Shown here: positions 1-64,000 of the stretch, piece after piece
Layout of the letters: the number at the start of each line of letters is the position of its first letter
Numbering within the stretch: position 1 is the stretch's first letter
Source of the DNA: Aplysia californica
Lineage: Eukaryota
Direction: 5' to 3'
DNA: 64,000 nucleotides
NCBI RefSeq assembly: GCF_000002075.1
Contig: NW_004797465.1
Span: forward strand, 1,013,674 to 1,077,673
Notes under the pieces: model-generated
The model's input: only the letters and a program-made list of their open reading frames with translations
Database searches by the model: none
What the model was told of the DNA's origin: nothing
Made by a program: the position numbers and the translations under genes

Positions 1-195
1 TATAAATATTTACGGCGGACATTTTTTGGACCGATTGAACCATATTGTATACGAACAATCTTTGGTAGGCCCATACTATAATTATAGATCTCTATATAAT
101 ATCCGAAATTTGGGGGAAAGGATGATATTTCAGAGTGTTCGGAGAAATAGTGCCCAGCTTTATTTTCCCGAACGTTCGGAGAAATAGTGCCGGCC
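1..195. mobile_element. Right end of a Mutator-like non-autonomous element (runs off the window)
   Basis: Ends in GGCC after a repeated gttcggagaaatagtgc motif and a subterminal imperfect palindrome (161-186). Same end architecture as the 9-bp-TSD elements at 59949-62380. The TSD cannot be checked. Confidence 0.45.
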
Positions 196-670
196 AAAAA
201 AAAATCCCCTATTGAAAACATTGAAAGGATGTTATGCGATACTTTTTCGACACGGGCAAAATTGTTCGCATAGCCATCGTATCGTTTGTTTTTAGTGTTG
301 TGTCTTATCTTTATTTAATCAAAGGCAACGACCACTCGTCAACTTTTCTCTCTTTAATGACAATGATATTATATATACACCAGTCTTTTCGGCACGGTTT
401 AATTATCAAAGCGTTAATTGGTGGGTGTTTATTACAAGTATAATGGCCTGTCACAGCAATGGGCCAACTTCTTCCTCAATTATTGTTATGATGTCACAAA
501 CTTTGACCCGGAAATTATCTTTCGTTGTCTATTATTGTCAACTAACTTCCAACCAACACCAACATGAACAAGGAAGTATAAAGCAATGTAATTTCCCGTC
601 GTTTCTAGAGAAAACGTCAAGTTTGTCGACATCAAATTGACGGATCGTTCACAAATTTAACAAATACAAA

Positions 671-750
671 ATGCCTGCCCCACCTATGAAAGATATATAC
701 ATCGGCACTGTTTTTGTGCTATTTGGGCTTGTGAAAGTTATGTGCGATCG
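671..750 (+). CDS. SLC35F6: SLC35F6-like coding exon 1 (MPAPPMKDIYIGTVFVLFGLVKVMCD-R, TM1)
   Basis: caaaATG start, a hydrophobic helix, and donor CG|gtgagt in phase 2 matching the next exon. Confidence 0.75.
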
Positions 751-3700
751 GTGAGTTGGTTCTTCTTCTAACTTTTAAAATTGTTTTTATTTTATCATCG
801 TTTCAAATTCTTTGTTGAAAATAGACTGGTTGTAAGTTCGACGTGGTCGACATACACTGAGTGGGGACATGAAAAGATCGAGCTCATTTTCTGTGTCCAT
901 CGATAGTAATGAGCCATTTTAAAAGTTATTTCCCGTGGCCGTGAAGAACTTGTTTTGAAAGTTTTCAAAGTTATCAAAGTAGATTTGGAAAGGCTATCTC
1001 CTAGATCTAGAATAGATCTAGATATCTAGATCTAGATCTATTTTAGTAAGAGAGTAGAATCGAAGTATGAGAAAAGTCAACAGGGAAGTAAAATGAAATT
1101 TTTTATTCCTTTGAAATAAAAACAAACACAAAGGATAGTTCGAAGAATGTATATTATATTCGGTACTTTGCCAGGAAAGGGGAAATTCCATCCACCAACG
1201 AAGAGTTTAAGTGTCAAGTTACTTGCAACCAGAAACATTTCTTTGTCAGTTGATCAGCCAATCAGAAAAATTAATTGCTATGACGAAGAACAATCGCAGT
1301 GTTTTAAGCATTTTGTCTTCCTTCGCTAATCTTCCCTTTCACTCCTCTCTCTTGCCCTGTCTCTGCTGCGCCTGCGCTATTTCTTGTGTCTACTGCTTAC
1401 TACCGTTGTTGTACAACTTTTTATTCACATTGTGTTAAAACTGCTATTTTGAATTAAATACAATATTTGCTGCATTTTATTGTTGTTTTGTACACTGAAT
1501 GCCCCACTGTTCAAAAATTGTCTTTGTTCAGATCTACACCTTGTCAAGAAAATTCGCCTCTCTTGTCAGGGAACTTTACCACATAGTCGCACACAGTTCT
1601 ATTTATTTTCCATTTGTTATTTTACTTAGATAAATACAATTCTATTATGGGGAAAACAAGCAAGGGAATCAATAACAAGTATACTTAAAGTGATTTGGAG
1701 AAAGCTGTTGAAGCTATTTAAGGTGGACAAAGCTGCTCTGGGGCAGCCTGAGAATTTAGTAGTCCCAAAAACCTCTTGCCAACTAGATTCTATGTCTCTG
1801 GGCGATCTACTTTTTGGAATGAGGGCTGGGTGGGTGAGAATTAAAACTATTGACATCGACGGTGCGCGATGTTAACAGCAGTGCTGTGGCCGATATCGTT
1901 TTTAAAAAAATAAATTTCTCAAATGAAAGATTATACATCGTATTACTCATTACCAGTAAAACCTCGAGTGTCACAAATGAAGTTTTACAATAAAAAAACG
2001 TTTGTATACTAAACGCGCATTCCAATTGCTGGTTCATCTTGGGTTGTGCGAAGCATGTGGGGGCGTGTGCTTTTCGCGTTACTAGTCTTGAGATGCTTAG
2101 CGTGTAAGTGATAGCGAACTATAGTACGTCGCTATGGTGTATGAGCACTCGCTATTCAGAGGCAGACGATTTGCGAAGCTGCCGCCCTCGATTGATTAAA
2201 ATGGGGCTAGAAAAGGGACATTATATTATTATAATTATATGTGAAATATAGTAGTTCTAAGTCAAAACTTTTTCTTTTAATGAATATTTAATGTAGGGAG
2301 GGTGTCTGTATCACTATGACTCTTATAGGTCCCATAGCCTCTCTCACCTTGAGGAATACCCTTGTTTTGGTCTGATTATTTAATCAGCCTCCAAAATGAA
2401 ATTGAGTATGAATGTATGCGTTCCATTGTTCTCATCGGCAAAGCATTTTTGATACCGGCATTTCAATTTGACATATATAGTAACTTTTAGTAGACAGTTT
2501 CCGTTACTGTATTTTAAATATTTTAATAATTTAGATTTATTGGGATACATATATAGCCTACTTGTACTCACAATTAATGAGAATCCACGCAAAATTCAAA
2601 ATCAATTCCATTTAAAGTTTTTTTGGGGAAAAGTGGCGACCGAGTGTCATGTCACGAAGTATGGTAACGATATACCATCACCACTTTTAGCCATTTTAGG
2701 TAGGAAGTCTTTAAATTTTTCAGGCATATAATCTTTATAATAGGGGGTAAAAAAAGCACCACAAAAGCACTCAAAACAAATGTTATCCAATACAATCAGA
2801 AGCCTTCAGATTATATAATCAGAATCAGAGCAAAAACAAAGCTAACAGAAACTTTAATGTTTATATATCTTCCCTGTGTACCAGTGCAAGGGCTTGTTCT
2901 TTTTGTATATAATGATTCTGTATTTAAAGATGACCATTAATTTCCATTCATTGTTACGGGTACGAGCTTGCCTCAAAGTCAAAAGTGCAATAAATCCTTA
3001 GTAGGAATCCAGGTAAGCCTTGGTGACAGGCTCTGCTTCTGAAATGACCTACAGTAGGGTAGGCCTACCTTGTGTTCACTGAGGAGTTTAACCTAAACAA
3101 AAAACTATATTCAGATTCAGACAAAGAGAGGAAAACGAATTTTTTTTCCCCGGCGCTGACATCATTTGTTCATGATTACTATTTACTATTTCATTTAAGC
3201 TAATCAAAGTAGCCTAGAGTGTACAATGAACTACTAAATTCAAAATGGTAGTAGTCAATCTTTCTACTTTCAGCTTTCTGAATATTTTGATAAAAAGAGA
3301 AAACTCCTCATATAGTATTGCCCGCCCCCACTAAAAGAAACCCCGAAAAAGACCCCCCCCCCAAAAACGTATTTGGCGCTCATATGACCTTATGCAGTTG
3401 CGAGCGCCGTAAGACACTTACCAAAAAAAAAAACCCCCCAAAAAAAAAGGGGAAAAATAAAAGCAACTAGGGGTAAATAAGAATGAAAAAAAAAATGAGC
3501 AGTATTTTAATGGTCAGTATCACCACCGAGAACTACTACAGTTAAACTCTACCGGTACTACAACCACTGCTCAAGGTCCTGTTGTGTAGGACTGCCACTG
3601 CCGTTACATTAACTGTGTGTAAAATACTCATTATAAAATCAACAAGCCTATACGGCCAGCTGCCGCTAATTAATTACATGTATACTACTGAACACATTGA

Positions 3701-6700
3701 AGTTTTGGAATCGCTTGTTTCCAAGCTTTTTGTGATGCCAGAGCGTGCAGGGGAAGAAGACAGTGCCTTGCGCCTCCCAGGGTTGGCACTCGACGTATTG
3801 GGCTGTATTGGGCAATGTTATCCGTGCAGGGTCTCAGGCTGGGCTGAGCGTGAGCGTATAGGGGAAGCGCAAGATAAGGGAATGTTATCCGTGTAAGGGC
3901 TGAAAAAGACACCTTTTTTCTTGATGTGGAAGAAACATACACTCCCATCATGTGTATTGTCTTATAAAAATCCCCATATGTTGAAACCGTTACTCTGCTA
4001 AAACGCATTTTGAAATAAATTAGTTTTTTTTTTCTCCTGAAAAATTTGCGAAGAATGCCTTGCACGGTTAACATCGCGCACCGTCAATATGCGGGTTTCC
4101 CTTTAACAAAAGATCAGTTTTTACATGTTGTTTAATAATTTACACATGCATAATGAAATAAGATTATCTCCAAGTACAGCAAATTCCCCTTAAAGGACTG
4201 GCAAATTTCCCTGATATGGTGGCAAAGTTCCCTGTCACCACATCCACTTGAAAAAAGAATGAGGCAGCTGAAGTACGACTTGCAAGCAAACTTATCAGTG
4301 AACTATCTGCATTTACATTTGCTACGAAAAGTTGCTGACGAAACTTGAATCATATACGTTGAGCATAGTGGTGTAGACTTGTTTCATCGTGAGCCAACTG
4401 AGAGTTGCGAAGTTACCCGAATCTACTCTAGCTAATAGGTACATGGCTTTGAAATTGAGGAAGAATCCAAGCTACCATTTATTGGAATGTCTTGTTTTGG
4501 TGTAAGTGTTAGGGCACTCGCAACTGCCTATGGTCATTTGAGGGTGCGCGACACATTAAACATTTTCAGTTGGTAGGAAATTTTTAATTTTGCCCGGGTG
4601 GCAGCGGAAGCCTACTCTTATCGATTTTGGACCGCTAAGGGATCTTTAACGTGCGCAACTTGCACACTGGACCTCTGAGATTTTTCACCCACAACCGAGA
4701 AGGCTAGGTGTTAGTTCTTACCTACAATAAGATCAGGGGTGTGGTTGAAAGACAGCAGTAAGAAGGAGCCAAGAAATAGCAGTAGAAAGGCTGCACGAAG
4801 AGGCAGGAGCCCAGAGGAGGGGGCAAAGGAGATGAGGGGGTGGGGGCAGAAAGTGGAGATGAAAGTAAGCGACAAAACATTGCGAGAGAGCAGGAAAGGA
4901 AGTGAAAGGAGACAATTTTGGAGCAGAAAATTTTCCGTCATTTTCCGGATTCGAAGTCGGGGCTTGTTAAATGAGAGGTGAACACCATAACCTCTCGACC
5001 ACGTGAGCCCCCTGTTTATTGTGTTTGTGGAACATCAAAGGCGCTACTCTGTCAAGTTGGAACCCCGTTTTAAGTTCACAGATGTTCATTTTTTATCACC
5101 CTGCCCCCACATTGTGATAGAAGGACAGAGCCCCTCTAAGTTCTTCTGCTTCCTAGATATTCTATATAAGCTTCTTGGATTAGAAGAAAAAAAATAACAA
5201 AGAGATTTTTTGTTTCATTTACATATGGGAAGCGGTTGTTTGTGCAGAGGTGATTGGCTAAAATGGCCATAAGGGCAGGTTCCACTGTACTCTTCAATTG
5301 ACCCCATTTTTTCAATGTGTTGGCAGTTGGCAGAAAGAGCTGATTGTTCAAGGTACCCCAACAAGAAAACCTCATGCTTTTGATCACACCTTTGTGATGG
5401 TAAGTTGCTGTTGATGTACGACAAGTGTGGTCTGCTCCTTCTTTTTTTTTTTGGTATTCACTCAAGTGACACCTCATATCTTCAACACTTTCTTTTATGA
5501 CCTATTAGTGTTGAAAGTGTCCTAAAACTCTTTCTAAAATTGAAACTAAACTAGGTCTTGTGTGTTGCCATCGAATCATAAAAATTATCATGTGATCATC
5601 AAATCATTGAAGTAATTATTTTTGTACTTTTGAGAGTTTTATCACTTTTAGATGGTCAACTAACTGCTGGGTACAATGATCTGAATATGGTTTCCTTCTC
5701 TGCTATATTACATCATATGTCTACTGCAGATGTTCTGCCTATAAAAGAACAAAGATTATGATACTTTTATTTTTCACATCTCTTGTACAATACATTTCTT
5801 TTAAAAGTTTTAAAAATTCAAATTTGTATTTTTGTTTCTAAATCATGCTATAATATATAACCTACTCACCTATAATACTTTGTGAAAGACTTGGATATTT
5901 TCAGCTGTGAGAAAAACCTTTTGGAAGCCATCATTAAACCATTTCCCACTTGCATTACATGTATATAAAAATCTGAATTACCTTATCACTCAGTGAATTG
6001 AGTGAGCTGTAAGAATCAAATTTGTTCCTATCTCTACTAATTTAAGGTCTAGCTATAATGGGTATCATAATATCATCTACAAGAAATATATTTAATATAA
6101 GGGGGATACCTGTTTGGTTGGGGTTTTTGTGTTTTCCAGGTGTGTGTAAGATACTCACGTTAGGTATATGATATAATTCTCTACTGATCTCCCCACTCCC
6201 ACTGGAAAAAGATGAATATGAAATGCATATCTTTTGAACCATGTCAAAAAATAGAAAGAAGTAACACGGAAATTTGACGAAAGGTTATTTAGTTCCATTG
6301 TAAGTTTTTTTTCAGTTTCATTATTCATTGTATTTTTAGTCAAGAAAAGCACATAGACACAATGACTGCCGGGTTTTTAAAAACAAGACACACAAACTGG
6401 AACGACAGAGAGAAAGAAGAGAACTAGGGCCTACCAGTGGCACTCTCCAACCACCCACTTTCTGGTTCCACTGTGCTAAGAAAAAAAATCCTGTTTCTGC
6501 AGTGGTTCCTGAAGCAGCTGATGCAGTTTGGTTTACTTTTCCTATGGATGGCAATTGACAAGAACTGGCTGGGGTTTTCACGGTTTCGTCATGGAGAAGT
6601 GAATCAGCGAGGTAATTAAGAGATGTTTTAAAGGGCAGTCTCACAACAAAATGTTTACCGTTTAGACAATGCTTAGTGGTTGTTAGAGTTTTTGTATTGT

Positions 6701-9700
6701 TTAAAGTTAATGATAATGCTGTTATTGCAGTGTTATTGTTACTTTTGTAGTCCCATTGTTGTTAAAATTGTTGTAGTCCTGCAGCTTGCTAAAGTATGCT
6801 TTTCTCCTCTGTGGGTGGTTGGTGGGTGCTCTGGTGTGGTTTGCTTCTTCTTTCCTATCAAACATCTATCGTCCTTATCTCCCCTCCTTTTTTATGTTTG
6901 TTACTCTCTTGTAACACCTCTAATTTTCTGGCGCTCATATGACCTTATGCTGTTGCAAGCGCTGTAAAACCTCTACTAAAACAAAACATTTTCTCCTCTT
7001 TCAAGGACATATTCTTTAATTCTTCTTCAAAAGATGTACATATATTTTCAAAATTTCCCTGTGACTGAATGTAAGTGGAAGTATAGCTTACTGTGGCAAC
7101 TTTAATGAAAATGCAATTGATATCTAACCTAGATGCCAAGTATCAATGTCTCATTTTAACCATTGAAAGGCTTAATTTTAGGGGTAACAGCTTCTGCATA
7201 GACACAAGCTATGTTATCAAAAATTTTGTTTGACAATTTTTTGTTTTGATATTCCCTTCGTCAGTGGTATGAAGGTATTGCCAACAATTTTTTTTACCTC
7301 TCACTTTGACCATTGCCTTGTTCTATGCATACAACACCTCTAGATTGGGCAATAGACTTCCTTTTCATTGCTATATGGGGAATCTGAAAAATTATATCAA
7401 TATCTTTTTGAAGGGAACTGTTGGACACTAATGTAGTCAGCTTCTTCTACTTCTATGTTGTGCCATTGACCTAATCTGTTGGTTTTGAAATGCAGTTGTA
7501 GTCATGTTGATTTTTTAAATCTGAGTCAACTGAAATAAATGTTAAGAAATTAAATTTAGAGTGTGTGGTGCTGTGGTGTGGTTTTCTCCTTTCCTGTCAA
7601 TAATCTATCATTTTTATATCTCCTCCTTTTTTTGCATGTTTCTCTCTTGAAACATCTCGAATCTTTGGCAATTGGGTTGCAAGGGCCGGAAAATTCCTAC
7701 TACTTAAACAAACAAAAAAACAAGCCAAACTCAGCAAGAAGAAAGTTGTGATGAGTCCAAGCTGTACTGTAAGTCAAGTAAGTAAGACTGCTGTGGTTCA
7801 TGTCTATTCTCATCATCATAGCTGTACTGTAAGTCAAGTAAGTAAGACCGCTGTGGTTCATGTCTATTCTCATCATCATAGCTGTACTGTAAGTTAAGTA
7901 AGTAAGACCGCTGTGGTTCATGTCTATTCTCATCATCATAGCTGTACTGTAAGTCAAGTAAGTAAGACTGCTGTGGTTCATGTCTATTCTCATCATCATA
8001 GCTGTACTGTAAGTCAAGTAAGTAAGACCGCTGTGGTTCATGTCTATTCTCATCATCATAGCTGTACTGTAAGTCAAGTAAGTAAGACCGCTGTGGTTCA
8101 TGTCTGTTCTCATTGTCTCAGGCGAGGATCAGGCGAATCAGCGAGTTGTCGAGATCCTGGCTGGTGCTCCAGACAATCGTGACCATGTTGGAATGAATGT
8201 CGAGGAAGATGACGGGAACATCCAGCAGGAAAATCATCACCCACAAGTCAATGCTGCCGATGACAATGAACGCGCAAATAGAGCTGAGAACAATGGGGAA
8301 GAGGAAGCTCCCACCGCCCGGCTTGTCATAAATGATGACGCTGACAATAATGATGACGTCGCAAATGACGCAAATGCTGGCGATGGAAATGATGCGGAAG
8401 AGGAAGATCGGGTGTTGCAGTTCCCACCAGCCCCTGCGTATCGGCCAAGAGTAAGACGCCAGAAAAAGTACACAAAGCTTTTGTACTTTCCACCAGCATT
8501 CTTTCACGTGTCATTTGTTCTGCTCACGTACTTTGGCATGCAGCTGACATACTCTTCCAGTTTTGGTATGCTCAAAGGTGAGTGTTTTATCATGTAGCTT
8601 GCATAAAGCCTACTTTCAAAAAGGGGTATACTCTCGTATGTAAATGCTATTCATTATTATTATTATCATTGTCAATTATTAATTTTATTATTACTTTAAA
8701 ATTATTTTTTTACTATGTGTATTGAAATATTTTTGCTTTTCCTGAAATTGTATGCATTCAGAAAATTTGAAGTAATGTGCAATTGCTGGCTTTTGTCACT
8801 GACACGGGTGCATGCTTTCTTTTATGTACTGTGATCTTATCTTTATTCTGGTGAGGAATTGTACGGGAATCTGTCAGTTACACTAATTTAATTTAAATTT
8901 GGTTGTATGAAGGTGAATATTTGCTATCACTGAAAAAAACTCAGAATGGAATAAAGTGCAACTTGTGGCTTCAAGCTGGGTGTACATTTTGGCATGTACT
9001 GGTACCAAGAAAATGTTTGGGATCCTTTGATTTTTTTATTTTATTAAATGAAATAAATCGTCGGCAGAGAATTCTAACCGTCCAACTCTGATTTCGTAAA
9101 TTTTGTAGGAGAGACAAAAAACTGAATTCAAAGGCTCTTATGGGGATTTACTGTCTTTAAATGCGCTAGACTGGAATACATGACTCTACTTTTAAGTATT
9201 TAAAACAAAATTGCCGAAATCTTATTTTTTAAGTCCTAAACCAGAGTTATACGGATAGACCGCTCTGTTTTGGATTTCTAAGCGTCCAAGTGTGGACGAA
9301 CGAATTGTTCGTTTAGAATTCTCCAACCCGGAAGGGACGCCACGCGCTTCGTTACGTCTAACTCAGTCATCGTGACACGTTAATGTTACCGAACAACTCG
9401 AAATGACTACACCTGCAGTCAATCCAATAGGAAGCCTACCATAAAAGTTCTAATTAGTACTACATAGTACTGTAGATGTAGAATCTAACAATAATACTGT
9501 TATTATATCTAAAACTGAACTTCACACTTTATTTCCACATAATTCTAATTAGGCAGTGGACTTGTCCACAGATTAAGTGCGTCGTTAAGTTTTTACTATA
9601 AAGCTACTATTTGATCCTCCATTCTCAAGGAAATTGTNNNNNNNNNNNNNNNNNNNNNNNNNNNNNNNNNNNNNNNNNNNNNNNNNNNNNNNNNNNNNNN

Positions 9701-12700
9701 NNNNNNNNNNNNNNNNNNNNNNNNNNNNNNNNNNNNNNNNNNNNNNNNNNNNNNNNNNNNNNNNNNNNNCAGAGAAGAATTTCCGTATACAAATTGTCTT
9801 CTTGGAGCTTCTTTTATGGCTAATTTTTCCTGTTTGAAGTGCAGATTCTGTCGCAGTGCTTACTCTCTCGTCACTAGCATAATAGTTCTTTCATTTATCA
9901 TTTTCCTCCATGTTTTCCTGTCCTCGGTTATTTCTTCACAGATGCTGACATCTACTCCAAGCTTAGATAATCTGTTTTTGCAGATGTCTTTGTACCTCAG
10001 TTTTGACCTTCCCCTTGGTCTCTTTCCATGGGCAAGTTGTCCATAGAGAAATTGCTTCGGAATCCGTTGTCGTCCATTCTCTTGACATGGCCCAGCCATC
10101 TCAATCTTCTTAAACGCAGGATTATTTATAGGGTTGATTCATCATGAGCGACAACAGCAGCATCACCGGCAAAGAAAAGGTCTCATATTGTTGTTTGGTT
10201 TGTTGATTTTGGTCTTGGCTCGAAGTCGAGCAAGATTGAAAAGCGACCCATCAGTTCTCCAGTGGAAGAAACTGAAATGCTTCTAACTCTAAAAACATGA
10301 TTTAACTTGGTTGGAGGACTCTAGAAGTAATATGATTTTTTTTAAGCTCAACTAAACTTCATATAATGCATCCCCACCTAATGTATGGCCTAATTAAATA
10401 ACACATTTTACATAGAAAGTCATCAAGATGAGGTATGCCATAGCAGCATCCAGTGTCAACAGGAATGAATTATCCTCTTGTTCAAGCACCATTATGAGGC
10501 TTTAAAATGCTCTACCCAATGAAGCTAAAGCTCTGGTTAGCGATAAAAAAAACTACTTAAACCAAAACACAATACGCTGCATATTAAATAAGACTTAATC
10601 GTGGGTTTTAACTTGCGCACTGGTGACGTACTCAATTCTAGATTGTCATAGAACTTGTGGTAGTCAGATGGCACAACAGACTTCATTTCTTGCATGTGTT
10701 ATTAAAGTTCTCTATCAACGAATTAAACTTTCTACCCTGGTACAGAGGCAGCCCCTTCATGTCTTTATGGAGAATGTCTGTGGACTCGCTGCGTTTCAAA
10801 GGCAGATGTGACCAGTCATCATCAAATCTCAGTTTGTATTTAATTTGACCATCTGGTGTGTAAACTCTGGTTGGTTAGTTTGATGAAATCAGAAAAGATG
10901 CAATGAGTCAAATACTTGACTACATATGGCTTCACTTTCCTACAATCTTCCATTAGCCTGACATAATCAGCTGGATAGTAGATGTACTGTGAGCACTGTT
11001 CACCTTCATCTGTGTATAGCCCTTCTCTAGGAATTTTAATGTTACAGTTTTACCTTTGACAGAGCTGAAATGTAACGGTGCAGAACTCATTGTGACTTTG
11101 CAGTTCTGATACAGCCACATCCATCTGAATATAATGATCTGGAGTCATATCAGATGACCAAAAATCAGCCACACAAGCAGCAAATTTATTTGCAGTCAGA
11201 GCACCTTCGCATTCATTTGAGACATAACATACGCAATCCTTGCTCTCTAGTTCCTATACTGTGAAATTGTGTACATTCAATTTCGTCTTGTAGTACAAAG
11301 CAGAAGCATTGGTGCGGGGATATAGCTGAACTGATTGCTGGTCCATTTTGATGTATTTGATTTTTTGGCTGCCCATGCATTTTTCCTTGTCTGCTGTCTT
11401 TTTTGTATGCCCCCTCTTCCACATTCCCCTCCTCAAAGCCCACACAAAGATCACACCTATCTTTTCGAGGATGGAACAATGACAGGTTCATAGCATTGAT
11501 CTCCTCTATAAACTTGAAGGTAGAAAGTACTCCCCCCCCCCCCCCACTCATACTTTTCTTTATACAAATGGCGGTACACTGCCTGTAAGCTCTGGAAAAC
11601 AGGTTCCAAGTATAACTTACTGGAGCCCTTCGGCAATAGTGAGATGGCAACTTGGGCAGATCACGAAGAAACTGTTTAAGTACCTTTGATGCTGTAGTCT
11701 CCTCCCTAACCCTTTTTCTCTGAACTGGAACCTTACCCTCTGCTACTCCCAACCCACATGTGAGAACAGTGTGAACACACTAGTAACAAAGTACAGGACT
11801 TAAAAAGAAAGCATTGCACTCTTTGACTCTGGCCCCATTCACTCGCAGATGGTACTTCATGGACCATGATCTTCTGCTTTCTCTCTCCTTTTTCTCCACA
11901 GGCTCGACAGTCAACCAACCCTTTAACAAAAGCAGCCTTTTCTGATTTTGCATTTATTTATAATCAACCGCCTCATTCAGAGCAAAACGTTATCGCCGTG
12001 ATCCACAATGGTGGGCTACCTAAACGAATTAGACGGTTAGAATTCTTCAGTCACGGAAGCTAGTCGGAATATACGGTTAGAATTTCTCTTTAAAACAAGA
12101 CTTTTGTTTGTCAAAATTGTTCTAGATTTTAATAGGACGTAGCCATTCGTCATGTCGATCTATTTTAAGGAAAAAAACAATTAGAGAAAATTTCGGAGTT
12201 AGACGGTTAGAATTCTCTGCCGACAAAATGCAATACAACAGGTAAACTCCAGTTCCAGTCTCTTGTTGTACGCTGGAATCATTTCTGTAGTTCTTGGCCT
12301 ATTTGAATATTTAAGTCACGACCAGACAACACGTGGCCAAGTTCCTCTGGTATCTGTTTGAGCAGCGTCTGCCATGACGGTGTGTTTTCCTGTGTAGGCC
12401 AAAGGCAGAGTGTTGAAGAAACAGTGACAGTCTCTGCCGCTGCATTTGAATATCGTGGTTGCAGGAGGGGTCTGACGACCGTTTTTTCACCTCGCTCTGC
12501 GTTTGTCAGAAGCTACTTGCAGTTGTTCTCCTCAATAATATAATAATGATATTTAAATGCTGTAAGGAAAAAATGGAAACCTCTTCATTTCAATGCAGTT
12601 TTGGCCAGCAACTACCAGTGTGGCCAGCCCTTGGCTTTGGGGAGAGAATATTATTATGCTTAGTGGATGAAAGCATAGCGCCTGATTCTAAGTGTCCCTT

Positions 12701-15700
12701 TTCTCTGCTTATTTATGCAGTCATAGGCATATTGGAGGAAGACATTCTTTTTTCAGTGTCTCCAACTTGATATTATGTTAGCAATCAAGACAAGTATCTA
12801 AGAGTTCATGCTGCTTTTGGTAAAATCATTAAGCCGAAGTGAAAATAGGCACTTTGTATGGGATTTTGAACAGGGAAATAGTGCTTCGATCTACAAAGAG
12901 ACTTCAAACAAGAGATGTGGAACTGCTCTCTCTCACGAAGAAAAATGAGATGTCGAGTTGACATGAATTGTGTTTTTCCTGCTCTACGATTGGTCAGTTA
13001 ATGTGAGGTGTAACAGGGGGAGAAGGAGCATGTTCCAAGAAAAATGGCTAGCTTTTTTTCCTTTTTCATTAATTTTTCAAATGGGAATCATTTCTAAATA
13101 AATAAATCAGCTTTTAAGAATAAGGTTTTTAGTTGGTTTGTTCCTTCTTTCCTATCAAATGTTTATCATCTTTTTACTTCTCCGTCTTTTTTCTATATGT
13201 TACTCGCTAGTAACAGCTCTAACCTTCGACACTTATATGACCTAATTATGTTGCAAGTGCTGGGTAAGTGTTTTACGGCGCTCACAACTGCATAAGATCA
13301 TGTGAGCTCGCTGCAAGTGCTGTAAAACTCTATCTAAAGAATGCGGCTGTGAAATAAACACTTGTCTTTAAAACTTTGGCTTCCAACAGGCACTGTGGCC
13401 TTCTTCACGGCGTTGCTGTCCATGGCGTTCCTGGCCCAGCAGCTGCCCTTCTATGTCTGGTTCGGTGTGGTTGTGGCCACCCTCGGGTTCGGCGCGCTGG
13501 GCATCTCGGACTATGTGCACAACACTCCTGACGGGTTTGAGAAATACGGCATTGCTGCAGGTAATCACAGGAAATAGTGTTATAGTGACAATGATATACG
13601 ACATAGCTGCAGGTAATCACAGGGAATAGTTATAGTGACAATGATATTCTACATTGCTGCAGGTAATCACAGGGAATAGTTATAGTGACAATGATATACG
13701 ACATAGCTGCAGGTAATCACAGGGAATAGTTATACTCCCATACAAAACAGCTCCAGGCGGTTTGTAATAACTTCATGTCAACTCAAACCACAAGTGATTG
13801 AACATGCATACACACTCTTTAGATTAACACTAACACATAAGCAAACATTCATACTACCACAGCACAATCAATGACAATATGCACATAACATTATGTACAT
13901 GAAAGTCCCCTTTTTTATGTACAATTCTATTTTTATCTTTTTTACTTGTGTAAACATTAAGTGACATGGTTTTGGGCTTACTAGGAAGGGTTATGGAATT
14001 TTTTGTACGACCTCACAGGAAGCATACAGCGCAAGCAATAGATTAAGGACTCAAAACACTAACAAACTGACAAGATCTTTTACTGTCTATAGCTGGGAAC
14101 CCATTCCCATGGGGGTGAAGTGAGAAAATTTCCTATATAGTGTCTTTTTCAAGGACAAAATGCCGGGCCCCTCACAGACAACAACTGTTCCACCCAAAGC
14201 CCTGACCTGGCACTTATAGGTCCAATTTGTATTTCAAGTGCCGTAAAACTCTTACTAAAACAATAAAGCGCTGACCTGGCACTTATAGGTCCAATTTGTA
14301 TTTCAAGTGCCGTAAAACTCTTACTAAAGCTATAATAATATAAAGCCCTGACCTGGCACTTATAGGTCTCATTTGTATTGCAAGTGCCGTAAAACTCTTA
14401 CTAAAACAAAAAAGCGCTGACCTGGCACTTATAGGTCTCATTTGTATTGCAAGTGCCACAAAACTCTTACTAAAACAAAAAAGCGCTGACCTGGCACTTA
14501 TAGGTCCTATTTGTATTGCAAGTGCCATAAAACTTACTGAAACAATAAAGCGCTGACCTGGCACTTATAGGTCTCATTTGTATTGCAAGTGCCGTAAAAC
14601 TCTTACTAAAACAAAAAAGCGCTGACCTGGCACTTATAGGTCCTATTTGTATTGCAAGTGCCATAAAACTTACTGAAACAATAAAGCGCTGACCTGGCAC
14701 TTAAAGGTCCTATTTGTATTGCAAGTACCGCAAAACTCTTACTAAAACAATAAAGCACTGACCTAGCACTTATAGGACCTATTTATATTGCAGTGCTGTG
14801 AAACTCTTACTAAAACAATTTGTATTGCACATACCGTAAAACTCTGACTAAAACAATAAAGCCCTGACCGTTTCCTTCCTGTATCCACAGGAGATCTTCA
14901 GATCGGGATGGGACAGATCATGTTTGCCACCAAGCTGATTTATGAGGAGAAGTTCATCCGCAAGCACTCCATACACCCCATGAAGTTTTTGGGCTCAGAA
15001 GGTACTGTGTGGGTGGTTGGTGGGTGCTCTGGTGTGGGTTTTTGTTTTCCTTCTTTTCTATTAAACATCTATCATACTTATCTCTCCTCCTTGTTGTTTT
15101 CTGTGTATGTTACTCTCTAGTAACAGCTCTATTCTTCGGCACTTACAACATGACATAAATGTGTTGCAAGTGCTGCAAAACTCTTACTAAGTGGGTGGTT
15201 GGTGGGTGCTCTGGTGTGGTTTGCTTCTTCTTTCCTATTAAATTTCTATCGTCTTTATCTTCCCTCCTTCTATTTTGTGTTTGCTACTCTCTTGTAACAC
15301 ATCTATTCTTCGGCACTTATATGACTATGACCTTATTGTGTTGCAAGTGCCGTAAAACTCTTACTAAGACTAAACAAAGGTACTGTAATGGGTACTGACA
15401 AAGACAGACAGTGCTGCTTGTTGTTTTGAACCTCCCACTTTTTATGCTGTACAGAGTTTTGGTCTCTTCCTTGTCCTAGTCCACTCTTGCCCAGTGGTTT
15501 TCTCTGATTTCAAACAGTGTAGGCCTACATGTGGGTGGTTGGCGGGTGCTCTGGTGTGGTTTCAGCTCCTTCCTTCCTATCAAACATATATCGTCCAGAT
15601 CTCTCCTTCTTTTATATATTTGTTACTCTCTTGCAACACCTCTAATCTTCGGCACTTAATGACCTTATTGTGTTGCAAGTGCCATAAAACTCTTACTAAA

Positions 15701-18700
15701 ACAAAAAACTGTGTACATGTTATTCTGACTCTGAAAAGATGTTTGTAATAACCGTGACTCTGGTTTATTTGCTTTTTAAATGAAATTTGCTGTTGCTTTT
15801 GGTAGGATAACATACTGCCAAAAATAGAATGGGGCACTATGTTTACCTTTGGGGAATGATACTTTTTAATGATGAAGTTCATAGAATGAAATATTGAAGC
15901 CTTAGGACTCTCTTCATTTAAAATTTACTAAGTATTGTTAGTTTATTTACATGATATTAGTAAACATAATTTTTGCTTTTTTTTTTTCAACAATGCAATC
16001 TTCTCGATAAGGATGGACCTATTTTTTATTTAAGTGTGGTTTTGTCTTGCCTGCTTGGGTTCATATTAACTGCTTAGTGTCTGGCACCAAACGCTATTTT
16101 GAAAAATGCTGGCCCCCCAGGAAATCGCGGTCTTGCAATATTAGGCAAAAATATATCAACGCTTTAATTTTAACAGAATTTATAATACGAAATGGTGCGA
16201 GTACAGAACCGATAGGCCTACGTAAATCATGGTTTCGGCCCAGCTCTAGCCTAAACCTACTGGGCGTACTCTAAAAGCTATAACCGGAACTTCAGGCCGG
16301 AATACATTATGTACAACACACAATGAGACATGTATAGAGATCTAGATCTAATGTGTGTAAGCGTGCGCATGTGATAGAAAGTAGGTGTGTGTGTGGTATG
16401 CATGTGTGTGCGCGTGTAAGGTGTACGTGAGTGTGTGTGTGTGTGCACACGCGTGCGCATGAATATTGTTCGTAATCGTACATGATGCATGTGTCTGCAT
16501 ACACGGTAATTGGGCACCTAGTCTCAGTATCTACGTACACGGTAACCGGAAAGAAAATTAATCAATATTTTGTCCTGTGCTTCCACTTTAAAAAAAAAAA
16601 GAAAGCGACTTGTCGGGCTCGCCATCGTGACTGGTCAGTGAACCTGTGCTTTCGCATCACATTGTGAGTACCGGTTGGGGTCACCAAAGTTCATTCAAAG
16701 TCTGTGCGCTGCGAAGTATAGGGCTCCGGAATTGGGGGATTATTGATTTTTTTTTAAAGGTAGAGTCAGGAGAGGGCTTGGTTTGAAGGCAACACCGGAA
16801 GACAAAAACTGAACTTGGAGTTCTGAACTGCCCGGTTATCGTGTACATGACACTGAGACTACATACCTGGTTGCCGGTTACTGTGTACGTAGACACTGAG
16901 TTAAGCTGCGTTCACACGGGATCAAAATACAGATTACCGGTGTATCAAAGGTTTCAAGAGAAAAATAGAACAGGATCTGAAGTGATTGGAGCCTAAGCTA
17001 ATTTTGAATTTAGAGATTGTTTCGAAAATCTCCCATCAAATTTTTGGTTTTTATTAGACTAAACCTCATACTACACTTCTAGACTGTTTTTCTGGTATAA
17101 AATTTTACACATATGCATTTATATTATATGTAGCCTATAATACTTTGTTTTATGTACACATTTGTGTCGATTAATTTTTAAGATGTGATGTCTTTTTCAT
17201 TGTAATGCGCTTTGAGCATCTTTTAGGAAATGGAAATGCGCAGTATAAATGCTATTTATTATTATTATTAGGTCTTTGCATGAACCAAGTACCCGTTATA
17301 TACTAAATTTGGTCTAATTTTATGCCTTCATTTAAAAGTTATTACGAAAACCAAGGGTTCCATTATTTTGTGTCACGCAGTATTATATTATATTTGGTCG
17401 ATAACTTTATTGTTAACGTACTCGAGTGTTGTTACTGGTAAATATTGTTAATAAAATTTGTATAATGGGTCATGATTTTTTAAAAGGCTGTTCGGCTTTT
17501 ATGCTACCGATACTCAAATTGTCATGTTTTTTAAACTAAAAATGTTAAGCCCGTATTAATGCGCCAGGGATGGGAAGGTTGCAATTTTTTTGCTATTTTT
17601 GGGCAGTTTACCTTGCAATTTTTTGCAATTTTTCTATTTCAAAAATGCAATTTTCCGCGCGGCCAGAAAATGACATATGATGAGGCATCCCCCCATCAAG
17701 GCAGTGCTACTAACTGAAGTGCCTTTAGGCCATTCCCAAAGGGGGGGGGGGGTATTTACATGTTCTTATGCATAGTAGAATTGTAAATGGGATGATTTAT
17801 CAATGTCATGCTCATACTGTGCCGGAACAACATAGGGGGGAGAGATGTCGCTTTTTCTTTCCTCATCATACTACATGGCATTGGACAGAAGGGCGAGAGC
17901 CCAGATGTTGCTGGATCGATAACAACAACAACAACAACTTTCCTCATCATTACTATCGTCATTTTCCTCCCCTTCTTTTGTATGTTTATCACTCTCTTGT
18001 GAACTACTATTTCCGGGATGCCTCGATAGTCAAAGCAGACTTTGTGCTGTTGAGGCTAGAGAGGTGAGCAGAGTAAGCCCGATTCCCCGAAAGGACTTTT
18101 CTGCTGACATTCACCCCTGGACGCTTATATGACCATATGCAGTTGCAAGTCTTACACTGTGCAGTCGAAATTTAGTGGGTGCTTTTGTAAGTCCATTGTG
18201 TGTGATTCGTGTGGAAGTTTTAAGATGAGAATTTTTCCTCGTCTTTTTCAGCATCTTACGGTTTTGCGTTTGCCACGATTCTTCTCATCATTTTCAACCT
18301 GGTGGATGGAGTTCAGTACACGGAGATGCCAAACGGACATATCGAGGACTTTCAGGATGCAGCTTTTCAGCTTGCTGCCGACTGGCGTGTGGTGCTGGCT
18401 TTTGTGGGTAAGGTTTTGGTTAAACTTTTTATCTCTGGCGAGCCGCTACCAACGGCTCATGGTAGGAACGACTTTGACATTAAATTACTTTTTGGCAATT
18501 GCTGAAAACAGGTCTCTTTTATCAGGATTTCATTCATTAGATGAGGAACTATCAAAATAGGTTCACTTGTTTTGATTTAAAGACATATTCAGTGACGTTT
18601 TTGTGATTTTTAAATTAGGTACCAAAAAGGGCCGTGGCATAATGGGTTTACCCCGCCTCGGAGATAAAAGAGTCAGGCAAATAAAATCATTCCTTTTTTT

Positions 18701-19646
18701 TTTATTTGGTGTATTTGTCTTCCTATACTATGAGGGCACTTCCTCCTATAATATTTAATGATAGAAAATAACATTTATATAGCGCATATCCACACTCTAC
18801 AGTATGCTCTATGCTCTTTACGACTACTATTACACCAGCAGACCCGAGAACTCTCATAAGTTTGTTACTGCTTTTGGTATGGTAACAGACAAAAATACTG
18901 TGGTGCTCTGTGTTTACCTTTGGGGAATGATAGTGATATTTTCCAATGATGAAGTTTGTAGAATGACGTATGATTTCCTCCGTTGCTCTGTGCCAGGGTC
19001 GCTGCTGAGCTACATCGTATACACGTACCTGGGCCTGTTCCTGGTGCGCGACCAGGGGGCGCTGCCGCGGATCATGGTGGAGCTGCTGGTGTGGGCCTTC
19101 TACTGGGGCATCTGTTTGGCTCTCCACTGGGAGCAGTTCTTTATTGCTCAGGTNNNNNNNNNNNNNNNNNNNNNNNNNNNNNNNNNNNNNNNNNNNNNNN
19201 NNNNNNNNNNNNNNNNNNNNNNNNNNNNNNNNNNNNNNNNNNNNNNNNNNNNNNNNNNNNNNNNNNNNNNNNNNNNNNNNNNNNNTTATTGCTCAGGTGA
19301 GTGGGCTCTCTGTCGCTGTCTCTCTCTCTCTCTCTCTTAGTGGCTCTCCACTGGGAGCAGTTTTTTATTGCTCAGGTGAGTGGGCTCTCTGTCGCTGTCT
19401 CTCTCTCTCTCTCTCTTAGTGGCTCTCCACTGGGAGCAGTTTTTTATTGCTCAGGTNNNNNNNNNNNNNNNNNNNNNNNNNNNNNNNNNNNNNNNNNNNN
19501 NNNNNNNNNNNNNNNNNNNNNNNNNNNNNNNNNNNNNNNNNNNNNNNNNNNNNNNNNNNNNNNNNNNNNNNNNNNNNNNNNNNNNNNNNNNNNNNNNNNN
19601 NNNNGAGCAGTTTTTTTATTGTTCAGGTGAGTGGGCTCTCTGTCGC

Positions 19647-19681
<35 letters not shown>

Positions 19682-20934
19682 GTGGCTCTCCACTGTGAGT
19701 CGTGGGAGCAGTTTTTTATTGCTCAGGTGAGTGGGCTCTCTGTCGCTGTACCTGTCTCTGTGTGGCTCTCCACAGGGAGCTGTTCTTTATTGCACATGTG
19801 AGCAGGGCTCTCTGTCTCTCTGTGTGTCNNNNNNNNNNNNNNNNNNNNNNNNNNNNNNNNNNNNNNNNNNNNNNNNNNNNNNNNNNNNNNNNNNNNNNNN
19901 NNNNNNNNNNNNNNNNNNNNNNNNNNNNNNNNNNNNNNNNNNNNNNNNNNNNNNNNNNNNNNNNNNNNNNNNNNNNNNNNNNNAGACACAGAGAGACGCA
20001 AAGCGACAGGGAGTAAAAGTGGCAGAGACAAACGGAGAGAGACAGAACCAGAGACTGAAACACAGAGATAGAGACAGAGAAACAAAGATGGGAGCAGTGA
20101 CAGCGACTAGAGAGAGAGAGACCAGAGAAAGAGAGAGAGAGAGAGCAAGAAAGAGAAACAGCAACACAGAGACAGACACAGCGACAGACGGACACGGTGA
20201 CAGAGAGTGCTTAAGTGCTTCGATGTCAAACATAGGAGACCCAAGTTCGGTTCCGGAATGAAGAAAAATTTTTATCGAGCATCTCGGTCTTTCTGCTTGG
20301 ATGTTTTATTCCTCTCAGACTAGGTTGGCCCCGACAGGCAAGTTTGGAAGCCCACCTCCCAAATAATCTGAATGGGGCCATGGGGATGTAAAAACACCCA
20401 TATATATTTTTTAAAAAATTTTCTATTGGCATGGGTGGTGGTGATGTTACGCTTTCTTAGTGTGTGATTGGAGGATGCTCTGGTGAGGTTTGCTCCTTCT
20501 TTCTTATTCAATGTACATTGTCCTTACTTCTCCTCCTTGTTTCATTTGTATGCTACTCTCTAGTAACACCTCTAATCTTCAGCATTCGTCATATGACCTG
20601 ATTGTGTTACAAGTGCCGTAAAACTCTGACTCCGACTAAATGTCCTCAGGTCCCGGGGTTTGTCCTGATCCTGAAAGGCATCCTGGTCTATGCCCACATC
20701 CTGGTCATCCCGTGCTTCAACTGCTGCCAGAACGACGAGGTCATCGGCCTGGACGACGACATGCCGCTCGATGGCAACGACGACTTGCAGGATGGCGAGG
20801 ACGACGACCGGATGTTGGACCTTGTCCACGATGCGGATAACGGCATGGAGGTTGGCGAGAATGAAGGCGACTCTCTCATTCTTGCGGATCATGATGACGG
20901 GGATGAGAATCCTTTGCTGGGTGTTCGTCGATAA
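671..20934 (+). CDS. SLC35F6: SLC35F6-like solute carrier (DMT superfamily), 9 coding exons: join(671..750,5327..5399,6503..6611,8122..8577,13390..13560,14891..15001,18252..18407,18997..19151,20650..20934), 1596 nt = 531 aa + stop
   Basis: All 8 introns are GT-AG with matching phases (2,0,1,1,1,1,1,0) and the total length is divisible by 3. The translation has motifs collinear with SLC35F6 as I recall it: PPA..., SSFxMLxG, GDL, EEKF..KH..HP...G.E, ED..DA..Q, L.WE.F...Q..GF..L..G...Y. It has about 10 hydrophobic segments. The divergence suggests a paralog. Confidence 0.85.
4490..5011 (-). mobile_element. tRNA-headed SINE with Nin/Deu-type central domain and LINE-like hairpin tail
   Basis: On -: A-box-like tggtcgagagg and B-box-like cttcgaatcc (~4947-5003). 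Central gcacgttaaagatccc...cgataagagtagg...cccgggcaaaatt resembles the Deu/Nin domain as I recall it. Tail atgaccataggcagttgcgagtgccctaacacttac. Confidence 0.7.
5327..5399 (+). CDS. SLC35F6: SLC35F6-like exon 2 (WQKELIVQGTPTRKPHAFDHTFVM)
   Basis: tggcag| acceptor and ATG|gtaagt donor. Resembles the W...G....H.F.H.F segment of SLC35F6. Confidence 0.75.
6503..6611 (+). CDS. SLC35F6: SLC35F6-like exon 3 (WFLKQLMQFGLLFLWMAIDKNWLGFSRFRHGEVNQR, TM2)
   Basis: tttctgcag| acceptor in phase 0 and G|gtaatt donor in phase 1. The phases fit both neighbours, but sequence similarity is weak. Confidence 0.65.
6811..6988 (+). mobile_element. Short retroposon family A (~175 bp), full-length copy
   Basis: GTGGGTGGTTGG 5' end, pyrimidine-rich body, GTTAC-N6-GTAAC hairpin, 3' hairpin, and taaaacctctactaaaac tail. 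More than 15 related copies or fragments in the window. Confidence 0.75.
7561..7725 (+). mobile_element. Family A, decayed copy
   Basis: Degenerate but collinear match to 6811-6988. Confidence 0.55.
7760..8113 (+). repeat. 60-bp minisatellite x6 abutting the exon 4 acceptor
   Basis: Unit agctgtactgtaagtcaagtaagtaagaccgctgtggttcatgtctattctcatcatcat. Confidence 0.95.
8122..8577 (+). CDS. SLC35F6: SLC35F6-like exon 4 (acidic D/E/N-rich loop + LLYFPPAFFH...SSFGMLK)
   Basis: Lies in ORF 8100..8597. gtctcag| acceptor and AAG|gtgagt donor. Confidence 0.9.
9860..10270 (-). mobile_element. RTE-clade LINE reverse transcriptase fragment with internal deletion, nested in the Sola element
   Basis: TDGSLFNL...DLFFAGDAA (degenerate FADD box) is joined directly to the C-terminal RRLRWLG...RIPKQFLYGQL..GKRPRGR.KLRYKD. 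Confidence 0.75.
10830..11950 (-). pseudogene. Frameshifted Sola-type DDD transposase remnant
   Basis: Motifs spread over several frames: LPKLPSHYCRR, FHPRKDRCDLC, ALYYKTKLNVHNFT, SDGCG, KFLEKGYTQMKVNSAH. Confidence 0.75.
13131..13338 (+). mobile_element. Family A copy with an inverted tail fragment inside its 3' hairpin (~13264-13310)
   Basis: Collinear with family A. Ends about 50 nt before the exon 5 acceptor. Confidence 0.65.
13390..13560 (+). CDS. SLC35F6: SLC35F6-like exon 5 (GTVAFFTALLSMAFL...KYGIAA)
   Basis: Lies in ORF 13362..13577. ccaacag| acceptor, CAG|gtaatc donor, GC3-rich codons. Confidence 0.9.
13543..13734 (+). repeat. 50-52-bp minisatellite x4 spanning the exon 5 donor
   Basis: gctgcag|gtaatcacagg recurs, with GT at 13561, 13613, 13663 and 13713. 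Confidence 0.95.
14197..14868 (+). repeat. ~66-77-bp minisatellite x9-10 built from the family A 3' hairpin/tail
   Basis: Unit aaagcgctgacctggcacttataggtc.atttgtattgcaagtgccgtaaaactcttactaaaaca. Confidence 0.92.
14891..15001 (+). CDS. SLC35F6: SLC35F6-like exon 6 (GDLQIGMGQIMFATKLIYEEKFIRKHSIHPMKFLGSE)
   Basis: tccacag| acceptor, AAG|gtactg donor, and the EEKF..KH..HP motif. Confidence 0.9.
15009..15709 (+). mobile_element. Three family A copies (15009-15190 and 15191-15377 head-to-tail; 15531-15709)
   Basis: Each starts GTGGGTGGTTGG and ends aaaactcttactaa. The first begins 7 nt into the intron after exon 6. Confidence 0.8.
16067..16904. mobile_element. Probable TTAA-flanked MITE with internal inverted repeats
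   Basis: Ends ttaactgcttagtgtct... / ...agacactgagttaa. Internal ctcagtatctacgtacacggtaaccgg (16524-16549) is inverted at ~16874-16900 and ~16832-16860. Confidence 0.45.
17700..18157 (+). mobile_element. Short retroposon family B (~400 bp; shares both hairpins and tail with family A)
   Basis: Collinear with the reverse complement of 41750-42150 and 56497-56890. Confidence 0.75.
18252..18407 (+). CDS. SLC35F6: SLC35F6-like exon 7 (ASYGFAFATILLIIFNLV...HIEDFQDAAFQLAADWRVVLAFV)
   Basis: tttttcag| acceptor, G|gtaagg donor, and the ED..DA..Q motif. Confidence 0.88.
18997..19151 (+). CDS. SLC35F6: SLC35F6-like exon 8 (GSLLSYIVYTYLGLFLV...LHWEQFFIAQ)
   Basis: tgccag| acceptor and CAG|gt donor immediately before an N gap. 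Confidence 0.88.
19118..19828 (+). repeat. ~79-bp tandem repeat containing the exon 8 end, its donor and (CT)n; interrupted by N gaps
   Basis: cag|gt recurs, with GT at 19152, 19297, 19376, 19455, 19627 and 19727. Confidence 0.9.
20432..20640 (+). mobile_element. Family A copy ending 9 nt before the terminal-exon acceptor
   Basis: ...caagtgccgtaaaactctgactccgactaaa tgtcctcag|. Confidence 0.7.
20650..20934 (+). CDS. SLC35F6: SLC35F6-like terminal exon (last TM + acidic tail ending DENPLLGVRR*)
   Basis: tcctcag| acceptor in phase 0, in ORF 20602..20934, TAA stop. Confidence 0.88.
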   Translation, partial: VPGFVLILKGILVYAHILVIPCFNCCQNDEVIGLDDDMPLDGNDDLQDGEDDDRMLDLVHDADNGMEVGENEGDSLILADHDDGDENPLLGVRR

Positions 20935-21066
20935 GACTATCGGATGTTGGACCTTGTCCACGATGCGGATAACGGCATGGAGGTTGGCGAGAATGAAGAC
21001 GACGCTCTCTTTCTTGCGGATCATGAGGACGGGGATGAGAATCCTTTTCTGGGTGTTCAATGATAA
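20803..21066 (+). repeat. 132-bp tandem duplication of the last 44 codons, including the stop
   Basis: 20803-20934 vs 20935-21066, high identity, in frame. Confidence 0.95.
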
Positions 21067-23705
21067 AACAGGGTGGGAGCTGGAGGATGGTGAATGCTGA
21101 GTTTTCGTTGCCTTCTGTTGTCTGAAATGACGTATCATCGTGTTGGGGTCATCAGATGGTGTACCCATTTGAGAAAAGTAACCCTGTGGGATTTTTGTGG
21201 TTTTAAAAAAAAGAAAATATTTTAATAGTTCTGTTTTTGAAGAAAAGAAACACACCCTTTGAAAATGTTTAGTGAAAACAGTCAATCAATGTAAATTTTG
21301 TATATATTTTTGCATTTGTCACCTGTTTTATTGATGTATAACGGTCACTAATTAAAACAATTTGGAAGGGACAAATGCAGTTTCTGGGACGCTTGAATCG
21401 ACATAAAGTCTTTGGACATGTAGCTCTCACTTGACAAATAGAAAGTAAATGTGGCTAGTAAACCTAGAGAAACTTTTTTAGAAAATCTGAATAAATGAGT
21501 GACGGGGAAACACCAGGATCATGTGGGATTTTTTAGAGCTTCTGAAGGGAGAAATGAACGGAGAGCCATGATCACCGATGTTTGTTCCTGTTGTGACATT
21601 TTATGAAGATGATTACAGTCACAGCAGTATCGATACTGAGCTTGTCGGAGTTTGTCCCATGCCACCATACTGTTGGCCGAATGTGTGGATGTACTAATAG
21701 GTACCAGAAACTAAATTTTCAAAGTAGCTGTATGCCACATTTATCTGTTCCATTTGAAAGGCCTATATCCACTGAGCCTTTTGGTACCGTTCTTTAACCT
21801 TTCAGTCAATTTTTTAAAGAAAATGGTAGTTGTTTAAAATTTGATCAAATTTGTTAAAGTCAGTCACTGGCTGCAACCCCATGTTTGACAGACAATAAAA
21901 GAGTACCAAATGCACTAAACATCTCCACATTAACACAGTACAATCACTATAACAAATATATGGAGCCTAATTTTTTTCAAGACTGTGAGATCATTACAAA
22001 TCAGTATTTTATCGCCTCAAACACGATGATCTGTCGTTATTTCGACAAAAATACAGAGCGTTGACCCGGCCGGCGCCGCACCAGCCCCCGCGGCGAGCGA
22101 GTCGGCTCTATACTGTAGTGTACCCCGCGTGCGGGGTCACATGCTTTACGAGTCTTTTGGAAGGATTGATAAAAAATAATTCCAAATTGATTACTTTGTT
22201 CTTATAGGAAATGGACTGATCTCTAAATTGATATATTTTTTAAGCCGGTATTTTACATATTTTGCGTAAAAAGTGATCTTTAAACATTTTGACAGCATTT
22301 TTAAAAGCTTTCTATTTAAACGCCAAAGGCCAAATATGTACCACGGAAACCGGCCGATCACGCATTCCGACCGCGAGGGGCTTCGCTTTCGTCGGTGATT
22401 CTCCAGCTCCTAATAATCGGACATATAAACAACTTACCCCATTGTAATGAAGAAAAGCTGAACTTTTACAAGGTGTACGGCATTTGGTGTTTTATAGTGA
22501 AAGAGCAAAGAAGCAGCGATCGGAATTACCCCGATTTCACCGATACCACGCGGTCAGAAGGCCGCGAGTGCCTGCAAGGCCGTGTTTACGCTACCTAGTA
22601 CTAAGCCCAAAACTTTTGAACATATTTTTAAAATGGAAGTTCCTTATTCTGTGACCTGGGAAGGGGTTGGAAGGAAGAAGCTGAGTGTGTCGTCGCTGTG
22701 CTGTTACAGCACAGATCAGCTGTTTGTAATTTTGAAGAAAAAAATCAGGGGGGGAGAAGTTGAGAAATAAAGGCACATGTATTACCCTGCAGAACCCATT
22801 TTGTGATTGCTGACGATCCATTTCTTTTTTTATGTTTACATAATAAAATAGACACACCACTTCACTAATAGCAACAATGTGTTTCATTTCAATGCAGAAA
22901 ATGGGTTAAAGTGTGGGTTTCTGATTTCATCTGATTCGGGTAAATATAGTTCTTATTTTTGAGAGCAGAGAAAATAATAGTTGTAAAGCGCACAAAGTAA
23001 GCCTGCTGTAGAGTGTGGGTATGGGCTATATAAATGCAGTTAATATTATTATTATTATTATCAATATAGAAATGTGTGGTGAATCGTTGATGTATTCTGT
23101 TTTTTATCTTGCTCTCAATGATTGGGTAAAACAGATTCCCATTATCCCCCACAAAATTGTGGTACATGTTGGCTGTGTATGTACTCCTATTGCTCTTTTG
23201 TTTTCGCTGAATGATGCAACCTTGTTTATGCGTTTATGATGATTTTGTCGTGAAATGTATATTAACATTTATAAATACATGTCTATTTTTTAACATTTTA
23301 CAAATGTATGAGTGGGAGCAAGAAAACTCCACTTAAAGTTGCAAATACTATTTTTAAAATGTACGTGTTCAATCTTCAAGAGCTCCATAATACAGAGACA
23401 GAGAGGTTTATAAATTTTTTCAAGGTGTCTTTCATTCAAAGTATTGAATCAATGCACTATATGGGAACTTGGCGCAGAAGTGCTCATTTTGTATAATTTG
23501 TATTAATGATGAAAGAAATAATGAAGTTACATCTATATATATTTTCCATGGAATTCCTGAAGCAAAAGTTTGGCTCTTTATCTGTCTGTCTTTTTGCCTC
23601 TTTGTGTATGTTTGTTTGCGTGCGCATGCATTTATTTTTCTCTCTCTCTCTTGTCCACTTTCCCTCCTCTGTCCAAAGCAAGTGGCAACCCACTTTGAAC
23701 ATTAT

Positions 23706-24016
23706 GTTACTTACTTACTTACTTACTACCCATTACACCATCTGGCGTTTAGGGCAGCAACAAAGGATCTCCAGCTCTGTCTGTTTCGGGCCATCTTGGT
23801 CAGACTGATTCCAGGACTTCATTTCAGACTCTACTGTGCGTCTCCAGGTCACTTTGGGTCTGCCCCTCTTGCGACGTCCTTCGGGTGTCCAGTGGAGGGC
23901 AGTCTTCACAATAGAGTCTGGCTCTCTTCTCAGAACATGTCCAATCCATCTCCACCTTCTCCTTTTTATTATGGTTGTCATGTCCTCTTGCCTACATTTA
24001 CGTAACAGATCTGCGT
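23706..24016 (-). mobile_element. RTE-clade LINE 3' fragment with (TAAG)n tail
   Basis: ORF 23733..23981 reads IKRRRWRWIGHVLRR...ALHWTPEGRRKRGRPKVTWRRTVE, followed by (taag)n on -. Confidence 0.85.
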
Positions 24017-26146
24017 TAAGGGAATGAAAAAAGTATAGTACGGCACGGATAACTCAAACGTCATGTCGGGGATTAACAAATTGCTACCGTAGAATTACAA
24101 AGTTTTATCTGACATTTTGAGCCGTTTAGAATTACTAAGATCGTGAGGTCGGAAACCAAGTGCACTCTATGAAAATCGAAATATTATTTAATGTGTTCGA
24201 CACATCCATAATTTGGGTTAACGGATAACGAAAAGTTGAAGAGATATCAGTGAAGGAGAGGCACATTGTACGACTCACGAGCTGTCTGTAATTTCAATTC
24301 TTCCGTGTGCCCGGCTGTATGTTGAAAGAGATTCATGAAGCAGAAGTCCCACTTCTTGTTTCTCTTCATTGTCTGTCTGTCTGTCTCTCTGTCCCAGTAT
24401 GGAAATGCTATGGAGGGTTTCTGGGTAACTCTATTGAATCTCAATCTCATTCTGCTTTGCGCATCTTCTCTCAGCTGTAGACTTTTATTAGACAAAGCTG
24501 TGCATGACAGAAGGAGGTACTGGGAAGTGGAAGCAGTAGTCAAGGACTCCTTGTTTTGTTGCTGAGCATTTTTATCTATTTCATGTTGATTAAACATGAG
24601 GAGTATTCTGAAGAAAAAAGAAAAACAGCAACCAAAAGCCTCTAGAAAGTGAGCAATGTCCATGTTTTTATTTATTGAGTGATACTGAGTAGAAAACAAC
24701 CAACTTACTGTTTATTATTCACCAAAGACTGTTTATTTCTTTACATACATGGTATATATGTGTGTGTTTAGTGCCTTTCACCAAAGTTTTACATAAAAAT
24801 CATTGTTTATGTTGCAAGTTGATGGGGGGAAAAGAAGAATTTCAAAGTTCAAAGGATCGGATTTTTTTTTCTTCCTTTTTTTGTGTGTTGTTGTTGTCCC
24901 ATACGGTATGTATGGCAGTATGCTTCCCAGGAAGTTGAGATTGTTCCAGAATGCTGTCTGGTCTGCTGAGGTAATAATATAGATTGTAAAGCGCACAGAG
25001 CTTGATGTTGAGGAAGGAATTTCCGTTATCTCTATTATCTTTTATTAGACACATTCTGATATGTGAGGATTTAGCAAGAAATACAGTAAAACCTTTGTTT
25101 GAATTCTCTACATTTCTAAAAAAAAATTATTTCTTAGGTGCTTTGTGCGAGGCCATGCTACCTTCTCTTTTTGTCATAGATTTTTCCAGTGACTGTATTT
25201 TACAAGACGTAACAAGATATTACTGCTCTATGCTGTGAATTGTGTTGAATGTAATTATGTTCTTTTCTTTTGTTGTTTTGTTGAATTGTCTTTGAATTTT
25301 AAAAATCAGGTATTGATGTACTTAGATTTGTGATTATAATTATATTGTAGACTTGGCTAAAGATGATGTCAAGGTTTCACAGAGTGAACATGGATTTAAC
25401 AATGGAAATGATCTTATGATTTCCCACCTTCTGATGTTTGATATGATCAGGGAATAGAACACCCCTTCTTCCTGCCCCCCCAAATGAAAGAAATAACATA
25501 ACTAAAATGTTGGGTTTTTTTACTGCTGAGAAAGTTTATACACAACATTATAGGGGGGGGGGGGGTGTTTGTCGTACCTTTTTAATGACAACAGAGCAGT
25601 GATAGACTTGTAATGGCCTCATTGGATGGGAGTTTCCCCACCTGTCACTGCTTTTTTTTCTTTCATTGTCTTGTGAAGGGCTTTGGGCAGGACTGTGTGA
25701 AATTTTGACCTTTCTCAGGCAAGTTGTTGCTTTTTTAAAAAGTTAATTTTCTTTTCAGACAAATTTTTTTTCCTGTCAGAATGGTTCTGTAAAAAGTTCT
25801 AGTGAAAGAATTCTATTGACCGAGAAAACCTGATTATAGGATAGTACTGATTTTAGCATATTGGATGTTGTCCTGGGGACTGCTGTATTGCAAATTTTTA
25901 TCTTGGGACTTGCTTGTACTTTGTATTTTTGATAGATCCACAATGTATATTTACAAGCTTATACTTACTTATACCATACAGGGAAACAAATGGAAAAGTC
26001 CGAAAAGTGCTTAGTGTCAGTTTCCTCTCTGAATGATGCACTTGTACAAAATTGTATAAAAGTTATTCCCACTGTCTACTGTTCAGCCAAACCTCGTTTT
26101 ACCGCCACCCTTGAATGAGTAGTTACTAGTAGGTTGGTGAAATTAC

Positions 26147-26828
26147 CTGTCCTCGTTGGATTTATGATTATGCGATTGTGCGGCCACGGTGCGTCGCGTT
26201 TTTTTTGCGTAATTCTGCAACAATTGCATAATTTTGGATTCCCCGCGTTTTGTCACGTTTTTTTTTCCTTTTTTTTCTCAAAACAATTAATTAACGCCTT
26301 GCCAGATGACTGAAGGGAGGTAAACATCGTAATTAGTCTCATTTAAGGGACAAGTTGGCTATTTCCCTTGGTAGAAGATCTTGGTTAGCATGTTCAATTT
26401 TTCAGTCTGTCAAAATTCAAAAGTTGTTGTTCTCATGTCTGCTGATGTTTCATGTTTGACAGGTGTCCCTGGTTTTAGTTTTAGTAATGTGCCAGCATCA
26501 GAGGTCCAGATGTCCTTTTTTTAAATTTTTACTTTTTTCTTTCCTCTATAGATCTAGATCTACAGCTGAAAGTTGCAGAGATTATATTTTTTGGTTGTTT
26601 TTTTTTTTCTGACTGATGTGTATTGTTTTCTTTCCAAATACACAAGAAATTACTGATACTGATAAGTTCTGTTTTCCATTTTTCTGTACATAAAACATGA
26701 AAATCATGAATATTCTTGTGAAAAAAGTGCAAAACATGTCGCGAATGGTGTTACGGTAACTTGCTTAATTTTTGCATAATTTTGTGCTTAATTTGGCCGT
26801 CTAAATTTGCCTAATTCTACGGGGACAG
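26147..26828. mobile_element. Non-autonomous DNA transposon, imperfect TIR CTGTCCYCGT, 6-bp TSD AATTAC
   Basis: aattac|ctgtcctcgttgga ... ttctacggggacag|aattac. Confidence 0.6.
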
Positions 26829-28302
26829 AATTACAGGGCTGGCGGTTCTATAGGGTTCCTCTGTTATTTTTATATCCCGACTGCTGAACATCAAGGGACA
26901 TGATTCTGCTGGGCAATGTGTGTTTTCAAAAACGTCTTATTTTCACTGGTAATATAATACTTAACATACATGCACATGTATTCAGAGCCGAGATTCTTCT
27001 TTCTCTGTATCTCTATTTCTTTCTCGTGGGAGAAAGATAATTGTCAAATAGCCAACCAGTGGTTGTTGCGTGCAGTGTGTACCTTTGGCGGTCAATTCGT
27101 TGGGGTATGGCAGGGCAAATTTACTTCAGTTAAATAAGGGCCGAACAACTCAGACAGTTGGCGTATAGTGGTGTGAAGACATAAATACTACATTTATACA
27201 GGCGTTCCTTTTTGTAGGCCTACATTGACTAAATCTTGCAGTAAGCAGGGCTGGCGATACAGCATGGGGCAGACGAGGTTTTACAGTTATTCTTTTTTCT
27301 ACTTAAAATTAAAATGAAGTTGATAACTATTTGTTGTTTTTATTCTGCTACGAATGAACTGGGTCAACATACTAAGTTAAGTTAAGCTGTTTTTCGCCTG
27401 ACTTTGTTTTTACACTCTGTGTTACAAAATGTGGCATGTCTTTAAAACTGCTCAAGATATTTGAACACTTAAAAAATCAGTGTGTTCAGCATTGAATTTG
27501 CCACTCTTAATTCAAAATTTCCAACAACTGGGATCTTTCTCTAGGCACACACACATTTTCTTTTTTTTACGGAGGCAAAAAATCTGAAATGACCTCCCAT
27601 CAGTTGTAATGTCGGTGGGGGTCAGTCACAATTTCGACTGTGGTGCAACACCAGAGCTGGAGGTAACAGTCACACCGAGCGATCTGAACCTTTCTCTTCT
27701 GTTCTTGACGGAGTCTCCCAGGACTCCACAGTCCTCCTATTGTTTAGATGGGCCCAACGCTACGTTGTACAAATGATTTGTTCTTTATCTCTTTACTTTT
27801 AATAATGATACCGTATTGGTTCGAATATTGTTCAAAATGATCATTCCTTTTTTTTCTGTTGTTTGTGTACAGTTTACCATGTGTATAACTAAGAATTTAT
27901 TAAATTTCTTTGGAAAAATTGAGCTTTATACAAATTTACATATATGGAAATTTCTTGACAGAAATGTTTTTGGGGTCATTAAAGTCTGCCCTCTATTGAC
28001 TGAAGATGTAATAGTTAATGTGTCTTTTCTTATCCTAAGTCTGTTGTTTGTGAAATTTGTGTTTGATGCAACCCTCTTGCCAAACGGAAGTTTGTCAAAA
28101 TGTTTTTAACCCCCCTAGTGTCCAGCTGATGATGAGAAATCAGAAGAGTAGGTCATTAGTTGGCATTAAGCCACCAGCAAGGCAATTTTTTTGTATTATG
28201 TTTAATTCCCAACCATAATAAATATCCTCATCACACCTGTAATACTGTAAAATAACAAGACACCCTCTTAAAAACCTCCTTGATTCCAAACATAATGACC
28301 CA

Positions 28303-28519
28303 TTTCTTTCCTTTGGAGCATATCAAGGAAGTCCAGATCTGAAGGGAGGGAAGTCATACTTGAGCAATCTACTTCCTCAATGTCCGCTGCCCAGTCAAAG
28401 CTGTATCATGCAATCATCAATTATGCACACTGCTTCTCAATGTAATTCTCCTTCGGAGCCTATATCAAGGAAGTCAAGATCTGAAGGGAGGGTAGTCGTA
28501 CTCGGACAATCTACTTCCT
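28303..28519. repeat. Two ~75-bp direct repeats 144 bp apart, each self-complementary at its ends
   Basis: atatcaaggaagtc.agatctgaagggaggg.agtc.tact....caatctacttcct occurs twice. Confidence 0.75.
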
Positions 28520-29159
28520 GTATGTCTCCCGCCCAGGTAAAGCTTATCACATATCTGACAAAACACAAACATAACAGAACAGCGTCTGTCCACAGTTGAC
28601 AAAGTCAACTTCTGGGGGTTCACAGAGATAAGGCATTGTTCAAATAAAGACATCATCAATGGGCAACTTACAATACATGTACGGTTTTGCTATTTCCTTC
28701 GTCTTGGCCTTAAATAAAATAAATAAAGAGCGCCAAAGAGATGGTTCTGATCCGGATGTTCTCTTTCTGTTAAACTTTCTCTGAATTTCCCCAAAATGAC
28801 TTGGTCATGTGTGAAATGATACTGTCAATGTTCTACTTGCAGTAAAATTGACAGTGTTGAAAATGCTCCATAATTTATAAAGTTATAGTAAGTAACGCTA
28901 GGGGAAAATTACTCCCAGTGACTCAAAATCAAAAGGCACTCACACATGTGGTTGGTCAGTCTCCGAGTTTGAGCTCAGGAAAAGCCCATAAACATGACTA
29001 TGGTCATTCAGTGCTGGAAAATAGCTGGACAGACTGTGACAGAAACAAAGGGCAGAGTAAAGAAGTTAGACTTGGCCATGCCCATACATCACAATATGAG
29101 CGACTTCGAAACTTATTTTAAAAATGCAGATCACAGTTTAAGATTATGATGGGTTTTTT

Positions 29160-29615
29160 TAGTTTTTAGTTAGGTTTTACGGTGCCTCCAACTGCATAAG
29201 GTCATATGAGCGCCAAGGGGTGGATGTCAACATAGAAGTCCAAACGGGGGATTCAGGCTTACTCTGCTCACCTCTCTAGCCTCAACAGCACAAAGTCTGC
29301 TTCGACTATCACGGCACCCGAGAAATAGCATGCAGTTCACAAGAGAGTGACAAACATGCAAAAGAAGTAGAGGAAAAATGGCGATAATAAGGATTAGGAA
29401 AGAAAAAGAAGCAGTTCCCCCTATGTTGTTCCTGCACAGTGTGAGCAACATAGGGGGAACTGCTGCCTTTTCTACACAATAAGATCATATATGTGCCAAA
29501 GATTAGAGGTGTTACAAGAGAGCAATAAACACAAAAAGGAGGAGAGATAAGGACACTAGATTTCTGATAGAAAAGGAGGAGAAAAACCACACCAGAGCAG
29601 CTGCCAACCACCCAC
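29160..29615 (-). mobile_element. Adjacent family A (29469-29615) and family B (29160-29466) copies
   Basis: Direct sequence match to the other copies. Confidence 0.75.
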
Positions 29616-30233
29616 ACAGTTCATGATTTACTGTTACATAAACCAAGACAGACACCACTACATTATTAAATTTGACATAAATTTTTTTTTATTTTGTAGA
29701 TATATACTTTAATTGTACCTGGTACATATATACTATAAAGATTAACTACCATTATGATTATAAACATCCAAGAAATGTACAGACTATCATGGGATATAAC
29801 ACTGAAGATGTGAAAAATGTATAGATGGTTTGGTTTTTTTTAATCAATATTTACACACCTTTTTTTTATTGTTCCTTTTCCTGTCAGTTTTTTATTTTTA
29901 CAGGGTAAAAGTATATGCAGATTCATGCAATCTAACTTCTTGCATTTTACCATAATCTCCTCATGTATATACTTGCGGTGTATTTCACTGTAACAATACA
30001 GTACAAAAAAGATTATGCCCATAAAAAAAACAACCCAACCTTGTTCAAATTCAAAACCATGTTTTCTCTAGTACAAAATCAAGATATGAAGCCGGAGAGC
30101 TGTTCTAACAGAGTTTTAGGACAGGGTGATACCGACGTAAAAGGTAAATAGCTAATGGGTGCACAAAATAACATGTGCTTTAAAACAACATTATAATAAC
30201 CCATTCGAAAAACAGTCAGTGAAGTAATATTAT

Positions 30234-30238
<5 letters not shown>

Positions 30239-30279
<41 letters not shown>
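30239..30279. repeat. (TA)n microsatellite
   Basis: Read directly from the sequence. Confidence 0.95.
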
Positions 30280-30280
<1 letters not shown>

Positions 30281-31536
30281 GGTCGAACTTCCCAATCATG
30301 AGCATAAACATGTCCGCAACAGGCATTAACATGTCCGCGTGGTTCTGTAGCACTTTCATGAATTTGCACGTAAATCTCACGATTATACGGACAACAGTAT
30401 ATGTCACAATGCCATAAAACTACATGCTAAAAAAAAAAGCAGTGGACTACAACATTCAATTTGCATAAAAGTAAAGTGCTGTGAAGATAGTGCGTTGGCT
30501 TACGTTGCTAAAAAGAATGCCCAAAACAAAGAGGGACCAACCCACAAAAGGCACAAATCACTGGAAGGGTACATTAAAAAAAAAAACAACTACAGGTAAA
30601 AAAAACCCTCAAGTTTACAAATAAACAACTTTTTCACCCCAACGGTACAGCAAATAAGACAGAGGCAGTAAAAGCCACATGGCATTAACACAAAGTGATG
30701 ACAAAGCCAGCCCTAGTTCACAAAATAGATGCAGATTGTATATGTATATCTATATATAACACATAATGTACATGTATATATACGTTTACCAAAATACAAT
30801 ATCATGGACATTGGACATGTAAAAATATGAGCAAAATTAACACTTGGAAACAGCAATTAACCAGAACCACTAGACAGAAGCCGCAAAAGATGGATTATGT
30901 GTTTTGTCTTATTTCTATATCAGACCACTCTACAGACTATCGTCTCTAGATGCCTCCCACTCAACAGACAGGTCAAAGGTCATAACAATAAAAACAGGCT
31001 GTACTTGTCTCTAACACAACCACCAGTCTAGTACCCACGTACGGAAACATGCACAAAGCAAACAAATTTTCAAGTTCCAATTTTTTCTTACACATGATAT
31101 ATATTCTTTGTATTCAAAACATGTACATGGCCAACAGATGTTCAGCTCCATAAGTTTTTCTAATCCACATATAGTCTTTGTATTTAAAACATGTGCAAAG
31201 TAAAATACGTACCTAAAAGCAACCATGGTAAGCTATCATCATTCCCACCAACCCAAAGCAGCAAGTGATATATTCATTAGTTAGGAAAAAAAAATAATTT
31301 TAATACTCTATAAAAATCAAGCAAAATAATCCCATTACTGTTAACAAGTAAGAAACATACCACAAAAAGTAGAGCAGCGAGCAAACAGCAAAAATACAAC
31401 GACAACAAGGTGACGAACTAGTCTCGCAGTGGGCCAGTTAGGGCACAGACACGAGCTTCCACCTGGTGGCCAGAGAAAAACTTCACTGGCAGAAGAACGC
31501 AATGGTTGTCAATTACCGTTAGGCATCAGGAAAATA

Positions 31537-31716
31537 GGTTTGGTTTTAGTAAGAGTTTTACTGCCCTTGCAACACAAACAGGGCATATAAGTGCTTAAGA
31601 TTAGAAGTGTTACTAGAGAGAGTAACATTGAAAAAAAAAGAGGGAGAGATAAAAACGATGGTTGTTCGATACGAAAGAAGTAGCAAACCACACAAGAGCG
31701 CCCACCAACCACCCAC
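31537..31716 (-). mobile_element. Family A full-length copy in the presumed 3' UTR of the zinc-finger gene
   Basis: Direct sequence match to the other copies. Confidence 0.75.
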
Positions 31717-34700
31717 ATAAACATGCATTTGGATATAGAGATGTTCTGACATAAGCTGTTATGGATTTTTTTCTCGTTTCTACAAAATGGCAAGTTCCTC
31801 ATCAGCATCTGCTACTCTTTAACTCCTCAACAAAACAGACTCTGTTTATGAAACAAATGCCAATTCAAATTTGTATTTTTTATCAAAAGTGTTGTCGAAA
31901 AATTCACCATCTCCTTTGGAAAGTTTAACCAAAAAGAAAGCACAGTTGCTTGTAAGTAATGTAAGTAAGGCAAAGGCGTGTCGGAGAAAGACGTTGAGAA
32001 AGAACCGGTGTAGCGCAACCCACTGGGCAAACTGCCACTCAAGCTGGGCACAGGGAAAAGCTTTCCTCATTCAAAGTGATCACACAGAAAGCATTTGTGT
32101 GGCGTCATGGTGAAATCAGGTGTTCATCAAAGTAATTAAATAGGAGAAACCAACATTTTCTGGCCCATTGGGCATTTAAATCAATCTTGGTTTTTTTTTC
32201 ATGTCATCTTTCTAAAAACTGCATGGATTTTACAGAAAAATGAAAAAAGTGCAAAAAATGTTAATTTGCAGTTCCAACGACACTATACCTTTGGAAGCCA
32301 TCAAACTTTGTCGGCTTTTTTCTCACTAATTATACTTTGACACAAGGCAATACCAATCTCCTTCAATCGCAGATATCTTGACTTCTATTCAAGATAGATG
32401 GGTATTTTTCAAATTAAAACCAAGACAATCGAACAAGCTTTATGATGGTACCATTAACTCCATATGCCCCAAAATTGACGTGCGCCTGATCCCAACATGT
32501 CATAAAACATTTCCTAGCAACACATCATGGGAATATATGGATGTACACTCACACACTCGTACCATCGTACCAGGAGTGCTATTTCAAACATTTCAAAAAC
32601 ATGAACAGTAGCTGCAGGATGTACAGCAGAGTCCGCATAAATCAAACACAATTTATCAGAAAACAAGGGTTTACCGAGAAAAAATAAAATCCCCCTATTT
32701 ATTTTTTTTACTTTCTTTTTGAGCAGCCTCTCTAAACCCAAAACCCGGCTAAACCAAAAAAGAAAATCCAGCAGTCCCACTGACTTCCGTTTCAGCGGAC
32801 TCCACTGTATATAGTAAATCTTTCCCACATTCTTAAGGCCAGTGGGCCAACACCTCAGCCAGACACGCGGGCCGTCAGGGCGTGGCAGCTGGAGTCACAG
32901 GAACGTCACAAGACACGAAGGAAAGGACGACATCCTTGGTACGCTGTTCAAATGTTTTAAGCCCAGAAAGGAAAATTTTCAGGAGAAAGAAAAAATAATG
33001 TTTCATTCCCTTAATCTTGTGCTTGCTCCATATATCTTTTCTTGCTTGTTTTCCACATTTAGAATTTGAATTTCTACAAACTAGTTCTCAAGTACATGCA
33101 CCAGATACAATGGATTGAGAAAGTGCAACAATAAAAATATTTTCAAACGTCTGGCTTACTGCATCTGACCAGCTGGCCCACGACATCTTTTTACATCATT
33201 AGGTTTTAAGAAAGCATTCAGCAACATCAAAATCACTTGTCATAATAACATTTTCAAATATGTAGTTATCTTCACACACCTTTAAAAAAAACAAACAAGA
33301 TTTGACTGTAGCTGTAATAATCTCACCAGTGTTTTTGCAATATCAGGCTTTGGTTTTGCTGAGCCAAACACGTCATAAGGCTATCTACAAAATTTCCAAT
33401 GGAAAAGACAAAGACTGTGTTGTGTGAGGATTCTGCACTTCCCAATAACACTTTATAATCTGGACAACTGCACAAAATTCGGAACAAGTCCAGAAGATGT
33501 TTCCAATCTTTACCTAAAAGTATATATTTTTCCACATATATGATCAGTAATGCCCTTTTAAAAGAAAGTGTGTGCACAAAAAAGTATGAGTAGGCAGATA
33601 TATATATATCTTTTTTTCTTAATATACATTTGACAAAAGTAAAACAAAGTCCATCATTAGCCAGGCATAAACTAACTTATTGCAGTCTTAATCCTTTCAG
33701 AAATTCAATCAATCACAATAAAAGAGTAAACAAATGCAAAGCTAAACAGAGAAATGTACACAAAAAGCAGCATATCCACATGATGAAGCGCAACCGATGC
33801 ATGAACAAGCATTCCAAGATCAGCAGCGACAGTCTTTCCCCCCACCAGTTTCTGGTGTTCTTAACTTACTCGTTTCTCTCAAAACAAGGAAAAAGTGCTA
33901 AAAGTTTACTAAAAGCTGAACAACCAAGGCAATTGCTTGTTATTATATACCAAGGTTTTACTGTACCGCTATAATATATATTGTTTCCACAAAAAAAAAA
34001 AACTATTAAAAAATCAGTTCCCGCCGAATCTGACCATAACTTTCGGCAACGAGCAATACTGACCAAAACAACTTCCCAAGTACTCCAGAATAAGTAATCC
34101 TAGTCAGGCAAAAATATTCACATCTCTCTCCCTTACTTCAAAAATCTTCAAACTTTGTGAACAAAAACAACTTACAGCAAATAAGATGAAAAAATTCCTT
34201 GTGAAAATAAAACTGTCAGGAATCTTTTATAACCGAAAAACTATAAATCTAAAACCAGTAAATAAGAAAGTCTACAATATCAGCTGAAAGCACTACCTGG
34301 TTAAAAATGCTGAACACTTCGGACAACCACTGTTCATCATGTCAATCATAAAGAGTGTAAACAACTGAAAAAAATAATAATCATCAATCATCATCCTGAC
34401 TTCAGAAAATTTTTTAATTCAGACTCCAGTCCCTGGTCTAATATTGATGAGGAAGACAAAGAATCTAGGTGCGCAGCTTCATTTTATTCTTACAGGAGAA
34501 AAAATATTTTAAACAAAAATAACATCACACATACCCTGTCTAATTAAAAAAACCAAACAACAGACTATTTTTTAAACATAAACAGTTTTCGATCCCAACG
34601 GCAACATTTTGAAAATTAGTGTTCTTTAACCAACTGCACTCTAACCCAAGTTTGAATACCATTGAGTGAAACTTGGGCAGGAGAAAGTGCCTGGATTCTA

Positions 34701-34825
34701 TCCCAGCGGCAACATTTTAGAACTAAGCATGCACAGAAATGGGAAGTTTTGCACACATTCTTTCACATCCGGTTCCACATTGAGGCACACATATGCCCAT
34801 GTCGATCTGCTGGAATGGTATCAAG

Positions 34826-37338
34826 CTATTTTTGAGATTTCTGACTGGGCAGATGATTGACTTCTTGTGACAGGCTCTCAAATTTTGGCAGAGGTGTGAA
34901 CGACATCGGCGCAGCCTTCTCCCCGCTAGTGTACCCAAACTCTTCCTGTGGGGGGACTGCATTGTTTGTGGAGAAGGGAACTGCTTGAGGAAACTGAAGG
35001 GGAGAGGACATTCCTTGTTGAACTTGATGATGAGGAGAGGACATTTCCTGATGAACTTGAGGAGAGGACAATCCTTGATGAACTTGGTGATGAGGAGAGG
35101 AAATTTCCTGCTGAACTTGATGATGGGGAGAGGACATTTCTTGATGAACTTGATGATGAGGAGAAGGCATTGCTTGATGAACTTGATGATGAGGAGAAGG
35201 CATTGCTTGATGAACTTGATGATGAGGAGAAGGCATTGCCATCGGTGCCCAAGAGCTGCTACTGCCGGGGGACATAGGGTGCTGAGGTGGAGGTACGTCA
35301 GACCTCTGGGAACTGCTGCTATACTGATGATGTTGCTGCTGCTGCTGTTGCCTATGATGAGTGCTTGCCATATACGATGGAGGGGGGTTTACAACTTTGT
35401 CTGTGTACATAACGGGTTGTGGGGGAGGAGGAGGAGGAGGAGCAACAGTTGTAATCCTCGATGAAGACTCCGGTGGCCCTGGGGTAGACATCTCCTGGCT
35501 GTAGTCTACCGCAGCCGCTTCAGGGTAGTTAGCAGACGGAACGTTAAAATGCTGGAGAAGCTTCTTCACTATCTCCCCTGACGACGGGTCCGCTTTGTCT
35601 AAAGGAACAGCGTTCTCAGGCATACGTTGGTATTGCGACTGATCCGCTGCCATGTGCGGTAACTGGTAATGTTGATACTGCTGTTGTTGCTGCTGCTGGG
35701 GATAAAAGTTGTTGAGAGATGCGCTCATCCCAGTTGCAACTCTTTGGTAATCAACAACTTTCTCTGTTGGGGGACCACTGCCGTACTGATGAAGCTCATG
35801 GGACTGATGGGCATTCTGACCGCTGACCATCTGGCTGGAAGCATGCAGACTCGAGGTGCTGGCTTGTGGAGGAGACATTAGTTCTTTCTGACCACCCCCA
35901 GAGTAGCCTACAGGGTCCGTGAAGTAGCCTCTGTTAGCCGATACTGGTGTACCCGGGCTGACTAAAGGAGACATTTGTTGCGGGAACGCAGAGGTCATGT
36001 CCTCTTGTGCTCTCACACTACCCACTGATTCACTCATGCCCAAACTACGAACGTCCCGATTAGGCACAGAACTTCCAAAGGCTACATCGGACACACGTGT
36101 CCTCCCTTGTCCCTCAAAAGGAAATTCTCCACTACCTTGGTGAGCTGCCGACCTCGGTGGGCTAAAGTTAGATATCTGCCCCTCGCCTGGATGGCCACTT
36201 GCCCCTGCAACAGCCTCTGCAATATCCTCGTTCCTCTTATCACTGTCAGTCTGCAGACTCTCGCCAATAGGAGAAGTTAATCCCCCTGCTGGCTTCTTCG
36301 TTTTTTTAGACCCCCTCCCAGAACTCTCACCCGACTTGTTTTTGGTTCCTGGACGAGCATGAACTTTCCTCGGCATCTGCACTACTCCATCAATCACGGG
36401 AAACGGCTGCACTTCTCCGTTTCTGTCATGGATTCGACGATGAGTCAAAAGCGAGCCGTGATGACCAAAACTCTGCAGGCAAATAGAGCACTGGTAGGGC
36501 TTTTCCCCAGTGTGAGTGCGCACGTGAGACTTAAGCTCCTGGCTGGTGTAGAAGCCTTTGCTGCAGTACGAGCAGAACTTTGTCTTCTCCTTGTTGTGTC
36601 GACGGATGTGTAACACGAGCGTGCTGCGAGACTTCAGGATCGTGTTACACTTGGGACACGCATGCATGCCATTTTTGACAAAAGGGGGAATCTTCACCTT
36701 ATCAGATGGTTCTACTTTATCATCACCTTCAGGACCCTCATCCAAAGACAGCGGAGTAGTGTGTGTTTTAGTGTCTTTGGAATCGACTGGCTCAGTATTT
36801 GCCTGGGTGTACAAAGCCCCCCCTCCTTGAGGTTCAGAGCTGCCAGACACATCTTCTTTACTTTGCACCGGAGGTTCTTCTCGCTCAGAGCTTGCCGTGG
36901 CCGAGTCAGAAGACACCCCCTGTCCACTGTCGGTCACCACAGCTGAGTCAGAAGAAGACATCAGGTGCCCACTCTCAGTCACGACACCACTACCGACCTC
37001 CTGTACCCCCTGTCCCTCACCCTGCTGCTCCCCACTCTCCTCGCCGCCTTTCTGCCCACCAGACGTGCCATCACCTGGGGTCTCTGGCGGTAACTGCGGC
37101 TCCCCAAACTCTTCACTGCGCTTTTTCTGAGCGGCACGTTTCTTCTCGGCTTTTTGCCGGCGCAGCTCCTCTATCTGCCTCTGAGTCTCCTGCTGCTTCA
37201 ATATCTCCGAACTGTCCAGGTGTATCGGGGCGCCCACACTCTCGCTGCCTGAGCTCTTCCGACCACGCTTGCTGTCCGGGGACTTGAGCTGGGAGCGCCG
37301 CTGCTCTCGCGGGGAAACTTTAGACGGGGTCGTAGACA
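34826..37338 (-). CDS. Zinc-finger gene terminal coding exon (three C2H2 fingers, poly-Q/P, 11-aa SPHHQV repeats)
   Basis: Lies in the 862-aa ORF. ctcctcctcag| acceptor in phase 1. CPKC..HIRRH, CSYC..HVRTHTGEKPYQCSIC..HRRIH. Confidence 0.92.
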
Positions 37339-40300
37339 CTGAGGAGGAGACAAGGGGAAGTTTAGATTTAGTTTTTGTAAGATTTTTACAAAGCTTGCAA
37401 CACAAATAGGGCACATAAGAGCTGACAAAAAGAGGTGTTACTTTGAGACTAATACAATCACCAAAATGCCAGTGTGGCGAAGCAGATCTAGCTGTAGAAT
37501 CCCTGCTTCAGCAGTGCAGGACACACAGGGCCCTGTGACAGGAGATATGGCAATTTCATTGACACTACAGGAGAAGCTGTATGGGCCAACATAAGAACAG
37601 AGCAGGGCAGCCCAGTCGGTCGAGAAGAAAAAAAAAAAAACAGAGTGTATTCCTGGAGAGTAACATAACAATAAAAGGAGGAGAGATGATGATGATGATA
37701 GATATTTGATATGAAAGAAGGAGCAAACTACACCAGAGCCCTCGCCAACTACCCACAGAAGGGCAGGGGTTGTGTAGGAGGGAAACTAGCTTAATCATGG
37801 CAAGCAAAGAATGAGATACCACTAGCTGCATGTCTTCCAACTTTGATGGCTTGTGCCCCAGGCCAACAGCAGCTTAATAATAATGATTATTTATTACAGC
37901 TATATAGCTTTTTTTCAGAAGTTGCTCAATGTGCTTTACAATAACAAAAAAGAAAATACAATCAAACCTGCTCTAACAGCCACCGGTATAAGACAATCAC
38001 CTGAACAAATAGCCACTTCCCATCCCCCCTCCCCCCCCCCTGCGCATTTTCCACCCATAATACAGACACAGAGTAAGACACTTTCAAAATTGTATATCTC
38101 AACCCTTAAGATTCTGGTCCCTGATAAATGTTTGCCCGATAAGCGCAATCCCGCGCGGCGCTCCACAGCTGGTCCCTGATCAGTCATCGTCCCGCGCGGG
38201 CAACGCATTTCGTTTAGGGCGGGGTCTGCATCTGTGTGCTAAAATGTGTGTGGGTCAGTCTGCTTGTGCCTGTGTGTCCATCTGGAACTTACTGCATTGT
38301 TTTGCAACGCGAGGCGTTGGTAGAGATAACAGAGCGTCGTTGAGACGTTCATCCAATGAAATATGAGCATTTTGACCCAGTTAGACACTTGAGGGACTCG
38401 AAAGGATATTCAGGAAATAGGACTTTCATCTTTCAATGCAAACACCTTTCCTCACTTTTCAAACGATCTAATTCTTACACCAAACGTTGTTTCCTGATGT
38501 AAATAATCATATTTGGTGGTTTTTTAACCATTGTCCTACCAGAGGGAGAAATTTGAGAGCAACTGAATAAAAAAAATATTCGGAAATTATCCCATTTTTT
38601 TCCTCTTTCGAACGATAGCTGATAAGCAGCTGTTCGCAAGTTCATTCATAATAGGTGTGAAATCTGGAAAACTCTGGAAAAGTTATTCGATTTGGTGTAA
38701 CTTCCAATCTCAGCGTCTCTGATCAACCGACGAGGAGATAATTGGATTATTCGTGTGATCGTAACACTTATTCATTGATCGTATCAGTTTGCTGTAAAAG
38801 ATGAGGTGTTTCCCTGACCTGCCGCGGCACGCTCGCGTGACCGGTGTCTGACCCAGGCACCCCGCGGCACAAGCTTGCGGGCGACGTAAGTGGGACATCT
38901 ATCGATAAGAGCCCTCTTCCGGTTAACCCCGCAGGACTAGAGTTAATGATATTAATAAATAACTATTTACGCAGAGCACTTCCCGTAATAGTGTGCTCAA
39001 TTCACCTCACAGTAATAAAAAGAAAATGAAATAAGATTAGTTATTCTTTTCCTCCCTACCCCCTCATCTCTCTATATTTCTCTTCCCACTCCCTCCCTCC
39101 AGTTGCCACAACATTACATTGACCAAGACGGTAAGAAAAGTAAAGTATACACTTCAGCAAAAAAATCTTACTGGCAGTAGATCTAGGGGTGGAGCCTGCA
39201 GACTCTGGTGTCTGCTTCGATCGCTTTCCCGGCTCCGACAGGCCATGGTTAGTGCGGCGGTGAGCGTTGAGGGAGGAGGCCTGGGAGAACACTCGGTCGC
39301 AGTCCTGGCACGGGTGCTTGCTGTCTTTGTCGTGCACCCTCAGGTGCCGGTAGATGCTGGCTATGCCGTACACCTTCCCACAGACCAGACACTCGCACCG
39401 CTTTTTCTGCTCCTCGTCCGTGAACATCTGAAAAAGAACATCGGTTTCGAAATTAGTTCAGTTTTAGTTATAGTAAGAATTTCATGGCACTTACAACACA
39501 ATTAGACCATACAAGTGTCGGAGATTTGTGATATTACAGTATAATCCACTTCTATCGACATGCTTTGGGAAGTGGATTTGATGGCGGTATATAAAAATGT
39601 CAATAAATGAAAATATAAAGAGAAAGAGGAAAAAACAAGGGGAGGGCAGCGGTAAAAAACAACACTACTTTTTAAAGGTGGTTGCTTCCATTGATTCTTG
39701 AAACTATCAAGAGGTGGCCGGGGGGGGGGGGTTGGAGTTACGGCATGAAAATATAAAGCCAAATCAAATAGGGTTCTTTCACAAAGCACAGTGAAACTAA
39801 CAAGAAGAAGCAGAGGGGGGGATGGAGTTACGGTACCAAAGACAGAGCAGCGCAGGAATGAACTTCACACAGGGCAAACTTTGTTGTAGCATCCTTGTAA
39901 AGCCTGTTTATGGCCGCTTGCTGGGGAAAATGGAAAGGCCAGGCACTGACTCACTGACCGCGGCATTTGCCAGCAACAGACTGAGAATGGGATGGGGAAG
40001 GGGAGTGAGCGATCAGGAGTGGGGGTAGGGAGGTGATGCCCAGAGTGCGAGATGCTCACGACTGTGAGGCACTGTACTGTGTTGGAGACTACACTGTGTA
40101 GGCCCTATATGACCTACTAAAGCCTGGTGTGTTATATTAGGTGACTTGGCGGGTATGTGGACTTAATGAAGAACTAAAATGTTGAAAGTAAGCGTGGCTT
40201 TTTCCCCCATTTATGTTCGTGGGCTTCACCAGGTACCCAGGAAGCAGGTCAATAAAGAAGAAGGGGCCGAAAAAAAGTCGATATAAGAGAAATTGTTTAG

Positions 40301-43300
40301 TGAAGCTATTCAAGGAAAAATTTCGTAATCGGAAAATATGTTGATATGTCAAAATGTCGATAAATCGGACGTCGATGTAAGTGGATTATACTGTACTACA
40401 AAGTAACACCCAAAGAAAAGGTTTTAGTGTTAGTTTTAGTAAGAGTTTTACGGCACTTGCAACACACAAAGAAAAGGAGGAGAGATAAGAACATAGATGT
40501 TTGATAGGAAAGAAGGAGCAAACCACATTAAAAAAAGGTGTGTGCATTCATAAAGACCTATCTGAAATACCAACAGACATAATATGGTATGCCCTCATCA
40601 ATCTTTTTAGCACACTTCTCTTCTCTACACAAGTCAAGGAACAAGGGTCTGCTTTGCTACTATTCCAACAAAGTTTTTTTTATTTTAAAGAAAAAAAACA
40701 CACAAAAAACATGTCTAGGAAACTGATGAGAGCAGAAAAAAGAAAATTCCCACTATGAGAAAATTAACTTATAAATACCACAGATTTCCTTACCTTGTAC
40801 AAGTGTTTTCTTTCCTTTGGTACAATTTTATTTTTCTTCACTGCTGAGTCTGCCTTGGCTGGAGTGGCGTCACCTTCCTGCACCGGTGTCACAGATGTCA
40901 TGTCTTCCGTGATACTAGCAGGCGGGACAACGCTCGTAGCTGCCCCCGCGGACAGCCGAGGAAGGTCTAAGGCCGTTGACTGACCAAGGATAGGGAGCCC
41001 CAGATTTTCATCCATGTCTGCTAGGGCTTCATCCCCAGCATCCAGATTAACTGTGTGCACGAGGTTGATGCTGTCTTGCAGAGAATTTTCATGGCTGGTC
41101 AAATTGCTGGGGCTGGCATTCTCTTCGTAGGCCGTCACAGCCGAGAGAAGGGTGTTGGGTGACAAAGTCTGCCGCAGACGACTTTCCAGATAAGCGAAAT
41201 CCTGCTGGGCCAGGTTAAATCCTGCCAGCTCCTGACTGAAGCTGCCTGGGTTGGCCGAAATCTGCCGCAGGAATCCCTGGATAAAGTTGTCTTGTCTCAA
41301 GCTGTCCGGGAAGTCAAGCTCATTCTGCACAGTGGAGCTGAAGAGGCCGTTGTTGTTGATCTCCGGGTCTCTTTGGCTGGCCGGGTACATGGGAGTAGCA
41401 GGGAGGGAGGAGGACGACTGGTCGGCTAATTTGGGAGTGTCTCGCGTCGAATTGAAACCTGAGGGTGCTCCTGAAAAACCCATCTGATTCACAGGTGGAT
41501 TGTAAGACTGTTAGACAGAGGAAGGGGGAGGGAAGATGTTAATTTTGAATTTAAATACAAGTTGCATGGCACATGCAATACAAACAGGTTACATAAAAGC
41601 TAAATATTAGAGATGTTACCAGAGAGTAACAGGATACAAAGAAAAGAAGGAGGCATTTATAAGGACAAGAGATGCTTGATAGGAAAGAAGGAGCAAACCA
41701 CACCAGAGAACCCACGAACAGGAAAGGTCAAAATAATCCAGTATTTGTTTATTTTTTGTAGAGGTTTTACGGCGCTCGCAACTGCATAAGATCATATGAG
41801 CGCCAAGGGGTGGATGTCAACAGAGAAGTCTTTACAGGGAATCAGACTTATTCTGCTCACCTCTCTAGCTTCAACAGCACAAAGTCTGCTTCAACTATCA
41901 AAGCACCCCGGAAATAGCCGGTCACAAAAGTGTAACAAACATACAAAAGAAGTAGAGGAAAAAAGTGATGATAGTAAGGATTAGGAAAGAAAAAGCAGCA
42001 GTTCCCTGTTGCAGTTCAGGCAGTTATGAGCGTGACATTGATGAATCAGCAAATTTGCAATTACAATTCTACTGTGCATAAGAACTCGAGATGTTAATTT
42101 CCCCCCCTCTGGGAATGACCTAAGGACATTTCAGTCAGTAGCACCGCCCCGATAATCCAGTACTCAAAAACATGGGAGTAAAAAGACTTGAAAAGATGTA
42201 AACCATATCATAATGATCATCTACACAGGAGTTCTTCCAAACATTAATGTAAGAAGGAAAACAATCCTTCACCACTGTTGTCTCCATGGAACAGACGTAC
42301 CTAAATACATGGTGTCAGGAGTTCAGCACAGAAAAAAAACTCCACAAATCATTCTCCATGATCCAAGGCTAATGCAAACTAGTGCCATTGGTGTCATGTA
42401 TGAACAGATTAGCTGGCAATTTCGTGCCTAAAACTCTATCAGTTTTGTCTGGACTTTGTTATGTGGGTTGCATAGTCAAGTGGTTTTACTTCAATTTGAC
42501 ACAACAAATATGTTTGACATAATTTGGTGAATACACAGCTAGAGTCAGTCATTATCGATACATTTTCTTTCTTTTCAACCCCATTTATCATAACAAAATT
42601 TCTTTTATATCTTTCTGAAAAAGTTCATGCCACAAAAAATTGAATGCTCGTCCTGAATTTTGGCCGTGTACAGAACTTATATAGGGTGTCCTTTTCAAAG
42701 ATATTGTCAACTCATTAGGCATACAGTAGTATCGTATGAAATTTGATGGCTTCAAGGCAAAAGGGAAGATCAGCAAAGAGATGGACAGACTGAGTCAAAG
42801 AGACCCTTCATAGGCACAATATAATGATCCAAAAGCAACCCACCTAACCCATGTCTGACAATTACATTTCCCCATCGACAGACACCTAATCGTAAAAGAG
42901 GACAGGAAAAGTCCAAAGTAAAAGTAAGTCAACGCATTCCAATAAACAATACTCCAGTCTGAGCACATCATCCATACGTACTATAGCAGAGTTCTCCATC
43001 GGGGCCACAGGCTCGACTCTCTGGTTCAAGCCCAGCTGCCGATTGTAGGTGGGATCGGAGAAAAACTCTTTGCTCCACGACTCAACCGTGATGGAGGCCA
43101 CAGAGGAAGGAAGTGAGGCCCCATTCCAGGCGGACGAGTCGTGCTGGTGTTCCGAGGTCGGTCGAGGTTGCGTGTGAGAGGAAGTCCACTGCTGGGGCTG
43201 GGAAGACGTCCCGGGGGGCACTTTATGCATCTGGCCCCGAGACAGGGGAGAAGGCGATTGCTCATGTAGTGATGACGATGAGGTGGGTAACCCTGTGCTG

Positions 43301-46300
43301 CTCTGGTTGGTCGACATGGTAGACGGAGGTCCCTGCTGTCTGGTGTTGGAGCTGTAGAAGCCTGCCTCTGAGGAAGACAACAGAGCAGCTGCTGCCGGTT
43401 CGTGCGGGAAAGAGGAAGTCCCCACCCTCGGAGCAACGGTTGTTGCGGAGATCGGAGCCGGGGGTTGAGGAATCCACGTGGAGGAGGGTGGAGTGAGCTG
43501 CGAATGTCTGCCACGTTGGCTCCATGACGAAGTCGGGTGAACAGATGAATCGTTTCTTATGTTAGATGTCGTCTGAACTTCCTCTCTTTTCGTGGATAAA
43601 TGAGTTGAAGTCTGGCTCCCCCATCTTTTAGACTGAGGCAGCTCAGCAAACGATACATCAACACTAGTGGAGGTGCATGAACTGACCACTGCTGCGGCCC
43701 CGGACTGTTGTGGCATGGACAGTTTCCCAACAGTGGGGCCCAATATGAAGTCTCGGGGCAGAAGGATGCGGTTTCCGTTTCCTCCAGGTACAAACAATCC
43801 ATTGATGGGAACCATAGAATCTGAAAATATGACCATATATATGTATATATTTACAATTCCTGAACAATTTACAAAGAACAAGCAGTCTATCGTCAACAAG
43901 CTGTATCAACATTGTTTTAGATTTAGTGAACGTTTTAAGGCATTGGCCACATAAATAGGTCACATAAGTGCCAAAGATTAGTTGGGGTTTTTTTTTAGTT
44001 TAAGTAAGTGTTTTACGGCACTTGCAACACAATAAGGTCATATAAGTGCCGAAGATCAGAGGTGTTGCAAGAGAGCAACAAACACAAAGAAGAAGAAGGG
44101 GAGATAAAGACGATAGACATTTGACAGGAAAGAAAAAGCAAACCACACCAGAGCACCTCCCCAACCACACACAAAGATTAGGTGTTACTAAGAGTAGCAT
44201 ACAAGAAAAAAACAACAACAAAAAACAAGAGGAGATTTAAGGCTGATAGATCCAGATGTTTGATAGGAAAGAAAGGTTGCAAGTTCCACAAATAATGTTT
44301 TTAATGATTAAAAAAATCCAGGAAAATAGTAGGAGAACAACATCCAAAAAATTGTTTCCCTTTCCTTTCTTCATTACATTGAAAAAATAACAATAAACCA
44401 TGAACACTCTACAATATGGCAAAAGCATTACAAAGACATTACAAAACAAATGTGACACTCAGCTGTTTCAAAATTTTTTTTTTCAAAACCCTCAATTTTC
44501 TCAGAACTGTTCGTTTGTGACCCACTAACTTCACAGTGGCTGTAACTTTGGAACCAAATTAGCTAGACTAATACCATTTTCACCACTTGTAGAGCTTAAA
44601 CATGTCTTATATTAGACACCCATAGCATTATATACTCAAATTATGACATGTGACCCTTTCGCGTATAGCTACATATTATATCATACTTGTCAATAGAGAA
44701 CACATCTGGATTAAACAGTAAAGAAAAGAAATTATAGCTAGATAATCTTAACTCTTTTCTTGCAATGATTAAGTACCATGTATAATGTCAGTTCATAATT
44801 GGCCCATTATTTCAAAACAAAACTCATTAGAAAGATACTCCTGCACAATGACAGGACTGAAATGAAGAACCTGTGTAATTAACTTATGGGAGACAATAAA
44901 ACAATTATCATTCACAAAGAAGACCAAATTGAAATTATCCTTCTCTATCAAAACCTAAAGACCTGACTTCACACAAAGCAGCTCACCTGTGATGTCTGGG
45001 ACTTCCTCGTCCAACAAAGGCACAAGCTTGTACAAGATCATCTTGCTCCCATGTCTGGTAGTTCCCCCATCCAGACCATCAACTGACCGTGCCGCTGTAT
45101 CTGGCTTTGCTTTCGCATTCTCGTCAGACAACTCTGAATGCTCCGCAGTCCAGATCATGTGATCGTCTCCCTGCTTGCCTCCATCTAGCTGGCCCGAGAA
45201 GAGACCAGTTTCAGGATCTAACATGCTCGTTGTTTCCAGTTCATCCTTAGAATTGCTCAAACCGTTCGAGTCCCTGCTTACATCAATCTGTGTTCTCTCT
45301 TCGGTCGCCTCGTCCTGTTTGAGATGCTTCTCCGAATGACTTTCGCTGATCCCCGACATGGAGTCAATCTCTGAGTTGGAAGGAGTAAGGCCTGCTTTAA
45401 CCAGAGACATCTGGTCTCCTGTGGAGAGACTTTCTGAACCATTTTCACGACTTGACCTTGATGTTCCATCATCGTTATGGTTAGCCTTCTTTTTGGTATT
45501 CCTTTTACTCCTCGTGGAAGGAACAGAGTCAGAGTTTTTATTCTTTATCGAAGGGCTGGGGTCAGAGACACTGGCATTTGAACTTTCTCGGTCGGAGATA
45601 GACTTGTCCTTTGTTCTCAAGCTGTGCCTCAAACTTCTCTCTGGTACAGTTGCACTACCGTCAGCTTCCAAATCTGGCACATCGGTAGACCAATCAGCCT
45701 TGTTTCCCTTTTGCCCCTTTTCTGGAGAGTTCGATCTTTTCAAAACTTTTCGTGCCCGTGGTAACTCATCCACAAAAGGTGCTGGTAGCTGGCGCTTACC
45801 ACTAGACACTGGAGATGATTTGGCTGACTTTTGAGGATGGTCTCGTTCACTTCGCCGTGTGGTGATAGAGGACCGTGACACCAAACGTCTCGCTGCTCCA
45901 ATTCTTCGCCTGTGCCTTGATGAAACTTTTGATTTGAAACGAGTTGAAGAAGCAGGGTTAGCAACTTTCTTCTCCACATGTTTGCTATCCTTCCTCTCAG
46001 ATCCCTCCTTTCCACCAGTCAGTTTGTCTTTTTCAGCTGTGGTTGCAGTCGTATTCTTTTTACCAGAGGCTTCAGTTCTCATTTCATCTTTCTTGTTGTT
46101 GGATCGAGTGCTCAATTTTGAGTTAGAATCTTGATCTGTCTTTTCATTTTGCTTGCTGTGTCTGGTGATAATTTTTTCCTGATTACCCAAGGGCTGAGCA
46201 TCATTTGACGACTGACTTACGGAGCTTCTCCTCTTTGACCTCATACTTCGGCCGGGGGCCTCCATCTCTACCCCACCCTCCTCTTTATAGTCTACTCGCC

Positions 46301-49300
46301 GGGACTGTCTTTGTGGCCTTGAACTGCTCCTTCGATTATCATCTTTTTCCCTCTGCTCCTTCCTTACAAGACGCTGTGAAATCCTCCTTGAAGAGCTTTC
46401 AGATTCACTGTCACTCTTTGAGTCATCACCCATTTCATAATCTTCATCCTCTTCTTTCGTAGATTTTTTGGCATTCTTCAACCCTGTTTTGTTAAACAAT
46501 TTTCTGTTTTTGTCTGGTTTTCCCAACTTTTTATTTCCACCGGGCTTGTTCCTAGGAGCGTGTCCTTGTTTATTTTCAACACCACCTGGTTTAGAAAGTT
46601 TACCTCCCTTCAGGTTTGACTTGAACGGTTTCTGGTTTTTGCGATAGGGTGTGTCCTCCTGTTCAAAAGGCTTCTTTGGTTTTCTCTTCCTTATTTCTCG
46701 CCGTGGAGTTTCCTCCTGACGAACAGGATGAATATTCGATTTGCCAACCTTCGGTGGGTCGGCATCAGAGGACAAGCTGCTGGTTTTCTTGGTGATGACT
46801 GTCGCTGGTTCCTCTTTTTCCCTACTCACAGCATCTCCTGCTGGGCCGTCCTCCGCCCGCAAAGAATCGAGTTTGCTTCCCTCTCTAGACAGTTCACTGT
46901 CAACATTTTCCTGTCTCAGTGTTGTGCTTTCCCCCTGACCTGAGACGGCCAGTATTTCACTGGCGATCTCTGACAGAACCTTCAGACCACCCTCATTCTT
47001 TCTCATTTCTTGGGTGGGAACGGAAGAACTAGTAGAGAAAGTCCTGCCGGCCTCCAGCCTCGCTGGAGAAAAGTCCCCTTGCTTGTCTTGAATAATCGGA
47101 ATGTGAGATTGAGCTGACGGAGCAATTGGTTCATTGTGAGACCTCTGCTGAGCCTGGGCACCATGTTGTCCCTGTTGAAGCACAGTACTGTGCTGTCTCT
47201 CCCCGCCAGAACAGCTCTCGAAGAGAGATTGAATGAGGCTGTTCTCCTTCTCCATCAGAGTAGGCTGACTGTGCAACTGTCCTACATGAACATTCTTTGG
47301 CACTGTCTGGGAAACAGTTTCGCTGTGAATTGACGTGGAATGTCTCTCTCCTCTTAGAGGAGCAGACTGTGCAACAGAGTTTACAAACTGTTTGTCTGAT
47401 GGTGTATTGTAGTTTTGAGATTGGACACCACTAGATTCAGTTCCCAGAGCTTGAAGTTGCTTTACCTGTGAGGGGTGTGTGCTTCCCCCTGCAGATTTGG
47501 TAGAGAATGAGCTAAATGTTCTTTGTGGCTTTTCTCTCTGACTAGGTAACTCTTGCCGAGTTTCTCGAACCTGCCACACAGAGTTGGCCGTCTGAATTGA
47601 CGGAACTGACACTGAGGGTTTTGGTCTAAAGTCCTCTGACAGGGGAGTCACGGGGTTGGAAAGACTTCTAACATGGGGACTAGGGTTGCGCTGTGGCTGC
47701 TCGGGAGGGCGATGGTGAATGACCTGTTTCGCACTGAACTGTTGTGAATGCATGGCAGGCGAGGAAGAGATGGAGGACAACTGTGTGTACTCAGGAGGAG
47801 GGGAGGATGGGGACTGCAGATATTTCACTGGGTCGTAACTTGCAGAGGAAGAAGGGGATCCAAACTGCGAGGGGAAAGATAGAGTAAAACCTGCACCATC
47901 CGAAGACAAAGAGTCTGGCCTACTATGCTGAACCGGGTCCCTGAACTGTTGCGCTGTGGCTTCAGCTCTTGATGTCATTTTCATTTCGTACTGACGCTCG
48001 CTGCTTGGCAGACGGCACACAGGACCACCGGTGTACTGTTGCGTGGCAGACTGCTGCTGCTGTTGGCTTTTGTACTCCGGGCTTCCAAACAACTGCCCAT
48101 AACTACTGGATCTTTTACCCACTAGATCCTGAGTTGGAAGACTAGCCCCAGATAAGGACCTATGCGGCTCAAAATTCTGCACCTGACTTTGCCCAACACC
48201 AGCTAATCTATCTTGTCTCGAATCCCGTGCACTGGAAAAACCAGTCGTAAAAGGGGAGGTGACAGGAGCACTTGGAGACGGACTCTCACTGGTGACTTTT
48301 GGTGGCAGGACGTGCTGAAAGGAACTTGCGGACTGTGATGAGTTGGCAGCGTACCTGGAGGCAGAGGGAGGTCTCATGAGTGGACTGGTGCTGGAAACTG
48401 AGAGCTGAGGGGTGGAGGCGGGGCGGGGTAGTGGTGTTACCAGCTGCCTGGTACTAGAAGCAGTAGACCGGGAACCGACAAACGTTTGGGTGGAGGGACT
48501 GGCAAAGTGGGGAGGAGTCATGGGCACCAACTGGGGACTAACAGCACATCGTGGGCTAGCAGACTGCCGAGGGCTGGCGGGCTGGCGGGGACTTCCTCCA
48601 CCTTGCCGAGGGCTGGCTGGGGAATTGAGCCGTCGCGAGATCTCTGGGTGCTGCTGGTGGAGAGGTGACTGAGAAAGTCGGCCCGCGGGAGTCGTGGACA
48701 CAGTCGTCACGCTGCCCGACTGGGGCAACACGAGCTGCTCGCTAGCCGGAGAGGGCATGGGAGAGAACTGTGCTCGACCACCCCAAGACGCAGATGTTTG
48801 GTCGGGGTCAGTGTCCTTTGGCTGCTGCAACAACTGCTCCGTTATTTTCGGCGTGCTTGCAGCAAAAGATGGGGTCATAGCCGGCGACACGTTTGAGAAG
48901 GTCTGTTGGTAGACACCAACCTGAGGGGACTTTTGGGCCGCCGTGTAAAGGTTGGAAGCATTTGATGATGTGAAGCCTGTACTCCCAACATGATGCTTGG
49001 TTTGAGGTCCTGCTGTAAACTGCTGACGAACATCCATTGCCTGGGTCTGCACCTCCAGATGCTTTGGTACGTTCATCTCAACCCTCGACACAACCACGCC
49101 TCTCTGCTCACGGCTCACCCCATGTGAACCTGTGTCTGTGAGTATCTTGTGCAGCTGCTGCTCCTGCATCGGTTCATCAGCTTGTTGATGACGAGGCAGC
49201 TGTTGGTGACTGCCTTGCTGCTGCTTGTCCAATATCTGCTGCTGTTGCTGCTGCGCGTGATGAACAAGCTGAAGCAACAGTTGGTGTTTTTGTTGCTTGG

Positions 49301-50657
49301 GGTCCTGTGGAGGCTGCTGGAGGTTCTGATGGGCTTCGATACTCTTGGCCAACTGCTGGAGCTGGACAGCCTGGAGTTCCGTTGCTGAGAACTGCTTTTG
49401 CTGCTGTGGCCTCGACTTTTCTTGACTAGATTTGGCAGTCGCCATCTGAGACACCCCCTGAAACTTTCCTACTTTCCCAGAAAAGGTGTTGCCTGCATAA
49501 TACCCTCCCTCGTTGCTGACAGGAGATTTAGAGAAACTTTGCATTTGGTCATCAACAGTGTTCATATCATCCACCGATACCTCCAGCCTTTTCAGGGAGG
49601 CAAGCTGTACCACTCCCACAGGGATGAAAGCCTCTTCGTCATCATCATCATCATCTTGCATTGCTGAGAGTTCACCCGGTGGAGTCCTCTGAGGCTGAAT
49701 AGGATTCTGACCCAACAGCGGCGTCGCAGATTCCCCCAAATTCACATTTCTTCCTTGAGAACCGCTGCCAAGAAACACACCCAGCTGGTTTGGAGATTGA
49801 TCCTTCACGGGGGTTCTGACTGCCGAGCTCCTCACAGAAGTCACAGCACTGGATTTTTCCGATGAACCCAGAAGAAAGTTTTTGAGTTGATGTGAAGTCT
49901 CTTCCTGACACTTGAACTGCGAACTGGGCTGTGTATTTGAACTGAACATATGCACAGATATACCAGTGTTACACTCGTCCGTTACCTTTGTATCCATCAA
50001 CTGCCTACCAAGAATAGATGGGGACTTGCGAAGATCAGATTCGACTCCGTGAATAACGTTAGATGCAACACGAATCAAGGTTGATGTAGACTGTGGCGAC
50101 TCTCTGTTGACAGACGGCGACTTCGCTCCCCTGCCCGTAGCTGGACTGTGGAGCTCAGCCTGCTCAGATCTCTGTTTGCCCTTGCCATATTCTCGCAGAC
50201 TGCCCTTCCCACTACTGATGAAGTTGTTGTTATTGCTCTCCGTTTTCTTCCCCACTGTTTCAACCAGACTAAAAGGCAGACTGGCCACTGTAGAGACACT
50301 TACTTGGGGTCCCACCACTTCCTTGTCATTTTGCTCTTTTCGATTTCTTCCTGCATTCACAACAGAAAACTGTGCAACCGACTCAGTAGCTGAAAATGAA
50401 CCAGCCGCTGAAGACCTTGAGATCACAGTCTCCCCTTGCCCGGCATCTAAATCCAAAAAATTCCGACTCTGTTGACCATCTGCCTTCTGAACAGTGCCAG
50501 AAAAACTACCAGGGCCATGATCAACCTGCGACACCAACTTGATCTGATTTCCCAGAGTGGAAATGTAATGCCTCTCAGAGCCGGGGCCTACAGGACCAAC
50601 GTTTTGAGCTTTCCCCGCAGAGAAATTTAGAGAGTTCTCTTGGGATTCCTTCTCCAT
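34826..50657 (-). CDS. Large C2H2 zinc-finger protein (~3330 aa, 5 fingers, otherwise S/Q/P/K-rich low complexity): complement(join(34826..37338,39172..39427,40794..41507,42982..43820,44987..50657))
   Basis: Five long minus-strand ORFs join by GT-AG introns with matching phases (1,0,0,1). Total 9993 nt = 3331 codons. GCCATGG start context. CxxC-x12-HxxxH-type fingers with a TGEKPY linker. The donor at 42982 is the least certain junction. Confidence 0.8.
34997..35241 (-). repeat. Coding 33-bp repeat (MxSPHHQVxQx) x7-8
   Basis: Visible both in the DNA and in the 862-aa ORF translation. Confidence 0.92.
37361..37757 (-). mobile_element. Family A copy split by a ~200-bp insertion; tail ends ~23 nt before the terminal-exon acceptor
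   Basis: 3' half at 37361-37450, 5' half at ~37650-37757. Confidence 0.7.
39172..39427 (-). CDS. Zinc-finger gene coding exon 4 (two C2H2 fingers: CLVC...HLRVH, CQDC...HRRTNH)
   Basis: Lies in ORF 39056..39427. ctttttcag| acceptor and A|gtaaga donor. Confidence 0.9.
39452..39503 (-). mobile_element. Family A tail fragment ending ~25-30 nt before the acceptor at 39427
   Basis: On -: ttgtgttgtaagtgccatgaaattcttactataactaaaactgaactaat. Confidence 0.6.
39537..40393. mobile_element. Tc1/mariner-type MITE (857 bp)
   Basis: 23-bp TIR CAGTATAATCCACTT..ATCGAC (21/23 match), flanked by TA on both sides. Confidence 0.85.
40421..40527 (-). mobile_element. Family A internally deleted copy
   Basis: Direct sequence match to the other copies. 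Confidence 0.65.
40794..41507 (-). CDS. Zinc-finger gene coding exon 3
   Basis: Lies in ORF 40764..41492 extended upstream. Polypyrimidine + ctaacag acceptor and AAG|gtaagg donor. Confidence 0.82.
41605..42150 (-). mobile_element. Family A partial copy (41605-41717) and family B full-length copy (41750-42150)
   Basis: Direct sequence match. The family B copy shows the GGCGCTC...GAGCGCC stem. Confidence 0.75.
42982..43820 (-). CDS. Zinc-finger gene coding exon 2 (S/T/P/Q-rich)
   Basis: Lies in ORF 42886..43899. ttttcag| acceptor in phase 1. Donor ATA|gtacgt was chosen because it gives the phase 0 required by the next exon. Confidence 0.72.
43913..44285 (-). mobile_element. Cluster of three family A copies/fragments
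   Basis: 43913-43985 tail, 43995-44171 near full length, 44173-44285 partial. Confidence 0.72.
44987..50657 (-). CDS. Zinc-finger gene first coding exon (5671 nt CDS; exon extends 5' to an acceptor at 50900)
   Basis: 1911-aa ORF with first ATG at 50657 in Kozak context. Donor ACAG|gtgagc at 44987/44986. Upstream acceptor ctcttttcag at 50901-50910. Confidence 0.88.
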
Positions 50658-51232
50658 GGCAAAAACATAGAACAATTCACATAAATTCACACAGCATATT
50701 CAATTCTTCAGTTTGCACAAAAAACTTCCTCTAAAGGATTTGCATCAATCCAACATTTTCAGGAAACCAATCATTAGATTGAAACTGTTAGTGCAGGGGT
50801 CCTCTTCAAGAAGACCTATCATTATGCAAAGCGGATTCTACTGAAAAGAACAAACTGGCTGAAATTCTAGAACTGCAGCAAGATTTCTCTCCTCGGTCAC
50901 CTGAAAAGAGACCAAAATTAACAGATGAGAAGCATGAACATAAAAATCAAATACGTACGTTTGACGCCCCTTGTGGGACCTTTGAATTTAGTGTTCATTT
51001 CCCAAATAAACAGGCCAAACGGGAAAATTTGTGTTAACTAAATGTGAAGTTTGGTGTGAGACATACAAGTCCCTTGTGAGCAGTACAGGCCATCACAGGC
51101 ATTAACAATGGGAAACAGAATCCACCTTTACCTGTTTCTCTGGCCTTAATCAGTAATGACGACAGAAAAGGGCTCAAAGAAACGAAACATTGCTAGCAAA
51201 GCAAGGAATATATGTGTTTAGTAATACTGCTA

Positions 51233-51236
<4 letters not shown>

Positions 51237-51294
<58 letters not shown>
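51237..51294. repeat. (GA)n microsatellite
   Basis: Read directly from the sequence. Confidence 0.95.
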
Positions 51295-51299
<5 letters not shown>

Positions 51300-51349
51300 T
51301 GTGGGATGGGGAGCAGACACACACAGAGATAAAGAGAATCTTTCAAATT

Positions 51350-51511
51350 CTTATTTTAGTAGTAAGAGTTTTACAGCATTTGCAAAACAATAAGGTCATA
51401 TAAATGCCAAAGATTTTAAAAGGTATTACAAGTCTGTGAGATTTAAAGGATGATAAATGTTTGATAGGAAAGATGGAGCAAACCACACCAGAGCACACAC
51501 CAACCACCCAC
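51350..51511 (-). mobile_element. Family A copy
   Basis: Direct sequence match to the other copies. Confidence 0.7.
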
Positions 51512-51544
51512 AGATAAAGAGAAAGACCATATTAAAACGCTTTT

Positions 51545-51670
51545 TGTTATTCACCCCAGGTGAGAAATAAAATACGATCGACCTCTCACCCCAGGTGAGA
51601 CTTGCCAGCGTTGGCTATTCTCACCAGTTGTGAAATAAGACCAGTTTTTTCTAATTTTTCAATACTCCCT
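51545..51670 (+). mobile_element. Diverged fragment of the E family
   Basis: acctctcaccccaggtgagacttgccagcgttggctattctcacc matches ~59990-60040. Confidence 0.65.
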
Positions 51671-52142
51671 TCTATGATGATTTTTCTATACTCGCAGTGA
51701 GCCACGGCATTTTAAGAACCATTCAAACGGAGAATCAACTTTGTCTTCCATCTCTTTATTCTAAGTTAGCTCTAGATTCTCCTGGATGGCGGGAACGAAA
51801 CCGTTTCACCTCCCCATCTAACTTATTTTCATCTGATGAAAAAATTGCCTTAAAAGTGGTTCGACGTGATTTATAAATCTCAGGAGCACACACTGCACCT
51901 CAAGCATATTATCATTCCGTTTATGATGATGAGCTGGTTGCAGCTGTGTAGTCGAGGAAAATAGATAGCACCTAACGAAGGTCCAATGAGTGCATAGGAG
52001 ACTGTGTCACTGGGGAAAGTGTCATAAACTTTCACCCCGTTGTCAAGTCTAAGAGAGCGTGAGCCCTTAGAAAAGAGAGAGCGAGTTAATAAGACATATA
52101 GATTTAGATCAATAGATCTACTTCTACGTTGTATTCTTTGTA

Positions 52143-52193
<51 letters not shown>
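52143..52193. repeat. (CT)n microsatellite
   Basis: Read directly from the sequence. Confidence 0.95.
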
Positions 52194-52730
52194 CTGCTAT
52201 TGTAGCTTTCCCCGGTTAATACTAACTGACACTATCTTTTGATTTCTACTAATGCATACTCCTAAAGACCCTGTCATCAATACTATCTCATCAATACGAT
52301 CAATAATATGTGATTGTCAATGTCTAGGCCTAGATCTAGATTTAGTAGATCGTGAGCCTATGCACCCGGTGCCCGGTACTGGTACACTAGATTTATCCTC
52401 TGATCTTATCACTCGTTACCGAAGTGAGACTATTTTTAAATCTAATGTTTTTCTTTTTAAATAATTTAAATCTAGATAAATTATTGAAATACGTTTATCA
52501 ATACTTAAGTTTGGTAGATAGATCTATATATTTAGATCGACCTAGATCTAGATTCTAGATTAGAATGGGCCCTAGAGTAGGACTAACTAGGACGCTCTCA
52601 TACTCTGCTCTATCCAACAAGCCCAGGGCCAAGCCATCGGGGCTCAGTCACACGCTCGCTGGGGGCGTGGCCTATTTTATGCGTGCTACGTTTTTTTAAC
52701 AAAGGGAAAGAGGCAGCTGCAGCATCTTAC

Positions 52731-52900
52731 CGTAGGGAGTAGTATCTTTGCTACAACTGCGCTATTCTCACCATAGAGGTGGCCACCCAAGAAACCCCTG
52801 CTGTTTATATTAAGACCTCAAAACAGTCAAATAAAGCAATTTTCAATTTCAAGACGGCTTTCCACATCGCAGCCCTACATTTCTCCCTAGAGGATGAAAG
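52731..52900 (-). other. Candidate non-coding first exon (5' UTR) of the zinc-finger gene; upstream limit unknown
   Basis: Strong donor ACG|gtaaga at 52731/52730 next to a GC box (gggggcgtgg, ~52660-52670) in a locally CpG-richer region. No transcript evidence. Confidence 0.35.
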
Positions 52901-53217
52901 ATCCTAAAAATCAACAAAAATCTGTTTCATTTAGCCAAAGTCCCAGTACTTTCTGACTTCACCGTGAGCTGCATGACAGTCTTTCTAGCATTTTATTTCA
53001 TTTTTCTGATTCAGTTGCTATTTGAGTTCAAAGCCTGTCAATAAGGCAAAGAATACAGACAGTCTTTCCATAAAAACATTAAGGCCTACACTTAAAAACC
53101 TAATGTTGTCTTGTTGTCCCAATAAGTCAATTTCAACCGACCAATTTTCAAAAAAGTAAAAAAAGCATCATCATAAAATAATATTTATATAGATTATATA
53201 TATATATAAAAATATAT

Positions 53218-56200
53218 ATTCATTGCTTGTGGAATATATTGCATTTTTTTAAATTGTTTATAATAGCCTAGGGTAGTACTACCTCTTTTAAAAAGCTGTG
53301 GAATAGATTAGCCTTATAGCCAGGAGCATAATAATAAATAATTTGGAATAAAAATAATTTATAAACACAAATATATATAATCTCTATATTATATTTGTGA
53401 AAGTTCATCACTTTGGCCGCCCAAAACTTCCGAACCATTTAACTTTCGAATTTGACAAAATTAATGTTGGTTCAGAATCATTTAAAGAATGCAGTTTTAT
53501 TGAAGAGCCTGAAGTCACTGAAGTTTAATTTTCAGTTAATCATTAGTTTCGTTTAGATCCAATTTGATGAAAGTGCGTCTTTTAAGACGCCATTGCAAAC
53601 AACATAGCTGCCACTCGAGAATCTAAAAAAAGGAGGACATTCACGCAAAGGCGTAGATCTATGTGCCCTTTCCGAAGGCTGGAGTAAAACCATGAGATCC
53701 AGAGGCAATATACTGGAACATCTATGTTTTTTTAAGGGAAAAGTGTCATATATTTGTTAACCATACTGAATTAAAATGTATTTTAAAAAACAAAAAACAA
53801 ACAAAAAATCCCCAAGACAGAAAGTTGACTAACAATAATTTGACCCAGTTTGGTGACTATAAATCCATTGTTTGTTTGCCAGCTAGTGTCTTATAAAAAG
53901 ATTTATTTCACTTTCGACTTGTGCAACGATGTAGAGCAGTACCGGTACTGGATTAAGGAGGCAACACCTTTGCCACTGAGTGACTGTACTACGAGATTTA
54001 CATTGCACCAAACGCAAAGTGCAGCACCCGGCTTGTTCAATTTTCTAATGAACTTTTGAAGTCGTACACCGTCTGCTTCTTTCTCAATCCAGCTCCATTT
54101 ATTTTTGCATTCTGCATCAAATTCTCTCGAATTTCTGCCGTTTTCAATGACAACTCAGCGCGCCATTGTCCCAATGTACAATCGACACTGTCGCTCCACA
54201 ATAAACAATGTGAAACTAACGCTAGACAGGCACAGAACGGAAGCTATGGGCGGACATGCGCAAGGAGTGTTTTCGTCTCACTCCCGGTTCGGTGTTTTCC
54301 ACGTGTAAAAAAGTATCGCAATTTGCAACCGAGAGCGGTCCAGCGGAGGAAGGAGGAAAGTAGCAGGAAAAGCTAGATGAAGCGGAGTTTACGCTATTTA
54401 GCGGAAAAGTGGCAGCTATGAAACAAGAGAGGTTTCCGTTCACTAGCCGAGCGCACTGTTCCACAATGACTTGACGATCGATTCATTTGATTTCATTCAT
54501 AGAAAGGGGGCCCAGCTAGTAAATAATAATTAGTGTCTCAAAAGTAGACTATAAATTATAAAAAGCAGGCATGACCCCAACTTCCAATAAAAATTATCTC
54601 AGACCTTTTTACTTTGATGAGAACACTTGCTCAAATTCATAAAAGTAAATATAAAGCAGCTGGCAATCATTTATTTAGTTTTAAGTTTTAGTAGAGGTCT
54701 TACAGCACTCGCAACTGCATAAAAGGTCATATGAGCGCCAAGGGGTGGATGTAAACAGAGAAGTCCTTACAGGGAATCAGACTTACTCTGCTCACCTCTC
54801 TAGCTTCAACAGCACAAAGTCTGCTTCGACTATCAAGGCACCTCGGAAATAGCGGGTCACAAGAGTGTGACAAACATACAAAAGAAGTAGAGGAGAATGA
54901 CAATAGTAAGGNNNNNNNNNNNNNNNNNNNNNNNNNNNNNNNNNNNNNNNNNNNNNNNNNNNNNNNNNNNNNNNNNNNNNNNNNNNNNNNNNNNNNNNNN
55001 NNNNNNNNNNNNNNNNNNNNNNNNNNNNNNNNNNNNNNNNNNATTCATTGCTTGTGGAATATATTGCATTTTTTTAAATTGTTTATAATAGCCTAGGGTA
55101 GTACTACCTCTTTTAAAAAGCTGTGGAATAGATTAGCCTTATAGCCAGGAGCATAATAATAAATAATTTGGAATAAAAATAATTTATAAACACAAATATA
55201 TATAATCTCTATATTATATTTGTGAAAGTTCATCACTTTGGCCGCCCAAAACTTCCGAACCATTTAACTTTCGAATTTGACAAAATTAATGTTGGTTCAG
55301 AATCATTTAAAGAATGCAGTTTTATTGAAGAGCCTGAAGTCACTGAAGTTTAATTTTCAGTTAATCATTAGTTTCGTTTAGATCCAATTTGATGAAAGTG
55401 CGTCTTTTAAGACGCCATTGCAAACAACATAGCTGCCACTCGAGAATCTAAAAAAAGGAGGACATTCACGCAAAGGCGTAGATCTATGTGCCCTTTCCGA
55501 AGGCTGGAGTAAAACCATGAGATCCAGAGGCAATATACTGGAACATCTATGTTTTTTTAAGGGAAAAGTGTCATATATTTGTTAACCATACTGAATTAAA
55601 ATGTATTTTAAAAAACAAAAAACAAACAAAAAATCCCCAAGACAGAAAGTTGACTAACAATAATTTGACCCAGTTTGGTGACTATAAATCCATTGTTTGT
55701 TTGCCAGCTAGTGTCTTATAAAAAGATTTATTTCACTTTCGACTTGTGCAACGATGTAGAGCAGTACCGGTACTGGATTAAGGAGGCAACACCTTTGCCA
55801 CTGAGTGACTGTACTACGAGATTTACATTGCACCAAACGCAAAGTGCAGCACCCGGCTTGTTCAATTTTCTAATGAACTTTTGAAGTCGTACACCGTCTG
55901 CTTCTTTCTCAATCCAGCTCCATTTATTTTTGCATTCTGCATCAAATTCTCTCGAATTTCTGCCGTTTTCAATGACAACTCAGCGCGCCATTGTCCCAAT
56001 GTACAATCGACACTGTCGCTCCACAATAAACAATGTGAAACTAACGCTAGACAGGCACAGAACGGAAGCTATGGGCGGACATGCGCAAGGAGTGTTTTCG
56101 TCTCACTCCCGGTTCGGTGTTTTCCACGTGTAAAAAAGTATCGCAATTTGCAACCGAGAGCGGTCCAGCGGAGGAAGGAGGAAAGTAGCAGGAAAAGCTA

Positions 56201-56736
56201 GATGAAGCGGAGTTTACGCTATTTAGCGGAAAAGTGGCAGCTATGAAACAAGAGAGGTTTCCGTTCACTAGCCGAGCGCACTGTTCCACAATGACTTGAC
56301 GATCGATTCATTTGATTTCATTCATAGAAAGGGGGCCCAGCTAGTAAATAATAATTAGTGTCTCAAAAGTAGACTATAAATTATAAAAAGCAGGCATGAC
56401 CCCAACTTCCAATAAAAATTATCTCAGACCTTTTTACTTTGATGAGAACACTTGCTCAAATTCATAAAAGTAAATATAAAGCAGCTGGCAATCATTTATT
56501 TAGTTTTAAGTTTTAGTAGAGGTCTTACAGCACTCGCAACTGCATAAAAGGTCATATGAGCGCCAAGGGGTGGATGTAAACAGAGAAGTCCTTACAGGGA
56601 ATCAGACTTACTCTGCTCACCTCTCTAGCTTCAACAGCACAAAGTCTGCTTCGACTATCAAGGCACCTCGGAAATAGCGGGTCACAAGAGTGTGACAAAC
56701 ATACAAAAGAAGTAGAGGAGAATGACAATAGTAAGG
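53218..56736 (+). repeat. 1694-bp apparently identical direct duplication (53218-54911 = 55043-56736) flanking an N gap; probable assembly overlap artefact
   Basis: Offset is 1825, the ORF translations are identical in both copies, and both copies end exactly at the gap. Confidence 0.85.
54672..54911 (-). mobile_element. Family B copy cut by an N gap (probably the same locus as 56497-56890)
   Basis: Identical to 56497-56736. Confidence 0.65.
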
Positions 56737-56890
56737 ATTAGGACAGAAAAAGCACTGTTGTAGTTCAGGCACAGTTATGAGCATGACATTGTCAGATCAG
56801 CCCATTTACAATTCTATTGTGCACTAGAACGAGAAATGTCCCCCCCTTAGGGAATGGTCTAAAGACACTTCAGTTAGTGGAACCGCCCCG
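56497..56890 (-). mobile_element. Family B full-length copy
   Basis: Direct sequence match. Shows the GTCAC-N6-GTGAC variant of the small hairpin. Confidence 0.78.
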
Positions 56891-58075
56891 GGGGATAAAC
56901 ATTTATTTATTAATAAAGCCATACAGACAATCTGAACTGAAAAGCATTAGTCTACACTTTAGCCTTGCAAATATTATCAAGTTGATGGCCTAACCTCCTC
57001 ATGTTATAGGAAGGCTTCCTACAATTTTATAGGGGGTGCCCACATATGCGATCGGGTCGGGTTGGGCTTGGGTTGGGTCGGGCCTATCGGGTAGTCGGGG
57101 CAAGCCAAATTGAGGACCCATCGTGGCACAAACCGATCGACTCTGTTTTTAGGCCTGCAAATCGCGCAATCTGGTGGTTTGAAGCCAATCACAACAAGGC
57201 CTGAGTCACGTGTCCATTTTGACCCATGAATACATTAAGTAGGCTGGGAATTCACGGTTTCGGTCTGACGCCTTTGCCCGTCTCCTTACTTCTCACAGTG
57301 GGTTTGGAGCACTCATAGGCTATACGCCTAGAGGAAGAAGAAGACGAATAAGAAGAAGGAGGAGCATTACAGAGGGAGGGTGGTGAGAGTGACAGGGAGT
57401 GAGAGAGATAAGTTGAGAGACCTAGCAATGTAGCAATGACCACGAAAACCCTTTTTTTGTCAGAAAGTGTTTGCAAATAGGTACATTTTGTAGCTGTATC
57501 TCAACAGAGAATGGAACTTTTTGAATTTTTGAAATCCATCAATAAACAAAAAAGTTACATATTTTTTAATCAATTAATTTTTTATAAGACTTTTATATAT
57601 AATGAAAAGAAAAAAAATATGGGACGTTCTTTGGTGAGTTTTGAGAAAAAATATTCGTCATAACTCACTCATTTCTCGGAGTATTTAAATGAAACTTGGC
57701 AGCCCAGTACATTTGCGTGTGCAGAATCTAGTCCTGCTTTCAGATTTCTCAAAGCTATCCTACTTTTTGAGTTATGAAGACGTTTATAGGTAAAAATGTG
57801 GCGGTTTTCTGTGTGTTTTGAGACAATATTTGTCATAGCTCGCCTATTTCTTGGAGTATGTAAATGAAACTTGGCATTCTAGTACAGTTTTTAATAAAGA
57901 ATCTTTGAGTTGTAAAGACATTTGCAGGTAAAAAAAGTGGCATTCTTTAAAGATTTACAAAGATTACCAGTCATATTATCTTCTCCCAAAGTCAGGATAT
58001 TTGAATGAAACTTGGCAACGTAAAAGATTCCTCCTTGCTAAGCAATGCACTGGATCAATTTGTCTCAAAAATTTA

Positions 58076-58120
58076 AGTAGAGAACTGGATTTATTAGTCT
58101 AATAAATCCAGTTCTCTACT
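58076..58120. repeat. Perfect 45-bp palindrome (22-bp arms, 1-nt spacer)
   Basis: agtagagaactggatttattag-t-ctaataaatccagttctctact. Confidence 0.95.
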
Positions 58121-59424
58121 AGTAAAAGCATGCACACTTTGTAAAAGAAAATAAGATCGTCTCTGTATATCCATTGTTGGACAGTGTCCTATTGTGTGGT
58201 AGATTAAGATGATTTAGATAATATTATTATAGTTTACAAGTCCTGGGAATATTTCGCATGTGTAGGCAACAACTCATACTATAAATGTANNNNNNNNNNN
58301 NNNNNNNNNNNNNNNNNNNNNNNNNNNNNNNNNNNNNNNNNNNNNNNNNNNNNNNNNNNNNNNNNNNNNNNNNNNNNNNNNNNNNNNNNNNNNNNNNNNN
58401 NNNNNNNNNNNNNNNNNNNNNNNNNNNNNNNNNNNNNNNNNNNNNNNNNNNNNNNNNNNNNNNNNNNNNNNNGCACGCACGCGTGAACGATAACAATGAA
58501 TAAACGGGACTATCTTCCCAGACTGGACTAAATAAGTACCATACTCTTAAACAATCTTAATGCCTCACTTTTCCTAACAGAGCACACAGGACCAGTCCAA
58601 GTGTGTGCTTTCCCAAGAAGGGGGAATAGGCTTTCATAATGCAAACACAATGTCATACCACTTCTTAGATGTTTGCTTTTCTGGTTCTATTCTTCTCTCA
58701 TGCTATTAAGCAAATAAAAATGACTACCTGTATCGTATTGTGACTAAAATGCAACACAAATGCAATTTATCAAGGCCCCCGTTTAGTTTTCAAGTATCCC
58801 CCGCCCCCCCTTTCCGGTTCACATAAGCGGGGCCTCGTTCGTAGCCCCCGAGGCGACTGATGGCTGATGACGTCACTCAGTGGAAATTTCCCAGCCGCCG
58901 GTCGTTCACCCATCACGCACAAATGGCAATGTCGCTTTTCCCTTTGTTACTCCCGCATTTTTAAAGATTACGCCAAAACCGCTAAACACAGAAGCACGAA
59001 ATTTTAAGGGAATAAAGAAAAATGGTGTACAACGTATCAGTCAGTTTGACAAATCACAGCTCCGAAAAACTTCAAAGCACACCACATAAACCACTTTCGC
59101 AAACGTTTTCGACTGCTTCTTGGATGGGTACAAAGTTGTCAAACTGCATACTACGAGATTGACCTCTTTTTTTTGATTGGCAGCCAAGTATCATTCATAT
59201 CCATTCACGAGAAGCAGCGTGAGAGCCAGTTGAAGACAACAACCTTTGCGTTAGTTCGTCCCACGAAAAACCCCCGCGGCAGGGGCCAAAAATCGGCAGA
59301 ACAAAACACGCTCGGTGGACATTGCTAAGCAATGTTGTATCTAGGTCTCTGATAACGGGAAGTGAGAAATAAACAAGAAAGGAGAGAGACACTAAAGCAA
59401 GCATACAAGCAATTTTTTTTTTAA

Positions 59425-59616
59425 ATAGTAGAGGGTTTTACGGCGCACGCAACTGCATAAGGTCATATGAGCGCCAAGAGGTGGGTGTCAACAGAGACGT
59501 CTTTACAGGGAATCAGATTTACTCTGCTCACCTCTCTAGCTTCAACAGCTGAAAGGTCTGCTTCGACTATCAAGGCACCTCAAGAGAGTGACAAACATAC
59601 AAAAGAAGTAGAGGAA
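59425..59616 (-). mobile_element. Family B 5'-truncated copy
   Basis: Direct sequence match to the other copies. Confidence 0.7.
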
Positions 59617-60357
59617 AGCAAGCAAGCACTCGAGCACACACATACACAAGGAGACAGAGAGAGGGAGAGCGGGAAATCCAAGAATACCGTAGGCCTAGAT
59701 CTACTTATGTATTCGTGGGTCAAAGGTTCAGTCAATCATAGCCCGGTTTACGCCCTCTGCGTAGTCGCATGTAAGTTAAAGGTTTCTCTACTTTAACTTC
59801 CAGTTCGTCGGGTACAATCGCGGCGGGGTTGTATTGTGCACTAAAACCATAAAGCGACCCAACCCGATCCCGTATATGTGGGCAACCCCTATTATGCCGA
59901 GATCTATTTTATTACAAAACCCACCTCATCCTTGATGGAACATAAAAAGGAAGTGGCTATTCTCATCCGGGGTGAGAATAGAAAAACGATCTACCTCTCA
60001 CCCCGGGTGAGACTTGCCAGCGTAGGCTATTCTCACCCGGTGCGAAACAAGACTTGCTTTTCCTCATTTTGGAATACTGTCGGTGTGGATGATCAAATTG
60101 ACAAAAGCCAAGAAAAAATTACGTTATAGCACAAAAGTAAGCTAATTTGATCGTCTTCAAAGATGCTATGGCTATTTCACTGTTCGAATCGAGCCGAACT
60201 ACGCGGGTCGCCATTTTGTTTTGACCGGAAGTTCTCGCAAGATCTACTCCTCCCCTCTCTCTCTCTGTCTCTTTCTGAATACTGTCTATCGGTGTGGACG
60301 ATCAAATTGACCAAAACAAAGTTAAAAAATGATGTTAAAACACAAAAGTAAATTAAT

Positions 60358-62018
60358 GGCCACCTCTATTCTCACCCGGGGTGAGAATAGTGCAGGCGAG
60401 TCTTTTGGCTATTCTCACCCGATGCGCGTTCACCGTTATAGCCTAGATCTAGGCCAACAAATTTTGCGTTCACCCTAAACTCTAAACTCTAAACCACAGA
60501 ATTCTACACTGTGATAACAGAAAAATTGTAGAATTCTGTGCCGTGAACAAACGTTCCATTACAACTGTAGCCTACTAAAAGCGTGCAATTTTGTCTGTGG
60601 GTAGTGGAGAGAGAGAGAGAGAAAGAGAGAGAAAGAGGAGTAGCGCGACCGGTCAAAACAAAATGGCGACCTGCGTAGTTCGGCTCGATTCGCAAAGTTA
60701 AATAGCCGTAGCATCTTTGTAGACAACCAAATTAATTTACTTTTGTGTTTTAACATCATTTTTTAACTTTGTTTTGGTCAATTTGATCGTCCACACCGAT
60801 AGACAGTATTCAGAAAGAGACAGAGAGAGAGAGAGAGGGGAGGAGTAGATCTTGCGAGAACTTCCGGGCAAAACAAAATGGCGACCCGCGTAGTTCGGCT
60901 CGATTCAAACAGTGAAATAGCCATAGCATCTTTGAAGACGATCAAATTAGCTTATTTTTGTGCTATAACGTAATTTTTTCTTGGCTTTTATCAATGGCCG
61001 CCGTTATTCGGACTCGGGTCCGGAAAAAAGGAAGTGTCTTCGTTCTATAGATCTAACGTTCAGTGCTTCCAATTTTCCGCCATTTTTTAGTTTCCCCCAC
61101 ACCTTATTTGCCGATCCAATGCCCGCCGCCTCATTGATACGCCCCCCCCCCCCCCCCCCCACGTTTCCCACTTTCTTTGTTGTAGAAAAAGGTAAAATTG
61201 AAGATAAGCAGACCACCTCGCACCTGCATATTATGAGCTGTGTCAAAAAAAAAAAGACAGATTCGTTCAAACGTTCAAATACACAAGCCTGTGTCATATT
61301 GATTGTTTACCAATAAAAAGTTGTGTTGCTGTGTAGAGCTGAGCATACGGCAACTTTTGATTCCATAGACCAGTGCACAATTCATTACGTAGATCTACGT
61401 CAAGACTAGCTTATTATTGTAATAATGATCAGTTGCCGGGGGAAAAAATACTGACGCGTATGCGACGTTCAAAGCCCGGACCGATAGTGCCCCACCCTCC
61501 CCGACACGCACACAGCCACACGTGTGCAGGCCGCCCATCCGACCCCGACACACGCTAACGAGCCATCTTTAATTGCTTCTGATGACCTCTTGACAAATAA
61601 ACATTTTTATTAGAAGCGCTTTAACTTTTCAGGCCGGCCTCAAATTCATCATAAGATTAAAACTCGGCTCCGTCACAAAACGCCTTTTTGCCCGAAGTGA
61701 TCCCGGTCTCTACCCAGCCTGAGGCGAGTCACGAGTGAGGCAGGACAGGAAGCCGGATTCATGAGTCACAGGAAGTCGGAAGTGATGTCATGCTGGACAA
61801 GAATCAGAGTCCGAATAACATTTTTTCATATTCGGACTCGAGTCCGAATAATCACTTCGTTTATCAATTTGATCATCCACATCGATAGAAAGTATTCCGA
61901 AATGAGGAAAAACAGGTCTTGTTTCAAACCCGGTGAGAATAGCCTACGGTCGCAAGTCTCACCCGGGGTGAGAGGTCGATCATTTCTATTCTCACCCCGG
62001 ATGAGAATAGCCACTTCC
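60358..62018 (-). mobile_element. Second copy of the same family (E2) inserted inverted inside E1
   Basis: Ends GGCCACC...CACTTCC, 9-bp TSD TAAATTAAT (60349-60357, 62019-62027). Confidence 0.85.
60996..61859 (-). mobile_element. Third, related Mutator-like element (X) inserted inside E2
   Basis: Ends GGCCGCC...CACTTCG, 9-bp TSD TTTATCAAT (60987-60995, 61860-61868), subterminal palindrome tattcggactcgagtccgaata. Confidence 0.82.
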
Positions 62019-64000
62019 TAAATTAATTTGGTTGTCTACAAAGATGTTACGGCTATTTAACTTTGCGAATAGCGGCTCGCCATTTTGTTTTGACCTGAAG
62101 TTCTCGCGCTACTCCTCTCTCTTTCTCTCTCTCTCTCTCTACTGCCCACAGACAAAATTGTACGCTTTTAGTAGGCTACAGTTGTAATGGAACGTTTGTT
62201 CACGGCACAGAATTCTACAATTTTTCTGTTATCACAGTGTAGAATTCTGTGGTTTAGGGTGAACACAAAATTTGTTGGCCTAGATCTAGGCTATAACGGT
62301 ATACGCACACCGGGTGAGAATAGCCAAAAGACTCGCCTGCACTATTCTAATTCTCACCCCGGGTGAGAATAGAGGTGGCCACATAAAAAATAGTAGGCCG
62401 AAAATAGTAACCCACCGCCCAAACAGCCTACCCAAATCTATTCAGATAAGGCAGACAGCATAAACACCACACAACCACACCTTCCTCTCTACGTTAGTCA
62501 CTGTTAGCGGCCAGTTTCCTGTTAATTTTTACCAGTTACCAAAAATCAAAATAGTCACACTTCAGTACAAGATATTGATAACATTTTTTGACATCTCTGT
62601 CTCTGCATCCAAATGTGGATACCAAGCATACTTTTACTAATGGAACATATTGCTACTACTGCTGGACTGGACAGTCCGTTACAGTTCATTTACTAGACGT
62701 TGTTGTGGTAACTGTCGCAGTTACTGATATTCAGATATTGCAAACGAGAAAACTGCAGGCGGCAAGGTAGATCTAGATTCTAGGTGGTGAGGGGAAGCAA
62801 AAGGCAAAAGAGTGCAGCAGCGTTTTCAACGGATGTGTCAAATATCACCATGCAAATCAACAGAACAGCTTGAGATATTCAATGCATACCTTTGCATATG
62901 AAGTCATGCTTAACACTCTAAAGAAGAGCGCAGGAGTATTTACAAAATATACAACTGCAATGAAGCATGCAATCAGTACCCTACCTACATCTTAGACGTT
63001 CACTCTCTGGCTGAACGCCATTGATGATAACACTACACAAGTTTGTTCCCTATTGCCAGGTTTATTTAGTCCTTGATGCCAACACAAAAGGCAAAAATTC
63101 CGCAGGCTATTTCCGATGCAAATTGAAACAGCAATTATTACATTTTACTAAGGAAGTGTTGTTGTTGTTGTTTTTTCATCTTATTAGCTTTATTAATGAA
63201 TTTGCTAGTTTAAAGCTCGTCAAAAGAAATCGCTGGATGAAACCTTTAAAAAGCCTTGCGGATAAGAATAGGCCCACGAATGCCCGTTTATGAAAAGACT
63301 GACAACTCTTTGAGTTGGAACAATAAAAAGGAAGTACATAGCCTATTTGACTGAAGAATCCCACTTCAATAATCAACGCTTTGAGGTACAAACAGGTCGC
63401 AACGACTTAACAAGCCGAGTGGGCTCTTGCACGGGTAGTTCAGTGTGGAGCTTGGCTAACATTGGCTAGAGGAAAGAGTTTTTAAAAGCCGCCAAGTTGG
63501 CAAATCAATTGGGTTTGTTGGTTCCGGTGTGGAATAGCAAGGCCGATTTATAAAGCTTGTCCACATTTTTTCCCAAGCGAACGTGTCTAATAATAAACCC
63601 GATACACCCAGGCAAGGCAGGGGTTGCTGCCATTGGCCTTGCTTGAGCGTGCGTTCCGTTGTTAAGCTGCTTGTAAAGGCTTCCCAAGAGCTGCCACATG
63701 ACAATACAACTAGAATCTCGTTGCGCAGCTTACTCAACGAAACGTCTAAACCTCTTTGCAAAACGCCATAGATTAAATCTAAATAGGTCTACAATAAATT
63801 TATCTCAGACTATCATCAACAAGACCCCAAAAGTCGAGAGAGCGAGTAGCGTTTTGTTCATGCAGCCTAAAATCTAATAATGACTGTTTTACTCAATAGG
63901 AATCAGGCTTAAAAAATTAAAATGTGTGAGCACGCATATACTAAAGTGCTAGAGGAATAGGTCATCACAGCCAATCTCATATTAGATATAGATTTCCTAA

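What the first reader, a model, noticed from the sequence alone, without database searches (positions are those of the whole stretch)
13131..43985. A short retroposon whose CTAAA/CTGAC tail repeatedly sits in the branch-point zone of host introns
Seen: of 13 inferred 3' splice sites, 7 have a sense-oriented family A/B tail ending within ~100 nt upstream (acceptors 13390, 14891, 18252, 20650, 43820, 39427, 37338). A tail-less sense copy also ends ~100 nt from 41507. In four cases (14891, 20650, 39427, 37338) the tail or its derived array reaches within ~10-30 nt of the AG and supplies CTAAA/CTAAT/CTGAC at the usual branch-point distance, e.g. aaaactctgactccgactaaa-tgtcctcag. With roughly 20 tails over ~50 kb of gene span, a rough expectation is only a few percent of acceptors. 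Established: metazoan branch sites resemble YTRAY, and non-LTR elements with microsatellite tails can prime at target sequence resembling the tail. Inference: either the element targets branch-point-like sites and restores them with its own tail (a splicing-neutral safe harbour), or hosts have co-opted the tails as branch points. I do not know of this being described, but I cannot search.
Basis: partly seen in the sequence, partly recalled or inferred. Interest (0 to 1): 0.8.

Follow-up and report, generated by a model that had tools for sequence, protein, structure and literature searches.

The report
Sense retroposon tails crowd splice acceptors
A very abundant short retroposon of this (probably sea-slug) genome lies mostly in the same direction as its host genes, and its 3' end, which looks like a splicing branch site, sits just upstream of exon starts more often than chance allows; it does not aim at branch sites, and whether its tails are used in splicing is still untested.

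Summary
All eight introns I could map in the window's two genes have a sense tail of family A/B ending 8-93 nt before the exon. Uniform placement predicts 0.7 of 8.

It also holds outside this hand-picked window:
- In 166 kb of myosin genes chosen by Pfam hits, copies are 43 sense to 11 antisense. Sense tail ends pile up in the last 100-200 nt of introns (8, 4, 1, 2, 0... per 100-nt bin). Donors and antisense copies show no such peak.
- Whole-genome counts of an acceptor-like motif after the tail fall with distance: 138, 106, 82, 52. A non-AG control falls less (146 to 99; odds ratio 1.8, p = 0.006). The genome-wide effect is therefore modest.

In 28 clean target-site duplications of young copies the preference is only T|A(A/C)A, and CTRAY occurs once.

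The co-option idea stays open. At 11 acceptors the best branch-like motifs within the usual distance lie in the tail (TACTAAA, CTGAC). I could obtain no RNA or lariat data.

Acceptor 20650 is ambiguous; 20678 fits the stronger donor.

This scan saw the same pattern in other windows of this genome, with mixed follow-up verdicts.

The parts
6811..6988 (+). Reference young family A copy (178 nt, 97% identical to the young consensus), flanked by an 11-bp target-site duplication TTTTCTCCTCT. It is not near a mapped acceptor.
8121..8579 (+). Gene 1 exon (EamA/SLC35F-like transporter), conserved in related-species contigs. Its acceptor has no tail within 100 nt; the nearest tail ends at 7713.
13134..13338 (+). 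Composite old A copy with an inverted tail fragment at 13263-13309. The sense tail ends 51 nt before exon 13390-13560.
14196..14857 (+). Array of about 10 tail units (69-nt period) ending 33 nt before exon 14891-15001. CTGAC motifs of the array lie in the branch zone.
15009..15378 (+). Two tandem A copies inserted 7 nt after donor 15001|GT. The target-site duplication AAGGTACTGT duplicates the donor.
   Evidence: donor conserved in L061
17700..18175 (+). Family B copy (about 400 nt plus an internal insert) with a degenerate tail, ending 76 nt before exon 18252.
20461..20641 (+). A copy whose tail (CTCTGACTCCGACTAAAT) ends 8 nt before exon start 20650, or 36 nt before the alternative exon start 20678.
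43914..44281 (-). Three sense A pieces (44173-44281, 43990-44171, 43914-43981). The last tail ends 93 nt before exon 43820.
41543..42150 (-). B copy (41738-42150) followed by an A copy (41543-41719), which ends 35 nt before exon 41507.
39461..39539 (-). 5'-truncated A copy whose tail (CTTACTATAACTAAAAC) ends 33 nt before zinc-finger exon 39427-39173.
37366..37463 (-). 5'-truncated A copy whose tail (CTTACAAAAACTAAAT) ends 27 nt before last exon 37338-34829.
19154..19983 (.). Three assembly gaps inside a tandem-repeat stretch of the intron before exon 20650/20678. They were not filled, and no frame or element used here crosses them.

Best explanation
Families A (about 178 nt) and B (about 400 nt) are abundant, recently active short retroposons of the LINE-dependent kind, without a tRNA-type head. 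They share a 3' module of about 65 nt that ends in ...GCGAGCGCCGTAAAACCTCTACTAAAAC(WAAAC)n.

Shown here:
- Insertion has only a weak site preference (T|A(A/C)A, target-site duplications of 8-14 bp).
- The family is strongly sense-biased in genes.
- Its 3' ends are over-represented in the last 100-200 nt of introns.
- TACTAAA/CTGAC-type motifs of the tail lie 20-50 nt from many acceptor AGs.

Inferred: the pattern comes mainly from a splicing filter, not from aimed integration.
- A sense copy ends in a near-consensus branch site (UACUAAA(A)C against UACUAAC) followed by an A-rich stretch free of AG. An insertion into, or just upstream of, the branch-point/polypyrimidine zone therefore leaves a working 3' splice site. 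The duplicated target keeps the pyrimidine tract next to the AG.
- An antisense copy would bring a decoy TTTTGTTTTAG acceptor and be removed by selection.
- A further local insertion bias towards pyrimidine-rich intron ends probably adds to this.
- So does preferential retention of copies whose tail has become the branch site.
For: - Window: 8 of 8 mapped introns have a sense tail within 93 nt of the exon, against 0.68 expected.
- Independent myosin set, orientation: 43 sense against 11 antisense (p = 1.4e-5).
- Independent myosin set, position: sense tail ends per 100-nt bin upstream of 53 homology-anchored exon starts run 8, 4, 1, 2, 0, 0, 0, 2, 1, 0. The 5' ends downstream of donors run 2, 1, 2, 4, 4, 0..., and antisense copies 0-1 per bin.
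- Six acceptors have a tail within 100 nt, against 1.35-2.7 expected (p = 0.003-0.02). Nine of 29 sense tail clusters end within 100 nt of a coding exon.
- Whole-genome counts of TACTAAAAC, a gap, then Y10NYAGG: 138, 106, 82, 52 at gaps 8-38, 39-69, 108-138, 408-438. The YTGG control gives 146 and 99. Odds ratio 1.8, p = 0.006.
- Young copies next to verified exons: L001 lies 19 nt before a CDK5RAP3 exon (Pfam E = 1.3e-7). L031 lies 41 nt before an exon conserved in other species.
- At 11 of 16 nearby acceptors the best branch-like heptamers between -15 and -55 lie inside the tail.
- Flanks of young copies are T-rich on the element's sense strand (36% T against 27% A).
Against:
- The genome-wide signal is modest. 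A pyrimidine tract alone, without AG, is also enriched about 1.5-fold after tails.
- Another follow-up in this scan (s1-716523) reported no genome-wide aiming.
- A tolerance filter explains why copies are not depleted near acceptors, but does not by itself explain an excess over deep intron.
- Nearby copies are only slightly older than the rest (0.79 against 0.83 identity, p = 0.026), so retention is weakly supported.
- With only two verified exons, the young-copy sample does not show an insertion-level excess (p = 0.07-0.18).
- Where the tail is 30 nt or more from the AG, a native branch-like motif sometimes persists.
- The independent sample is small: 53 acceptors from one gene family.
Confidence: 0.5

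Rival explanations
1. Aimed integration, the reader's first idea: the element or its LINE partner primes at branch-point-like target sequence through homology with its CTAAA-type tail, then restores the branch site with its own tail.
For: - Target-site duplications start with A-rich bases (18 of 28 have A at position 1), which fits short annealing to the A-rich tail.
- L007's duplicated target contains CTGAC, and L001 may have inserted at TTAAAC.
- Several young copies landed in older tails (L011, L026).
Against: - CTRAY occurs in 1 of 28 target-site duplications (plus 5 nt either side) on the sense strand, and in 1 of 28 on the antisense strand.
- The consensus is only T|A(A/C)A, far too common a site to give the observed excess.
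- Most young copies lie at unrelated sites.
Confidence: 0.08
2. Pure insertion hot spot: the ends of introns (pyrimidine tracts, possibly open chromatin beside exon nucleosomes) are preferred for physical reasons. The branch-like tail is incidental and is not used.
For: - Pyrimidine tracts without AG are also enriched directly after tails (146 against 99).
- Young copies already lie next to exons (L001, L031, and the young copy in the C306 myosin gene).
- Native branch-like motifs survive in some cases.
Against: - The excess is larger for the AG-ending motif than for the control (odds ratio 1.8).
- In five cases the tail ends 22 nt or less from the AG, so no other sequence is available at the usual branch distance.
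- A hot spot alone does not explain the near absence of antisense copies at acceptors.
Confidence: 0.2
3. Retention only: insertions are uniform, but deep-intron copies are lost to deletion and decay, while copies next to splice signals are shielded.
For: - Nearby copies are somewhat more diverged (p = 0.026).
- Copies are generally concentrated within 500 nt of exons on both sides.
- Related-species introns are much shorter, 250-560 nt against 1.3-4.8 kb.
Against: - There is a strong asymmetry. In seven of the eight window introns the tail lies far closer to the acceptor than the head does to the donor.
- The first 100-nt bin holds 8 tail ends at acceptors against 2 element 5' ends at donors.
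- Copies 91-96% identical to the consensus already lie 19-41 nt from exons.
Confidence: 0.12
4. Ascertainment and chance: a repeat-rich window was flagged because it looked striking, and there is no general effect.
For: - The window was chosen after the pattern was seen.
- The genome-wide proxy shows only a 1.8-fold AG-specific excess.
- One earlier follow-up (s1-716523) reported no genome-wide aiming.
Against: - The independent myosin sample, chosen without looking at repeats, shows the same peak.
- The motif count falls steadily with distance: 138, 106, 82, 52.
- Near against far for the AG motif gives p = 3.5e-10.
Confidence: 0.08

Closest known systems
Mollusc SINEs and short retrotransposons without a tRNA head ('LP-SINEs'; Nin-DC and CORE SINEs of Aplysia), Matetovici et al. 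2016, PMC4758252
   Same: Short, very abundant elements with target-site duplications. Modular build in which different heads and bodies share one 3' tail. No tRNA-derived head in some families.
   Different: That paper does not contain the words introns, orientation or splice. I did not align A/B to its consensus sequences, so membership in a named family is untested.
Splice signals supplied by Alu, MIR and other transposed elements in mammals (antisense Alu exonization; element-derived branch points and pyrimidine tracts). From my own knowledge and from titles found (PMC2330237, PMC2533698, PMC6093180).
   Same: A SINE supplies splice signals, and orientation decides the outcome. The antisense A-rich tail reads as a pyrimidine tract plus AG.
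   Different: In mammals, to my knowledge, such elements are depleted within about 100-150 nt of constitutive acceptors, and the usual outcome is a new alternative exon. Here sense copies are enriched next to constitutive acceptors of conserved exons, and would serve the existing exon.
Introner elements (mobile elements that create whole new introns and carry splice signals; my own knowledge)
   Same: A mobile element carries part of the splicing signal and sits in sense within genes.
   Different: These introns pre-date the element. The same intron positions exist in a related species without it. The element fills only part of the intron and carries no donor or acceptor.
Stringent-type LINE/SINE pairs with 3' stem-loop and short tail repeats (for example UnaL2/UnaSINE; my own knowledge)
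   Same: A conserved 3' module with an inverted repeat (GGCGCTC...GAGCGCC) followed by short A-rich repeats of variable length. Composite insertions that suggest template jumping.
   Different: The partner LINE was not identified. The hairpin of the one copy I folded is no more stable than shuffled sequence (z = -0.78).

Membership tests
LINE-dependent non-LTR retroposon (SINE in the broad sense) | Flanking target-site duplications of variable sequence | tested here: met
   28 of 39 young copies have clean duplications of 8-14 bp. Window copies 6811 and 15009 do too.
LINE-dependent non-LTR retroposon (SINE in the broad sense) | High copy number, 5' truncation, and a 3' end with a variable A-rich repeat | tested here: met
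   1897 first-look candidates for one query. The tail 9-mer occurs about 170 times per Mb in my gene-rich sample. Many copies are 5'-truncated.
Classical SINE | 5' head derived from tRNA, 5S or 7SL RNA, with a polymerase III promoter | tested here: not met
   ARAGORN finds no tRNA-like sequence in the window and Rfam gives no hit. Family A also contains a T6 run, which would be a polymerase III terminator.
Classical SINE | 3' tail shared with a partner LINE | not tested
   No LINE with this tail was looked for.
Nin-DC / LP-SINE families of molluscs (PMC4758252) | Sequence homology to the published central domain or the LINE-derived 5' end | not tested
   The published consensus sequences were not at hand as references. 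First-stage notes s1-688755 and s1-691650 only claim a shared tail.
Element-derived functional branch point (exaptation) | Branch nucleotide mapped inside the element by lariat reads or mutagenesis | not testable with these tools
Only the position argument is available.
Site-specific (targeted) retroposon | Conserved target sequence at the insertion point | tested here: not met
   Only T(-1)|A(+1) is preferred (15 of 28 and 18 of 28). CTRAY occurs in 1 of 28.
Introner element | The insertion creates the whole intron, which is absent from relatives | tested here: not met
   Introns before exons 13390 and 14891 exist at the same positions in related-species contig L061, which lacks the element.

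The most novel reading that the evidence does not exclude
In this genome a retroposon family preferentially settles, in sense, in the branch-point/polypyrimidine zone of introns, and its tail has taken over as the working branch site of thousands of constitutive acceptors. That would be the reverse of the mammalian exclusion zone. It would make the element a self-contained, splicing-neutral cassette whose tail sequence was shaped by that niche. There is a hint of drift towards CTGAC/CTAAC in nearby tails (3 of 12 against 6 of 65; not significant).
Probability: 0.3. Interest if true: 0.8.

Novelty: new variant of a known kind. Interest (0 to 1): 0.58.

Why it matters
In mammals, transposed elements are largely kept out of the last 100 nt or so of introns, because that zone holds the branch site and the pyrimidine tract. 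A family that is enriched there, in sense, and that carries a near-consensus branch site at its 3' end would show how an element's own sequence can open a niche closed to other elements. It would also show that a sizeable share of an animal's splice sites can come to depend on repeat-derived signals.

The question is directly testable with data that already exist for this species: gene annotation, RNA-seq lariat reads and population resequencing. The strong sense-orientation bias (about 4:1 to 10:1) is unusual for intronic retroelements and deserves its own explanation.

Tried and rejected
The kinesin, dynein and chaperonin exon lists could therefore not be analysed. I did not try to fetch this genome's DNA by another route.
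Exons were searched one at a time.
- A homolog search with the last exon of gene 1 found nothing, so 20650 against 20678 stays open.
- Hexamer and codon coding-potential models were too weak or overfitted to call exons. The automatic exon detector on young-copy flanks gave as many hits in the controls, so it was dropped in favour of Pfam and homology checks on single candidates.
- Pfam gave no hit for candidate exons in L007, L008, L031 and L032. L031 was later confirmed by homologs. The other three remain only plausible.
- The tail hairpin is not significantly stable in the one copy folded.
- Literature searches found no description of this pattern. That is not proof of absence.
- The idea that the elements created these introns was rejected.
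Full report
**What the window is.** The window is eukaryotic DNA, G000:C195:1013674-1077673, from a 927,310,431-base assembly in 4332 contigs. I did not verify the species.

The window holds two genes.
- Gene 1, on the + strand, is an EamA/SLC35F-like transporter (weak Pfam hit). Its exons are 8121-8579, 13390-13560, 14891-15001, 18252-18407 or 18412, and a last exon starting at 20650 or 20678.
- Gene 2, on the - strand, is a large C2H2 zinc-finger protein. It has a 5.5-kb exon (50498-44988) followed by exons starting at 43820, 41507, 39427 and 37338.

**The elements.**
- Family A is about 178 nt long. The consensus of 39 young genomic copies starts GTGGGTGGTTGGCGGGTGCTCTGG and ends GCGAGCGCCGTAAAACCTCTACTAAAACAAAAAA.
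- Family B is about 400 nt long and shares the last 65 nt or so with A.
- Neither has a tRNA-like head (ARAGORN none; Rfam none).
- Young copies are 94-96% identical to the window copy at 6811-6988. One search gave 1897 first-look candidates.
- They carry clean target-site duplications of 8-14 bp.
- Some insertions are composites, a full copy plus an extra tail fragment inside one target-site duplication (L032). Tail-tail arrays also occur (contig C479; window 14196-14857). Both fit reverse-transcriptase template jumping. That reading is an inference.

**Check of the observation.** Every intron I could map in the window, eight in all, has a sense tail ending 8-93 nt before the next exon. The distances are 51, 33, 76 and 8 nt in gene 1, and 93, 35, 33 and 27 nt in gene 2.

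The acceptors are supported in three ways.
- Donor and acceptor phases match throughout gene 2: donors TCACAG|GTGAGC at 44987, ATA|GTACGT at 42983, TACAAG|GTAAGG at 40794 and CTGCCA|GTAAGA at 39172. They also match in gene 1 (direct reading).
- Zinc-finger Pfam hits lie just inside exons 39427 and 37338.
- Two contigs of a related species carry the orthologous exons with splice sites at the same positions and no SINE. Their introns are 250-560 nt, against 1.3-4.8 kb here.

One correction is needed. Acceptor 20650 is in phase only with a weak donor (AAG|GTTTTG). The strong donor G|GTAAGG, with the exon ending at 18407, is in phase with the AG at 20676-77, which puts the exon start at 20678. Either way the acceptor lies 8 or 36 nt after the tail.

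The three assembly gaps (19154-19983) lie within that intron, inside tandem repeats. Nothing in the argument crosses them, and I did not fill them.

Under uniform placement of the observed tail clusters, 0.68 of 8 introns would have a tail within 100 nt of the exon. In seven of the eight introns the tail is far closer to the acceptor than the head is to the donor.

**Independent test.** The window was picked for this pattern, so I took an unrelated sample. I found myosin-head exons with Pfam PF00063 in the whole genome and fetched 166 kb around them.
- Orientation: 43 sense against 11 antisense (p = 1.4e-5).
- Sense tail ends per 100-nt bin upstream of 53 homology-anchored exon starts: 8, 4, 1, 2, 0, 0, 0, 2, 1, 0, over nearly constant coverage.
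- Sense 5' ends downstream of donors: 2, 1, 2, 4, 4, 0...
- Antisense copies: 0-1 per bin.
- Six acceptors have a profile-detected tail within 100 nt, against 1.35-2.7 expected (p = 0.003-0.02).
- Reading downstream of every sense tail shows 9 of 29 tail clusters ending within 100 nt of a coding exon. Two of those exons are further myosin exons that were not in the hit list.

**Genome-wide proxy.** The pattern was the tail 9-mer TACTAAAAC, a gap, and a strict acceptor-like motif (ten pyrimidines, N, YAG, G).

| Gap (nt) | YAGG motif | YTGG control |
|---|---|---|
| 8-38 | 138 | 146 |
| 39-69 | 106 | not run |
| 108-138 | 82 | not run |
| 408-438 | 52 | 99 |

(for YAGG; for YTGG.)

- At least a dozen of the 82 matches at 108-138 come from one unrelated repeat.
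- The near YTGG count of 146 is inflated by a repeated composite.
- Pyrimidine tracts as such are about 1.5-fold enriched after tails. The AG-ending motif is enriched beyond that: odds ratio 1.8, p = 0.006, or about 2.2 once the composite is set aside.
- Only 2 of 53 known acceptors meet the strict motif, and the far count is near random expectation. The true enrichment of real acceptors is therefore larger than 1.8-fold but cannot be measured this way.
- A very rough scaling suggests that a few thousand acceptors are involved, a small percentage of the total.
- The effect is real but uneven, and this window is an extreme case.

**Targeting.** The reconstructed pre-insertion sites of 28 young copies show T at -1 (15 of 28) and A at +1 (18 of 28), followed by A or C, then A. 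CTRAY occurs once on each strand. This is an ordinary weak endonuclease preference with short A-rich annealing. It is not aiming at branch sites. The flanks are T-rich on the element's sense strand (36% T against 27% A), so even young copies share the orientation bias.

**Young copies next to exons.** Of 39 young copies, two lie next to verified exons. L001 is 19 nt before a CDK5RAP3 exon (Pfam E = 1.3e-7, with the match starting at the exon's first codon). L031 is 41 nt before an exon conserved at 74-91% identity in contigs from other samples. Three more (L007, L008, L032) have convincing splice signals and open frames but no homology support. Two of 39 is not significant against a 1-2% expectation; five of 39 would be.

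Copies near acceptors are slightly more diverged than the rest (0.79 against 0.83 identity to the young consensus, p = 0.026). So I cannot separate insertion bias from retention. Both probably contribute.

**Branch sites.** At 11 of 16 nearby acceptors the best match to TACTAAC with an A between -15 and -55 lies inside the tail: TACTAAA, AACTAAA, TTCTAAC or CTCTGAC. In five cases the tail ends 22 nt or less from the AG, so no other sequence is available at the usual distance.

Where the tail is 30 nt or more away, a native branch-like motif can survive downstream of the insertion or inside the duplicated target. Examples are the young copy in the C306 myosin gene, with target-site duplication CATGCTCT followed by cacttatgactg, and L007, whose duplication contains CTGAC.

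CTGAC or CTAAC variants are more frequent in nearby tails, 3 of 12 against 6 of 65. This is a hint only. No branch point has been mapped.

**Most likely mechanism.** The following is inference. Integration is weakly selective, and a splicing filter shapes what remains.
- Sense copies bring a branch site and an AG-free A-rich end, and the duplicated target keeps the pyrimidine tract. Insertions in the otherwise forbidden zone therefore survive, and may become fixed once the tail is the branch site in use.
- Antisense copies read TTTTGTTTTAG|TAGAGG, a decoy acceptor, and are purged. This would explain the sense bias.
- The excess over deep intron needs something more. That could be a local insertion bias towards pyrimidine-rich intron ends, which the YTGG control hints at, or retention.

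**Earlier notes of this scan.** Several first-stage notes report the same picture in other windows. Two follow-ups exist. One found about four-fold enrichment in one gene (s1-717340). The other found no genome-wide aiming but a strong sense bias (s1-716523). My results fit both: no aiming by sequence, a strong sense bias, strong local enrichment and modest genome-wide enrichment.

**Literature.** Full-text searches found the mollusc SINE survey (PMC4758252), which does not contain the words introns, orientation or splice. They found nothing describing a SINE enriched upstream of acceptors.

**Limits.**
- One gene family served as the independent sample.
- The genome-wide motif proxy is crude.
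- There is no RNA data.
- The partner LINE is unidentified.
- The species is not verified.

Noticed in passing
window 13544-13734: A 50-bp tandem repeat (3.8 copies) includes the last 7 nt of exon 13390-13560 plus its donor (GCTGCAG|GTAATCAC). Up to four identical donor sites therefore stand in a row.
   Followed up: no
window 15002-15387: Two tandem A copies were inserted 7 nt into the intron. The target-site duplication AAGGTACTGT duplicates the donor site. The upstream copy is the one conserved in the related species.
   Followed up: partly
window 20452-20460 and 20641-20650: The sequence before the head of the A copy (ctttcttag) resembles the acceptor after its tail (tgtcctcag), matching at 5 of 9 positions. 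It may be a decayed target-site duplication that copied the acceptor, as first-stage notes report elsewhere in this genome.
   Followed up: no
window 20640-21100: The last exon of gene 1 is open in all three frames for about 200 nt. It contains a 132-bp in-frame tandem duplication (20809-21058) that encodes an acidic repeat.
   Followed up: no
window 7760-8113: A 60-bp tandem array (5.9 copies, 97% identical), rich in GTAAGT-like motifs, ends 8 nt before the acceptor of exon 8121.
   Followed up: no
window 53218-56900: An 1825-bp tandem segmental duplication (300 nt at 100% identity) carries two near-identical B copies at 54671 and 56496.
   Followed up: no
window 35001-35237: A 33-bp coding tandem repeat (7.4 copies) lies in the last exon of gene 2 and gives a histidine/glutamine-rich peptide repeat.
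   Followed up: no
L032:677-770; G000:C479:17064-17190 and 22785-23093: Full copies are followed by extra tail fragments, inside a single target-site duplication in L032, and tail-tail-tail runs occur on contig C479. This suggests template jumping by the reverse transcriptase, which would seed the tail arrays.
   Followed up: partly
L060, L061 (contigs from run SRR32535475): A related species has two paralogous or allelic copies of the gene 1 exons. Their introns are 250-560 nt and contain no A/B element, so the introns here are 5-9 times longer.
   Followed up: partly
window 1-21000 against 29000-60000: Element orientation flips with gene strand. Nearly all copies are + in the left third of the window and all are - from 29 kb to 60 kb, including regions where I mapped no exons. 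This suggests that transcription units extend beyond the mapped exons.
   Followed up: no
genome-wide: The sequence TACTAAAAC(T)nAAAAACTCTGCTTCCTCTTCCTTCACTGG recurs at least 20 times. It points to another element family whose head regularly follows an A/B-type tail, or to a longer composite element.
   Followed up: no
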